This document shows positions 1 through 64,000 of a DNA stretch of 64,000 nt, one piece after another. Source of the DNA: Gammaproteobacteria bacterium (GTDB lineage Bacteria; Pseudomonadota; Gammaproteobacteria; JAJFKG01); assembly GCA_965116795.1 (NCBI GenBank), contig OZ220716.1, positions 810,503-874,502 of the forward strand, read 5' to 3'. The position numbers and the translations under genes are program-made. The stretch's first letter is position 1; each line of letters starts with the position of its first letter. The notes under the pieces were generated by a model. It was not told the DNA's origin. It searched no databases and saw only the letters and a program-made list of their open reading frames with translations.

Positions 1-336
1 TGCTAATAAACATGCACCAAAACGCCCATTCTGTACACGATTACTAGGGCATCCTACATTTAAATTAATTTCACTAAAACCTGCCACTGCCGCACGCTGT
101 ACACATGTTGCTAATGCCTGTGGATCACTACCACCTAATTGCAATGCAAGCGGTTGTTCTTGTGCTGAAAACTCAAGAAAACGTTCGGAGTCATTTGCAT
201 GTAATACTGCACCAGTTGTCACCATTTCAGTGTATAAACGGATATGTGGACTAAATAAGCGTAAAAAATAGCGACAATGACGATCGGTCCAATCTAACAT
301 TGGAGCAACGGCGATTTGTGGTGAGAACATTGGCAT
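1..336 (-). CDS. dusA: tRNA-dihydrouridine synthase A, 5' part (runs off window start)
   Basis: Manual translation from ATG at 336: [27 protein letters not shown]...[10 protein letters not shown]...[11 protein letters not shown], the typical DusA N-terminus; not in the ORF track. Confidence 0.93.
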
Positions 337-453
337 ATTATTTTTTTACTTATTAGAGGGCGAGGATCATAGCGAAAAACCAGTGTTTTATCCAATATTA
401 GCCAGTGTGAGGAAGTGATATCTTAGATAAGTTTTTGATGTTACAATCAATAC

Positions 454-1086
454 ATGAGTGAGATTGCTTTTCTACAAACATTAGCTAAGTGGGTTATTCC
501 AGTATTATTTGCGATTACGGTGCACGAAGTTGCCCATGGTTGGATTGCTAATAAGCTTGGCGATCCGACAGCTAAAATGTTAGGGCGGTTAACCTTAAAT
601 CCAGTCAAACATATCGATCCAATTGGAACAATTGTATTACCGTTACTCATGGTATTTACCACCGGTTTTGTATTTGGTTGGGCAAAACCAGTACCAATCA
701 CCTGGCAAAACTTACGTCATCCTAAACGTGATATTGCATTGGTTGCTATCGCCGGGCCTGGTGCCAATTTAGCAATGGCAATCTTCTGGGCTATTATCTT
801 TAAATTTGGTTTGTTGATGGAAAGCAGTGCATTGCAAGGCATGGGAGAAGCAGGCATTGCAGTTAACATCATTTTAATCGCATTAAATATGTTGCCTATT
901 CCTCCGTTAGATGGTTCGCGAGTTGTTGCGAGTTTTCTGCCAGGACCATGGGCGTGGCAATATTCTCGTTTAGAACGGTATGGTTTTATTATTATTATCG
1001 TATTATTAGTTACGAATATTTTACCTAAATTGATGTTGCCAATAGTAAAAGTGTTATACCAATTTATTGTAGCGTTGGTGAGTTAA
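454..1086 (+). CDS. Site-2 protease family (M50) membrane metalloprotease
   Basis: HEVAH zinc motif, AGPGAN and NMLPIPPLDG motifs. Confidence 0.92.
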   Translation: MSEIAFLQTLAKWVIPVLFAITVHEVAHGWIANKLGDPTAKMLGRLTLNPVKHIDPIGTIVLPLLMVFTTGFVFGWAKPVPITWQNLRHPKRDIALVAIAGPGANLAMAIFWAIIFKFGLLMESSALQGMGEAGIAVNIILIALNMLPIPPLDGSRVVASFLPGPWAWQYSRLERYGFIIIIVLLVTNILPKLMLPIVKVLYQFIVALVS

Positions 1087-1147
1087 TTAGTCTTTAGATT
1101 TTTTTGAGTAATTACGTTGTAATTATTAGCAATTAATGTTGGAGCTA

Positions 1148-1612
1148 CGTTATAAACCCTGCGGGTCCTGTCGCTTGCGCCACCCGCAGGGCAATACTAA
1201 TTAGCATTGTGTCTGTATTTCGTTACTGCCAGTGAGCAAATATATACTGCACTTGGTAATCACTTAACAACTTCAGTAACCGACTCTTGTTGAATACTCT
1301 TTTTCTCAGTGTCCGTCATCTCGTGTCTTTCGAGAAAAAATATTAACATTCCTTTTATACTATCTATTAAACTTCAGGAGTGATGCGAAATTATTCTTAA
1401 AGAATTTGTCGAATTCGCGTCTAAGGCAGAGTAATGTCTATAACATGCAGATAACTATCAAGTTAAAATGGGCCAATCTCATTGGCAATGATAATAATGG
1501 AAGATGATGTGTATTAGTATTCCCTGCGGGTGGTGCTGGAGCGGGGTCCCCAGTGCGCAGCTTGCGAGCACACTGGGGTGGCGCAAGCGACAGGACCCGC
1601 AGGGTTTAAACG
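1148..1612. repeat. Inverted pair of GC-rich REP-like palindromes (1148-1201 and 1513-1612) around an AT-rich spacer
   Basis: AAACCCTGCGGGTCCTGTCGCTTGCGCCACCC at left; its reverse complement at right, which carries a 48-bp nested insertion. Confidence 0.85.
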
Positions 1613-1626
1613 AAGATAATAAAAAA

Positions 1627-2469
1627 TCAATTTATTTGATCACGCAATTGACGTAATACAGGTTGAGTATCAACAGTAACATCATGCCAACGATTAAATG
1701 TTAGTGCAGCTTGTTCCACTAACATTCCTAAGCCATCAACTGCAGCTTGTGCCTGCTGTTGTTTAGCCCATTGAATAAATGGTGTCGGTGTGGTTGCATA
1801 ATTTAAATCATAGCAAACCATGTTAGTTAGTTGTTGGTCCGTTGTTAAAAAATCAGGCAATGCTGGTGTATCATGGGCTATTGCATAAATTAGTAAATCA
1901 ATGTCTGTTAAATAATCTTTAATTTGTGAAAAGTCTAATACAGTGATATTCCCTAGTAGTGCAAATTGCTTAGCTATTGCTTGTGCGCGTGAATAAGTAC
2001 GATTTGCTAAGTACAATGCAGCAGGTTTTTCTGTTAGTAACGATGGAATAATTCCGCGAACAGCTCCGCCGGCACCTATTATCAATATGCGTTCATTATT
2101 AATTGGCCAGTGTAAATTGTTGGTTAAATCACTAACCAGCCCTGTACCATCAGTGTTATCCCCTAATACAGTGCCAGTTTGGTCAAAACACAGTGTGTTC
2201 ACCGATTGTGCTATGTTGGCACGGGTAGTATGTTGTGTTGCATAATTGAATGCGTCTAATTTAAATGGCATGGTGACGTTAACACCACACACACTTTGAG
2301 TGCGTAATTGATCAATAGCATGTTTAAATGATGTATTAACAATATTATAAGGCTGATAGCAAATAGTTTTATTAGTTTGCTTAGCAAATAATTGATGGAT
2401 CAAAGGTGATAAGCTGTGTTGTACAGCATTACCAACAACAAAGTAATGTTTAGGTTGCATCATTATCAT
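1627..2469 (-). CDS. aroE: Shikimate dehydrogenase
   Basis: HSLSPLIH, GVNVTMPFK, DNTDG, GAGGA, GLGMLVEQA motifs. Confidence 0.95.
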   Translation of the reverse strand: MIMMQPKHYFVVGNAVQHSLSPLIHQLFAKQTNKTICYQPYNIVNTSFKHAIDQLRTQSVCGVNVTMPFKLDAFNYATQHTTRANIAQSVNTLCFDQTGTVLGDNTDGTGLVSDLTNNLHWPINNERILIIGAGGAVRGIIPSLLTEKPAALYLANRTYSRAQAIAKQFALLGNITVLDFSQIKDYLTDIDLLIYAIAHDTPALPDFLTTDQQLTNMVCYDLNYATTPTPFIQWAKQQQAQAAVDGLGMLVEQAALTFNRWHDVTVDTQPVLRQLRDQIN

Positions 2470-2472
2470 TCA

Positions 2473-2664
2473 CTATGAATGTTTAAGCAACATGATACAT
2501 AGCCCGACAAATGCAATTAAGATCAAGGCTAAAACCCCTAATGTGCTCATGGTTTTACTAAAATTAGCTTTAGTAAACGATGCCTTTTGATTGCGAATTA
2601 TTCTAAAACACCACCAGCATAATAATGCGGCGATAATGAAGAAAAATAGTTTAGACCAGTCCAT
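2473..2664 (-). CDS. Small two-TM hypothetical membrane protein
   Basis: Tightly packed in the operon, RBS-like AGGGGG, two hydrophobic segments. Confidence 0.75.
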   Translation of the reverse strand: MDWSKLFFFIIAALLCWWCFRIIRNQKASFTKANFSKTMSTLGVLALILIAFVGLCIMLLKHS

Positions 2665-2679
2665 ATTGCCCCCTTTTTA

Positions 2680-3639
2680 TTATTGAAAATACAATATAGC
2701 CAGGTAGGCCACATAACACAATAATAATAGTCCACCTGCTAATCGTGTAATACGCCCTGTTCGATGAAAACTGTACGATGCAACAAATAAAATTAGCGTT
2801 AATCCAACCATCACTGCATAATCACGATATAGTATATCTTTATTAATAGGGATTGGAGTGATGAGTGCGGGTAACCCAAGCACTAATAATATATTAAAAA
2901 TATTTGAACCTAAGATATTACCAATAGCAATATCATATTCTTGACGCAGTGCACCAACAAACGATGTTGCGATTTCTGGTAAACTGGTACCGATGGCAAC
3001 GACGGTTAACCCAATTACTAATTGACTGATGCCAAAGTGATGGCTCAATTTAACTGCGGCAAATACTAAAATACGTGCGCTGATTGGCAATAAAATTCCA
3101 CCTATGATTAACCATATTAGTGCACGCAACGTTGACATAGTATCGCGTATTTCTGTAGGAGATGCTTGTTGTACAGCATGATTATCAGCACATTGCAGCG
3201 ACTTGCTGATTAACCAGCCGATTGCAATACAAAAAGTAAATAATAGAAAATACCCATCTAATCGATTAAGCACACCATCGGTAATCAGTAACCCAAACAA
3301 TAACATCCCAATAAATAAAACAGGATATTCTTGACGTAAAATTGTTGAACGTACTTGTAATGGTTTGAACAATGCGATTAAACCGATCCCAAGACCAATG
3401 TTGGCAATGTTGGAACCAATCGCATTACCAATGATTAAATCAGTTTGCTGATGAATTGCTGCAATAATTGCTAAGACAATTTCTGGGGCGGATGTGCCAA
3501 TCGATACGATGGTTACACCAACTAATAATGGATTCATGCCCACGTTACGTGCGATATTAGCTGCACCGATGACAAAGCGATCCGCTGACCATACTAACAA
3601 CGCAATACCAATAATAAGTTCGAATAACATGAGTAGCAT
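2680..3639 (-). CDS. yrbG: Ca2+/Na+ antiporter (YrbG family)
   Basis: Two alpha-repeats: GTSAPE/GNAIGSN and GTSLPE/GNILGSN. Confidence 0.9.
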   Translation of the reverse strand: MLLMLFELIIGIALLVWSADRFVIGAANIARNVGMNPLLVGVTIVSIGTSAPEIVLAIIAAIHQQTDLIIGNAIGSNIANIGLGIGLIALFKPLQVRSTILRQEYPVLFIGMLLFGLLITDGVLNRLDGYFLLFTFCIAIGWLISKSLQCADNHAVQQASPTEIRDTMSTLRALIWLIIGGILLPISARILVFAAVKLSHHFGISQLVIGLTVVAIGTSLPEIATSFVGALRQEYDIAIGNILGSNIFNILLVLGLPALITPIPINKDILYRDYAVMVGLTLILFVASYSFHRTGRITRLAGGLLLLCYVAYLAILYFQ

Positions 3640-3654
3640 GCTAGTTCCTATTGA

Positions 3655-5106
3655 TCACAAACGCCAAAATGCAGGGCTAAATAGTACGAGTAGCGTGAAT
3701 ATTTCAAGTCGACCAGTTAACATGGTAAAGATTAAAATCCACTTTGCTGCGCCAGAGATATCTTTAAAATTTTCTGCAACGCTACCTAAGCCTGGGCCAG
3801 CATTGGAGATGCATGTTGCAACTGCACTGAATGACGTACGCAAATCTAAACCGGTTGCCATCATAGCTAGCACGTACACAGTAAATACTACAAGAAATAA
3901 TGCGATAAATCCCCACATCGCTTGAATAACCCGTTCGGATAATATGGTATTACCGAATTTTAATGCTAATACTGCCTTGGGATGAATTAACCGTTGTACT
4001 TCACGTGATCCTTGCTTGTAAAGTAATAACACGCGTAATACTTTAATACCGCCACTGGTTGAACCAGCACAACCGCCAATGACAGCGATGATCATCATCA
4101 TAATTGGTATGAAGGTTGGCCAGCCATCAAAATTCGCAGACACAAAACCAGTGGTTGATCCTAGTGCCACAATATTAAATAGACTTTGAATAAAGGCCTG
4201 GCCAGGATGTGCGTATATATTGTGAATACATAAGACAACGGTGCTGATCACAACAGCTACTAATAAAATATAGAGATACGCTTTAAATTCAGCATCACGC
4301 CAATAATGGTTGAGGCTGCCTTGTTGTACTGCGATAAAATGTAATGAGAAGCTCATGCTACTGATCAGCATGAAGAAAGTAGCAACGATATCTAACACGT
4401 TACTGTGATAATAAGCAAAACTAGCATCATGTGTTGAAAAACCACCAGTAGCAACCGTTGCAAAGCTATGTCCAATGGCATCAAATAAATCCATCCCGGC
4501 TGCCCAGAATGCTAAAGCGCATAATAATGCAATACCGACGTAGATATACCATAATGTTTTGGCAGTTTCAGTAATGCGTGGTGTGAGTTTATTGTCTTTG
4601 GTTGGTCCTGGTACTTCAGCGCGGTATAACTGCATACCCCCAATCCCTAACATCGGTAAAATCGCAACAGCCAACACGATGATCCCCATGCCGCCTAAGA
4701 ATTGTAATTGTTGACGGTAATATAATATTGCATGCGGCAGTTGATCTAATCCAATCAATACAGTTGCACCGGTTGTAGTGAAGCCAGATACCGTTTCAAA
4801 CATTGCATCGGTTAACGATTCATGTAAATTGTTAGCAAGCATTAGTGGAATAGCAGCAAAAAAACAGAAGACGAACCAAAATAACGACACAACCCAGAAA
4901 CCATCACGCGTTTTTAATTCGTGTCGATGTCGATGGAAAGGGACCCATAAACAAATACCCACACTAGCGGTAATAACAGCACTTAGAATAAACGGTTCAA
5001 TCGCACCATCTTGATATATCCAACCAACGAGTACGGGTGGTAGCATGCTTAGACTAAATAACAGCAGTAATAGTCCTAATACGCGACATATTGCAGTAAA
5101 TTGCAT
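3655..5106 (-). CDS. trkH: Trk potassium uptake membrane subunit
   Basis: SGFTTTGAT, ATGGFS, GSTSGGIK, GRLEIFT motifs. Confidence 0.96.
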   Translation of the reverse strand: MQFTAICRVLGLLLLLFSLSMLPPVLVGWIYQDGAIEPFILSAVITASVGICLWVPFHRHRHELKTRDGFWVVSLFWFVFCFFAAIPLMLANNLHESLTDAMFETVSGFTTTGATVLIGLDQLPHAILYYRQQLQFLGGMGIIVLAVAILPMLGIGGMQLYRAEVPGPTKDNKLTPRITETAKTLWYIYVGIALLCALAFWAAGMDLFDAIGHSFATVATGGFSTHDASFAYYHSNVLDIVATFFMLISSMSFSLHFIAVQQGSLNHYWRDAEFKAYLYILLVAVVISTVVLCIHNIYAHPGQAFIQSLFNIVALGSTTGFVSANFDGWPTFIPIMMMIIAVIGGCAGSTSGGIKVLRVLLLYKQGSREVQRLIHPKAVLALKFGNTILSERVIQAMWGFIALFLVVFTVYVLAMMATGLDLRTSFSAVATCISNAGPGLGSVAENFKDISGAAKWILIFTMLTGRLEIFTLLVLFSPAFWRL

Positions 5107-5118
5107 GGTATTCTCTTA

Positions 5119-6492
5119 TTAAAAATAATCTACATCAACTTGAAAGAGTTGTTCGACTTCGCCAATTCGTTTTCTATCAGCGAGAAATAGAATGATATGA
5201 TCATCAGATTCAATCACGATATCATCGCGACCAATTAGGGTTTCACCCTGACGTACAATGGCACCGATACTGACACCTTTAGGCAAACGCATTTCACCTA
5301 AGGTACGTCCAACAACATTCGAAGTACGTCGATCACCATGGGCAATGGCTTCAATGGCTTCAGCAGCACCGCGACGTAGTGAGTGTACTCGTACAATGTC
5401 ACCGCGACGTAAGTGTGTCAGGATGCTGCCGATGGTAGCATGTTGTGGTGATACAACAATATCAACATTGCTACCTTCAATTAAATCGATATAAGCAGTG
5501 CGGGTAATTAATGCTATTGCTGTTTTTGCGCCGAGACGTTTAGCTAACATTGCTGACATAATGTTGGCTTCATCATCATTGGTGACCGCACAGAAAATAT
5601 CAGTCGCATCGATATTTTCATCGATTAACAAATCTCTATCAGACACATCACCAAGCAATACGGTTGTTTGGTTTAATGTACTAGCTAATAGTTGGGTACG
5701 CTTTGTATTGTGTTCGAGCAGTTTGACATTAAAGTGTTGTTCAAGTGCAGCCGCCAAGCGAGAACCAATATTGCCACCACCTGCAATCATGATACGGTGA
5801 TAAGTATTATCAGAATGGCGGAAGATCGCAATTGCGTCGCGAACATGTTGATGTGCCGCAATAAAAAAGACTTCATCACCAATCTGAATAGTGGTTTCCT
5901 CAGTCAGTGGAATCGAACGATTACCACGATAAATCGCAGCAATGTGTACTGGCATATTGGGTAAGTACTCTGGTAGTGCGCTGATCCGTTTACCAACTAA
6001 TACCCCACCGTGTTGAGGGTGCAGTGCAACAAGTTGAACTGCACCATCGGCAAAATCTAACACTTGCAGTGCACCTGGGTATTCGATCAAACGTTCAACG
6101 TGATCTGTTACCAATTGTTCAGGGCTGATACATACATCGATAGGTAAATTATCATTGCTATATAAATTAGGGTGCATCAAATATGGATGTGCACGAATAC
6201 GGGCTATTTTACTAGGAGTATGAAACAATGTGTACGCAATCTGGCAAGCTAACATGTTGGTTTCATCGAAATTGGTAACCGCTATTAACATATCCGCATC
6301 TTCTGCGCCTGCTTGTTCGAGAATATCAGGATAAGAACCACACCCAACAATGGTACGCACATCTAAACGGTTTTGTAATTCACTTAGTCGTGCACTGTCA
6401 GTGTCAATAATAGTGACGTCATTATCTTCAAGTGCTAAGTTTTCTGCTAATGTGCCACCAACTTGCCCGGCACCTAGAATGATGATTTTCAT
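5119..6492 (-). CDS. trkA: Trk potassium uptake NAD-binding subunit
   Basis: MKIIILGAGQVG, second RCK domain GGGNIG, HSLRRGAAEAIE. Confidence 0.97.
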   Translation of the reverse strand: MKIIILGAGQVGGTLAENLALEDNDVTIIDTDSARLSELQNRLDVRTIVGCGSYPDILEQAGAEDADMLIAVTNFDETNMLACQIAYTLFHTPSKIARIRAHPYLMHPNLYSNDNLPIDVCISPEQLVTDHVERLIEYPGALQVLDFADGAVQLVALHPQHGGVLVGKRISALPEYLPNMPVHIAAIYRGNRSIPLTEETTIQIGDEVFFIAAHQHVRDAIAIFRHSDNTYHRIMIAGGGNIGSRLAAALEQHFNVKLLEHNTKRTQLLASTLNQTTVLLGDVSDRDLLIDENIDATDIFCAVTNDDEANIMSAMLAKRLGAKTAIALITRTAYIDLIEGSNVDIVVSPQHATIGSILTHLRRGDIVRVHSLRRGAAEAIEAIAHGDRRTSNVVGRTLGEMRLPKGVSIGAIVRQGETLIGRDDIVIESDDHIILFLADRKRIGEVEQLFQVDVDYF

Positions 6493-6552
6493 ATGTCCTT
6501 ATCCGTTACGATAACACTATCAATAGTGTAACCGATATAGTTGTTACCATAC

Positions 6553-6762
6553 TAGGCATTTTATCTGTTAACAAGTCTAATAGTGTAGATATACTCTTTT
6601 CCTTTATCCGTCATCCCGCGGCTTGACCGCGGGATGACGGTTGTGGGGAGAGAGGTAGTTGCGGGATGACGGCTGCGGGAGAATTTTTAATTTAGTTTCC
6701 TTAATTTAATGCTACTAGCTTTCATGTATCAGTTCATTGCAACGAATTATAAACAGCCCCTA
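6553..6762. mobile_element. MITE-like element carrying CGTC-type REP palindromes
   Basis: Right end AATTATAAACAGCCCCTA matches the terminal repeat of the 21088-21242 element; contains CCGTCATCCCGCGGCTTGACCGCGGGATGACGG at 6608-6640. Confidence 0.65.
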
Positions 6763-6796
6763 GATTTCATCATGAAAATTAGCGAGAATCGCAATC

Positions 6797-7615
6797 ATGT
6801 TTATTTTCGGTAAAATCATCGGTGGCTTATTTGGTCTATTGCTGGCGGGGCCATTGGGTGCATTGGTTGGGATTATTATTGGGCACACGTTTGATGATGG
6901 CTTACGTAAAAATTGGCAAGTGCATCCTCATCGATTTCATGCCAATCACCAACAAGCGCAACGTACATTTTTCACTGCAACGTTTTTAGTCATGGGTCAT
7001 TTAGCTAAGTGTGATGGCAGGGTCAGTGAACATGAAATTCGTATGGCACAAACGGTGATGAATCGCATGGGATTAAGTGCGAGTCAGCGACGTGAAGCGC
7101 GTGATTTATTTACTCAAGGTAAACAAGCCGATTTTATGATCGATCCAATATTACATCAATTGCATGATCATTGCGGCGGCGATCATCAATTATTGCAATT
7201 ATTTATCAATATCCAATTACAAGCAGCGTATGCGGATGGTCAATGTACTCAGAGCGAACGTCAATTATTACAACACATTTGTCAGCGATTAGGATTGGCT
7301 AACATTGATTACGATCAATTTGAAACGTTTTATCAATATGCTGATCATCGATCATCGCAGCATGGAAAATCGCGTTATGCTGGCAATCAACGTCAGCAAC
7401 ACACTTCATTAGCAGCAGCCTATCAATTACTGGGGATCCAACAGAGTGCCAGCAATGTGGAAGTGAAACGGGCATATCGTCGTCAAATGAGTCAGCATCA
7501 TCCGGATAAATTAGTCTCAAAAGGATTGCCAGCAGAAATGATTAAATTGGCCAATGAAAAAACGCAACAAATCAAACAGGCCTATGAGCAAATTAAACAG
7601 GCACGTGGGTGTTGA
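6797..7615 (+). CDS. djlA: Co-chaperone DjlA
   Basis: N-terminal TM GKIIGG, TerB-like middle, C-terminal J domain with HPD (HHPDKLVSKGLP). Confidence 0.95.
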   Translation: MFIFGKIIGGLFGLLLAGPLGALVGIIIGHTFDDGLRKNWQVHPHRFHANHQQAQRTFFTATFLVMGHLAKCDGRVSEHEIRMAQTVMNRMGLSASQRREARDLFTQGKQADFMIDPILHQLHDHCGGDHQLLQLFINIQLQAAYADGQCTQSERQLLQHICQRLGLANIDYDQFETFYQYADHRSSQHGKSRYAGNQRQQHTSLAAAYQLLGIQQSASNVEVKRAYRRQMSQHHPDKLVSKGLPAEMIKLANEKTQQIKQAYEQIKQARGC

Positions 7616-7742
7616 GTAAGCTATTATTTGGACATTTAATTGTTTATTGATTTTGTACGCAGAGTCCCTTAAAATTTCACCTATCTGTAGCACCTATAGA
7701 TTTAGCTAATGCAATAAATTTACTACAAGGACAGTAGTTAAC

Positions 7743-9167
7743 ATGATCAAAACCTATTTGCATGGAAGATTCATTGGTACAATTATATTAGCTGTTACCA
7801 TTGGGTTAGTTGCCCTATTGTCTTGCCCAGTAATCGCCGCGCCGTTAGCCACACAAACCAACAATACTGCAGCATCTCATAATAATGTATTTCAATCACC
7901 GTTATTTAGTATCGGTGCTTATGGGGATAAGACATTAGGGTTTATCGCCGAAGTTAGGCTAGCCAGTTACATTGGTGATAGCCAACGTTATGCAGGTGCA
8001 TTGGAAATCAACGCTGGACCTAAAATTTTTCGTGCCAATGCAACATACGGTTTTGATACAACCGACAATCAGCGGCTTAAGTTGACCTTTGATCGCTTGC
8101 AGCAAAAATTAGATTTTGATTTTGTAACGGGCACGACATCAACGTGGGTAGGACAAAATGCAATTGGTGCAGCGTACGCATTTTTATTTGATAATCCTTA
8201 TATTGAATCCTTTGATGTAGGAGGTTATTACGCGCATTCATCTAGCAAAACATTGTCGGAGCAAGATATCGTGTTTGATCCTGACCTAACAATAGAAACG
8301 GCAGACTATAGGCGCATTGCGGGTGCTGATGCGGGTAATGTACATGCTGATATCGTATTACGTTTATGGCCATATAGCCGTTTACGTGGTGGTATTGACT
8401 ATGATAGCGTTAAATTTGATACGAAAAACCGACATGGTAAAGATATCAATGGTGCTGGTGGTCATGTGCAACTGGAACAACGATTATTACCACAATTAAA
8501 AGCTAAATTCCGCACACGCTTGCAACAAACACAGCGTGAATATATGGGGAGTGTTGGTTGGTTGTTACCATCGCCTAAAGGTATGCAATTAGAATTGGAA
8601 GCAATCACTGATTATGTCGATAGCCGTGCAACTGCACATGACTTTTTTACCAGTGGCGGACGTTTAAATATCTCATTATCACCATCAACAGGTGTCTACA
8701 GTGATTTTGCCAGACAACAACAACAAAATTTACTAAGTTGGACTCAAGAACCTGCTGTGCGCATGACCGAAGTGTTAGCCATTGCTGATGGTAATGCGTT
8801 TGACTATATTAGGCCATTGACAACACAAGAGTTGATAAATAGTGGCCAGCCAGTTGTAGGCTTTAATTTTGGGGGGTGGCAAGCTGCATTTGGCAATGCT
8901 GCTTTTGATTTTAATAATGCAATTTTTCTCGGGGCTGCGTTTTTGCCTAGTGTATCAAACGGAACAGCATTTTATTATGATAGCAGTCAAGATTTATACT
9001 TTTTAATAATCCGAACTGATGTGAGTGGTGTAATAGGAGATAGTTGGGGTGATTCAGAGATTAACCCACCGCATACTGCGGGTGCTAATGCTGCTATGGG
9101 CACCATTGCCAATAATTATTGCAATGCGATTAATGAACCCGATCGCTGCCGTTTTAAACCCGACTAA
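7743..9167 (+). CDS. Secreted/outer-membrane beta-barrel protein, possibly inverse autotransporter-like
   Basis: Signal-peptide-like N-terminus, alternating amphipathic beta-strands over about residues 55-310, distinct C-terminal domain with a Cys pair; RBS AAGGA. CDS is likely; function is inferred. Confidence 0.6.
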   Translation: MIKTYLHGRFIGTIILAVTIGLVALLSCPVIAAPLATQTNNTAASHNNVFQSPLFSIGAYGDKTLGFIAEVRLASYIGDSQRYAGALEINAGPKIFRANATYGFDTTDNQRLKLTFDRLQQKLDFDFVTGTTSTWVGQNAIGAAYAFLFDNPYIESFDVGGYYAHSSSKTLSEQDIVFDPDLTIETADYRRIAGADAGNVHADIVLRLWPYSRLRGGIDYDSVKFDTKNRHGKDINGAGGHVQLEQRLLPQLKAKFRTRLQQTQREYMGSVGWLLPSPKGMQLELEAITDYVDSRATAHDFFTSGGRLNISLSPSTGVYSDFARQQQQNLLSWTQEPAVRMTEVLAIADGNAFDYIRPLTTQELINSGQPVVGFNFGGWQAAFGNAAFDFNNAIFLGAAFLPSVSNGTAFYYDSSQDLYFLIIRTDVSGVIGDSWGDSEINPPHTAGANAAMGTIANNYCNAINEPDRCRFKPD

Positions 9168-9270
9168 TTCATGTTCTTTTCTCCATTCTCTGACAATCAG
9201 CAGGTTGCAAAGAATAAGAGACTCAACATAACCAATTGATTTATAATCAAGTCATAAAAAACAGCCTTAT

Positions 9271-9293
9271 TAGGTCAATTTTTGCCCTATACT
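9271..9293 (+). promoter_or_regulatory. Palindromic operator-like site abutting a -10 box (TATACT)
   Basis: TAGGTCAA-TTT-TTGCCCTA, one mismatch from the perfect palindrome at 24448-24466. Confidence 0.5.
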
Positions 9294-9362
9294 TAAAAAA
9301 TAGAGGCAAATCAGCAATTTCGCTGGTTTTGGCTATGTATTCTCAAGCAATTCTATATATCG

Positions 9363-9965
9363 GTGAGTATGATGGCTACGCATGATAACAACAGTACAAT
9401 ACCCTTAACTGATAGTATTATCCAAGCGGATTTCTTGGTCAATCCATTTGCCGATGATTTAATTCCCTATCTAACTGATCCAAATACATTCACTGATATT
9501 ATTGATATTGGTGATGAACAAACGTCTGAACGATTGTTTCAACTCCCGATATCGACAATAACACCATTACCTGCCTATATTGGAGATGCATTTCATTCAC
9601 CGATGAGTGTTGGCTTATTACCACTTGCATTGTTGTTGCCATTGTTTGCTATGCAAGCTGAATCTACTAATCCAGACTTGTTATTTACTACTAATCATAT
9701 GAGTGTTGATGCTAATAGCGTAGCTGATGTTGTCGTTGGTGATCATTATGCAGAATTTTCTGCATTAAATGTGACGGACTTATTTGACATTGAGTTAGCA
9801 GATAACAGTGTGATGCCCACAACAACACTAACGATGAATAACGATACGACACCTGGTTTACTGGAACAACCACTGGATACCATGGCATTCTCAACGATTG
9901 ATTTACTGGCTGGTAACGACATGATCCTCCTACTGCCAGATTCTGAGTTGGTTAATAACACATAA
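9363..9965 (+). CDS. Hypothetical highly acidic protein
   Basis: 200-codon ORF filling the gap; no Lys and one Arg; start uncertain (GTG 9363 or nearby ATGs). Confidence 0.65.
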   Translation: MSMMATHDNNSTIPLTDSIIQADFLVNPFADDLIPYLTDPNTFTDIIDIGDEQTSERLFQLPISTITPLPAYIGDAFHSPMSVGLLPLALLLPLFAMQAESTNPDLLFTTNHMSVDANSVADVVVGDHYAEFSALNVTDLFDIELADNSVMPTTTLTMNNDTTPGLLEQPLDTMAFSTIDLLAGNDMILLLPDSELVNNT

Positions 9966-9972
9966 GTTGACA

Positions 9973-10100
9973 TATACTCTTCACGTTTTAAATTTAGGAC
10001 TTTGTTGGCTGCGCCTTCTCACAAAAGTCATGTATTTTAATATACTCCTTTTGATTCGAAAGCTTGCCGCTTCGCCTAAATTCAAAACGCTTTGAGTATA
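9973..10100 (-). mobile_element. ERIC-like 128-bp palindromic element, copy 1
   Basis: TATACTC...GAGTATA termini; near-identical to 40384-40510; minus strand carries the ERIC-type blocks GCGGCAAG, GAATC, AGGAG, TGACT, GTGAG, CGCAGCCAAC in order. Confidence 0.88.
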
Positions 10101-10120
10101 TTCACATATTGATCAAATAA

Positions 10121-11356
10121 TCAAACCGACGACGTAGACCGTTTACACGCAATGCGTGGCAACTTTCCGGCTATCCCCATCGGATGACGTGCTAAACGGG
10201 TCTTCAATGGGGTAATCAAATCACAGGTTAATAAACCAATGTTACGTGCAATGCGTAACGAGACCAAGTTAGAACGAAACGCACTGGCTAGAAAATCCGT
10301 TGCACGAATGATATTGTGTTGATCACGTTGCCGTTGTTCACAATATTGGGCGAGCAATACCGGATCGTATACTGTTTTTCCATCAGCTAAACCTGTTTCA
10401 ATGATCTGGGCTAAGGTTGCACTATCACGCAGGGTTAAATTAAACCCTTGAGCACCAATGGGATGAATTGTATGTGCCGCATGGCCGATGAGTACGACTT
10501 GGCGTTGGCTTGCTGCCTGCGCGCGTGATAATTGTAATGGAAATACTTGCCGATCACTGACTTCGATGAATTTACCAGCACGATAACCAAATTCACTTTG
10601 CAGTGTTTGTAGAAAATCAGCCGGGGGTAACGTTTGCCATTGGTTAACTTGCTCCGGTGTACCCGTCCAAACCAATCCGTAACAGTGATCCGATTTAGGC
10701 AGTAATGCGATGGTATGATCGCGACTAAAGCGTTCATAAGCAGTATGCTTAGTGTCATTTACTGTAACCCTTGTCACCAATGCTTGTTCTGGATATTGTT
10801 TATGTTCAACGGTGATGCCTAACAATTTACGGATCGTTGAGTGAGCACCATCAGCCCCAACCACTAATTGTGCAGTTATGGTATTACCACTTCGCAAGCG
10901 CAAATGTACTTGATCATCGCGATAATCCAGTTGCGAAACCCTGTCAGGGGAATGCCACATCACGTTTATTTGCTTGTGCAATGCTTGATATAACTGGGTT
11001 TGTAATTGAGTAAGTGGTACCACATAACCTAATGCAGGCACGCCTTGTTGTTTCGCACTAAAACGCGTTGCCCCAAAGCTTTTGCGTTCGCTAACATGAA
11101 TATGCTGCAATGGATACGCTAATGGCGCTAACGTGTCCCACAACCCTAGATTATCATAAATACAGGCTGATCCATGAGCTAGCACTAAAGTGCGGCCATC
11201 TTGATTATCGGTGGTTAAACTAACTGGTGGTTTTGTTTCAATGATGGCAATGCGTAATGATTGCGGTGCATTAATTTGGGTGAGTGCTAATGCAAGGCTA
11301 GCACCAGCTAACCCACCACCGACGATGGCAATATCTACTGATTGCACAGTACTCAT
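10121..11356 (-). CDS. ubiH: 2-octaprenyl-6-methoxyphenol hydroxylase
   Basis: GGGLAG FAD motif, GADGAHS, AAHTIHPIGAQGFNL; follows pepP. Confidence 0.9.
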   Translation of the reverse strand: MSTVQSVDIAIVGGGLAGASLALALTQINAPQSLRIAIIETKPPVSLTTDNQDGRTLVLAHGSACIYDNLGLWDTLAPLAYPLQHIHVSERKSFGATRFSAKQQGVPALGYVVPLTQLQTQLYQALHKQINVMWHSPDRVSQLDYRDDQVHLRLRSGNTITAQLVVGADGAHSTIRKLLGITVEHKQYPEQALVTRVTVNDTKHTAYERFSRDHTIALLPKSDHCYGLVWTGTPEQVNQWQTLPPADFLQTLQSEFGYRAGKFIEVSDRQVFPLQLSRAQAASQRQVVLIGHAAHTIHPIGAQGFNLTLRDSATLAQIIETGLADGKTVYDPVLLAQYCEQRQRDQHNIIRATDFLASAFRSNLVSLRIARNIGLLTCDLITPLKTRLARHPMGIAGKLPRIACKRSTSSV

Positions 11357-12678
11357 GTTGATTGACCGATCATGGCTTCTAGATCAGCAATGCGTTTTGC
11401 TAACCCATCACTTAACACGGTGTTGCCATTGTTAGTGACCACAACATCATCTTCAATGCGCACCCCAATATGCCACCATTTTTCATCGACGTTGCAATAG
11501 CATGGATCGATATAAATACCCGGTTCAACGGTTAATACCATGTTGGGTACTAATTTACACCATTGTTGCTGTTGATCTTTATACGCACCTACATCGTGTA
11601 CTGACAACCCTAACCAATGCCCAGAACTGTGCATATAAAATGGTAAATACGCTTTTTGTTCGATTAGATTGGTCACATCACCTTGTAACAATCCTAAATC
11701 AACTAAGCCTTGGGTAATGTGTTCGACGATCACAGTCTGAATGGCGTTCCAACGGTTACCCGGTTTGACAGCATCGATTCCAGCTAATTGTGCTGCTAAC
11801 ACGAGTTCATAAATGGCTTGTTGCTCTTTGCTGAAATGTCCATTGATTGGAAAGGTACGGGTGATGTCAGCGGCATATTGTTGATATTCAGCACCCGCAT
11901 CGATTAATACCAATTCACCGTCATGAATCGTGGCATTATTGGCAGTGTAATGTAGTGTACAAGCGTGTTTACCGCCAGCCACAATCGATGGATAGGCTGT
12001 TGTTTCACAACCATTAGCAATCACAGTATGCATGATCTCTGCATGCAGTTGTGCTTCACTGATACCCGGTTTGGCGTGGCGCATTGCACGTTGATGTGCA
12101 TCGATTGAAATATCAACCGCACGTTGCAGGCAGTCTAATTCATATTTATCTTTAATTAGCCGTAAGGGTGCAATTGTTCTATGCACATCGTGAAATGTCG
12201 TTGGGCAATTGACTCCTTGACGTACCCGTTTACTTAATTCAGCAAGCCAACGTTGCACTTGTTGTACAACGCCTAATGTTGGCTGCATTGGGTAATGTAT
12301 CTGTTGACTATCACGCAGTAATTCTGGCATGCGTTGTTCTAATTCAGTAATTGGATAAGCATGGGTTGCACCAAATAGGCGGCATGCGTCGGTTTGCCCA
12401 ACGTTCTCACCAACCCATTGGGTTTTAACCGGATCGCGTGTTTGGTTAAACACAATAAATTGACAATCATCATCAGTTGGCAATATCACGGCAACCGCAT
12501 TCGCTTCACTAAAACCAGTGAGATAGTAAAAATCATTATTCGATCGGTAACCATAATGTGTATCTTCGGTACGGTAGATTTCATCTGGATTGACGACGAT
12601 GGCAATCGCATTGCGCCCAATATGGTTAGCCAATTGACGACGACGTGCTGCATAGATCCTGGAATCAAACGATGCCAA
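11353..12678 (-). CDS. pepP: Xaa-Pro aminopeptidase
   Basis: DAGAE, ADITRTFP, HWLGLSVHDVG, TVEPGIY, GVRIEDD motifs. Confidence 0.96.
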   Translation of the reverse strand: MASFDSRIYAARRRQLANHIGRNAIAIVVNPDEIYRTEDTHYGYRSNNDFYYLTGFSEANAVAVILPTDDDCQFIVFNQTRDPVKTQWVGENVGQTDACRLFGATHAYPITELEQRMPELLRDSQQIHYPMQPTLGVVQQVQRWLAELSKRVRQGVNCPTTFHDVHRTIAPLRLIKDKYELDCLQRAVDISIDAHQRAMRHAKPGISEAQLHAEIMHTVIANGCETTAYPSIVAGGKHACTLHYTANNATIHDGELVLIDAGAEYQQYAADITRTFPINGHFSKEQQAIYELVLAAQLAGIDAVKPGNRWNAIQTVIVEHITQGLVDLGLLQGDVTNLIEQKAYLPFYMHSSGHWLGLSVHDVGAYKDQQQQWCKLVPNMVLTVEPGIYIDPCYCNVDEKWWHIGVRIEDDVVVTNNGNTVLSDGLAKRIADLEAMIGQST

Positions 12679-12693
12679 TGGTAACTCCTAACG

Positions 12694-13299
12694 TTAATGC
12701 ACTACTGCTTCTTCTGGGCGAAACGGTTGCATGTAACGTAATTCATTGGTGTATTGTTGGGTATGATTACCAGTGAATTCACTATGAATTAAAATCACAC
12801 CTAAACGTACGTATTCAATCACTTGTTCAAATGCATCAATGTCATCATCATTGCAAGCAATATTAGTATGATTCAATTTAGCAATTTCTTCGCAATGAAA
12901 TAATGCTTCGGCAACATTAGTGCGGTATAGCTCATAATCGGTAATACCGGCAAAACGCAACCCAGCTAAAAATCCGTGGCACCAGTCACTTAAACTGCGC
13001 GCGCGTGTAGCTAAATCGTCGCTTTCTTCTAATAGCAAATGAAAGTGATTACCGAGCTCACTCAGCTGTTCGCAAAGCAAATGGTATAGACAAAGCAATG
13101 TACGACGACTGTGAGCCATGGTGCTGCGCTCAGGGACGATTAGCCCTAATACGGAGTCGATCCAATGACAGCCATTGGTATGTAAACCGGCGCAAACAAC
13201 GCCAGCGACTGCTCCATGAATTTCTGCGATGCTAGTGGTAGGTTGCATGGCGTGTAACTGGGTGCGCACATACGCCAATGTCGTACAATTTTTTTTCAT
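12694..13299 (-). CDS. ygfB: UPF0149 family protein (YgfB)
   Basis: AEIHGAVAG, WCHGFLAG, EQVIEYVR motifs; position upstream of pepP; ATG at 13299 with AGGAG upstream. Confidence 0.88.
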   Translation of the reverse strand: MKKNCTTLAYVRTQLHAMQPTTSIAEIHGAVAGVVCAGLHTNGCHWIDSVLGLIVPERSTMAHSRRTLLCLYHLLCEQLSELGNHFHLLLEESDDLATRARSLSDWCHGFLAGLRFAGITDYELYRTNVAEALFHCEEIAKLNHTNIACNDDDIDAFEQVIEYVRLGVILIHSEFTGNHTQQYTNELRYMQPFRPEEAVVH

Positions 13300-13347
13300 A
13301 ATTAGCCAGGCTCCTGATTGAATGGGTGTGAGTGGGTTATGTGAATA

Positions 13348-13487
13348 CAATAACTAATACCATGTTCGACTTTATCTAAAAAGCTAAATAAATTTGTCTT
13401 CAAAAACAACTTAATAGAACCTCTACACATCGAGGCGTTATTTCAGAAGCCGTGGAACGGCTGTCTGGGATCTGAATAAACGCTATT
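13348..13487 (-). repeat. Multi-hairpin dispersed element (family A), copy 1
   Basis: Reverse complement aligns with 17748-17890 and 63479-63651. Confidence 0.88.
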
Positions 13488-13677
13488 ACATAGAGAATCG
13501 AACATCACGTTAACTACAGCTACAGTCTAGTGCACTTTTAACATTAACAACATCAATGCACCAACATGATAATTGTATCAGAAGGGTGGTTGACTAGCGA
13601 TGTTAATCAGTGATTGAAAAGTTACCGCAATGTGTATAAAATAAGCACGATAAAAATTATTACCAGGAGTTTTAAGT

Positions 13678-14004
13678 ATGACCTTTGATACTAATATTGC
13701 CCTATTTTCTCCACAATCAGCCACTAACTTGCCAGATGAAACGGTTATGTCAGGCTCTGTTAGTTGGGAAAATTGGAAAGATCCTGAAGTAATTATGCTG
13801 ACAGCTATGCTGCTAACGGGTTGTTTGACCGTATATGTCCTTTGTTTTGGATCGGCTTTGATGTGGCAATTCGGTTGTTATGAGCCGAGGTCGAATCTTG
13901 ATGAAGAAATACCAGTGCCACAAGTTGAAGAAATGCCAGAACCTATTGGAAATGATGAGATGCCTCAGTCACAAATAATAACAGCTGCATTGCTTTATCG
14001 TTAA
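13678..14004 (+). CDS. Hypothetical single-TM acidic protein
   Basis: RBS AGGAG, upstream TTGAAA-17bp-TAAAAT promoter, one hydrophobic helix. Confidence 0.7.
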   Translation: MTFDTNIALFSPQSATNLPDETVMSGSVSWENWKDPEVIMLTAMLLTGCLTVYVLCFGSALMWQFGCYEPRSNLDEEIPVPQVEEMPEPIGNDEMPQSQIITAALLYR

Positions 14005-14064
14005 TCATATGTAGTTGCAAGTAAGTTTAGAATTTTTTATAGTGGCACTATATCTGTTAAAAAA

Positions 14065-14409
14065 GTGGTTGCTATGTTTCAGGCAGACGTCTCACAGCTT
14101 GCATCCGACGACATGTCTACGCTGTCTCAGCTAGAAGCGATTATCGATACGTTGCTAAACGAATATGCCACGTTGCAACATCAATATAGACAGCTTGAGT
14201 GCCACTGTGCGGCATTGGCTGAAAGTGAGCAGAATTTGCGTGATAAACAACAATCGGTGCATGATGCATTGAGCAAAACGGTTGCCAAACTCAAAGCGAT
14301 TAGTAATATACCTGAGCAAGAACTTAAAGTAACAGTGGCTGTCACAGAGCAGCCACCTGTTACTGAGACTGTTACTTCTCCCGTCGTTGCCACAGAGGAA
14401 GCCTTATGA
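14065..14409 (+). CDS. Coiled-coil protein upstream of zapA (ZapB/TIGR02449-like)
   Basis: Heptad pattern LSQLEAIIDTLLNEY...; overlaps the zapA start; own start uncertain. Confidence 0.7.
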   Translation: MVAMFQADVSQLASDDMSTLSQLEAIIDTLLNEYATLQHQYRQLECHCAALAESEQNLRDKQQSVHDALSKTVAKLKAISNIPEQELKVTVAVTEQPPVTETVTSPVVATEEAL

Positions 14410-14717
14410 CAATGGAAGATAAAGTTGCGATAGATATTTTAGGGCGGCATTTTAAGATTAAATGTCCGGCTGATAAAGTCACTGAGTTACAACAAGCAGC
14501 CGCATTTGTTGTTGAGATGATGGATGATATCCGTCAACAAGGGGTTAGCAGTCCGGATAGGATTGCAATTATGACAGCCTTGAATATTGCGCATGAATTA
14601 TTACTATTGCGAGAGCAAAAAGATCAGCAAGTGCGTAATATGGGTGAAAGATTGCATAAATTACAACAACGTATTGAGCAAGCATTAGTGCAAAACGAAC
14701 AATTGGAATTGGAATAA
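14406..14717 (+). CDS. zapA: Cell division protein ZapA
   Basis: ILGRHFKIKCP and RIAIMTALNIAHELL motifs. Confidence 0.95.
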   Translation: MTMEDKVAIDILGRHFKIKCPADKVTELQQAAAFVVEMMDDIRQQGVSSPDRIAIMTALNIAHELLLLREQKDQQVRNMGERLHKLQQRIEQALVQNEQLELE

Positions 14718-14736
14718 ACGCTGCGTTTCTTTCTTT

Positions 14737-14768
14737 CCCATTCCTGGGTCAAGCCGCGGGATGACGGT
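14737..14768. repeat. CGTC-type REP (degenerate left arm)
   Basis: GGTCAAGCCGCGGGATGACGG. Confidence 0.8.
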
Positions 14769-14950
14769 TGTAAAAGAAATAAAGTTAACAGATCTTTTTT
14801 GAAAATTTGAACCAATTCTTCACAACAATGTTAAATGTTATATAGTGATAATTTTCCCGATCATAACATTTACTATCTAATTAACATTATCAGTGATCGA
14901 TGTATAAGATAGTTTGCCTTTTCATGGTTGAAAGGTGGTATACTTTAACG

Positions 14951-15129
14951 TGCACGCACTGTTGTAATCTGTTAGTTATGTTACTTGAACCAATAAGTTA
15001 GCTAAGGGGTGCGTTACGTTAATATTGTTGTGCAAGCTTACCATGCAGTAAGAAGCCTGATATATTAACTCTGGATCCCACCTGAACCACCGGTTCAGTG
15101 GCTCGCACTAACAGTGTACAGTGCGTGCA
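14951..15129 (+). ncRNA. ssrS: 6S RNA
   Basis: Between zapA and ygfA; closing stem TGCACGCACTGT/ACAGTGCGTGCA, ~180 nt; 3' CCTGAACCACCGGTTCAG segment; extended -10 TGGTATACT at 14936-14944. Confidence 0.9.
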
Positions 15130-15148
15130 ATATCTATTGGATATCATT

Positions 15149-15775
15149 ATGCGTCAACAACAACACATCGCCCAAGCACAAGGTGGTAAACGTGAATTGC
15201 GTCGTAAGTTACGTATTTTACGTTGTAGTGTTAATCCGACTGTTCAACAAACCCATGCAAATACAGTTGCTGATTTATTAGCAGCACTGCCTTGTTTTAT
15301 ACAAGCAAAATACATTGCATTGTACATCCCGTTTGATGGGGAAATGCCAACGGATGCTATAGCCAACTTGATTTGGCGCCAGGGAAAGTTGAGTTATTTA
15401 CCGATTGTCACCCCAATGCAATCACAATTGTGTTTTGTGCCGTATACACAACACAGTCAACTAACTAATAATCAATTTGGTATTGCTGAACCTGATTATA
15501 CATTGGATAAAATTATTGATATTAATCAGTTAGACATTGTGATTACCCCACTGATTGCATTTGATGATAACGGTAATCGTCTAGGTATGGGGGGTGGTTA
15601 TTATGATAAGACATTTGCGTTTCTGCGCACATTATCTGAGCAACATCCCCAATTAATGGGTATCGCCTATGATTTTCAGCGACAAACATCATTACCAAAA
15701 CATACATGGGATGTGCCATTAACTGCGGTAATTACTGAGAAAAAAGTATATGAATTTGCTGATAATGGAGAATAA
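15149..15775 (+). CDS. ygfA: 5-formyltetrahydrofolate cyclo-ligase
   Basis: RLGMGGGYYDK, FGIAEP, WDVPL motifs; start moved to ATG 15149, downstream of 6S RNA. Confidence 0.93.
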   Translation: MRQQQHIAQAQGGKRELRRKLRILRCSVNPTVQQTHANTVADLLAALPCFIQAKYIALYIPFDGEMPTDAIANLIWRQGKLSYLPIVTPMQSQLCFVPYTQHSQLTNNQFGIAEPDYTLDKIIDINQLDIVITPLIAFDDNGNRLGMGGGYYDKTFAFLRTLSEQHPQLMGIAYDFQRQTSLPKHTWDVPLTAVITEKKVYEFADNGE

Positions 15776-15778
15776 ACA

Positions 15779-16231
15779 ATGCAATATTGGCTAATGAAAT
15801 CAGAGCCCAATGCATTTAGTATTGATGATTTACAAATAGGTAATGTTGATCATTGGGATGGTGTGCGTAATTACCAAGTGCGTAATATGTTGCGTGATCA
15901 AATGAAAAAAGGTGATTTAGCCTTTTTTTATCATTCTAATTGCAAGCCACCTGGAATAAGTGGCGTAATGCAAGTTGTGAAAGAAGGTTACCCCGATTTT
16001 ACAGCGTGGGATCCGCACAGCGATCATTTCGATTCAAGTAGTACTCCAGATAATCCGCGTTGGTTCATGGTCGATGTTAAATTTAAACGTAAGTTTGCTA
16101 ACGTAATCACGCTAACTGAATTAAAAGCGAATCCTGCATTGATCGACTTACCCATTTTACGCAAAGGAAATCGCTTATCGATTGTGCCTGTTACCGAACA
16201 ACAATGGAATGCCGTATTATCAATGCTGTGA
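15779..16231 (+). CDS. EVE domain protein
   Basis: YWLMKSEP, WDGVRNYQ, FFYHS, RLSIVPV motifs. Confidence 0.95.
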   Translation: MQYWLMKSEPNAFSIDDLQIGNVDHWDGVRNYQVRNMLRDQMKKGDLAFFYHSNCKPPGISGVMQVVKEGYPDFTAWDPHSDHFDSSSTPDNPRWFMVDVKFKRKFANVITLTELKANPALIDLPILRKGNRLSIVPVTEQQWNAVLSML

Positions 16232-16233
16232 AT

Positions 16234-17643
16234 TTACTGATTACTATCAATCATATCTTCTGGTCTAACCGCAACATCAAATTCTTCAGCGCTTAAATAG
16301 CCTAATTTAACGCACGCTTCACGCAAGGTGATATGTTGATGGTGTGCTTCGTGGGCAATCTTAGCGGCTTTATCGTAGCCAATCACAGGATTTAATGCGG
16401 TGACTAACATCAACGAATTTTCTAAGAAAGTTTGAATCTTATTACGATCAGGTGTTAATCCAATCACCATAAATTCAGTGAAACTACGACTGGCATCTGT
16501 AAGTAAACGTACTGATTGTAGAAAGTTAGCGATCATCATTGGTTTAAATACATTTAATTCAAAATTACCTTGTGATCCAGCAAATCCAATCGCTGCATCA
16601 TTACCCATGACTTGAATACATACCATTGTCATGGCTTCGCATTGGGTTGGGTTAACTTTACCTGGCATGATCGATGAGCCAGGTTCATTTTCTGGTAAAC
16701 ACAATTCACCAATACCACAGCGTGGCCCAGAACCCATCCAGCGAATATCGTTGGCTATTTTCATTAAAGCAGACGCCAATGTTTTTAAACTGCCACTGGC
16801 GCTCACTAAGGCATCGTGTGCTGCTAACGCTGCAAACTTATTCGGTGCAGAGGTAAACGGTAATTTAGTCAATTCTGCAATGTATTGTGCAGTTAACGTA
16901 GCAAACTCTGGATGAGCGTTTAAACCAGTACCAACCGCGGTACCACCGATAGCCAATTGGTATAAGCCATCTAAGCTGTGTTTAATACCATCCAATGCAT
17001 GTTCTAATTGTGCAACATACCCTGAAAATTCTTGGCCTAGACTCAACGGCACGGCATCTTGTAAATGAGTACGTCCAATTTTAATAATATCACGATAAGC
17101 AGCGGCTTTAGTGGCTAAGGCTTCATGCAATTGGGTAACAGCAGGGATTAATTCTTGGGTTAATCCAATTGCCGCAGCAATGTACATTGCTGTTGGAAAG
17201 GTATCATTGGATGATTGTGACATGTTAACATGATCATTTGGGTGGATTGGCGTTTTGCTACCTAATGTGCCACCGGTAATTTCAATGGCGCGGTTAGCAA
17301 TCACTTCGTTAGTATTCATATTAGTTTGAGTACCACTACCGGTTTGCCAAATGCGTAATGGAAAATGTGCATCCAACTTTCCTTGGTATATTTCAGTTGC
17401 TGCTTGAATGATTAATTCAGCTTTATCGTTAGGTAATTTTTCTAATTTATTATTAGCCAGTGCACAAGCATGTTTTAAAATACCCATTGCACGCACAACC
17501 GCTAGTGGCATACGGTCAGCATGCGGATCACCAATGGCAAAGTGGTGTAAAGAGCGTTGTGTTTGTGCACCCCAATATGCGTTGCTCGGTACTTGGATGT
17601 CACCCATACTGTCTGATTCAGTGCGATATGTGATCTCATTCAT
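16234..17643 (-). CDS. fumC: Fumarate hydratase class II
   Basis: [15 protein letters not shown] signature; start ATG 17643 with GAGGG RBS. Confidence 0.97.
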
Positions 17644-17747
17644 AGTGTATCCCTCGTTAACTGGCGGGCTAATCATACGGTGTTTTTGGGGGAAATCAAG
17701 TTAAAACACGAAGAGCGTATATTGCTGATAGGATTAATGTTAATTAC

Positions 17748-17890
17748 AATAGCATGACTAATTGGTTATTCGGATCCCAGATAGCCGTTCCACGGCTTCT
17801 GGGATAACGCCTCGACATGCAAAGGTTTTATTAAGGTGTTTTTGAAAGCAAACTTATTTGGCCTGTTAGATAAAATTAAATATGGCGTTA
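17748..17890 (+). repeat. Multi-hairpin dispersed element (family A), copy 2
   Basis: GGATCCCAGATAGCCGTTCCACGGCTTCTGGGATAACGCCTCGAC...TTAGATAAA...TATGGCGTTA. Confidence 0.88.
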
Positions 17891-17923
17891 CAATGCAATT
17901 AATCTACTGAGGATCTGACGTTT

Positions 17924-20179
17924 ATGACAATTACCACCAATACATTTAATGCCGATGGCATTGAACAAACACCGCTGCATGTGTTTACTGAAAAAGCTTA
18001 TCTCGATTATTCAATGTACGTCATTTTAGATCGTGCCTTACCACATTTAGGTGATGGTTTAAAACCAGTACAACGGCGCATCGTTTATGCGATGTCAGAA
18101 TTAGGCTTAAAAGCCAGTGCTAAATACAAAAAGTCTGCACGCACTATCGGGGATGTATTAGGTAAATACCATCCGCACGGTGATGCAGCCTGTTATGAAG
18201 CGATGGTGCACATGGCACAAGCATTTTCTTATCGTTATCCATTAGTAGATGGTCAAGGTAACTGGGGTTCAACAGACGATCCAAAATCATTTGCTGCAAT
18301 GCGTTATACCGAAGCACGTTTAGCTAAGTATGCGCAAACACTATTAGCTGAATTAGGACAGGGTACGGTTGATTGGCAAGCTAACTTTGATGGAACATTA
18401 CAAGAGCCAGTTAATTTGCCAGCACGTTTACCGAATGCATTATTAAATGGTGCCACTGGGATTGCAGTTGGTATGGCAACCGACATTCCACCACATCATA
18501 TTAATGAAGTAGTCAGTGCGTGTATTCACTTATTAGAATCGCCGCGGGCAACGTTAGACGATATTTGTCAGCATATTAAAGGTCCTGATTTTCCAACCGC
18601 AGCTGAAATCATTACACCACATCAAGAGATCATGACAATGTATCGCACTGGAAATGGCAGTGTACGGTTACGTGCTGTGTACAGCAAAGAAAAGAGCGAC
18701 ATTGTGATTACCGCACTACCTTATCAAGTCTCTGGTGCCAAAGTATTAGAACAAATCGCGCAACAAATGCGTGCAAAGAAATTGCCAATGGTAACGGATT
18801 TACGTGATGAGTCTGATCACGAAAATCCGACCCGTTTGTTAATTACGTTAAAGTCTAACAGGGTAGATGCAGATAAATTGATGGCGCACTTGTTTGCAAC
18901 AACCGATTTAGAACGTAGTTATCGCGTTAATCTGAATATGATTGGCTTAGATGGTCGTCCCAAAGTTTTTAGTTTATTGGAATTTTTAAAAGAGTGGTTA
19001 TCATTTCGTAAACAAACAGTAAAACGTCGCTTACAATATCGTTTGGAAAAGGTAGAAGCACGATTACATATTTTAGATGGGTTATTGATCGCGTACCTGA
19101 ATATAGATGAAGTGATCCAATTGATTCGTGAGGCCGATAAACCAAAGGTTGAATTGATTAAACGGTTTAAATTATCTGAATTACAGGCAGAAGCCATTTT
19201 AGACTTAAAGTTGCGCCATTTGGCTCGTTTAGAAGAGATTAAGATCAAAGGTGAACAAAGTGAGCTGGCCGATGAACGTGACAGTTTAACTCAAACGCTT
19301 AGTTCAGAAGGTCGCTTAAAAACCCTAATCCGTAAAGAACTCACCAGTGATGTAAAAGAATATGGTGATCAGCGTCGTTCGCCATTAGTTGAACGTGGAC
19401 AAGCGCAAGCATTACGTGAACAAGATGTCTTACCCAATGAAGCAGTCACCATTGTGCTATCTAAAAAAGGCTGGGTGCGTGCTGCCAAAGGTCACGATAT
19501 TGATCCGAATACATTAAGTTATAGAGCCGGTGATGGGTTCTTAACCAGCGCTAAAGGGCGTAGTAATCAAGCAGCATTGTTTATTGATACCAGTGGGCGT
19601 AGTTATAGTATACTTGCCCACAGCTTGCCGTCGGCGCGTAGCCAAGGAGAGCCATTAACTGGGCGCGTCAAGTTAGCAGAAGGTGCTGAATTTATCGGTG
19701 TATTATCTGGAGAAGTAGAACATTACGCATTATTAGCATCAGACGCAGGCTATGGATTCATGACTCAGTTAAGTGAATTACACACTAAAAACCGTAATGG
19801 TAAGGCGGTGTTAAAGCCACCGACAAATACATTAGCACTAACACCATGTAGTGTTACCCAATTAGATAATACAGTGATTGTAGCGATTAGTAGTACAGGA
19901 CGTTTGTTAGTCTTTGCAACCAGTGAGTTACCTTTGCTGGTGCGCGGTAAAGGAAATAAGATCATGAATATTCCAAGTAGCAGTGCAGCCAAGCGCGATG
20001 AATTGATGGCGCATGTCGTGGTATTGGATAAAACAAAGAGTTTAGCGATTCAATCTGGTAAACGTACTCTAACGTTGAAACCAAAAGACTTAATCAATTA
20101 TCATGGTAAACGTGGCCAACGTGGTAGCAAACTACCGCGTGGTTTTCAACGGGTAGAAGCAGTGAGTATAATCGATTAA
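17924..20179 (+). CDS. parC: DNA topoisomerase IV subunit A
   Basis: [28 protein letters not shown]-terminal GSKLPRGF. Confidence 0.97.
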
Positions 20180-20215
20180 TTCAATGTAATTTTAAGATGT
20201 AAAGTAAGGGGATTT

Positions 20216-21016
20216 ATGGCACGGGTTAAAGACAAGGTTACATTGATTACCGGCGGCAGTCGAGGCATTGGCTTAGCCACAGCTGAGTTATTTGCACGTG
20301 AAGGTGCAACTGTCATTATCACCGATATTTTAGTCGACGAAGGTCAAGCAGCTGCTAACGACATTGGTGCACAGTTTTATCGATTAGATGTTACTGATGA
20401 ACAAGCTTGGCAGGATGTAATGCAGACGATTAAGCAACAATACGGTCGCTTAGATATTGTATTTAATAATGCTGGGATCACCGGCTTTGATCACAATTTA
20501 GGTCTGCAAGATCCAGAGCATACCAGTTTAAAGGCATGGCATTATGTACATCAAGTGAATTTAGACGGGGTATTTTTAGGATGTAAATATGCTATTAGTT
20601 TAATGAAACAACACGGTGGCTCTATTATTAATATGTCATCGCGTTCTGGTTTGGTTGGTATTCCAGGCGCTGCTGCATATGCATCGAGTAAAGCAGCCGT
20701 GCGTAATCATACTAAATCAGTTGCTTTATATTGTGCGAATGCCGGTTACCATATTCGGTGTAATTCAGTGCACCCGGGGGCAATCTTAACTCCAATTTGG
20801 GATGCAATGTTAGGTGATCCTAACAACCGGGAGACTGCTATTGCTAATGTTGCTGCCGGGATTCCATTAGGTCACATGGGTGAACCAATCGATGTTGCTA
20901 ATGCAGTGCTGTATTTAGGATCAGATGAATCGAAATACATAACTGGTATTGAATTAACGATTGATGGAGGTATTTTGGCAGGCAGTAGTGCGTCACCAAA
21001 ATCGGATGAAGAATAA
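20216..21016 (+). CDS. Short-chain dehydrogenase/reductase
   Basis: TGGSRGIG, NNAG, YASSK catalytic motif. Confidence 0.93.
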   Translation: MARVKDKVTLITGGSRGIGLATAELFAREGATVIITDILVDEGQAAANDIGAQFYRLDVTDEQAWQDVMQTIKQQYGRLDIVFNNAGITGFDHNLGLQDPEHTSLKAWHYVHQVNLDGVFLGCKYAISLMKQHGGSIINMSSRSGLVGIPGAAAYASSKAAVRNHTKSVALYCANAGYHIRCNSVHPGAILTPIWDAMLGDPNNRETAIANVAAGIPLGHMGEPIDVANAVLYLGSDESKYITGIELTIDGGILAGSSASPKSDEE

Positions 21017-21087
21017 CTATTTACTCAAAGTCATGCTATTTTAAGCTCTTAATTACTCAAGAGTTAAGAAAACAATATAAATTGTTA

Positions 21088-21242
21088 TAGGCTGTTTACA
21101 ATTTGCTAAAACGAATTGGTTTACTGCAATGAACATTATGAAATTTAAAGAGACTGAATTATCTATTTCCCTCCTGGTTCGTTATCCCACAGCTTGACCG
21201 CGGGATGATGGACTTGTAGAACGGAATTGTAAATAGTCCCTA
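21088..21242. mobile_element. MITE with imperfect TIRs containing a degenerate REP
   Basis: TAGGCTGTTTACAATT ... AATTGTAAATAGTCCCTA; internal CGTTATCCCACAGCTTGACCGCGGGATGATGG. Confidence 0.72.
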
Positions 21243-21256
21243 ATGTGTTGCTATTA

Positions 21257-24200
21257 TTAATGTGGTGATAGTGAGATAAAAGATAACGGTCCACTTTTGT
21301 TAGACGATAGCGTGGTACTATTACTAAATAGATTACTAAGTGAATTACTAAGTTGACCAATGACACTTTGCTGATATTCAGTTTTTTCCAAGGTTTGTTT
21401 TTCAGTTCGTTCTAATAGTTGGAGAAGCTGCTCTTTTTGCTGCGTGCATTTTGCTGAGACATTATGTGATTTCAACATGGATAGTGCTGTTTTACCATCT
21501 TTATTTGTGATTGTTACATCAGCTCCATGCTCGAGTAATAGTTTGCAGATGACTATGTTATTTGCTGTCATTTCATACGACATAGCTTTAATTAAATCCA
21601 TTAATGGGGTATTCCCATCATTATCTTGTAAGTTAATACTAATATTAGGTTGTTTCAATAACAAAGTTACTATATCTAGTTTATTACTGTTTTTAACTTG
21701 TTTATCATCATAATTTTGCTCTTTATTACCATTTCTAATGCGTTTAAATTTGCTAATTTGGTCTTTTAAGCAGAAATCACTTGCTATTGCATAAAATAGT
21801 GCATTTCTTCCTGTATTGTCTTGCATGCTTGTAGATGCGCCATTCTCGAGTAATAATTCAACCATCTTGTGATCATTAGATACTATAGCCACCATCAACG
21901 GTGTTTTCCCTCTAGTAATTTCGTGTCCGTATTTATATTGATTTTGGCTGTCTACCTCAGCGCCTTTTGCAAGTAAAAAATTCACCATATTATGATCACC
22001 ATTTAATGTGGCAATATGCAGTGCCATGTAATCAAAGCCAGTTCTTTGATTAACATCTATTTCAGGGCGAGATAACAGGATGGATGCTAAGCCTTGTGAA
22101 CGATTTTTAACAGCAGTATGTAATGGAGTAATATGGGCGTGTATACTAATATTATTGATATTTGACTGGTTTTTTGTTTGTAAAATTTCTTTTTTTACGT
22201 TTACTCTTGAATTTTGAAGTAACAATAAAGCTATATCTGATAATTTATTTTTTATATAGTTATCCTGTTGGTAATCGTGGCATTCAGCTAATATATGCAA
22301 TGCATTATTATCTCTATCGTCAATAGCAGATAAATCAATGACATTATGGTTAATGAGCCATTCAACCATAGCTACATTTGTGTTTTTAATTGCGTGCATT
22401 AAACAAGTTTCGCCGCAGTATAATTTTTGATTTTCATCAATTCTGGATAAATCAGCTCCTCTTGCGAGCAACAGATCTGCTATTTCGGTGTTCCCAGTTC
22501 TAATCGCAGTAGTAAGAGGTGCTTTAGCATTACTGGATTGGTTGATATTAGCACCTCTGTCCAAAAGTAGTTCTACAAGTTCTTTGTTTTCTGCTTCCAC
22601 TGCCGCAATCAGTGGAGATTTATCATAAAATTTAAAGCTGTGAATAAACTTTGATTTATTTGCTGTATTTGGATCAGCACCTGCTTCAATTAGCATTTTA
22701 GCAATACCAAATTGTCCTTCTTCAATTGCATAGACTAAAGGAGTGTTACTATTACCATCTCGTGCATTAAGTTTGGCTTTAAATGCAATCAATAATTTGA
22801 TAAGTTCTATACGACCTTTTGCAATTGCTGCTGTTAATGGAGATTTTTTACTGACTTCTAGATAATATGTATTTTGATTTGCTTGGTCTAGATTAGCACC
22901 TGCTTCAATTAGCATTTTAGCAATACCAAATTGCTCTTCTTCAATTGCATAAACTAAAGGAATGTTTTCTTTACCATCTCGTGCATTAAGTTTGGCTTTG
23001 AATGCAGTCAATAATTTGATAAGTTCTATATGACCTTTTGCAATTGCTGCTGTTAATGGAGATTTTCTACTGACTATCGGTCCGTATCTATCTTGCTTTA
23101 TTTGATCTAGATCGGTCCCTTGTTCAATAAGTATTCTAGCAATTTCAAGTTGTCCTTCTTCAATTGCAAGTGTTATAGGACTGATACTATATTTATTTGA
23201 TCGATGCTTGACGAACAGCATGACAACGTCAGCATATCCGTATTTCATTGCAGTTTCTAAATAGTCCAAGTTGTTTTTTTCAGGATAATTCGCAATTATT
23301 TTTTCAATAATATCAATATTTCTGATTTTCATTGCAGTTTTTAAACTGTTTGAGATGTATTTATTTTCTGCGACTAGATGTGTTCTAGGTCCACCTGCTT
23401 TTGAGCCAGAAGTAACTGCACTACTTGTTAAGTTATTTACTGGGTTAATATTCAGTTGGTGAGTGATCCCATTTAGTAATTTTTGAAATATAAGCAAAGG
23501 AAGTTCTCTTGGTAAACGAAATGAATGTGCGCTACCTTTTAGGTCACCATCAAGTGTCTTGGGATCATTAAAATAGTTTCTGTAATTTTCAGTATAGTGG
23601 CAAGAAAATTGATTTTGACTGGATGATCTATTTTTAACAAATCCTATATTACCTTCTATTTCACCGTGATTATTGTGAGTCTCTTTAACCCATGTCTTAA
23701 TTGTATCTTCAAGATCAAGTCGTTGCTTCGGATTTAATTGTTTAAAATTTGTTGGCAGTTTACTTATTTTTAAGCAAAGTATTTTAGGTAATTTTTTTGG
23801 TTGATAATAATCTAATTCATCATCGATGAAGTATATTTCCCATTGCTTTTTTTCACTATTAAGAATAAATAAATATTCATTTCTAATACGAGCTTCTTTC
23901 TGAGGTAACTCTTCAAGAAATTTTACACCGATGCCTGATTTCCAAATTCCAAAACCAAAAAGTAAGCCATTGATTCCAGCTTTGTTGCCAAGTTCAAGTT
24001 TTGCAGCACTGAATGTATGTAAATCACCAGTAAAATTCCCCAGCTCTTGCATGGATTCAACAGCACCAGCAAAAGGTTGATTAAATTTATCAGTTCTTAG
24101 AAGACCGTCATTCTTATTAAATGCGGGAATAAGGTGTATTTTGACAATGGATTGATCTTCATTTGGATTATTTGGATCAGGAAGTTCGGCAAGACCAATG

Positions 24201-24382
24201 TAACCTTGTTTAGGTTTCCCTGCTTCAAATGCCTGTTTTGATGCTTCTGTTAAAACAAGGCGAGTTTCAGGCGAAAGAAAGCCTGGCATCTTATCGATTG
24301 TAAAGTGTAGTGATAATGTTGGATCTGGCTGAGAGGAAATACCAGTCGGATTTGCTTGAAGAGAAACATTGGAGAGTGTCAT
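21257..24382 (-). CDS. Ankyrin-repeat protein with unknown N-terminal domain (candidate secreted effector)
   Basis: Many TPL..A...G...IVKLLL..GAD repeats from about residue 370; AT-rich coding; Ser-rich C-terminus. Confidence 0.9.
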   Translation of the reverse strand: MTLSNVSLQANPTGISSQPDPTLSLHFTIDKMPGFLSPETRLVLTEASKQAFEAGKPKQGYIGLAELPDPNNPNEDQSIVKIHLIPAFNKNDGLLRTDKFNQPFAGAVESMQELGNFTGDLHTFSAAKLELGNKAGINGLLFGFGIWKSGIGVKFLEELPQKEARIRNEYLFILNSEKKQWEIYFIDDELDYYQPKKLPKILCLKISKLPTNFKQLNPKQRLDLEDTIKTWVKETHNNHGEIEGNIGFVKNRSSSQNQFSCHYTENYRNYFNDPKTLDGDLKGSAHSFRLPRELPLLIFQKLLNGITHQLNINPVNNLTSSAVTSGSKAGGPRTHLVAENKYISNSLKTAMKIRNIDIIEKIIANYPEKNNLDYLETAMKYGYADVVMLFVKHRSNKYSISPITLAIEEGQLEIARILIEQGTDLDQIKQDRYGPIVSRKSPLTAAIAKGHIELIKLLTAFKAKLNARDGKENIPLVYAIEEEQFGIAKMLIEAGANLDQANQNTYYLEVSKKSPLTAAIAKGRIELIKLLIAFKAKLNARDGNSNTPLVYAIEEGQFGIAKMLIEAGADPNTANKSKFIHSFKFYDKSPLIAAVEAENKELVELLLDRGANINQSSNAKAPLTTAIRTGNTEIADLLLARGADLSRIDENQKLYCGETCLMHAIKNTNVAMVEWLINHNVIDLSAIDDRDNNALHILAECHDYQQDNYIKNKLSDIALLLLQNSRVNVKKEILQTKNQSNINNISIHAHITPLHTAVKNRSQGLASILLSRPEIDVNQRTGFDYMALHIATLNGDHNMVNFLLAKGAEVDSQNQYKYGHEITRGKTPLMVAIVSNDHKMVELLLENGASTSMQDNTGRNALFYAIASDFCLKDQISKFKRIRNGNKEQNYDDKQVKNSNKLDIVTLLLKQPNISINLQDNDGNTPLMDLIKAMSYEMTANNIVICKLLLEHGADVTITNKDGKTALSMLKSHNVSAKCTQQKEQLLQLLERTEKQTLEKTEYQQSVIGQLSNSLSNLFSNSTTLSSNKSGPLSFISLSPH

Positions 24383-24426
24383 TTTTATTACCTTTGCTTA
24401 TTTTGTTATAATTAAAAATTGGCAAT

Positions 24427-24469
24427 ATTATACTAAAAATAACCAAATAGGTCAAATTTTGACCTATTT
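24427..24469 (-). promoter_or_regulatory. Sigma70 promoter of the ankyrin gene with overlapping palindromic operator
   Basis: Minus strand TTGACC-17bp-TATAAT; perfect 12-bp inverted repeat AAATAGGTCAAA-T-TTTGACCTATTT (24445-24469) covers the -35 box. Confidence 0.75.
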
Positions 24470-24583
24470 ATTTTTTAATCAGTTAACTTTTAGCATTATT
24501 AAGAAGGCAACTTGGAATGATTCTCGTAAAGAGATAAGCTATTGAAAATATTATAATTTTCCCGCATGGGATAGTTTAGTGTT

Positions 24584-24940
24584 TTATCCCCCTATTCGTA
24601 GCACTCGCGTGTTGATTTGGCTAAGTAATTCGTAGGCGGGCATATTGGCATAAGTAGCAATTTCTTCGATTGGTAACTCTGTTCCTTATGGCACAACAGA
24701 TGTGCCAATCTGGCAATCAGGATGATCGTGTAGCTTAACCGCTAACATGTCCATTGAAACGCGTCCAACGATATTGGCACATTTACCGTTTATCAACACC
24801 GGTGTGTTATTAGCAACATGATGTGGGTAACCTATCACCATAGCCAATATTAAAGATACCAATGGGCATGGCTTGTGGACATTGCCAAGTGCTAACTAAG
24901 AAGCCATCGAATCTATTAATAGCAATGTTTGTGTTTAAAT
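24584..24940 (-). pseudogene. Collapsed tandem paralog of alr
   Basis: Translates as NTNIAINR fused to TWQCPQAMPIGIFNIGYGD / GYPHHVANNTPVLINGKCANIVGRVSMDMLAV...LPIEEIATYANMPAYELLSQINTRV, with frameshifts and a stop. Confidence 0.9.
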
Positions 24941-25042
24941 GGTTGTAGTTACTTGATTTATTGTTAGTGTAAGCGAGTTGTTATATTTTTTATGCCAATG
25001 TTTCCTGATATGGTCCGCCAAAGATGAGTTTTTTCTTATACT

Positions 25043-26140
25043 TTATTCGATTACCCTTATCACTCGCGAATTAATTTGGGCTAGCAATTCATAAGCAGTG
25101 GTATTGGCGTAAGTAGCAATTTCTTCTATAGGTAATCCGTTTCCCCATAGCACTACAGGTGTACCTATTTCACAATCAGGGAGTTCGTGTAGATCAACTG
25201 CTAACATATCCATCGATACCCGCCCGACAATACCCGCACGTTTACCATTAATTAATACCGGTGTGCCGTTAGGGACATGGCGTGGGTAACCATCACCATA
25301 ACCAATATTAACAATACCAACTGGCATCGCCTGCGGACATTGCCATGTACCATCATAGCCAACATGATCACCGGCTTGGCATTGTTGAATGGCAATAATG
25401 TTGGCGTGTAGTGTCATCACCGGTTGTAAATGGTAATCACTGGCAGTGGTGCTAGCTACTGGTGATGCACCGTACATCATTAATCCTGGACGTACCCAAT
25501 CACGGTGTGCGTTCGGCACATGTAAAATCGTTGCTGATTTAGCAAGACTGCATTCGATGGATGACGAATCATCAGCAAATGTATCAACGGTTTTATTAAA
25601 ACATGCTAATTGTTGCTCGGTTTTCGGATCATTAAGTAGATTAGCGTTAGCAAAATGGCTCATACAGCGAATCGGCTTAGCGACAGATTCACAATCGTGT
25701 AGTTGTTGCCATAAATGAGCGGCGTGTTTTGGAGAAACGCCTAAGCGATTCATCCCAGTATTAATTTTAAGCCATACCTGTACGGGTTTTGTTAAGGTTG
25801 TTTGTTGTAATAAGTTAATTTGTTTTGCTGTGTGTAGTACTAATTGTATGTTGTTATCTGCGGTGATGTGCAATTCATCTGCTTGATTGATACCTTGAAA
25901 CACGATAATCGGTATATTGGGATGTTGCTTTCGTAATGGCAATGCCTCTTCTAACAGGGCAACGCCAATCGCATCAATACAGTTTGCTTGCACTAATATG
26001 TCCGCAATCTGTGCAGCCCCATGTCCATACGCATTGGCTTTGAGCATTGCAATGATCTGCGAGTGTGGGGCGTGCTGTTTAACAATAGTGATGTTATGTA
26101 ATAGGGCACTGCGATTAATAGCAACACGGGTGTTACGCAT
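25043..26140 (-). CDS. alr: Alanine racemase
   Basis: KANAYGHG PLP motif, TGMNRLG, VRPG, GYGDGYPR, GRVSMD; start ATG 26140. Confidence 0.96.
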   Translation of the reverse strand: MRNTRVAINRSALLHNITIVKQHAPHSQIIAMLKANAYGHGAAQIADILVQANCIDAIGVALLEEALPLRKQHPNIPIIVFQGINQADELHITADNNIQLVLHTAKQINLLQQTTLTKPVQVWLKINTGMNRLGVSPKHAAHLWQQLHDCESVAKPIRCMSHFANANLLNDPKTEQQLACFNKTVDTFADDSSSIECSLAKSATILHVPNAHRDWVRPGLMMYGASPVASTTASDYHLQPVMTLHANIIAIQQCQAGDHVGYDGTWQCPQAMPVGIVNIGYGDGYPRHVPNGTPVLINGKRAGIVGRVSMDMLAVDLHELPDCEIGTPVVLWGNGLPIEEIATYANTTAYELLAQINSRVIRVIE

Positions 26141-26317
26141 TAGTGTGTGTGACTCCAAGAATATCCATGTCATTCTGGAGAGCGATCCTGGATTGTAATT
26201 CAGGGAAGTGAGTCCAGAATCTAGTTCTTAAATGCTCAATAGACGGAAAGACTGGATTCTGGACTCGCCCGTTCCACGGGCTCTCCAGAATGACGTGAGT
26301 TTGGGTGTTACGCATTA
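26128..26317. mobile_element. 160-bp palindromic insertion flanked by 15-bp direct repeats
   Basis: GGGTGTTACGCATTA at 26128-26142 and 26303-26317; perfect inverted repeat GTCATTCTGGAGAGC (26169-26183)/GCTCTCCAGAATGAC (26280-26294); inner inverted repeat 26210-26221/26255-26266. Confidence 0.88.
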
Positions 26318-27718
26318 AGTACTATTACCTGGTTGTGCATACGATAGATTATCAAAACGCATATATTGTCCCATAAACGCTAAGCGTACTTTACCAATTG
26401 GGCCGTTGCGTTGCTTGCCAATAATGATTTCAGCGATACCTTTATCCGGCGAATCTTCACGATAGACTTCATCACGATAAATAAAGGCGATCAAGTCAGC
26501 ATCTTGTTCAATGGCACCTGATTCACGTAAGTCTGACATCACTGGTCGCTTATCGGTACGTTGTTCTAAGGAACGGTTTAATTGTGATAGTGCGATCACA
26601 GGAACTTTTAATTCTTTAGCTAGTGATTTTAATGAGCGTGAAATTTCTGAAATTTCTAATACGCGGTTTTCACGAAAACCGGGTGCTCGCATTAATTGTA
26701 AGTAATCGACGATGATTAATCCTAATTGTCCATGTTCACGGGCAATACGCCTCGCACGTGAACGTATTTCGGTTGGTGTTAGACTCGGTGAATCATCAAC
26801 AAACATTTGGGTTTCTGATAATAAGGTTAAGTTAGATGTGATCCGTGACCAATCTTCATCAGCCAAATTACCTGTGCGTAATTTGTGATGGTTGATCCGA
26901 CCTAATGACGATAGCATGCGCATAGCAATGGCATCGCCTGGCATCTCTAAGCTAAACATTAATACAGGTTTTTTTACGTCTTGTTTTAGATTTTGTAATG
27001 CCACTTGTTCGGCAATGTTTACGCCTAGGATCGTTTTGCCCATCGATGGCCGTCCAGCAATGATGATTAAATCGGAGTCTTGCAAGCCGGATGTCATATT
27101 ATCTAAATCTTTAAAACCGGTTGGGGTACCGGTGATAGCACCACCGGAACGGTATAATGTATCGATGCGTTCCATGGTGTGACCTAATAAGGTGGGTAAA
27201 CCAATAGGCCCTTGTGTGGTTTTATCATGTTCAGCAATTTCAAAGATACGTCGTTCTGCTTCATCTAATACATCTCGCACATCGCGCCCGTTAGGGTTAA
27301 ATGCATCATCTGCAATATTGCTAGATGCACTAATTAACTGGCGCAACACAGCACGTTCGTGCACGATATCAGCGTAAGCGGTGATGTTAGCAGCGGTTGG
27401 TGTGTTCTTGGCAAGTTCAAATAAATATACTTCACCGCCAGCATCGTCTAATTCGTTTTTACCTTTTAGCCAATCGGCGACAGTTAATACATCAATCGGT
27501 TTGTTTTTATTAACTAATTCGTTGACTGCCTGAAAAATAAGGCGGTGATCACGGCGATAGAAATCATTAGCGTATACCCGGCCATTAATCCGATCCCATG
27601 CCGTGTTATCTAATAAGAGCCCACCTAGCAGTGATTGTTCTGCTTCGATCGAATGCGGTGGCACTTTAACATCGGCTGGATTGCCACCGGCCTTGGTAGC
27701 GACAGTTGTGGTGGTCAA
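26315..27718 (-). CDS. dnaB: Replicative DNA helicase
   Basis: PPHSIEAEQS, GRPSMGKT, DYLQL, SDLRESGAIEQDAD motifs; no intein seen. Confidence 0.98.
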   Translation of the reverse strand: MTTTTVATKAGGNPADVKVPPHSIEAEQSLLGGLLLDNTAWDRINGRVYANDFYRRDHRLIFQAVNELVNKNKPIDVLTVADWLKGKNELDDAGGEVYLFELAKNTPTAANITAYADIVHERAVLRQLISASSNIADDAFNPNGRDVRDVLDEAERRIFEIAEHDKTTQGPIGLPTLLGHTMERIDTLYRSGGAITGTPTGFKDLDNMTSGLQDSDLIIIAGRPSMGKTILGVNIAEQVALQNLKQDVKKPVLMFSLEMPGDAIAMRMLSSLGRINHHKLRTGNLADEDWSRITSNLTLLSETQMFVDDSPSLTPTEIRSRARRIAREHGQLGLIIVDYLQLMRAPGFRENRVLEISEISRSLKSLAKELKVPVIALSQLNRSLEQRTDKRPVMSDLRESGAIEQDADLIAFIYRDEVYREDSPDKGIAEIIIGKQRNGPIGKVRLAFMGQYMRFDNLSYAQPGNST

Positions 27719-27721
27719 GGG

Positions 27722-28171
27722 TTACTCCTGTGCAGTGACGATGACATTAATGTCAACAGTGACATCGGTGTGTAAGTAAATGTGAATTGTGTATTCACCT
27801 ACCGTGCGGATTGGGCCTGACGGCATTTGTATTTCACTTTTTTCAACACTGGCGCCAATTTTAACCAATTCGTCGACGATTTCACGTGGCCCTAGTGAAC
27901 CATACAATTTACCTTCATCACTAGCGGGTGCTTGAATGGTTAGTGTCACATCTGTTAATCCTTGGGCACGTTGTTGTGCTTGCGCTAATTTTTCCGTAGA
28001 CAGTTTTTCCAATTCGGCACGGCGTTCTTCAAAAATAGCAACGTTATCTGATGTTGCAGTGACAGCCTTACCTTGTGGTAATAAATAATTACGCGCAAAC
28101 CCGGATTTCACCGCAATTTGTTCGCCTAATTTACCGACGTTAGTGATATCTTCTAATAAAATGACATTCAT
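27722..28171 (-). CDS. rplI: 50S ribosomal protein L9
   Basis: VKSGFARNYLLPQG and GKLYGS motifs. Confidence 0.97.
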   Translation of the reverse strand: MNVILLEDITNVGKLGEQIAVKSGFARNYLLPQGKAVTATSDNVAIFEERRAELEKLSTEKLAQAQQRAQGLTDVTLTIQAPASDEGKLYGSLGPREIVDELVKIGASVEKSEIQMPSGPIRTVGEYTIHIYLHTDVTVDINVIVTAQE

Positions 28172-28186
28172 CTTGTTTACCTCAGT

Positions 28187-29155
28187 TTAGTTTGATAATG
28201 ACTTACAAAAACGTTGACGCAAGTTAAATACACTGTCAAGACAGGCAGCCAACAATAACATTGGCAACACTATTTTATTAACTGCAAACAGCCCAATGTA
28301 AATTAACAATAACCATAGCCAACCAGTTTTGTGCTGATGCGCTAATGCGTGTATGACGCTTAACCCAGCAATTAACCAAGCAGTGATAATAATCGGTAAT
28401 ACCCCAAATAGCATCGGCGTTTTTAAGATGAGTAACACCGTTATTAAAATCACGAAGATTATTGATAATAAACATGGCATGCGAATTTGTAACAATTCTT
28501 CGCGTATGCTAGTGGCATTTGTATCCATGTGTGCTTGCCACCAGCGGGCAATGATCAGTTGGGCGATACCAGCAGTATATAAAAACATAATAATGATGCA
28601 ACCGGCAAAGTAGCTGGCTAACTCAGGGATGAAAAAGCGTTGATAAAATTGCAAACTAAGCTGGGTAATATCGTTTTGTGTAGCGATGGGCAGTATCCCG
28701 CCACCAAGTTGTAATATAGATTCTAATGTGTCTTCAAACCATTGTGTGAGAAAACCACCGAGTTCAGTCATGTGGATATTAGCGACTAATAGCAATGGTA
28801 ATCCAAGTAATATGGTGAACATCAATACGCTAACCCAATTGCGATAATGATGTAGCAACAGCGCCATAATCCATAAAAATAGGCCGCCTACTACTGCAGA
28901 ACCAATAAAAGATAGGCAGGCTAATGCTAGTGGATCACCACGTTGCATAAGCCAATAAGCATGAGCAAGATTAGCTAATACTAATGTAGTGAGTGCAATG
29001 GTGCTCTCTTTGGGTGATTTACACAGTGTTACTAAACCTAATATCACTGATGCTAACCATCCCATCAGTGGTATAAAGGTACAAGCGACAATCACCCAAG
29101 CAGCGTTAATGGGTTTACGCAATAAGTATTGACCAACTGCATTCATTGTAACCAC
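28187..29155 (-). CDS. Polytopic membrane protein between rpsR and rplI (DUF2232-like)
   Basis: Multi-TM, ARWWQA motif, conserved position. Confidence 0.8.
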   Translation of the reverse strand: MVTMNAVGQYLLRKPINAAWVIVACTFIPLMGWLASVILGLVTLCKSPKESTIALTTLVLANLAHAYWLMQRGDPLALACLSFIGSAVVGGLFLWIMALLLHHYRNWVSVLMFTILLGLPLLLVANIHMTELGGFLTQWFEDTLESILQLGGGILPIATQNDITQLSLQFYQRFFIPELASYFAGCIIIMFLYTAGIAQLIIARWWQAHMDTNATSIREELLQIRMPCLLSIIFVILITVLLILKTPMLFGVLPIIITAWLIAGLSVIHALAHQHKTGWLWLLLIYIGLFAVNKIVLPMLLLAACLDSVFNLRQRFCKSLSN

Positions 29156-29237
29156 CTCAATGTGTGTATTCTCTACTATTTAAGCATTGTTACAAAACTT
29201 GTTTTACTGTTTGAAATAGTAAAAAGTATGTATGTCG

Positions 29238-29465
29238 TTACTGACGATCGCTATACGGCAATAATGCCAAAAAGCGGGCTTTTTTAATCGCTTGCGATAA
29301 CATTCGTTGGTAACGTGCACGTGTGCCGGTAATGCGGCTGGGTACAATTTTCCCCGATTCACTGACATAGGATTTTAATGTATTTAAGTCTTTGTAGTCG
29401 ATGTCAGTCACATTATCTGCGGTGAAACGACAGAACTTGCGACGACGGTAGTATGGAACGCCCAT
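29238..29465 (-). CDS. rpsR: 30S ribosomal protein S18
   Basis: [24 protein letters not shown] motifs. Confidence 0.98.
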
Positions 29466-29512
29466 GGTAACTCTATCTCCTTAGTTCGGTTTATTAAACA
29501 ATATTTCGTTAA

Positions 29513-29953
29513 CTATTCACTGTCTGTTTTTGCATTATCATCTGACGTCACCGCAGCTTGCTGCTTAGTGCTTGCAGTGTCACTACGACGAGTATTGCGC
29601 TCACGCTCGCGATGTGAGCGTTCATTTTCTTTTTCTTTCTCTTTCATCAACGGTGATGTTTTAGTGATGACTTCATCGCGTTTTACCACTAAATGACGAA
29701 TAATCGCATCATTAAAGCGAAACCCATTTAAAATATTATCGAGTGTAGCTTGATCGCATTCAATGTTTAATAATATGTAATGTGCTTTATGTATTTTATT
29801 GATTGGGTAAGCTAATTGACGACGCCCCCAATCTTCTTGACGATGGATATGGCCCTTTGTTTCGTTAACCATATCGGTATAGCGTTGCACCATTGCGGGT
29901 ACTTGTTCACTTTGATCCGGATGGACCATCATGACAATTTCATAATGTCGCAT
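29513..29953 (-). CDS. rpsF: 30S ribosomal protein S6
   Basis: MRHYEIV...HPDQSEQV...[12 protein letters not shown]; true start ATG 29953 with AAGGAG RBS. Confidence 0.97.
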
Positions 29954-29957
29954 AATA

Positions 29958-30008
29958 GACTCCTTTTGGCTATAACAGTTCCCCAAAACGTGTGGTGGAA
30001 CAAGGATA
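29958..30008 (-). promoter_or_regulatory. S6:S18 autoregulatory ribosomal leader
   Basis: Minus strand ATCCTTGTTCC...GGAACTG...CCAAAAGGAG: anti-SD CCTT pairs with the SD, CC in the internal loop, as in known rpsF leaders. Confidence 0.7.
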
Positions 30009-30021
30009 GTTTGAGCGGCCA

Positions 30022-30050
30022 ATTTTAAGGCAAAATGAGATAAATAGCAA
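30022..30050 (-). promoter_or_regulatory. Sigma70 promoter of the rpsF operon
   Basis: TTGCTA-17bp-TAAAAT followed by GC-rich discriminator TGGCCGC. Confidence 0.65.
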
Positions 30051-30121
30051 CGATTAGAAGTGGCTGATTGACAGGATATTGAGTATTTTTTGTTATCTGC
30101 AGACCCTGTTGCTGGATTTCT

Positions 30122-30197
30122 CCTCGACCCTCGACCCTCGACCCTCGACCCTCGACCCTCGACCCTCGACCCTCGACCCTCGACCCTCGACCCTCGA
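30122..30197. repeat. Perfect heptamer tandem repeat (CCTCGAC) x ~10.9
   Basis: Direct reading: 10 full units plus 6 nt. Confidence 0.98.
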
Positions 30198-30300
30198 TGT
30201 CTCGAGGGCCAAGTATGCCGATAAATTCCGCATGTCAGGCGTTCATAAAGTCTGTTACCCACCGTAGTTTACCTATCACCAATTGTTATGGTATTTAAGT

Positions 30301-31032
30301 TCAATTCAGTTCGATGTTACTGAATTGTGAAATTACCTCGTTTAATTGGTTTTCTGCTCCTAGCTCTGCTTGTATTATCTCGTTATAATTTAGTATGGAT
30401 TCTGTGGCGATGAGACATAGCCCATATTCTTTTGCAAGTTCTTCAACACTTAATCGACTAACTTGCTCACGTTCTGCTAGTCGACTTTGGTCAATGTCAT
30501 TGTGGATTTCTTGCACTTTATTAAACATATCTCGGTGTTCTTGATATAACTGTGAATAGCTCTGTGTCAACAATTCATGAAACTGACTGTGGCTCATGTA
30601 GTAAGTTAAAATGAAGAATTTTGTAAAATCATTGGGGATATCTCGAAAGTTTGTGTTCAAAAGTTTTAATCTGATCGAAGAGTCAGGGTTGTCATAAATA
30701 CTTTGATAAGCACCTTTTTCTAAAGCAACTTTTAGATTTGCTAAATCAGTATCTTCTTGAGATAACTTTGTTTTCAGAGTGTTAAATACTGAAATGGCGT
30801 AACCATGGTGGCTATTAAGGTTAGGATCAGCGAATTGACCATATTTTTTTATGTTAGGGAAATGTTGTTTTAATTTTTCTTGGAATATAGCTTTGTGTTG
30901 CTTGGTTAGTACTCCACTTTGCAAACCCATTATACATGATTGTTCTAACTCTGGTTTTACTCCTAGTTTTTTACAGCGCTCCAAAAATGGTTTCCAGAAA
31001 ATTTTATTTTCCTTTTGCAGATATCCAAACAT
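30301..31032 (-). CDS. Hypothetical helical protein (candidate effector)
   Basis: AT-rich ORF; ATG 31032 with AAGGAG RBS; inserted between rlmB and rpsF. Confidence 0.8.
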   Translation of the reverse strand: MFGYLQKENKIFWKPFLERCKKLGVKPELEQSCIMGLQSGVLTKQHKAIFQEKLKQHFPNIKKYGQFADPNLNSHHGYAISVFNTLKTKLSQEDTDLANLKVALEKGAYQSIYDNPDSSIRLKLLNTNFRDIPNDFTKFFILTYYMSHSQFHELLTQSYSQLYQEHRDMFNKVQEIHNDIDQSRLAEREQVSRLSVEELAKEYGLCLIATESILNYNEIIQAELGAENQLNEVISQFSNIELN

Positions 31033-31204
31033 AATAAACTCCTTAGGCCACGTCAAAAATTTTTTATCACTAATTTTGTATATTGCTATAAAGCAATACA
31101 GTACCGAATTGTAGAATAAATTAGCTAAAGTTTCTACTTGAACTCAAACAATTGATTTTTTAGTGAGGCATTGATTCAGTGAGAGTAGTAGTGTTTGAAG
31201 AATT

Positions 31205-31972
31205 TTATTTGCATTTTAACAACCGTTGACGACGCATCTCAAATAAACTAATACCACTGGCGACAGAGACATTAAGGCTTTCTACTTGCCCGAGCATTGG
31301 AATCGAAAACATATCATCACACTGTTTACGGGTTAACTCTCGTAACCCATCACCTTCACTGCCGAACACCAATGCCATTGAACCGGTGCCATCAAGTTGA
31401 TATAGCGATTGGTTAGCATTGGCACAGGCACCATAAATCCAAACACCATGCGTTTTTAACATGGATAATGTACGTGCCAAATTGGTCACTTGAATAAAGG
31501 GTACCGATTCAGTGGCACCACAGGCTACTTTGCGTACGGTTGCTGTGATCGAGGCTGCTTTGTCTTTGGGTGCAATCACTGCATTAACGCCTGCTGCATC
31601 AGCTGTGCGTAAACAAGCGCCTAAGTTATGTGGATCTTGCACGCCGTCTAATATTAACAACAATGCCGGTGTGGTTAATTCAGTTAACATAGTTGCTAAG
31701 TCTTGTTCAGTGTGAATTAATGTCGAAGCAGTATTATGTTTGTAACGAATGACAATGCCTTGATGGTGACTATCGTTAACTAAATCTGTCAATGCTTGAC
31801 GTTCTATTTTTTTAATGGTTAACTGATGGCGTTCGGCTAGTTCGATGATTGCATGTAATCGTTTATCACGTCGTCCGTGTAATGTATATACACATTCGAT
31901 GTCATTTGCACGGGTTTTACACACTGCCATCGCTGCATGTAAGCCATAAACGTACTGGTTATTGGTGTTCAT
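31205..31972 (-). CDS. rlmB: 23S rRNA Gm2251 methyltransferase
   Basis: DGVQDPHNLGACLR, GSEGDG, ESLNVSVA motifs; follows rnr. Confidence 0.96.
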   Translation of the reverse strand: MNTNNQYVYGLHAAMAVCKTRANDIECVYTLHGRRDKRLHAIIELAERHQLTIKKIERQALTDLVNDSHHQGIVIRYKHNTASTLIHTEQDLATMLTELTTPALLLILDGVQDPHNLGACLRTADAAGVNAVIAPKDKAASITATVRKVACGATESVPFIQVTNLARTLSMLKTHGVWIYGACANANQSLYQLDGTGSMALVFGSEGDGLRELTRKQCDDMFSIPMLGQVESLNVSVASGISLFEMRRQRLLKCK

Positions 31973-34271
31973 CTGTTGTTGCCGTAATATCCAATTCAAT
32001 TTGCTTAGTGTCACTATTAACGCGACTGACGATAACCGTTATTTCATCACCAAGACGGTAACATCGTCTACTGTGCTTGCCAATTAAGCAATGTGTGGTT
32101 GCATCAAAGTGATAGTAGTCTTTTGGTAAAGTAGCAATGTGGATTAAGCCATCAATAAAAATATCATCTAATTGAACAAACAAGCCAAAGTTAACCACAC
32201 CGGTAATGACTCCCGAATAGCGTTGTCCGATTTTGTCTTGCATAAATTCACACTTTAACCAATCGTTAACATCACGTGTTGCATCATCAGCGCGTCGTTC
32301 TGTCATCGAACAATGTTCACCAAGATTTACCATGTCAGCATTGGTGTAAGGAAATTCATCATCTGACTCACGATTAATAATATGTGAAATGGTGCGATGC
32401 ACGATTAAATCAGGGTAACGACGGATCGGTGAGGTAAAATGTCCATACGCGTCATAGGCCAGTGCAAAGTGACCTTCATTTTCTGGACCATATACTGCTT
32501 GGGTTAACGATCGCAAGATCACCATTTGAATTGACATGGCATCAGCACGAGTCACAACGGTTTGTAATAATTTGGCATAATCAGCTGGTGTTGGTTGTTT
32601 ACCGCCACTTAAATTTAAACTAAACATGCCTAAGAATTCGCGTAATTGCGTTAATTTATCTTCACTTGGTTTACTATGAATGCGAAATAATGATGGTTTT
32701 TTATGGCGTACTAAGAAACGGGCAGCGCACACATTGGCTGCTAACATGCATTCTTCGATGATGCGATGCGCAACAGTGCGTTTACGAATTTTTATAGCAC
32801 TGATCTGTCCTTGATCGTCGAATTCAAAATACGGTTCATTAAATTCAAAATCAATAGCCCCACGAGTTGATCGAACAGTCAGTAATATTTGATACAATGT
32901 GTGCAATTGCTGTAAATGTTGGTTCAAATCTACATATTGTTTTGCCGCTTGACTGTGCTGATCAGTGAGTAAGTCAGAGACTTCATCGTAAGTTAAGCGT
33001 GCATGTGAATGGATAACCGCGTGATAAAAGCGTGAGCGAGTGATCTTACCACTGCTATTGATTGCCATTTCACAGACTAAACATAATCTGTCGACATTAG
33101 GACGCAGTGAACACAGACCATTAGACAATGCTTCAGGCAACATTGGAATTACCTGTCCGGGGAAATACACAGAATTTCCCCGTTGTTGAGCTTCATGATC
33201 TAAGGGGCTGTTGGGTTTGACATAATAACTGACATCAGCGATGGCAACGTATAACTGCCAGCCGCCTTTTGGATTGACTTCACAGTAAATAGCATCATCA
33301 AAATCTTTGGCATCGGCACCGTCGATGGTTACAAACGGTAATTTGCGTAAGTCACGGCGTTCGTTTATTGTCGTTGTAGAGACATGATCAGGTAATGTCG
33401 CTGCTTGAGTTGATGCAGCCTCAGGCCAGCGAAAGGGTAACTGATAACTGCGGATCGCAATGTCAGTGATTAACTCAAGTTGATGTTCTGATTCTAATAC
33501 TTCGCTGATTTTTGCAATGGGATGTTGATGTAAACCCGGTTGCTGAATAAGTGTAGCTGCAACGCTTTGTCCAGGGGTAACCGATAGTGAGCTGTTGTTA
33601 GTGACAGTAATCGTACGAGCAATACGTTTGTTACTTGGTGTAATAAAGCCAATCCCACTTTCTTCGTGATATTTACCCACTATTTCTTGAGTATTGTGAC
33701 TTAATACCTCGACGATTGTTGCTTCTTGACGACCACGTCGATCGATACAAGCAACACGTACTAATACATCATCATCATGTAATACTTGACGCATTTCATT
33801 GGCACTTAAAAATAGATCAGGACCATCACTATCATGTCGATTAACAAAACCATAACCATCGCGGTGTCCAATGACTCGTCCACGAATTAACTCGAGTTGA
33901 TCAATTACACAATACTGGCTTTTGCGATTTTTTAATAATTGCCCATCGCGTTGCATTGCGCGTAAACGCCGTTTTAATGCATCTAGTCTATCCGGTGCAA
34001 ATAACTTAAGTGCGTTAGCGATTTGTTTAAATAAAACAGGTTGGCCAGCATGAGATAGATAATCTAAGATATGTTCTCGTGATGGGATTGGATCAGCATA
34101 GTTTTTTGCTTCTCTGTCTGCAAACGGATCAAAGCGTTGTTGCCATTGTTTGCTAAGGTCAGTCTTTTTAGAACGACTGGCTGACTTACGTGAGGATTTA
34201 TCTTGCTTAGGCGTCGTTTTTTTCTTACGTTTACTGTTGTGAGATTTGCCTGTCGACTTAGATGGTTTCAT
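31959..34271 (-). CDS. rnr: Ribonuclease R
   Basis: TIDGADAKDFDDA, HFTSPIRRYPD, C-terminal S1 domain. Confidence 0.97.
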   Translation of the reverse strand: MKPSKSTGKSHNSKRKKKTTPKQDKSSRKSASRSKKTDLSKQWQQRFDPFADREAKNYADPIPSREHILDYLSHAGQPVLFKQIANALKLFAPDRLDALKRRLRAMQRDGQLLKNRKSQYCVIDQLELIRGRVIGHRDGYGFVNRHDSDGPDLFLSANEMRQVLHDDDVLVRVACIDRRGRQEATIVEVLSHNTQEIVGKYHEESGIGFITPSNKRIARTITVTNNSSLSVTPGQSVAATLIQQPGLHQHPIAKISEVLESEHQLELITDIAIRSYQLPFRWPEAASTQAATLPDHVSTTTINERRDLRKLPFVTIDGADAKDFDDAIYCEVNPKGGWQLYVAIADVSYYVKPNSPLDHEAQQRGNSVYFPGQVIPMLPEALSNGLCSLRPNVDRLCLVCEMAINSSGKITRSRFYHAVIHSHARLTYDEVSDLLTDQHSQAAKQYVDLNQHLQQLHTLYQILLTVRSTRGAIDFEFNEPYFEFDDQGQISAIKIRKRTVAHRIIEECMLAANVCAARFLVRHKKPSLFRIHSKPSEDKLTQLREFLGMFSLNLSGGKQPTPADYAKLLQTVVTRADAMSIQMVILRSLTQAVYGPENEGHFALAYDAYGHFTSPIRRYPDLIVHRTISHIINRESDDEFPYTNADMVNLGEHCSMTERRADDATRDVNDWLKCEFMQDKIGQRYSGVITGVVNFGLFVQLDDIFIDGLIHIATLPKDYYHFDATTHCLIGKHSRRCYRLGDEITVIVSRVNSDTKQIELDITATTDEHQ

Positions 34272-34362
34272 ATTGCTGGTGTTGTTTACTCGATTGATTG
34301 ATAGTTCAGTATAACATTGTCATTGTGCCACACAAAATTTTGATATTATTGATAGGTGTTAT

Positions 34363-34391
34363 TTGACAAGATAATATATCAACGCTAAATT
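34363..34391 (+). promoter_or_regulatory. Promoter of tRNA-Leu
   Basis: TTGACA-17bp-TAAATT, 12 nt upstream of the tRNA. Confidence 0.6.
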
Positions 34392-34403
34392 GCCTGTCCA
34401 TTT

Positions 34404-34490
34404 GCCGAGGTGGTGAAATTGGTAGACACGCAAGCTTCAGGTGCTTGTGGGGGTAGCTCCGTGGAGGTTCGAGTCCTCTCCTCGGCACCA
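34404..34490 (+). tRNA. tRNA-Leu(CAG)
   Basis: Acceptor GCCGAGG/CCTCGGC, anticodon arm CAAGC-TTCAGGT-GCTTG, long variable arm, GGTTCGAGT, encoded CCA. Confidence 0.97.
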
Positions 34491-34512
34491 TTGGGCTGTT
34501 ATTTAAAGCGAA

Positions 34513-35871
<1,359 letters not shown>

Positions 35872-35904
35872 TTAGACATAAATTAAAAAGCTGGGGAATG
35901 TTGA

Positions 35905-36108
35905 TCATACAATGTGATGTACAATAACTAAAACAAGTGCGCCGGCGATCATCATGGTTAAACCCATGCGGCGTAATGCCACATCGTTATAGTCACTGAG
36001 TGTGCGTACCAATTTACGCCAGCATTCTGGACACAATGCCGGTAAAAAGCCTTCAATGACCAACACCAATGCGATCACTGACCAAAAGAAATCCCAAAAT
36101 GTTATCAC
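35905..36108 (-). CDS. yjeT: DUF2065 family protein (YjeT)
   Basis: ALVLVIEG..P..W...LRRMG pattern; between hflC and purA. Confidence 0.88.
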   Translation of the reverse strand: MITFWDFFWSVIALVLVIEGFLPALCPECWRKLVRTLSDYNDVALRRMGLTMMIAGALVLVIVHHIV

Positions 36109-36126
36109 GATATGTGCCTTACTAAT

Positions 36127-37095
36127 TTATCCAGTCGTCTTTTTAGCTTTGCCATTAGCATTATTAAAGTATTTGAAGAATTGACTGTCTGGATTGATGA
36201 CGACGATGTCATTTTTATTATTAAAACTGCTGGTATAGGCTTGTGTACTGCGTAAGAATGCGTAAAATTCAGTGTCTTTAGAATACGCATCTGCATAAAT
36301 TTGCGTAGCGGTGGCATCACCTTCAGCACGCACTTTAGCCGCAGTGGCTTTAGCTTTCGCTAAGATCACCCGCACATTTGCATCGGCTTGAGCACGCACT
36401 TTCTCAGCAACAGCTTGTCCACTGGCGCGGTGTTTAGCTGCTACTTGTTCACGCTCAGTAGCCATGCGTTGAAATACCGATGTGCTCACTGCTGTGGGTA
36501 AATCAATGCGTTTCACCCGTACATCAACCACGTCCACACCTAACGTTGATGCACTTTTATTGGCTTCTTGCTGTAAGGTTGACATGATATCACCACGTTC
36601 AGCAGAAACGACTTCAGTAATCGTATGTAAACCAAATTGTGCGCGTAAACTATCATTGATTTTTTGTTGAATTAGGTTATCAGCACGGTTGGAATTACCA
36701 CCGGTTCTTGTGTAGTACAATGGCACATTCTGAATCCGCCATTTTGCGTAATAGTCGACGATTACGTATTTTTGCTCTGCAGTTAAAATACGCGATGATT
36801 TAGCATCTAAGGTTAGTAATCGACTGCTAAAGCGATGTACGGTTTCAATAAATGGAATTTTGACATGCAACCCAGGTTGATAGATTTTTGCATCAGCAAA
36901 CAATTCTGGACTGATTGATTCGTCGTCCGTGTTATTGGTTGGTACCACTTTGGTATTACCAGATGTTGTTACAATCTTACCAAAGCGCAGAATAATCGCA
37001 CGTTGATCTTGACGCACGGTAAATAATGTACTTGATAGTATAAACAAGAGTACAATAAACCCAATTAATATTGGCATTAGTTTGTTAGTGTTCAT
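36127..37095 (-). CDS. hflC: FtsH modulator HflC
   Basis: SPFH domain, DVRVKRIDLP, FYAFLRS. Confidence 0.95.
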   Translation of the reverse strand: MNTNKLMPILIGFIVLLFILSSTLFTVRQDQRAIILRFGKIVTTSGNTKVVPTNNTDDESISPELFADAKIYQPGLHVKIPFIETVHRFSSRLLTLDAKSSRILTAEQKYVIVDYYAKWRIQNVPLYYTRTGGNSNRADNLIQQKINDSLRAQFGLHTITEVVSAERGDIMSTLQQEANKSASTLGVDVVDVRVKRIDLPTAVSTSVFQRMATEREQVAAKHRASGQAVAEKVRAQADANVRVILAKAKATAAKVRAEGDATATQIYADAYSKDTEFYAFLRSTQAYTSSFNNKNDIVVINPDSQFFKYFNNANGKAKKTTG

Positions 37096-38318
37096 GAGCG
37101 TTCTCCAACATGGCTGTCAGGATTATACGTTTGTCCACGTGTAGGTCGTGTTGAACGAGTTACATTACTATTGCTAGTACGCAAGGGCACATTAACTTGA
37201 TGGGTTTGTTGTGCTATCTCAGACAACAATGCGTTTGTTTGTTTATTAGTATTATCGTTGCGCGGAGGTTGTTGCTGGATGATTTTATCTAAGGGTAAAT
37301 ACAACATATTGTTACTACCATGCACATCAACTAATACTTTCGTACTACGGTTTAACACAGTTTGAATGGCATCTAAATACAAACGTTCGCGGGTAATACC
37401 TGGTGCACGTCGATAAGCAGGTAAGATTGCTAAGTAACCAGCTGTATTTCCTTTAGCAGCGAATACAGTTTGACTTTTATATGCAGTAGCTTCTTGTAAT
37501 AAACGTTGTGCTTGTCCTTGTGCGATGGGTTCAACTCGATTGGCATATGCTTGTGCTTTATTAATAAAGCGTTGCTCATCTTCACGTGCTTTAATCGCAT
37601 CATCAAATGCCTCAGTAACCGCTTCAGGTGGTTTAGCCGGTTGCAAGGTCACATCAGTAATTTCTAAACCAGTTTGGTATGATTGCGTTAGCATGCTCAA
37701 TTGTTTATATACATCTTCACGGATTTGCGCACGTCCAGATGTTAGTGTGGCATCAAGCGTTTGGCTACCGATGACTTGACGCAACGCGCTAGCAGTTGCT
37801 TCTTGTAGACTTTGTCTGGGATTATCTACCTTCAACAAGAAGTCTTCTGGATTATTAACCCGATATTGCACAACTAAGGCAACATCAACGATGTTCTCAT
37901 CTTTAGTTAACATTTCTGATTGGTATGGAAATTCAGCAATTTCTTGTGTATTGACTTTATAGGCAGCTTCGATGATCCGCGGGATCCAATGAATGCCGGG
38001 CCCAAGGGTTTCACTGTATTTCCCAAAACGTAAAATCACTGCATTTTCAGCAGCGCCAACGATGAAGATCCCAGATAATACCCATAAGATTAGTGCACCG
38101 ATCCCAATTAAACTAATGATGGCCACTGTGCCACGGGTACCGTCACTACTATTGTTATCACCCTGCTTATTGCCACCACTAAACAAGCCAGCCAGGGATT
38201 GTTTGAGTTTTTTTAACATCTCATCTAAATCAGGTGGTTCATCTTTAGATGATTTATTGCGATTCCATGGATCGCGATTGCCACCCTGTTGATTATTTCC
38301 CGGCTCATTCCACGGCAT
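37092..38318 (-). CDS. hflK: FtsH modulator HflK
   Basis: MPWNEPG, PPDLDE, MLTKDENIV, AFDDAIKAREDE motifs; start ATG 38318. Confidence 0.95.
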   Translation of the reverse strand: MPWNEPGNNQQGGNRDPWNRNKSSKDEPPDLDEMLKKLKQSLAGLFSGGNKQGDNNSSDGTRGTVAIISLIGIGALILWVLSGIFIVGAAENAVILRFGKYSETLGPGIHWIPRIIEAAYKVNTQEIAEFPYQSEMLTKDENIVDVALVVQYRVNNPEDFLLKVDNPRQSLQEATASALRQVIGSQTLDATLTSGRAQIREDVYKQLSMLTQSYQTGLEITDVTLQPAKPPEAVTEAFDDAIKAREDEQRFINKAQAYANRVEPIAQGQAQRLLQEATAYKSQTVFAAKGNTAGYLAILPAYRRAPGITRERLYLDAIQTVLNRSTKVLVDVHGSNNMLYLPLDKIIQQQPPRNDNTNKQTNALLSEIAQQTHQVNVPLRTSNSNVTRSTRPTRGQTYNPDSHVGERS

Positions 38319-38515
38319 GTAGTTGCTCCATTTTAGTGAATTTGCATAGTGCGATTGTCTGAATACTGATTGCAAAGACAAACCCAGTGCCAATTCTATG
38401 TGTCCCTACCCATCGTCGCAAGCATTCGCGTCAAAAAAATGGTTTCAGTAGATTTAGTGTGGCTATTCCAGTTTATTTATTGAGTTGATATTGGGTAAAT
38501 AGTATTGGTTGGCTA

Positions 38516-39778
38516 CTATTTGCACAAAATGGCTTCAAATTCACTGCTGGGTAACCGTATAGTTAATGTAGAGTGCCCATGTTGGTCAATTTGCTCAGCA
38601 AGCACAGCTTGCATTTGATATAATGTAGCGCGTAATTTACCTTCAGTAACCGGTAAACACACATCGCCGATCCGCATATCTTGACGTAATAATAATCCAA
38701 TCGCATCAATTAATTCATTAATGCCTTGTGTCCTTGTTGCGCTAATCCATACTCGTTTAGCACGGCGTACGTGCGTGCTTTCCTCCCATTCGATGCCATA
38801 CATTGTGTTGGGTAAACAATCGGCTTTATTAAATACGGGTAAACACATGACTTGCTCGGCACTAATTTCATTGAGTACTGAGTTAACTTGTTCAATGTTA
38901 TCTTCGCGTCCATTGGCGCTGGCATCAATAACATGTAATAGTAAATCAGCTTGACAGACTTCTTCTAATGTTGCGTGAAATGCGTTGATTAATTCATGTG
39001 GTAGGTGGCGAATAAAGCCAACAGTATCAGCAATAATAACAGGTCCTATGCCAGGGACAGTGATTCGCCTCAACGTTGGATCTAACGTTGCAAAAACTTG
39101 ATCTGCAGCATAAACACGTGCTTGAGTTAATTGATTAAACAACGTAGATTTGCCAGCATTGGTATAACCGACTAATGCAACGGTTGGTATGGCTTTACGT
39201 TGACGCGCGCGTCGGCTTAATGTTCGTTGTGTTTTCACTTTATCTAAACGTTGCTGAATAGTTTTAATCCGTGCTCGCAATAATCGTCTGTCAGTTTCTA
39301 ATTGGGTTTCACCAGGTCCACGTAAACCAATACCCCCTTTTTGACGTTCTAAGTGAGTCCAACCACGGACTAAACGGGTTGATAAATGCCGTAGCTGAGC
39401 TAATTCAACTTGCAGTTTCCCTTCAAATGTTCGTGCACGTGTGGCAAAAATTGCCAGGATTAAATCGGTGCGATCAATAACACGTACACTGCATAGGCGT
39501 TCAATGTTGCGTACTTGGCCAGTGGATAAGGCGTGATTAAATAACACAACACTAGGCTTGTGCTGCTCAACAATAGTCTTTAATTCATCCGCTTTACCGC
39601 GTCCGATAAAATATTTTGGATCAGGAATATCACGAGTAGTGGTTAGGCAATCTATACTGACTAACCCTGCTGATGCAGCAAGTTGTTGGCACTCATGCAA
39701 ATCTTCTTGTTGGTGACGTTCATGTAAATTAACATGCACAATAACCACAGTTTCTGCAGGAGGTTGTTGTTCAATCAA
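38516..39778 (-). CDS. hflX: Ribosome-splitting GTPase HflX
   Basis: GYTNAGKS, FATLDPT, DTVGF, RGPGETQLETDRR motifs. Confidence 0.97.
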   Translation of the reverse strand: MIEQQPPAETVVIVHVNLHERHQQEDLHECQQLAASAGLVSIDCLTTTRDIPDPKYFIGRGKADELKTIVEQHKPSVVLFNHALSTGQVRNIERLCSVRVIDRTDLILAIFATRARTFEGKLQVELAQLRHLSTRLVRGWTHLERQKGGIGLRGPGETQLETDRRLLRARIKTIQQRLDKVKTQRTLSRRARQRKAIPTVALVGYTNAGKSTLFNQLTQARVYAADQVFATLDPTLRRITVPGIGPVIIADTVGFIRHLPHELINAFHATLEEVCQADLLLHVIDASANGREDNIEQVNSVLNEISAEQVMCLPVFNKADCLPNTMYGIEWEESTHVRRAKRVWISATRTQGINELIDAIGLLLRQDMRIGDVCLPVTEGKLRATLYQMQAVLAEQIDQHGHSTLTIRLPSSEFEAILCK

Positions 39779-39809
39779 TTTGCTTGCTATCCAGACTATC
39801 GTTTAACGT

Positions 39810-39977
39810 AACTATGCAACGCGAATTTGACAAAATCTTTAAGAGACCCCAGTTCGGAGTTTTAACGGATAGTATAAAAGGAATGTGACTACTTTTTCTC
39901 AAAAGTTATTCCTGGATAAGTGTCCGCGACTTCCTTTGTACCGTCATCCCGCGGGATGACGGTATTTACAACTATGC
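39810..39977. repeat. Composite repeat (family E module plus REP) bounded by AACTATGC direct repeats
   Basis: 39819-39905 matches the reverse complement of 1327-1420; CCGTCATCCCGCGGGATGACGG at 39941-39962; AACTATGC at 39810 and 39970. Confidence 0.7.
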
Positions 39978-39994
39978 TGAGTTACTTGATGGTA

Positions 39995-40336
39995 TTAATC
40001 CATCCCTTCGACTGAATATGTGCCGTGCTGTTCATTGTCTTTAATTGTATCGCCGCGTTGTTCACTCGCTTTATATGTTTCGTCATTGGTTGTCATGCGT
40101 ACACTACGGGTTGGTACCACCGTTGAGATAGCATGTTTGTATACCATTTGATTGACTTGGTTGCCTTGACTACCTGTGTTTTTCAGCAAAATGGCAAATT
40201 GATCAAATGATTCAATTTGTCCGCTTAGTTTAATCCCATTCACGAGATAAACTGAAACAGGGATCTTCTCTCTCCTTAAGATGTTTAGCAAAGGGTCTTG
40301 TAAGGATTGCCCTTTTGACAATTGTCCTTTTGACAT
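39995..40336 (-). CDS. hfq: RNA chaperone Hfq
   Basis: LQDP..., [20 protein letters not shown] motifs; start ATG 40336 with AAGGAG RBS. Confidence 0.96.
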
Positions 40337-40383
40337 AAGTATCTCCTTATAGTTTTGTTCACCATCACCGCTATGCGAGTTTA

Positions 40384-40510
40384 TATTACTCTTCGCGTTT
40401 AAATTTAGGCTTTGTTGGCTGCGCCTTCTCACAAAAGTCATGTATTTCAATACACTCCTGTTGATTCGAAAGCTTGCCGCCTCGCCTAAATTCAAAACGC
40501 TTTGAGTATA
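40384..40510 (-). mobile_element. ERIC-like 127-bp element, copy 2 (upstream of hfq)
   Basis: Near-identical to 9973-10100. Confidence 0.88.
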
Positions 40511-40718
40511 TCTTTCAGTTTGCTCTTAAAATACATTGAGCATAATGTTGATAACAACACAAGCGGATCGCCCTCTTAGACTTGGCAGAGAGCTAAGCAG
40601 TGCCCGGCCAAGATGAGGCGCAGTGTACCATAGCCATTACAGTAGAGACAATGGTGGGATACACAAAATCAGTAGGTTGAGTGTTAAGGTGGGTAATCAA
40701 TACTCGACTATTTTATTA

Positions 40719-41684
40719 TTAATCAACTAATTTATTGGTTATTCCTTTAATAATTAATGACAGTGTTTCTGGTGAATCTATTTGAATTTGCTCGATAGGA
40801 TCACGTGTTGGCCAGTGGCGTAACCAGGTTAACTGGCGTTTTGCCAATTGTCGCGTGGCGATAATCGCGGCGTCTACCATGCGTGCATGATCGATTTCGC
40901 CTGCTAAATATTGCCATACTTGTCGATAGCCTACCGATCGCATTGCTGGTAAATCTGCATGCACATCATCACGTTGATAAAATTGTTCCACTTCGTCAAT
41001 TAATCCATCGGCCAACATCGTTTGAAACCGTGTTGCAATGCGTTGATGCAATAGTGCGCGCGTATTGGGTTGTAAACTGATACATTGAATTGGCCAAGGT
41101 GGTGGTGTTTGACACGTCATATCATCTTGCCAATAAGCACTACGCGTTTTGCCTGTGGTTAAATACACTTCTAGCGCACGTTGGATCCGCTGGGTGTCAC
41201 TGGGATGAATACGTTCAGCACTGTCAGGATCAACGTCAGCTAACCATGCATGCATTGCTGGCCAGCCAATGGTTGCAGCACGTTGGGTTAATTCAGCACG
41301 CATGCTGGGATTTGCACTCGGTAGTGCTGATAATCCAAATAATAGTGCACGAAAATATAACATCGTACCGCCCACTAATAATGGGATCCGATCATGGGCA
41401 CGAATATCGTTAATTAATGTAGTCGCATCAGTTTGAAATTGTGCAGCAGAATAAGCCGTTGTGACATCACATATATCGATTAAATGATGGGGAATACGAT
41501 TACGGATAATATGATCAGGTTTGGCAGTACCAATGTCCATACCACGGTATACTTGTGCAGAATCAACGCTAATGATCTCGCAGGGTACTTGTTCAGCTAG
41601 CGATAATGCTAATGCGGTTTTACCACTGCCCGTCGGGCCAAATAGACATAGTACCGGTAAAGAAGTTGTAGAATAATCAATCAT
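40719..41684 (-). CDS. miaA: tRNA dimethylallyltransferase
   Basis: GPTGSGKT, DSAQVYRGMDIGTAKP, RQLAKRQLTW motifs. Confidence 0.97.
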   Translation of the reverse strand: MIDYSTTSLPVLCLFGPTGSGKTALALSLAEQVPCEIISVDSAQVYRGMDIGTAKPDHIIRNRIPHHLIDICDVTTAYSAAQFQTDATTLINDIRAHDRIPLLVGGTMLYFRALLFGLSALPSANPSMRAELTQRAATIGWPAMHAWLADVDPDSAERIHPSDTQRIQRALEVYLTTGKTRSAYWQDDMTCQTPPPWPIQCISLQPNTRALLHQRIATRFQTMLADGLIDEVEQFYQRDDVHADLPAMRSVGYRQVWQYLAGEIDHARMVDAAIIATRQLAKRQLTWLRHWPTRDPIEQIQIDSPETLSLIIKGITNKLVD

Positions 41685-43444
41685 GCAGGTGTTAGTTTTT
41701 TTTGTTTATCAGTGAACCAAGTCTCTACTGTCTGTGGCGTAATGCAATGCTCGTATTGAGTGACTGCTTGCCCTAACTCAGTTGCAATGGTCATGATACG
41801 ATCTATATCGTGTTGTTTAAATGGCTGCTGACATAATTGTGTTTCCGCCGTCTGCGCTAGGGCAGTGATTAATGTTGATAATGCTGATGATGTATCGGAT
41901 CGATCGGCTAATGCGGCGAATACCGTGTCTACTAATGTCGTAGTTGCTACCTGACTTAGTAAAGCTGGAATATGACGAATCGCCAGTGTATTAATGTCTA
42001 GTTCAGTGGCATCGATGCCTAAGCATGTCAATGTGGATTGGTGTTTTGCCCAAATGGCTGCGGTGCTCGTCGTCAGTTGGTAGCGTACGGGCACTAGTAG
42101 TGGTTGCTGTTCAACCTTGCCATTAGTCACTTGTTTCGTTAAGTGTTGTGCTACCCATGCAGAATAAATAAGTTTTGCATCAAGGATAATCAAATTATCA
42201 TTACGTGCTAATAAGATATAATGTGACTTAAAAACACCAATGATAGTGTGGTTAGGGGTGTTAGTTTGGTTAGAGACAGCTGGTTCAGGCACAACTACGG
42301 GTTTAGCCATTGTTGTTGGTTGATGGGTAGTTTTGCCATGGATGTATTGTTGTTTCCAAGTTTCACGTTGGTAATCATCAATAACCGCATTGGCTTGTTG
42401 TGTTGATGTTGTGTTGTCATTATCAATGAGACAGGTTTGTGATGTCTTGTTGAGTACATCTTGTATACTTCTTACGATAAAATCATGTACTAAACGTGCA
42501 TCATGAAAACGCACTTCATGTTTAGTTGGATGCACATTCACATCCACTGTGATCGGATCACAGTTCAGAAATAAAATCACACTCGGGTAACGGCCTGTTG
42601 GTAGGGTATCTGCATAGGCTTGGCGTATTGCATGATTGATCAATTTGTCACGTATTACTCGTCCATTGATAAAACAATATTGACGATCAGTTTGATTGCG
42701 CGCCAATTCTGCACTGGCTATCCAACCGTTTAAGGTTAACGGAGCACGTTCAATGTCAACATGTACACAATGTGTCAAGAAGGCTTTCCCCATTAATGTC
42801 GCAATACGTTTTTCTTTTTCGATAAGAGATGCTGCAATGGGTAAACGCCATACAGTACGCTCGCCATGCATTAACTGAAAACCAATCTCAAATCGACTCA
42901 GTGCAGCACGTCGTACCACTTCTTCAATATGATTAAACTCAGTTTTATCACTGCGTAAGAATTTGCGTCTAGCCGGGATATTATAAAATAGATCATTGAC
43001 GATAATCGTTGTCCCAACAGGGTGAGCAACCGTTGTTACTGATTGCTCAGTTTGGGTTGTATTATGTGTAATTTGATAACCAACATCAGCAGTTGTACTG
43101 CGAGATTGCAAGGTAAAGTGTGACACAGCAGCAATGCTTGCTAAGGCTTCACCACGAAAACCTAAGCTGGTGATAGCATTTAGATCATCTGCAGTGTGAA
43201 TTTTACTGGTTGCATGGCTAGTAATCGCTAATGGTAAATCTACTTTATTAATTCCACCACCATTGTCAGTGACTTGAATGCGTTGCACACCACTTTTATG
43301 AATGGTTATGCTAATTTGCGTTGCACCAGCGTCAATACTGTTTTCAATCAATTCCTTAACTACCGATGCAGGGCGTTCTACCACTTCGCCAGCTGCAATT
43401 TTGTTAGCGAGCGCAGTGGATAGTTTATGTATGATGGGTTCCAT
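41681..43444 (-). CDS. mutL: DNA mismatch repair protein MutL
   Basis: IAAGEVVERP, GFRGEAL, VDVNVHPTK motifs. Confidence 0.96.
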   Translation of the reverse strand: MEPIIHKLSTALANKIAAGEVVERPASVVKELIENSIDAGATQISITIHKSGVQRIQVTDNGGGINKVDLPLAITSHATSKIHTADDLNAITSLGFRGEALASIAAVSHFTLQSRSTTADVGYQITHNTTQTEQSVTTVAHPVGTTIIVNDLFYNIPARRKFLRSDKTEFNHIEEVVRRAALSRFEIGFQLMHGERTVWRLPIAASLIEKEKRIATLMGKAFLTHCVHVDIERAPLTLNGWIASAELARNQTDRQYCFINGRVIRDKLINHAIRQAYADTLPTGRYPSVILFLNCDPITVDVNVHPTKHEVRFHDARLVHDFIVRSIQDVLNKTSQTCLIDNDNTTSTQQANAVIDDYQRETWKQQYIHGKTTHQPTTMAKPVVVPEPAVSNQTNTPNHTIIGVFKSHYILLARNDNLIILDAKLIYSAWVAQHLTKQVTNGKVEQQPLLVPVRYQLTTSTAAIWAKHQSTLTCLGIDATELDINTLAIRHIPALLSQVATTTLVDTVFAALADRSDTSSALSTLITALAQTAETQLCQQPFKQHDIDRIMTIATELGQAVTQYEHCITPQTVETWFTDKQKKLTPA

Positions 43445-43486
43445 TTGCCTGTCTCCTGTATGTTGCTGTTAGTGTTAAACAGTGTG

Positions 43487-44863
43487 TTAACTCACAGCAG
43501 GTAATATCAACACTTGCCCAACACGGATTGTATGGTTTGATAATTGATTACGTGTGCGGATTGCATTCACTGATACATGATATTGTTCAGCGATTGCAGA
43601 TAATGTATCACCTTTAGCAACATGATATGTCATCTCTTGATGACGTTGTGCTAATTGTTGTTGCTTTTTAGTGGCATAATACGTTCCACGTGGTGGGTGT
43701 TGAGTAAAGTACTGTTTTATCCCAGCTAAGATAGCACGCGCTATCCGTTTGCGATAAGTACTGCTGCGTAAGTTGCGTTCTTCACTCGGATTGGAGATAA
43801 AACCAGTCTCGATTAGGATAGATGGGATATCAGGTGATTTTAATACGACAAATCGGGCTTGTTCAACTTTGTTATGGTGTAGCGAGTTTAACAGTCCTAG
43901 TTTCTTTAATACAGTGGAGCCAATATTTAAACTCTCGGCAATGGTTGCCGTTTGCGATAAGTCAATCAATACTGATCGCAATGTTTTATCGTTGCTCTCT
44001 AAACCATTTAAATCAACGCCACCTAATTCAGAATGATTTTCTTTTTGTGCTAACCAACGTGCAGCTTCACTACTAGCACCACGCTGTGATAATGCATACA
44101 CAGAAGCACCACGTGCCACACGATTACGATAAGCATCAGCATGGATAGCGACAAACATGTCTGCTTTTGCTGCACGGGCTTTTTGTAGACGTGTGCGTAA
44201 CCTAATAAAATAATCACCACTACGGGTTAATACTGGGGTTAAACCCGGTTCACGTCGCATTAATTGATATAGTTCTTTGGAAATGCTCAAGACAACGTTT
44301 TTTTCACGAGTACCCTTGCTGCCAATAGCCCCGGGATCTTTGCCACCATGGCCAGGGTCAATCACCACAATAATATCGCGTGTAAAGGCTTTCTTTAACG
44401 GCACATCAGCAATGGGTTTAGTAGCAGGGGTTACGGTTTTCTTAGTAGTAGTGGGCGTTGTTTTCGGTGTTAGCAACAGGACTAATCTGTCACGGTAGTG
44501 TAATTCAGGTTCAAGTAAATACGCACGCGCATTGATCGGTATTTTAGCATCTAATACTAATCGAATAGTTTGTGATTGTTTGCCAACACGAATCGCTTTG
44601 ATCGGTGTATTGGTTAGCTTAAGTTTACTAAGATCAGTTGCCAGTGTTGCGTTGCGAATATCTAATATCACACGTGTTGGGTTTGTCAGTGTGAAGTAAG
44701 TATATTTGACCGGTTGATTTAACACGAATACAAGTTGTGTTTGCTTGTTGTTGGTTGTTAGCCGTGCAGCGCTAATGGTTGCTGTACTAGCAGCAGTGAT
44801 ATGGCTGCTGACAAGACACAGGCTGAGTAAACTAATGATTGTTAACAGGTGGCGATACGTCAT
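43487..44863 (-). CDS. amiB: N-acetylmuramoyl-L-alanine amidase (AMIN-amidase-LysM)
   Basis: DPGHGGKDPGA, IHADA, LIETGFISN, C-terminal LysM; between tsaE and mutL. Confidence 0.88.
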   Translation of the reverse strand: MTYRHLLTIISLLSLCLVSSHITAASTATISAARLTTNNKQTQLVFVLNQPVKYTYFTLTNPTRVILDIRNATLATDLSKLKLTNTPIKAIRVGKQSQTIRLVLDAKIPINARAYLLEPELHYRDRLVLLLTPKTTPTTTKKTVTPATKPIADVPLKKAFTRDIIVVIDPGHGGKDPGAIGSKGTREKNVVLSISKELYQLMRREPGLTPVLTRSGDYFIRLRTRLQKARAAKADMFVAIHADAYRNRVARGASVYALSQRGASSEAARWLAQKENHSELGGVDLNGLESNDKTLRSVLIDLSQTATIAESLNIGSTVLKKLGLLNSLHHNKVEQARFVVLKSPDIPSILIETGFISNPSEERNLRSSTYRKRIARAILAGIKQYFTQHPPRGTYYATKKQQQLAQRHQEMTYHVAKGDTLSAIAEQYHVSVNAIRTRNQLSNHTIRVGQVLILPAVS

Positions 44864-45372
44864 GATTTTGCCTTAGTAACTACATGAGCCACTTGGGCTA
44901 ACAATTGATTGCCATGGGTAGATTGTGCTGATAATTTGATGCATCGTTGTTCTTCAACTTGGCCAGTATGCATAATATGGCATATGACATCGGCTAAAGG
45001 CAATTGCTCACCGCCTTTTTCTGGCCATTCGATGAGGCAAATACTGTCTGCTGAACAATAATCATCAATACCAATCGTAACTAGTTCAGCCGGTGTAGTT
45101 AAGCGATACAAATCAAAATGATAAATATGATAATCACGGATGCGGTACGGTTCAACCAAGGTAAATGTTGGGCTTTTTACGCGGCCTGTTATGCCTAGTG
45201 CTTGCAATATGCCACGTACAAGCGTTGTTTTGCCAGCGCCTAATTGGCCTTGTAAATATATCACGCAAGGTGGAACACAGGCGTTGGCAATGTGTTTAGC
45301 TAATTCGTTGGTTTGCATTAACGTAGTGATATTAACGCAGATAGGTTGATATACGTTACATGATGTTGTCAC
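44860..45372 (-). CDS. tsaE: t6A biosynthesis ATPase
   Basis: GQLGAGKTT, VKSPTFTLVEPY, HFDLYRL, IEWPE motifs. Confidence 0.96.
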   Translation of the reverse strand: MTTSCNVYQPICVNITTLMQTNELAKHIANACVPPCVIYLQGQLGAGKTTLVRGILQALGITGRVKSPTFTLVEPYRIRDYHIYHFDLYRLTTPAELVTIGIDDYCSADSICLIEWPEKGGEQLPLADVICHIMHTGQVEEQRCIKLSAQSTHGNQLLAQVAHVVTKAKS

Positions 45373-45374
45373 GA

Positions 45375-46856
45375 TTAACCCATTAATTGTTTTAAGTAAG
45401 GCAGTAAATCAGATGCTATCAAACCACGTTCACCTGAACGTGCAGCTAAATCGCCAGCATACCCATGAGCACATACACCGATACACGCTGCTTTATATGG
45501 ATTCAGTCCTTGTGCATATAAGCCAGCGATGACACCACTTAATACATCACCCATACCACCTGTTGCCATACCTGGGTTGCCAACGCAACATATGGTGGTA
45601 TCAGCTGTGTTTGTTGTACCGATAAGTGTGCCAGCGCCTTTTAACACAACGGTAGCTTGGTAACGTTGGATTAATTTGTGTAGTGCGTTAATGCGATCAT
45701 GTTGAATGTGATCAGTGTTACAATTTAATAGGCGTGCTGCTTCACCAGGATGTGGAGTTAAGATTGCATTAGTGATAGAGGTAGGTTGTTTAGCTAATTG
45801 ATTTAAACCGTCAGCATCGATGATACACGGCTTATTCGTTGCTAGTGTGGCTTTGAATAAGTCATTTGCCCATTGGTCATCACCCAGTCCAGGACCAAGC
45901 GCAATGACAGTAGCACGTTCGAGTAAATGAGTCAGTCCAGCTGTGTCATTAACCGCATGCACCATTAATTCTGGCATGTGGCTTAATAAAGGAGTGACGT
46001 GTTGAGCACGTGTTGCTACCGACACTAATCCTGCCCCAACGCGATAGGCAGCTTGTGCTGCTAGTGCGGCTGCACCGCCCATACCGTAATTGCCACCAAT
46101 AACTAATACGTGACCGACATTACCTTTGTGAATAGTACGTGCTCGATTGGGTAATTGTGATTGTACAGCTTGCCAGTCTATACAATGTGTCGTTGAAGTG
46201 ATTTGGTCAAATATAGATGTTGGTAATTGTAAATCGGCTAACTGTACCTTCCCAGCATAGTGCACACCATCACCAGTAAATAACCCAATCTTATAACCAA
46301 TAAAGGTGATCGTTTCAGTCGCATTGACGATGTTACCATTATGACTGCCAGTATCAGGATTTAATCCTGATGGTGAATCAAGGGCGAGTATAGGTCGTTT
46401 TGCTGCATTGATTAAGTCGATCAGTTTGGCAACATCAGTGCGAACAGCACCATTTACACCGGTGCCTAAGATGGCATCTACCAATAGATCAGCATTGGAT
46501 AAATCAACAGGTTTGATCTGAGTCATTGCTTGACAAGAAACACCGTGTTTTAGTGCATATTCAATTGCATGACGTGCAACGGCTATATTAGCTTGAGGTA
46601 TATCACCTGTATGCACTATGCTAACGAGATAATTTGCTTGTTTAAGTAAACTAGCCAACACATAACCGTCACCACCATTATTACCTTGTCCACAGCATAT
46701 CACAATGCGTTTTGCTGATGGTATGTGTGTTTTAATATAAGCAAATGCCGCATCAGCAGCGCGCTGCATTAATGTGTCTTCAGTGATTCCTGCTGAGGTT
46801 ATAGCTAGCTGTTCACATTGGCGAATTAGTTGACTTGTGTACAGTGGAATGTCCAA
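45375..46856 (-). CDS. nnr: Bifunctional NAD(P)H-hydrate epimerase/dehydratase
   Basis: GNNGGDG, LTPHPGEA, GGMGDVLSG motifs. Confidence 0.95.
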   Translation of the reverse strand: MDIPLYTSQLIRQCEQLAITSAGITEDTLMQRAADAAFAYIKTHIPSAKRIVICCGQGNNGGDGYVLASLLKQANYLVSIVHTGDIPQANIAVARHAIEYALKHGVSCQAMTQIKPVDLSNADLLVDAILGTGVNGAVRTDVAKLIDLINAAKRPILALDSPSGLNPDTGSHNGNIVNATETITFIGYKIGLFTGDGVHYAGKVQLADLQLPTSIFDQITSTTHCIDWQAVQSQLPNRARTIHKGNVGHVLVIGGNYGMGGAAALAAQAAYRVGAGLVSVATRAQHVTPLLSHMPELMVHAVNDTAGLTHLLERATVIALGPGLGDDQWANDLFKATLATNKPCIIDADGLNQLAKQPTSITNAILTPHPGEAARLLNCNTDHIQHDRINALHKLIQRYQATVVLKGAGTLIGTTNTADTTICCVGNPGMATGGMGDVLSGVIAGLYAQGLNPYKAACIGVCAHGYAGDLAARSGERGLIASDLLPYLKQLMG

Positions 46857-46982
46857 GTTATGTATGTCTCATCAGTCACATTTTAAGTGGCCAAGAGGTT
46901 ACCATGTCGTTTAGTTAAAGCCCAGTGTTTATCGCTAATAGCCACCCCAAAGCTGACTGATAATTATACAAGTAATGTATAC

Positions 46983-47549
46983 TTAGCTGCTGGATTTAGC
47001 ATCGGGTAATGCAAACAAGTGTTCACGGTAATAGCGTAATTCATCGATTGAATCACGGATGTCTTGTAGTGCTAAGTGTTGAGTTTCTTTATTAACACTA
47101 TTATAAATGGTGGGTGCCCATGCTTTAGCTAACAGTTTCACTGTGCTTACATCAATATGCCGATAATGAAAATATTTCTCTAGTGTTGGCATTAAACGAT
47201 GTAAAAAACGGCGGTCTTGGCAAATGCTATTACCACACATCGGTGATTTGCCTGCAGGTACCCACTGTTTTAAAAAATCCAAGGTTTGTTGCTCAGCGTC
47301 TGCTGCAATCAACTGACTTTGGCGAACGCGATCAAGTAAGCCGGATTGGCTATGGTGTGTTTGATTCCATTTATCCATTTGAGTGAGCACATCATCAGGT
47401 TGATGAATGGCGAGCATTGGCCCTTCGGCTAAGACAGTTAACTGTATATCAGTAACAATAGTGGCAATTTCAATAATATAGTCTGTATCCGTATTCAATC
47501 CTGTCATTTCAAGATCGATCCAAATGAGATTAGTTGCTTTTTGCACCAC
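46983..47549 (-). CDS. orn: Oligoribonuclease
   Basis: [27 protein letters not shown] motifs; GTG start inferred from AAGGA RBS. Confidence 0.96.
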
Positions 47550-47715
47550 GTTATATTTCCTTAACAGCATAATTTGATAAATAAAGTAAGCAGTATAACA
47601 TGATCAGCTATAGGTAGCTGTGTGAACGGTTGGAAGTGATAGTGTATTTGTCAACTTAATGAGTATGTAATAGTAGACAAAAGCTTAAATGGTATTCAAA
47701 GATAATGAAATGGTT

Positions 47716-47776
47716 ACTTTACGTTCGTCCTGCTATAGCTGCAGGCAATTTGGGGCGCCGAAGACGAACGTAAAGT
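47716..47776. repeat. 14-bp perfect inverted repeat (REP-like hairpin)
   Basis: ACTTTACGTTCGTC ... GACGAACGTAAAGT. Confidence 0.7.
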
Positions 47777-47944
47777 GGAAGCTCTCTTGATAATTGACAT
47801 TATCTCTTGCCTAGCAAATCAATTTGTTAGCAATTTAATATCATAGATCGCGGGCATTGTAAGCAATAAGACATAAAAAGACAAGTTAGTTATTTTTAAT
47901 AAGTAGATCTATTGTTTCGCTAAACCTGCATAGTTTAATTGTAT

Positions 47945-48619
47945 TTATAACTTAGTGCGATTTTTATCGCGATATGCCATTGACCCAACCAGTCTGGCGA
48001 CTAAGACAGCAAGGTAAAATATACCAGTGACTTCTTCCAGAATGACAATAGAGCGCGCGTAAGAATTAATTGCAATCACATCACCAAAGCCGACAGTGGA
48101 TAGTGTAGTAAAGCTAAAATACACTAAATCATAGTTGCGCACTAAACCAAATCCTTGGTTACCACTATATAAAAACGAGCCTGGAAAAATAAATTCGATT
48201 AACTCATATAAGTTGCCGTACGCGATTCCAATTAGTAAATAAGCCGATAATGCTCCGAAAATTAAGTCGCGGGTTATTTCTCTTTCTTCTAATACAATCG
48301 TAATAATCATAATGGCAACAGTACAATAAAATGAGAATGATAAAATCAGATCGATTAATTCATATTTCATATTAAAGTGATTGACTTTAAGTAGTGTTAC
48401 TAAAAAGATTACCATGGCAATCACAGTAAGATACAAAAAGTGTTTCTTGTTTTCACGAATCGAATAAATAGAAGTGATGATAATGATGAGTGATAATCCG
48501 CTAATGGTTAATTCACCATAAGAACGAGTCAGAAACAAAGGGCTTACCAGAATCATCAATATTAAACTAATAAATAACGCAATAAATTTATGTTCTCTAT
48601 TGACAATGGTTCGGTGCAC
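47945..48619 (-). CDS. Potassium channel family protein
   Basis: Multi-TM with selectivity filter TTLSTVGFGD. Confidence 0.88.
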   Translation of the reverse strand: MHRTIVNREHKFIALFISLILMILVSPLFLTRSYGELTISGLSLIIIITSIYSIRENKKHFLYLTVIAMVIFLVTLLKVNHFNMKYELIDLILSFSFYCTVAIMIITIVLEEREITRDLIFGALSAYLLIGIAYGNLYELIEFIFPGSFLYSGNQGFGLVRNYDLVYFSFTTLSTVGFGDVIAINSYARSIVILEEVTGIFYLAVLVARLVGSMAYRDKNRTKL

Positions 48620-48721
48620 GCGCTTCTCCCTAAGCTAGCATTAATGTTTCCTGTTAACGACTATAACATAAGATCATGTAATAACAAGTAATGCTATTCG
48701 ATGGCCATCCTGTAATTAGAT

Positions 48722-49515
48722 TTATAAAGAAATTGTGCCAATCAGGTAAGGTGTAACCTGTCCAGTGAGTTCAACTTGATCATCTAGTAAGCGGCATATG
48801 AGCTTACCAGAGCGTGCGGATAATTGTCGTGCGCGTAATGTGGTTTTATGTAATTTTTCAGCCCAGTATGGAACAAGCGTACAGTGTGCAGAGCCAGTAA
48901 CTGGATCTTCAGTGCATGAGTTCAGCGGTGTAAAAAAGCGTGACATGATATCAATGTTTGGATCGTCACTAGGGGCAGTTACAATAATACCGAGTGTATC
49001 CAATGGTGCAAACATATCGCAATCTAGCTGTAAATCACGCAGTGTTTGTGCTGAATCAAATATTGCTAAGTAGTTATTAGCACGATATACCGCTGTCGGC
49101 ATAACACCGAAACCCGTCGCAAAATAATCTGGCATTGTGCACGGCTGTGCGGATAACGCAGGAAACGTCAGCACAATCCCTTCGTTAGTGCGTGTTGCCA
49201 GTAATGTGCCTTTTTTCTGAGTGGTAAATGTCAATTCATTGGTAGTTAATTCAATATATAATTGAAGATCACATATGCAGCAGCTAATGTTGCATGACCA
49301 CATAGCTCAACTTCGTGTTGTGGTTTGAACCAACGCAAATGATATTGGCCATTTTCACCGACAAAAAATGCTGTTTCCGATAGATTATTTTCAGCAGCAA
49401 TTGCTTGCATAATGTTATCTGGCAACCATGTGTTCAGTGGGCACACGGCAGCTGGATTTCCTTTAAATAAAGTATCAGTAAACGAGTCAACTTGGTATAA
49501 CGTATACGTACTCAT
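48722..49515 (-). pseudogene. PhzF-family epimerase, frameshifted
   Basis: N-part (GNPAAV, NLSETAF, LCGHATLA) and C-part (SRFF, EDPVTGSAH) lie in different frames; junction at a TA run near 49254-49260. Confidence 0.88.
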
Positions 49516-49600
49516 GTGTGATTTGTATTACTATTAAATTGGTTACTAAGGCAAGATTATACGAGCCTTTCTGTTGCAGGGTCAATGACTCAAGATCTAT

Positions 49601-50140
49601 CTATTTAGGTAATGCAGTCAATGCGATAGCTAGTGCTTGTGCAAGCCAAGGTGTGTATTGCTCAGGGTGTTGCTGCAATCCTTCATGTAATCTGTCTATG
49701 TTCATCCACGTATAATCAGCAACTTCACTTGAATTTATGTTAAGTTTAAGCGCAGCATTAGCAATTCCAATGAACACATGATCAATTTCATTTTCAATTA
49801 AATCATTATTACAGTTAGCAATATAATGAAACTTGTCGACAAATTGTAATGGGATAGTGATCCCCATTTCTTCACGTAAGCGTCGTTTGGCTGCAGTTAA
49901 TGTTTCTTCCTGAATATAAGGGTGGCTGCAACAGGTATTTGTCCATAATCCACCACAATGATATTTATCTAATTGGCGTTGTTGTAATAAACAGTCCCAT
50001 GTGTGTTGTTGTTTACGGAATATAAATACAGAAAATGCACGGTGACGTAATCCTTGTTGATGAGCCGCCAATTTTTCAATATCACCGATGGAATTATCCT
50101 GTTCGTCTACTAGAATAACATTTTGATATTTTTGGGACAT
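49601..50140 (-). CDS. idi: Isopentenyl-diphosphate isomerase type 1
   Basis: HRAFSVF, WTNTCCSHP, ENEIDHVF, YTPW motifs; start ATG 50140. Confidence 0.95.
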   Translation of the reverse strand: MSQKYQNVILVDEQDNSIGDIEKLAAHQQGLRHRAFSVFIFRKQQHTWDCLLQQRQLDKYHCGGLWTNTCCSHPYIQEETLTAAKRRLREEMGITIPLQFVDKFHYIANCNNDLIENEIDHVFIGIANAALKLNINSSEVADYTWMNIDRLHEGLQQHPEQYTPWLAQALAIALTALPK

Positions 50141-50209
50141 TACACTGTATCTCAAGTAATATAATAATAGTCTCGCATAGTAGCGTAACAATAGTTATAA
50201 TGCCAGGCC

Positions 50210-51106
50210 ATGACATTAGCCACATTTTTTCAACAATATCAGCAACGCATTAATACGTATCTACAGTACAGATTAGATAACACAGCCTGTGCTTCAGCAT
50301 CACTGACTGATGCATTGCACTACAGTGTACTCAATGGTGGTAAACGGTTACGCCCGCTCTTAGTGTATGCTATTGCTTACGCTCTAAAACATGATCAATT
50401 CATATCGTACTTAGACAATGCTGATCGTTGTGCAGCAGCATGTGAATTTATCCATTGTTATTCGTTAGTGCACGATGATTTGCCAGCGATGGATGATGAT
50501 GATTGGCGTCGTGGTCAGTTAGCATGTCATAAACGCTTTAATGAAGCAGATGCCATATTAGTTGGTGATGGTTTACAGGCATTAGCATTTGCGATGATCA
50601 GTGAACCGATGGTATTTATTGACGGCGAGCAACAATTAACAATGTTGTCGTTATTAGCCAATGCTGCTGGTTTTGCTGGGATGGTGGGTGGCCAGGGATT
50701 GGATTTGGCTAACCAAACAACTACCTTAGATGAATTAGTCAAGATGCATCAATTAAAAACAGGCGCATTATTTACTGCCGCAGTTGAATTAGGTGCACGT
50801 TGTGTTGGGTGTACTGATGATCGGTTGTTAGCTCAACTCAATCAATTTGCTCATCATTTAGGATTAGCATACCAAATCCAAGATGATGTCTTAGATATTA
50901 CTCAATCTAAAAAGGTATTGGGTAAACCACAATGTTCAGATGTGATTAATGGAAAATGTACATTTGTCAGTTTGCTTGGTCTGGATGCAGCAACTGAGTA
51001 TTTACATACAACGTATAAAAAAGCACATGATTGCTTAGCTAATCTTAAATTAGATAATACTATATTAACCGAGTTCGTTGAGTATATTCATCAACGAAAT
51101 TGCTAG
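50210..51106 (+). CDS. ispA: Farnesyl diphosphate synthase
   Basis: GGKRLRP, HDDLPAMDDDD, KTGALF, QIQDDVLD motifs. Confidence 0.93.
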   Translation: MTLATFFQQYQQRINTYLQYRLDNTACASASLTDALHYSVLNGGKRLRPLLVYAIAYALKHDQFISYLDNADRCAAACEFIHCYSLVHDDLPAMDDDDWRRGQLACHKRFNEADAILVGDGLQALAFAMISEPMVFIDGEQQLTMLSLLANAAGFAGMVGGQGLDLANQTTTLDELVKMHQLKTGALFTAAVELGARCVGCTDDRLLAQLNQFAHHLGLAYQIQDDVLDITQSKKVLGKPQCSDVINGKCTFVSLLGLDAATEYLHTTYKKAHDCLANLKLDNTILTEFVEYIHQRNC

Positions 51107-51109
51107 TAT

Positions 51110-51293
51110 CTATAGCTTTTCAGAAAAATAAATTGGATTTTAGCATTCAGATTGAGTTTAGATGGCCGGGTTTCGATTGAAAAAAAGCGGAAGAATAGTT
51201 GGGCTATTTTGAGCATTTTTTGAATGAGCAACGCGGCTAGGTGAGCGCAAGATGAAATGATACAATCCAATTTATTTTTCTGAAAAGCTATAG
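51110..51293. mobile_element. 184-bp MITE with perfect 30-bp terminal inverted repeats
   Basis: CTATAGCTTTTCAGAAAAATAAATTGGATT (51110-51139) and its exact reverse complement (51264-51293). Confidence 0.92.
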
Positions 51294-51299
51294 CTTAGA

Positions 51300-52970
51300 T
51301 TAAGCGATTTTACCTAACAAAAACAATGCACCGTTAACTGGTAATCCTTGCTGTAAGCGAATTGTTTCTGTTGATTTAGCAATAATAGTTAACTGGTTTT
51401 GCTGAGTCAATTGTTGAATATAATTCATATTATGCTGAAATCGACCAGTCGGTTGTAATTGCATACAAGGCTCTTCTGTTAATTCAATGCTAAAAGCAAT
51501 CATGCCACTTGGTTTAAGCAACTGGGCTAATCGGTGAAATAATCTATCCAAATTGCCAATATATCCAAATACATCAGCAGCAATGATCAGATCAAACATT
51601 GTATCACATTGCTCTATAAAGGTTTTAATGTCTGTGCAGGTTAACTGATCATAGATTTGTTTTTCTTCTGCTTTTTTCAACATACTTATCGCCACATCGA
51701 TCCCTAGTAAATAGTGGGCATATGGTTTGATTTTGCTACCCATTAAGCCAGTTCCACAACCTAAATCTAATATATCCCAACACGGTGATTGTGACATAAC
51801 TGTTTTTTCAATTAACTGAGTCAGTAGTATAGGGATTTGATAGCATAATAATGTTTGCAAGTGATTATCATAGTCATTTGCATAATCATCGAATAGTTTT
51901 TTTATATATACTATTGGTGTTGTTTGTTGTTTGCCATCTTGCTTAATAGCGCTTAACAGATAAGATAACGCTGGGTTTTCTGGCGAAATGGTTAACGCTT
52001 TTTCATAGCAAGCAATAGCCATGTCCGTATTATGCTGTTTGTAATAGCATACTGCTAAATTTTGTAGTGCATCAAGATGATCAGGTTGTAGAGTAATTGT
52101 TTGCTGATAATGTTCAATTGCATCAGTAATATTATTTTGCTCAGCTAATATCACTCCCATATTAAAGTGTACACTAGATGAGTTTGGTTCTAATTCGAGT
52201 GCTGTTTGATAACACGCTTGTGCATTGGTTAGCTGATGTTGTTTTACATGTATTGCTGCCAAATTAGCATAAGCATTAACTAATGTTGGTTGTTGCTCAA
52301 TTGCCAGTTGATAATGCTGTTGTGCTTCAGTTAATTGATTAGTTTGCGCTAATAAGTTGGCCAAGTGAAAATGAGCTTTCCCATGAGTCGGGGATAGTGA
52401 AACAACCGTCTGAAATTGGTTTATTGCATTATTAAATTGATCAAGCTTCGTATAAATTAACCCTAGATTATAATGTGCGGCTAAATAATCTGGATGAGTT
52501 GAGATGGCTTTCTGATAATAGAGTTTAGCTTGATTAAATTGAGTGAGTTTATAATATAAACTTGCCAAATTGTTACATATTTCTGCGTATGTGTTTTGCT
52601 TTTCAATTTGCAACTGTTTGTTGTCACTGTCTACACCCTCTTGAGGGTTATCTTCATATTTCTTAATGGCTTTTAAATAGATTAATTCAGCTTGCTTGAA
52701 TTGTTGCTGATGTACTAGACTTAATCCCAGATCATTGTAAAGTGCATGTTGTTCGGGTGTATATCTAATGGCTTGTTGAAAATAATCAATTGCTGTAGGA
52801 AAGTCACCTTGTTTTACTGCTAACATGCCACGTAAACGCAATCCATCAATATGATTAGGAACCGTGTCCAGTAACTTCGATAATAATTGACTTGCTTTAC
52901 TCAGTTCACCTTGTTGGATAAGTACGTTAGCTTGTTTGCATAATGTATCAGCATCATTGTTTACACTCAC
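51300..52970 (-). CDS. TPR-repeat protein with C-terminal SAM-dependent methyltransferase
   Basis: Multiple TPRs, then LFDDYA..YD, LDLGCGTG, AADVFGYIG. Confidence 0.92.
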   Translation of the reverse strand: MSVNNDADTLCKQANVLIQQGELSKASQLLSKLLDTVPNHIDGLRLRGMLAVKQGDFPTAIDYFQQAIRYTPEQHALYNDLGLSLVHQQQFKQAELIYLKAIKKYEDNPQEGVDSDNKQLQIEKQNTYAEICNNLASLYYKLTQFNQAKLYYQKAISTHPDYLAAHYNLGLIYTKLDQFNNAINQFQTVVSLSPTHGKAHFHLANLLAQTNQLTEAQQHYQLAIEQQPTLVNAYANLAAIHVKQHQLTNAQACYQTALELEPNSSSVHFNMGVILAEQNNITDAIEHYQQTITLQPDHLDALQNLAVCYYKQHNTDMAIACYEKALTISPENPALSYLLSAIKQDGKQQTTPIVYIKKLFDDYANDYDNHLQTLLCYQIPILLTQLIEKTVMSQSPCWDILDLGCGTGLMGSKIKPYAHYLLGIDVAISMLKKAEEKQIYDQLTCTDIKTFIEQCDTMFDLIIAADVFGYIGNLDRLFHRLAQLLKPSGMIAFSIELTEEPCMQLQPTGRFQHNMNYIQQLTQQNQLTIIAKSTETIRLQQGLPVNGALFLLGKIA

Positions 52971-53560
52971 ACTAATGCCTTACCAAATGATAACAATGCA
53001 CCATATGACATAATAAATTGCACGAATAAAATCGCGCATGCCTGTAAACATACCATGGCAACTAGTGGTGATATGTCTATATTAGCAATCGGTGGAATGA
53101 TTTTTCGAAATGGTTGTAAGACTGGATCAGTTAAGCGTGCAATGATATCTACAGCTGGATTTTGCGTGTGTGGCGCTATCCAACTTAATATTGCGCCGAA
53201 TAAAATCGCATAAAAATAAATGTTGATTAATAAATTAATAAGTTCGCCAGATGTCCATACTGCCAAACCAATTGGGTTAGCTAATACATTCGCTTTTAAC
53301 CAAACAATAATGCTTAATTTAACGATGCCAGTTATAAATAATACGATAATTGCTGCAGAATTGATATTTTTATAATAAGAAATAAATTTTCCTACGGGTT
53401 TAACTGTAGGGTTAGTAATGGTCAGTAAAAATTGAATGACAGGATTATAATAATTGACACGTGCACTTTCTAATAAGATTCTGACTAATAATGTGATCAT
53501 ATAAATATTAAAGATAACTTGTACTAAAAATAGGATTGTATTGTTGATTGCGGATAACAC
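52967..53560 (-). CDS. yggT: YggT family membrane protein
   Basis: YYNP...ITNP and LSWI...PFRKIIPP..IDISP; follows proC. Confidence 0.92.
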   Translation of the reverse strand: MLSAINNTILFLVQVIFNIYMITLLVRILLESARVNYYNPVIQFLLTITNPTVKPVGKFISYYKNINSAAIIVLFITGIVKLSIIVWLKANVLANPIGLAVWTSGELINLLINIYFYAILFGAILSWIAPHTQNPAVDIIARLTDPVLQPFRKIIPPIANIDISPLVAMVCLQACAILFVQFIMSYGALLSFGKALV

Positions 53561-53563
53561 AAT

Positions 53564-54406
53564 TTACTCCTTACTGTTTTGCTTAGTGAATTGTTCGGAA
53601 AGTTCCATTGAACGAGCTGCTGCATTAGATAGTGCTTGTTGAACAATATCTGCTAATTGTTTATCGTTAAATAGGTTAATCGCTTGTTCAGTTGTCCCTT
53701 GTGGTGATGTGACATGTGCACGCAAATCGGCAATGGACACATCACTTTCCAGTGCCAATTTGGCCGCACCAAATACAGTTTGCAATGTTAATAATTCAGC
53801 TGTTTTTTGTGATAATCCTAATGTGATTGCTGCCTTAATTAATGCTTGCATAAACAAATAAATATAAGCAGGCCCACCGCCTGATAATGCGGTGACAGTG
53901 TGTAATTGTTCTTCGTTATCTAACCAAATTGCCATGCCAACTGCACGGATAATTGATTCAGCTAAATCACGTTGTTGCAAACTTACCTGTTGGTTAGCAT
54001 ATAATGCGCTGGCACTACATCCGATCAATGCTGGTGTATTTGGCATGCAGCGTACAATGGCTAAGTTGCCGCCAAGCCATTGTTGAATACTAGATTCAGT
54101 AACCCCTGCGACAATACTGATAATTAATGGTTGTTTAGCTTGAATGTGATCGCGTAGTGTATTGCACAATTCATGTAAACAGTGTGGTTTGACTGCCAGT
54201 ACGACGACATCTGCCGAGTTGACGGCAGTGATGTTATCAGTAGTTGTCTGTATACTAAAGCGTTGTGCTAGAGCAGCTAGTGCATCGCTGTTACGACGTG
54301 TTGCCCAAATGGATTGTTCAGGATAGCCTCGTTGGCGCAATCCACCGATTAAACTGGCTGCCATGTTGCCTGCGCCGATAAATGCAATGGTTGCCTGTGT
54401 TGACAT
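53564..54406 (-). CDS. proC: Pyrroline-5-carboxylate reductase
   Basis: IGAGNMA, RCMPNTP, VTSPQGTT motifs. Confidence 0.96.
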   Translation of the reverse strand: MSTQATIAFIGAGNMAASLIGGLRQRGYPEQSIWATRRNSDALAALAQRFSIQTTTDNITAVNSADVVVLAVKPHCLHELCNTLRDHIQAKQPLIISIVAGVTESSIQQWLGGNLAIVRCMPNTPALIGCSASALYANQQVSLQQRDLAESIIRAVGMAIWLDNEEQLHTVTALSGGGPAYIYLFMQALIKAAITLGLSQKTAELLTLQTVFGAAKLALESDVSIADLRAHVTSPQGTTEQAINLFNDKQLADIVQQALSNAAARSMELSEQFTKQNSKE

Positions 54407-54464
54407 GACATTTAACCCTTTACGATTTGTTTATTGTCGTAATGATTGTACTATTAGCGTTTGC

Positions 54465-55163
54465 TTAAGGGAATGGCTTTTTAGGTATTGTTGTTGTACG
54501 TTGTCCAAAAATGGCTGTACCTAAACGTACCGTGGTTGCACCATGTGCAATCGCCTGCTCCCAATCAGCTGACATACCCATCGATAATGTATCTAATACA
54601 ATACCTGCCGCACAGATTTCTTGACATAATATCTGCATGCGTGCAAAAGCGGTTTGTGTGTGCGGACGTGGGATTGCCATCAAGCCGCGTAATGTTAAGG
54701 CTGGTAAAGTTGATATTGCTTGTGCTAGTGATAATACATCTGTTGGTGCAATCCCGGATTTCTGCGGTTCATTATCAATATTCACTTGGATGCACACATT
54801 CAGTGGCGCTAACTGAGTTGAGCGTTGTGCAGCTAGGCGAGTTGCTTGGTCGAGTCGGGTTACGCTGTGTACCCACGCGAAATGATTAGCAATTAGGTTA
54901 ATTTTATTACGTTGAATCGTACCAATATAGTGCCAAATCAGATCAGGCAAGTCAGCCAGTAATGTCATTTTCCCCAACGCTTCTTGTACTCGGTTTTCAC
55001 CAAAATGGCGTTCACCTGCTGTATATGCTTCACGAATAGCACTGTCTGGATGATTCTTGCTCACACAGATTAAGGTCAATGAATTAGCGGATCGTTGCTG
55101 TGCAGCCAAACAAGCGTGGGCACGTTGGTGAAAATTGACTATATTATCAGTAAGCTTATTCAT
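54465..55163 (-). CDS. yggS: PLP homeostasis protein
   Basis: VSK, FGENRVQE, LRGLMAIP, LSMGMS motifs. Confidence 0.95.
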   Translation of the reverse strand: MNKLTDNIVNFHQRAHACLAAQQRSANSLTLICVSKNHPDSAIREAYTAGERHFGENRVQEALGKMTLLADLPDLIWHYIGTIQRNKINLIANHFAWVHSVTRLDQATRLAAQRSTQLAPLNVCIQVNIDNEPQKSGIAPTDVLSLAQAISTLPALTLRGLMAIPRPHTQTAFARMQILCQEICAAGIVLDTLSMGMSADWEQAIAHGATTVRLGTAIFGQRTTTIPKKPFP

Positions 55164-55188
55164 GAGTTTGCCTTTAGGAGCATTGGTA

Positions 55189-56226
55189 ATGGATATTAAG
55201 GATTTACTCGCCTTCGCTGTTGAGAATAAAGCATCTGATTTGCATTTATCAACTGATTTACCACCGATGATTCGGGTTGATGGTGATTTGCGTCGTATTG
55301 ATATTCCGGCATTAGATCAGCAAACTACACATGATTTATTATACGCTGTGATGACAGATAAGCAGCGACGTGAATTTGAAGAAAATCTTGAAATTGACTT
55401 TTCATGTGAAATTCCAAAACTATCACGTTTTCGGGTAAATGTGTTTAATCAGAATCGTGGTATCGCGGGCGCGTTTCGGGTAATTCCAGCCACCATTTTA
55501 AGTTTGGAAGAATTAGATGCCCCTGCTAGTTTGTCAAATATTGCTAAGTTTCCACGCGGATTGGTATTAGTAACCGGTGCAACGGGTTCCGGGAAAAGTA
55601 CAACATTGGCTGCCATGTTACATGCAGTCAATAAACAACAGTATTCTCATATTATTACTATTGAAGATCCGATCGAATTTGTACACGTTAGTAATCGTTG
55701 TTTGATCAATCAACGTGAAGTGCATCGAGATACCTTTAGTTTTAGTAATGCATTACGTTCTGCATTGCGTGAAGACCCTGATATTATCTTAGTGGGTGAG
55801 ATGCGTGATTTAGAAACCATTCGTTTAGCATTAACGGCTGCTGAGACTGGGCACTTGGTATTTGGAACGTTACACACGACATCAGCAGCTAAAACAATTA
55901 ATCGGATCATTGATGTTTTTCCTGGTCCTGAGAAAACAATGGTACGTACGATGTTATCAGAATCATTACAAGCAGTAATTGCGCAAAACTTATTAAAGAA
56001 AAAGGGTGGTGGCCGGATTGCAGCACATGAGATTATGATGTGTACCCCGGCGATTCGTAATTTAATTCGTGAGGATAAGATCGCACAAATGTATTCAGCA
56101 ATTCAAACAGGTCAAAACGTAGGGATGCAAACCCTGGAGCAGTGTTTATTAAAATTAGTGAATGAAAATAAAATACCAAAAGAAACAGCAGTCGATGCGG
56201 CTAATAATAAAGATATGTTGAAATAA
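55189..56226 (+). CDS. pilT: Type IV pilus retraction ATPase
   Basis: ASDLHLS, GATGSGKST, TIEDPIE, LREDPD, AIRNLIRE motifs; start ATG 55189 with AGGAG RBS. Confidence 0.96.
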   Translation: MDIKDLLAFAVENKASDLHLSTDLPPMIRVDGDLRRIDIPALDQQTTHDLLYAVMTDKQRREFEENLEIDFSCEIPKLSRFRVNVFNQNRGIAGAFRVIPATILSLEELDAPASLSNIAKFPRGLVLVTGATGSGKSTTLAAMLHAVNKQQYSHIITIEDPIEFVHVSNRCLINQREVHRDTFSFSNALRSALREDPDIILVGEMRDLETIRLALTAAETGHLVFGTLHTTSAAKTINRIIDVFPGPEKTMVRTMLSESLQAVIAQNLLKKKGGGRIAAHEIMMCTPAIRNLIREDKIAQMYSAIQTGQNVGMQTLEQCLLKLVNENKIPKETAVDAANNKDMLK

Positions 56227-56328
56227 AAATAACTACTTAGGTTTTTTTAATGTAAACGCCATCTTTAGCAGAACTTGCCAGACAATATCAGTAAAACGTG
56301 CTCATGTATGCTAAATATACTGCGAAGC

Positions 56329-56362
56329 CCGTCATCCCGCGGCTTGACCGCGGGATGACGGG
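56329..56362. repeat. CGTC-type REP palindrome
   Basis: CCGTCATCCCGCGGCTTGACCGCGGGATGACGG, identical to 6608-6640; both are followed closely by GGAGAGAGGTAGTT. Confidence 0.9.
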
Positions 56363-56378
56363 AGAGAGGTAGTTACAT

Positions 56379-56409
56379 AAAAAAAGCCCACCAAACAGGT
56401 GGGCTTTTC
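56379..56409 (-). terminator. Intrinsic terminator of groEL (probably bidirectional)
   Basis: AAAAAAAGCCCACC-AAACA-GGTGGGCTTTT. Confidence 0.85.
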
Positions 56410-56447
56410 TATTTGTGACTGTAGGTCAGTCGGTAGCAAAGGCTGTA

Positions 56448-58103
<1,656 letters not shown>

Positions 58104-58153
58104 TCACTAATAAATTACGTTAATTTAACCTTAAATATCACAGTAAGTGGTTA

Positions 58154-58450
58154 TTACTCGACAACACCAATGATGTCATCTTCGCGTAGTACCACTAACT
58201 CTTCGTCGCCGATTTTAGTTTCAGTGCCGGCGTATTTACCAAACAACACGGTGTCGCCTTTTTTAACATCGGCAACTTCGCGACGTTTGCCATCATCTAA
58301 GAATTTGCCAGGGCCGACGGCGATCACTTCACCTTCCGCAGGCTTTTCTTTTGATGAATCTGGGATCAAAATCCCACCCTGAGTTTTTTCTTCACCAGGC
58401 CGACGTCTGACAATGACGCGATCACCTAATGGACGAAGCTGTTTACTCAT
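58154..58450 (-). CDS. groS: Co-chaperonin GroES
   Basis: [22 protein letters not shown] motifs; start ATG 58450 with AGGAG RBS. Confidence 0.97.
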
Positions 58451-58493
58451 GCATGTTTCTCCTAAATATAAAAAAGTTGAACATCGTGCCTGA

Positions 58494-58558
58494 CATACTC
58501 TTCGCATTTTGACTGTGGGCTTTATTGGCTTTGCCTACATTTAAAATACGTTGAGTCA
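58494..58558 (-). mobile_element. Internally deleted ERIC-like element in the groES leader
   Basis: CATACTCTTCGCATTTTGA...GGCTTTATTGGCT joined to GCCTACATTTAAAATACGTTGAGT, matching both ends of 9973-10100. Confidence 0.7.
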
Positions 58559-58613
58559 GCGTAAGCGCAATGTAATTCTTTGAAAAAGCCTAACTTTTTC
58601 GTAAGATTACAGA

Positions 58614-58667
58614 TTAGCACTCTCGCCTAGCGAGTGCCAATCATACGCCCTTTGCAAAGTGAGTCAA
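58614..58667 (-). promoter_or_regulatory. CIRCE operator (HrcA site) and sigma70 promoter of groESL
   Basis: TTAGCACTC-N9-GAGTGCCAA at 58614-58640; minus strand TTGACT-16bp-TATGAT immediately upstream. Confidence 0.9.
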
Positions 58668-58717
58668 GCGTGTAGGCCTTACCAAGTTACCCCAGCGTTC
58701 CCACGTGTGCCTGTGAT

Positions 58718-60592
58718 ATGATGGCACGTCAAACAAATTTCAAGGTTATTGAATTGAATAACTATCCTAATCGGTACAGTCGTCGTCGGTTTGCATGGGG
58801 ATTCGTGCTACTGTTTGCGCTTTGTGTAACCAGTGCATTTGCCACAACACCCCTACCAGCACAACGTGCTTTTGTATTGTCCACGATGGTGTTGCCAACA
58901 ATTAAAGTGTCCAAATCAAGTGCAGATGAAATGGTAATGGTGCGCGCTACTTGGCAGATTACCCTGGACCATTTCTTATATCGCGATCAAATTACCGTTA
59001 GGCTAGCTGATAATACGGATGAGATGACGGCTATTGGCGTTGTACAATTTCCTACAGGTATGATGCATACCGATGCATTATCACAACAGTATCCGATTTA
59101 TCGTGATCAAGTGGCCATTAATATTCCCATTGTTTATCCACAACAGTCAATAATTACACTCGATATTAGTTATCAAGGTTGTTCGGATGCCGGACACTGT
59201 TATCCACCTATCACCCAACGTGTTTCATTGGATTTGCAACAACCTGGTGTCGCTATTCAGGGTCACGTACAACCAAGTAGTGTACTGAGTACAGTCGATG
59301 AGTTAGTTAATCCACAGGCTATTTGGTTAACGTTAATGAGTTTTATTGGATTGGGATTGCTGCTAGCGTTTACACCGTGTGTGTTGCCAATGATTCCAAT
59401 CTTGTCTGGGATCATCATTGGGCATGGTACTCAGTTAACTACGTTCAAAGGGTTTTTATTATCGTTATCCTATGTATTGGGTATGTCATTAACCTATGCG
59501 GTGTTTGGCATTGTGATCACCACAGCGGGTTATAACTTACAAGTGTTATTACAAACACCGTGGGTAATTGGTTTATTTAGCTTGCTATTTATTGGATTAG
59601 CATTATCGATGTTTGGCTTATTTGAATTACGCCTGCCACGTGCAATTGAACAGATATTACATATGCTTAGCTATCGCCAACGCAGTGGAACCTATTTGGG
59701 TGCGTTTGTTATGGGTTCAATTGCAACGTTGTTAGTTTCACCGTGTGTGAGTGCACCGCTGGTTGGTGCATTGGCTTATATTAGTAAAACTGGTGATATT
59801 ACATTGGGTGCGTTGACATTATTTTGTTTAGGGTTAGGCATGGGATTACCGTTGTTGTTACTGGGTATTTCTGGAGGAAAGTATTTGCCTCGCAGTGGTC
59901 ATTGGACGCGACGCATTAATGCATTGTTTGGTTTCTTACTATTAGCAGTGGCTGTTTATTTGGTGGAACGCTTATTACCAAGTGTTATTGCAATGTCTTT
60001 ATGGGCAATGTTATGTATTATGATCGGCATTTATCTTATATCACTCACACTACCACACCTACAAGCACGCATCATCAGTAAAACAATTGGCTTAATTAGT
60101 ATTGGTTTAGCGGTATTAATTTTTATAGGTGGCATGTTAGGTAACACATCACCGCTAAAACCGTTAGCTAATTTACATTACACAGCTCGACACGGTTGGC
60201 AGTTAACAACGAATTCGCTGTCATTTATTAATATAAAAACAGTGAATGATTTGAAACAACAATTGCAATTGGCGCGAACACAACATAAAGCAGTGATGTT
60301 AGACATTTATGCTGATTGGTGTATTGCATGTAAAGTCATTGAGCGTGATGTGTTTACCCATCCCGCTGTAATTGATGCGTTGCAATCATTTGTGTTATTG
60401 CAAGCAGATGTGACAGTTAATAATGCTGCTGATCGTGCCTTACTTAAAGCGTATGACATTATTGCACCGCCAACGATTCTATTCTTTGATAAGAATGGCA
60501 CTGAACTGATTGCTACACGGATCATTGGTGAAATTAATGCGCAGCAGTTTTTGCAACATATTGCGTCAGTCTCCTCATCAAATGCGGACTAA
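58718..60592 (+). CDS. dsbD: Thiol:disulfide interchange protein DsbD
   Basis: YQGCSDAGHCYPP, FTPCVLPM, SPCVSAPL, WCIACK motifs; start uncertain. Confidence 0.94.
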   Translation: MMARQTNFKVIELNNYPNRYSRRRFAWGFVLLFALCVTSAFATTPLPAQRAFVLSTMVLPTIKVSKSSADEMVMVRATWQITLDHFLYRDQITVRLADNTDEMTAIGVVQFPTGMMHTDALSQQYPIYRDQVAINIPIVYPQQSIITLDISYQGCSDAGHCYPPITQRVSLDLQQPGVAIQGHVQPSSVLSTVDELVNPQAIWLTLMSFIGLGLLLAFTPCVLPMIPILSGIIIGHGTQLTTFKGFLLSLSYVLGMSLTYAVFGIVITTAGYNLQVLLQTPWVIGLFSLLFIGLALSMFGLFELRLPRAIEQILHMLSYRQRSGTYLGAFVMGSIATLLVSPCVSAPLVGALAYISKTGDITLGALTLFCLGLGMGLPLLLLGISGGKYLPRSGHWTRRINALFGFLLLAVAVYLVERLLPSVIAMSLWAMLCIMIGIYLISLTLPHLQARIISKTIGLISIGLAVLIFIGGMLGNTSPLKPLANLHYTARHGWQLTTNSLSFINIKTVNDLKQQLQLARTQHKAVMLDIYADWCIACKVIERDVFTHPAVIDALQSFVLLQADVTVNNAADRALLKAYDIIAPPTILFFDKNGTELIATRIIGEINAQQFLQHIASVSSSNAD

Positions 60593-60703
60593 TAGTAGTC
60601 AACGTGAAGAATTTGCAGTGAACTTGCGACGAATTGCAGTGAACTAGACAAGAAATCTGAATTACGGCACAATGCGCGTCAACCATCAACTCGGATGATA
60701 TTG

Positions 60704-61159
60704 ATGACGAATGTGCACAAAATTTGGGTGTTACACGGACCAAATTTAAACCTACTGGGACAACGCGAGCCAGATGTCTATGGCCATGTATCGCTAGCTG
60801 ATCTCAATGGTGAATTAACCACCTTTGCTACACAACATGATGTTGCATTGACTTGCCATCAACATAATGCCGAACATGCACTAATTGAGTTAATCCACCA
60901 AGCTAAAGTAGATCATGTACAATGCATTGTGTTTAATCCCGCTGCATTTGCTCATACCAGCATTGCGTTGCGCGATGCATTATTAGCAGTCAACATTCCG
61001 TTTATTGAAGTGCATTTGACTAATGTTGATGCGCGTGAACCATTTCGACAACAATCCTATTTTTCAGATATTGCACTCGGTGTGATCAGTGGGTTTGGTG
61101 TACAAAGTTATTTATTGGGATTGCATGCAGCTGTAAAGTATGTGCAATGCAAATGTTAG
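60704..61159 (+). CDS. aroQ: Type II 3-dehydroquinate dehydratase
   Basis: [31 protein letters not shown] motifs. Confidence 0.96.
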
Positions 61160-61164
61160 TAATG

Positions 61165-61233
61165 TTACTCAGGTATTATAGGCTCAAGCAATTGGATTGT
61201 CGCCTCGCCTACAATTCAAGGGTGCCGAGTATA
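61165..61233. mobile_element. Degenerate short ERIC-like remnant upstream of accB
   Basis: TTGTCGCCTCGCCTACAATTCAAG...GAGTATA matches the right end of 40384-40510. Confidence 0.6.
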
Positions 61234-61249
61234 GTGGAGATAATAAATA

Positions 61250-61696
61250 ATGGATATTCGTAAAGTCAAAGCATTAATTGGGTTGTTAAAAGAAACAGGC
61301 GTAGCTGAAATTGAAATTCATGAAGGTGAAGAATCAGTGCGTATAAGCCACTATGCGACAAATGCGCCTGTTACTAGCGTACCGGTTGCTGCTCCTGCTG
61401 CACAAGTCGTAACACCTACACTTGAAGCACCATCGCCAACTAAGACCACGATTAGTGGACACGAAGTAAAGTCACCGATGGTTGGCACAATGTATACGTC
61501 ACCATCTCCAGGCGAACCGACATTTGTGGATGTTGGTCAACGGGTGAGTGTTGGTGATGTGTTATGTATTATCGAAGCAATGAAAATGTTTAATCAGATC
61601 GAAGCGGATAAAGCAGGGGTAGTCAAAGCACGCTTAGTTGAAAATGGACAACCTGTTGAGTTTAATCAGCCACTATTTATCATCGACGATGAGTAA
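61250..61696 (+). CDS. accB: Biotin carboxyl carrier protein
   Basis: EAMKM biotinylation motif, SPMVGT. Confidence 0.97.
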
Positions 61697-61729
61697 TTTG
61701 TTTTTAATTATGTTTATAGAGAAAATTAC

Positions 61730-63070
61730 ATGTTTGATAAAATTGTCATAGCCAACCGTGGTGAAATTGCTTTACGCATTTTACGTGCATGCAAAGAGCT
61801 AGGCATTAAAACGGTTGCAGTTCATTCGATGACAGACCGTAATTTAATTCACGTACGCCTTGCAGATGAATCTGTTTGTATCGGTCCAGATAAGGTGGCT
61901 GATAGTTATTTAAATATTCCCGCGGTAGTTAGTGCTGCTGAAGTTACTGATGCTTTAGCACTGCATCCAGGTTATGGCTTTTTGGCTGAGAATGCTGATT
62001 TTGCAGAACAAGTCGAAAAAAGTGGTTTTGTTTTTATTGGACCAACACCTGATACTATTCGTTTAATGGGTGATAAAGTCTCGGCAATTGCTGCAATGAA
62101 ACAAGCTGGCGTGCCATGCGTTCCGGGATCAGACGGACCATTGGGTGATGATTCGCAAACCAATCTAAGTATTGCACGTGATATTGGTTATCCTGTCATT
62201 ATTAAAGCCGCTGGTGGTGGTGGTGGACGTGGTATGCGCGTTGTTCGTAGTGAGGCTGCGTTAATTAATGCGATTAGTATGACGCGTCAAGAAGCTAAAG
62301 CTGGTTTTAATAATGATATGGTGTACATGGAAAAATTTTTAGAAAATCCGCGCCACATCGAGATCCAAGTGTTGGGAGATGGTAGGGGAGATGCAATCCA
62401 CTTAGGAGAACGCGATTGTTCATTACAACGACGCCATCAAAAAGTATTGGAAGAATCACCAGCACCAGGTTTGAGTGAAGAACAACGACAAACCATTGGT
62501 ATGCGGTGTGTGCAAGCGTGCCGAGAAATGTGTTATCGGGGTGCAGGCACATTCGAATTCTTGTATGAAGATGGGCATTTCTATTTTATTGAAATGAATA
62601 CCCGTGTCCAGGTAGAACATCCAATCACTGAAATGGTTACCGGAATTGATATTGTTAAAGAGCAGATTAAGATAGCAGCAGGTGAGCCACTGACTATTAA
62701 GCAAGATGATATTCGATTATCTGGACATGCGATCGAGTGTCGGATTAACGCAGAAGATCCATTTAACTTTACCCCTAGTCCCGGTAAGGTTGATCTATAT
62801 CATCCACCGGGTGGTCCTGGGATCCGCGTCGACTCACATCTTTATAGTAGTTATACGGTGCCGCCACACTACGATTCATTAATTGGTAAATTGATTGCGT
62901 ATGGTAATGATCGTCAATCTGCCATTCGACGTATGCGTCAAGCGTTGGATGAGTTACTCATCGAGGGGATTAAAACCAATACTGCCTTACATCAAAAGTT
63001 AATGCGTGATAGCCACTTTATCGAAGGTGGGGTTAATATCCATTATCTTGAAAAGAAACTGAATTTATAA
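61730..63070 (+). CDS. accC: Biotin carboxylase
   Basis: [36 protein letters not shown] motifs. Confidence 0.98.
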
Positions 63071-63295
63071 AGGGAAAATCAGGGTATATCTGCTCTCTAA
63101 GAACCCCAGTTCTAGGGTTAAAGATCATCTGTATTCAGGATAAACGGGTATAACTCATAGCAACCCGATAATTTTTATATAAGAATTTGCAAAAACAGTA
63201 TGTTAGCTAGCTTAGTGGTCAAATATGGCCGGCTGTTTTTGTGCATAAATTGGCCAATTCAGGCCATCTTTTTTCCGAAAAAGGGCAAATTAGAC

Positions 63296-63329
63296 TTGTA
63301 TACTTCATTACCAATGTCTATAATGCGGC
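63296..63329 (+). promoter_or_regulatory. Sigma70 promoter with GC-rich discriminator (probable fis promoter)
   Basis: TTGTAT-17bp-TATAAT-GCGGC. Confidence 0.7.
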
Positions 63330-63478
63330 TTCCTTTAGTCGGGATCTCCTCATAGGACAGTGTACAGGGGTAGTTGCCAGGACAGCTGTCGTCGATGTTG
63401 TTTTTAGGCGGTAGCCGTGCTGTCAGGTGGAGAATAATAGTAACGAAATAAGTTAACGTAATGTTCGCTTTTTTATAC

Positions 63479-63651
63479 AATAGCGTAATTATTTGATTTT
63501 TTGGATCCTGGATAACCGCTTTGCGGCTTCCAGAGCTTGTCCTGGACTCGATCCAGGAATAACGCCTCAACGCGTAGAGGCTCTATTAATTTGTTTTTGA
63601 GAACAAATTTACTTGGTTTCTAGATAAAGTCGAATATGGCGTTAGTTATTG
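63479..63651 (+). repeat. Multi-hairpin dispersed element (family A), copy 3, with nested palindrome
   Basis: Aligns to copies 1 and 2; extra CTTGTCCTGGACTCGATCCAGGA inserted in the REP-like arm. Confidence 0.88.
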
Positions 63652-63698
63652 ATTTAATTAGCCTTTTTCTAACTAATGGATGAGAGAGTACGTTACCA

Positions 63699-64000
63699 AT
63701 GAATATATCAGATACAGCAAATAATACAGCCAACATGGTTACCGATACGGTACCGGTGGTTGAACAGCAAGAACAATCGTTGAAACAACGAGTGCTTGAT
63801 TGTTCACGCGCGGTATTGCAACGGTTTCGTAATGAAATTGATGGGCGTGTTTATGACATCATCTTAGCCGGTATGGAACGCCCTTTATTGCTTGCGATCA
63901 TTGAGGAATGTCGTGGTAATCAAACCAAAGCAGCCGATATGTTAAGTTTAAGTCGTGGCACATTGCGCAAAAAATTGAGAATACGTGGTATTGATCGCCA
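63699..64000 (+). CDS. fis: Fis family DNA-binding protein (stop codon beyond window end)
   Basis: Manual translation from ATG 63699: ...VYDIILAGMERPLL...RGNQTKAADMLSLSRGTLRKKL. Confidence 0.9.
   Translation, partial: MNISDTANNTANMVTDTVPVVEQQEQSLKQRVLDCSRAVLQRFRNEIDGRVYDIILAGMERPLLLAIIEECRGNQTKAADMLSLSRGTLRKKLRIRGIDR

Follow-up and report, generated by a model that had tools for sequence, protein, structure and literature searches.

A probable IS982-type MITE family with a REP-like hairpin in a gammaproteobacterial genome

The repeat that occurs three times in the window, the 64,000-nucleotide stretch of DNA analyzed here, is very probably an IS982-type MITE, whose copies were likely mobilized in trans by a transposase of the IS982 family. 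Full copies are 154 to 190 bp long, below the ceiling of roughly 300-400 bp used for bacterial MITEs, harbor no genes, and end in 17-bp imperfect terminal inverted repeats (TIRs), which are found in 15 complete copies and in three more whose left TIR contains an insert. We classify the repeat as an IS982-type MITE and not as a leader RNA because its copies have no fixed orientation and its ends match IS982. A sequence-only reading of the window had proposed an unrecognized mobile structured element or a portable leader or promoter; the mobile part is upheld by target duplications and by TIRs shared with a resident IS982, and the claim to an unrecognized system is not supported.

The three window copies are indeed homologous, lie at approximately the positions first reported, share 75 to 81% pairwise identity, and contain all of the sub-motifs described for them. 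They are only part of a family of about 25 copies, present in both orientations, that we recovered with nhmmer (28 matches at E≤1 in the genome and none in the reversed genome; 25 were kept, and the three dropped, with E of 0.3, 0.37, and 4e-4, are a short-family end, a lone right TIR, and a decayed copy, respectively). Excluding four partial copies gave a 21-row alignment, three rows of which lack 3 to 4 nt of the left end. Subfamily A copies are 75 to 93% identical, with no two identical, and in subfamily B the left and right TIRs vary jointly. Six-frame translations of 15 copies show no similarity to transposase (best E 1.2). The boundaries first drawn missed the left end, since copies 1 and 3 run 23 bp further 5′ to the 17-bp TIR pair, and they took in a terminal TA that is part of the target duplication (Table 1). 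In folding, the right end of copies 1 and 3 pairs with the left TIR, and we therefore reject the TAACGCC/GGCGTTA helix that had been thought to enclose the element; copy 2, having lost the left TIR, is the only one to form this internal helix. The nested 24-nt hairpin of copy 3 is found in four MITE copies, and 10 related hairpins lie outside the MITE.

Table 1 Coordinates of the MITE copies and their features in the window
Feature	Position	Strand	Remark
Copy 1, complete MITE, 154 bp	13357..13510	-	10-11 bp internal deletion takes out IHF consensus
Copy 1 left TIR	13494..13510	-	
Copy 1 right TIR	13357..13373	-	
Copy 1 target-site duplication TAGTTA, left side	13511..13516	-	exact 6 bp
Copy 1 target-site duplication TAGTTA, right side	13351..13356	-	exact 6 bp
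Copy 1 REP-like hairpin	13440..13472	-	outer stem with two substitutions
Copy 2, 5′-truncated MITE, without left TIR	17746..17888	+	
Copy 2 REP-like hairpin	17773..17805	+	
Copy 2 right TIR, degenerate	17872..17888	+	
Copy 3, complete MITE, 187 bp	63456..63642	+	
Copy 3 left TIR	63456..63472	+	
Copy 3 predicted IHF site, bp 31-43 of element	63486..63498	-	consensus match
Copy 3 REP-like hairpin, variant form carrying compensatory changes	63504..63560	+	
Copy 3 nested 24-nt hairpin within REP-like hairpin	63532..63555	+	
Copy 3 right TIR	63626..63642	+	
Copy 3 left flank AAGTTA	63450..63455	+	5/6 match to right flank; flanks presumably a decayed duplication
Copy 3 right flank TAGTTA	63643..63648	+	

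The link to IS982 is carried by the ends. Five 1,018-bp IS982-family elements, identical but for one base, lie elsewhere in the genome and harbor an open transposase gene (profile NF033520, IS982 transposase; 228 bits, cut-off 130), in which D113, D192, and E240 are conserved in 99 to 100% of 120 aligned homologues. The MITE TIRs are identical to the resident TIR at 16/17 and 14/17 positions, with the left TIR differing at 3/17, and both consensus TIRs fit the 5′-AC-N6-T-N5-TT pattern given for the IS982 family in its review (PMC7335449). Exact target duplications of 5 to 8 bp flank 7 of the 15 complete copies, against 11 of 210 mismatched (cross) flank pairs; the other eight lack an exact duplication, and allowing up to one mismatch raises the counts to 11/15 and 43/210. 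Two of the three copies with a left-TIR insert have exact duplications of 7 to 8 bp, and duplications of 5 to 7 bp flank all five IS982 copies, as compared with 1 of 20 cross pairs. The MITE duplications are AT-rich, and the right-side copy starts with TA. This preference is what a TA-targeting IS630/Tc1-type MITE ending at TA, like ERIC, RUP, and the Correia elements, would lead one to expect, and of the 15 complete copies 14 indeed have TA immediately after the right end and nine have it immediately before the left end; the ends of Correia/NEMIS are TA-type. However, TA also follows the five IS982 copies, as the opening letters of their 5- to 7-bp duplication, and the six MITE copies with TT or TG next to the left end are explained by a longer duplication. 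With 5- to 8-bp duplications and TIRs that match IS982, we regard a TA-targeting origin as extremely improbable.

Which element supplied the transposase is a separate question, and here the IS982-type reading points backward in time. The divergence among subfamily A copies, none of them identical, indicates that the spread is old, so that the helper need not have been the present five-copy IS and was probably an earlier IS982 relative that survives as relics. Outside the TIR, the MITE resembles neither the resident IS nor the related IS982 loci compared with it. Scans for the TIR pair, which required exact matches and covered only elements of 160 to 190 bp, returned three matches in genome contigs and five in metagenome contigs (two of which duplicate genome ones); all of them have unrelated interiors, and one of these loci retains the opening 22 codons of a transposase gene of the IS982 family (L013, E 2e-5). 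Close transposases occur in 6 of 400 genomes of the class, and a search for a parent in these gave no similarity to the MITE interior. A DNA search for the element in 40 other genomes, including the only same-genus and same-family genomes, gave 0/40, the relatives among them being too distant for filled and empty sites to be compared, and the IS982 transposase was likewise not found in the same-genus or same-family genome; these two are 90 to 97% complete, and repeats may be unassembled in them. No joint that skips copy 1 or copy 2, as expected of an empty site, is seen in four sequencing-run contig sets, all of them near-identical or patchy. The lack of an empty site and of a parent for the interior counts against the IS982-type reading, as do the three differences in the left TIR, the eight complete copies not flanked by an exact duplication, and the conservation of the REP-like hairpin above that of the TIRs.

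We propose that an IS982-family transposase would bind both TIRs and cut an AT-rich target in a staggered manner, leaving the duplication, and that a predicted IHF site at bp 31 to 43 may bend the short element and so help its ends meet. Other short elements with the same ends share this consensus, but none of 14 IS ends, full-length or relic, has it. The REP hairpin of the interior, of CGTC type, would have been captured long ago and passed on together with the element, and copies would persist where harmless, mostly near gene 3′ ends. The window copies would then be ones that have survived in intergenic regions 5′ of genes, with no more than incidental effects on ygfB, parC, and fis.

The REP-like hairpin is the most conserved part of the element, with 4 of 420 paired cells varying (1%) as compared with 137 of 1,429 elsewhere (10%), and 1.0% non-consensus positions versus 6.2% in the TIRs; conservation above that of the TIRs is not explained by a passive-cargo model alone. 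Compensatory changes occur at six pairs, and private changes number 2 in the hairpin and 47 elsewhere (P 7e-4), a difference that is not significant for G/C columns alone (P 0.10). The outer stem of 8 bp, 93 to 98% paired, resembles the SRM stem of 8 to 9 bp that starts with A-T pairs; the tag (CGTC, TGTC, or CCTC in an SRM) does not, being CGTT (TGTT in two) and never CGTC in 21 of 21 aligned copies. As CGTC-tagged REPs and Ssn-related motifs are described in the available accounts (PMC3733652, PMC11893778), the MITE hairpin has in common with them the stem outline ATCC...GGAT and a terminal tag, both read on the opposite strand to the one favored by the sequence-only reading. It differs from them in its CGTT tag, in a 15-nt inner hairpin that replaces the loop, in being a single unit within a TIR element, and in that almost none of its copies match the SRM pattern. 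Independent insertion of a REP into older, empty MITEs was considered and rejected, since none of the 21 aligned copies spans the site without the hairpin.

These features bring into view a REP-based element that is moved or maintained as ssDNA via its CGTC-type hairpin, for example by an Ssn-like GIY-YIG nuclease, for which this genome has candidate genes, with the TIRs as passengers. The conservation and compensatory changes of the hairpin speak for it, as do 34 free CGTC REPs in the genome, three of which adjoin a 96-residue GIY-YIG gene. We nevertheless judge it quite unlikely: boundaries and duplications lie at the TIRs and not at the hairpin, the tag is wrong in every aligned copy, the hairpin is not found in the genome outside the element, and the published SRM pattern gives a single match inside the 25 copies (36 genome-wide and 8 in the reversed genome). 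The private-change result for G/C columns weakens the case further, and the uniformity of the palindrome could also come from template-switch repair or gene conversion. As a tentative elaboration of the IS982-type reading, which we put forward as a possibility of limited likelihood, short IS982-type MITEs might be built composites and more than products of deletion, selected for an IHF site 18 to 30 bp inside one end, absent from full-length IS, that gives a 120- to 190-bp element the sharp bend required for its ends to meet; the present family might in addition have captured a CGTC/Ssn-type REP hairpin still kept intact by a protein or processing step.

What first drew attention to the repeat was its placement upstream of ygfB-like, parC, and fis-like genes, in the same sense as each of them (the ygfB and fis assignments have profile scores below curated cut-offs), which we confirm at distances of 57, 35, and 56 nt from the start codons. 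This three-of-three arrangement would be accounted for if selection kept a structured RNA, or a portable leader or promoter, upstream of core genes. Genome-wide, however, the gene that follows a copy shares its sense in only 11 cases out of 25 (binomial P 0.69), so that the arrangement in the window, with a probability of about 0.085, is chance, a caveat that had been raised at the outset; 14 of the 25 copies lie on the leading strand. Close contacts are mostly with gene 3′ ends, 18 of 26 element ends that face one lying within 20 nt, as compared with 1 of 24 facing a 5′ end. Promoter scans reveal no promoter-like site common to the three window copies, and the counts are near those of shuffled sequences (2 versus 1.8, 3 versus 1.1, and 1 versus 1.6). 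In favor of a promoter, weak matches extend across one end each of copy 3 (left) and copy 2 (right). Activation of downstream genes is listed for other IS982 elements in Table 3 of the family review (PMC7335449). In the same-genus genome, parC overlaps its upstream gene and leaves no room for an element; dusB gave no match beside fis.

Structure offers this explanation partial help. The whole window copies fold better than shuffles (z of −3.5, −3.2, and −3.8), and the 3′ interior slightly favors the proposed sense strand (median z −1.4 versus −0.8). In Rfam, no window copy reaches a gathering score, and no match at E≤1 is found in five loci. Only the REP-like hairpin clearly covaries; the small stems are 82 to 83% paired and among the most variable parts. 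The G-U pairing said to be maintained on the sense strand is real when cells are counted (27 G-U versus 5 A-C in the TTGTTT stem, 41 versus 8 in the TTTATTTAG stem), but by distinct pair types (5 versus 2 and 5 versus 4, respectively) it is mostly inherited wobble. Other mismatch types number 11 and 14 in these stems, and two-sided changes affect one pair and three pairs, each in one or two sequences and where A/T-rich columns align poorly. No part of the element varies more than the AGACAA arm (23.5% non-consensus), and with so few distinct pair types we reject the G-U argument. Taken with the IS982 ends and the target duplications, the orientation counts largely refute a leader or promoter, which we hold to be very improbable.

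IS982 MITEs have already been published from Cardinium, and the present IS982-type family is a further example of that kind. The ISCca4-derived MITECca01/02 of Cardinium cOegib (PMC9769881) are likewise short, without genes, mostly intergenic, and lineage-specific, with the TIRs of a resident IS982; they number 169 copies of about 240 bp, whereas here we find about 25 old, diverged copies of 154 to 190 bp, no remnant of a parental interior, and a REP-like hairpin and IHF consensus that go unmentioned in the available description of MITECca01/02. Relative to IS982 family elements as outlined in the review (PMC7335449), the MITE has the same AC-N6-T-N5-TT ends, 17-bp TIRs, and duplications (5-8 bp, within the range of 2-10) but lacks a transposase and is one sixth of the length. 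By description only, it resembles QMITE2 of Coxiella burnetii (150-190 bp, variable long duplications, a carried REP, often at gene 3′ ends), whose REP is GTAG-type and for which IS982 is not named as helper in the account available, and QMITE1, which has a conserved IHF site (PMC5896051). The 155-bp Correia/NEMIS element of Neisseria, also a short MITE found between genes, contains an IHF site that is reported to bind IHF and proposed to aid transposition; it differs in sequence (PMC2229807, as far as described there). No description of this MITE in this genome was found in the literature, where a genome paper could have been missed.

The analysis mostly closes a false lead, that of a new gene-leader RNA. 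The IHF consensus, present in short elements and not in full-length IS ends, offers an idea on how the ends of very short transposons may synapse. The chemistry of IS982 transposition is given as unresolved in the family review (PMC7335449), and a genome that combines a short element with a clean helper and a target rule would be of modest value for working it out.

Alignment of the copies with their flanks bears out the sequence-only reading that the three repeats in the window are homologous, but places their true ends ≈23 bp beyond the 5′ boundary that it had drawn. The element so delimited, with left end ACGTGATGTTCGACTTT and right end (read inward) ACGCCATGTTCGACTTT, is a short, gene-less repeat (MITE) of 154 to 190 bp with 17-bp imperfect terminal inverted repeats (TIRs), of which the 2,447,832-bp genome (one contig, 41% G+C) holds many further copies. 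A profile from 15 complete copies returned 28 matches at E ≤1, whereas the reversed genome yielded none; we kept 25 of the 28 and set aside three weak ones, namely one end belonging to another short family, one isolated right end, and one decayed copy. The repeat had been proposed to be a structured RNA/ssDNA element or a portable leader/promoter, against which a match to the end of a known IS would speak; its ends match those of a resident IS982 element. A genome scan with the end motif revealed five further end pairs, 1018 bp apart, enclosing elements that differ by one base only, each with a 297-codon frame that scores 228 bits against NF033520 (IS982 family transposase; cut-off 130). Residues D113, D192, and E240, conserved in 99 to 100% of 120 aligned homologues, form the putative catalytic triad. 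One IS copy lies between what we take, from their translations, to be rsfS-like and rlmH-like genes, and at least two other IS982 relatives persist in the genome as relics. The MITE consensus is identical to the IS end at 16 of 17 right and 14 of 17 left positions, and both ends fit AC-N6-T-N5-TT, the IS982 family pattern in PMC7335449.

Coordinates of the repeat copies, the resident IS, and associated features (unprefixed positions, window; G000:C1, whole-genome contig; L002 to L005, other loci)
Feature	Position	Strand	Remarks
MITE copy 1	13357-13510	minus	upstream of ygfB-like gene
MITE copy 2	17746-17888		upstream of parC; left end lost
MITE copy 3	63456-63642		upstream of fis-like gene
IS982-family IS, 1018 bp each	G000:C1:239088, 300345, 956146, 1514878, 1646568		open transposase, 5-7 bp duplications
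121-bp family	G000:C1:101992-102113 (L003), 1919132-1919252 (L002)		IS982-type ends, different interior
Small GIY-YIG genes	L004:1438-1728 and L005:1438-1857	both minus	64% identical to each other

Target duplications are consistent with this origin. Exact duplications of 5 to 7 bp flank all five IS copies versus 1 of 20 cross pairs, and exact 5- to 8-bp duplications flank 7 of 15 complete MITE copies versus 11 of 210 left–right pairs from different copies; with at most one mismatch, these values become 11 of 15 and 43 of 210. Neither MITE count was reached in any of 20,000 permutations. Copy 1 has an exact TAGTTA duplication, the flanks of copy 3 match at five of six positions, and exact duplications of 7 and 8 bp flank two of three further copies whose left end carries an insert. 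The TA of GGCGTTA, previously assigned to the element, is instead where the duplication begins, and the IS shows the same.

Sequence identity is 75 to 93% (median 87%) within subfamily A, 78 to 89% within subfamily B, and 55 to 73% between them. No two MITE copies are identical, in contrast to IS copies, which argues that the MITE burst is old; the original helper may be extinct, and the five-copy IS is likely a recent arrival. Searches found no parent of the MITE interior, no copy of the element in 40 other genomes, and, for copies 1 and 2, no empty site in four contig sets. One copy (G000:C1:805645-805821) is mosaic-like, resembling subfamily B on the left and subfamily A on the right, which suggests recombination between copies.

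Whole copies form stable folds on either strand (for one intact copy, z = −8.0 and −5.0), mostly due to the ends and a central hairpin; the 3′ interior alone has a median z of −1.4 on the strand read previously and −0.8 on the other. In an RNAalifold analysis of 21 aligned copies, 6 of 23 pairs show two-sided changes, all of them in the central hairpin; these separate subfamilies and thus represent only two or three events. In the CCTC stem, 93% is paired and no pair has changed on both sides; the TTGTTT and TTTATTTAG stems are 82 to 83% paired, with one and three pairs, respectively, changed on both sides in one to two sequences each. The G-U excess, earlier read as pairing kept through G-U, is mostly inherited wobble, and the element has no Rfam match.

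On the strand opposite to that read previously, the central hairpin begins with CGTTATCC and ends with GGATC, an outline like that of the CGTC REPs described in PMC3733652. Its tag differs, all 21 of 21 copies having CGTT or TGTT; it fails the SRM pattern (one match in the copies), and it was not found outside the element. We therefore do not class it as a REP, and it may at most be REP-derived cargo. It is the most conserved part of the element: in the 15 aligned rows of subfamily A1, differences affect 4 of 420 of its paired cells, compared with 28 of 451 cells in the TIRs and 137 of 1429 in the rest. Private changes number 2 in the hairpin versus 47 (P = 7e-4; for G/C columns alone P = 0.10, not significant). 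Such uniformity could result from selection, but equally from gene conversion or from self-repair of the palindrome. A 14- to 25-nt hairpin lies within the central hairpin of four copies (including window 63532-63555), with a relative in three other copies, within the left TIR (sites of either include G000:C1 near 805650, 52190, and 1635650) and similar hairpins at ten free genome sites (e.g., 58887, 280905, and 2353827); this hairpin may represent a very small mobile unit, or else an ancestral segment that slippage has removed from the other copies. The genome also carries 34 free CGTC REPs, three of them around the 96-aa GIY-YIG gene of L004, an Ssn-like candidate whose arrangement resembles that in PMC11893778. 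At G000:C1:2276977-2277200, a MITE right half directly abuts two canonical CGTC REPs, an arrangement that looks like the insertion of one repeat into another.

We scanned for the IHF consensus WATCARNNNNTTR, in which R is a looser position. The strict form is WATCAANNNNTTR (PMC5896051). Exact WATCARNNNNTTR occurs in 11 of 21 copies, always at bp 31 to 43 or the aligned place, and anywhere in 352 of 5000 control intergenic 164-mers; its consensus columns vary by 4.8% and its four free columns by 17.2%. It is present in copy 3, deleted in copy 1, and degraded in copy 2. With the same polarity and 18 to 26 bp from an end, a window noticed after the fact, it recurs in both copies of the 121-bp family (exact, 23–24 bp from one end; L002 also has an exact 7-bp duplication) and in four of six distinct elements of other genomes (L012 and the mutually related L016–L018); it is absent from the other two, L011 and L013, and from all 14 IS982 ends, whether full-length or relic. 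A gene for IHF alpha is present in the genome. Since the IHF site of the IS10 outside end extends to bp 42 (PMC3159471) and the 155-bp Correia element binds IHF (PMC2229807), it is reasonable to infer that the predicted site may help bring the element ends together.

The pattern of same-sense insertion upstream of genes does not extend to the genome: by our own hexamer-based gene calls, an uncurated set of 2129 genes that covers 86% of the sequence as coding, the next gene has the same sense in 11 of 25 copies (binomial P = 0.69) and the previous gene in 12 of 25, and three of three has a chance of ≈0.085. Ends lie ≤20 nt from the facing gene at 18 of 26 gene 3′ ends versus 1 of 24 5′ ends (Fisher P = 1.4e-6, with ordinary gene spacing uncontrolled), and in five copies, the first element base completes the TAA stop of a gene. 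In our interpretation, the element inserted at A/T-rich sites and selection then filtered the copies. Promoter scans of copies 1 to 3 found no site common to them. Upstream of copy 3, a TTGTAT-17-TATAAT followed by a G/C-rich stretch is visible by eye at 63296-63331, not listed by the scan of that region (its −35 matches at three of six positions); if this is the native promoter of fis, as it could be, the MITE would lie inside the leader. No dusB match adjoins fis, and parC overlaps its upstream gene in a same-genus genome. A 6S RNA (Rfam RF00013) lies at 14953-15128, presumably following the zapA region as it usually does.

Published precedents include MITEs derived from IS982 in Cardinium (PMC9769881), and MITEs with a REP or IHF site in Coxiella (PMC5896051) and Neisseria (PMC2229807). 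Our literature search, which covered subscription papers poorly, found neither this family nor any IS982-type MITE with an IHF site described. The repeat is thus very probably an unreported example of an already published kind, an IS982-derived MITE. In other genomes, the same end pair encloses unrelated interiors, several with 6- to 7-bp duplications. One such element, of 177 bp (L013:301-477), retains, between these ends, an IS982 transposase leader together with the first 22 codons of the gene; as judged from its sequence, it appears to be a MITE at birth and shows the route by which such elements would arise.
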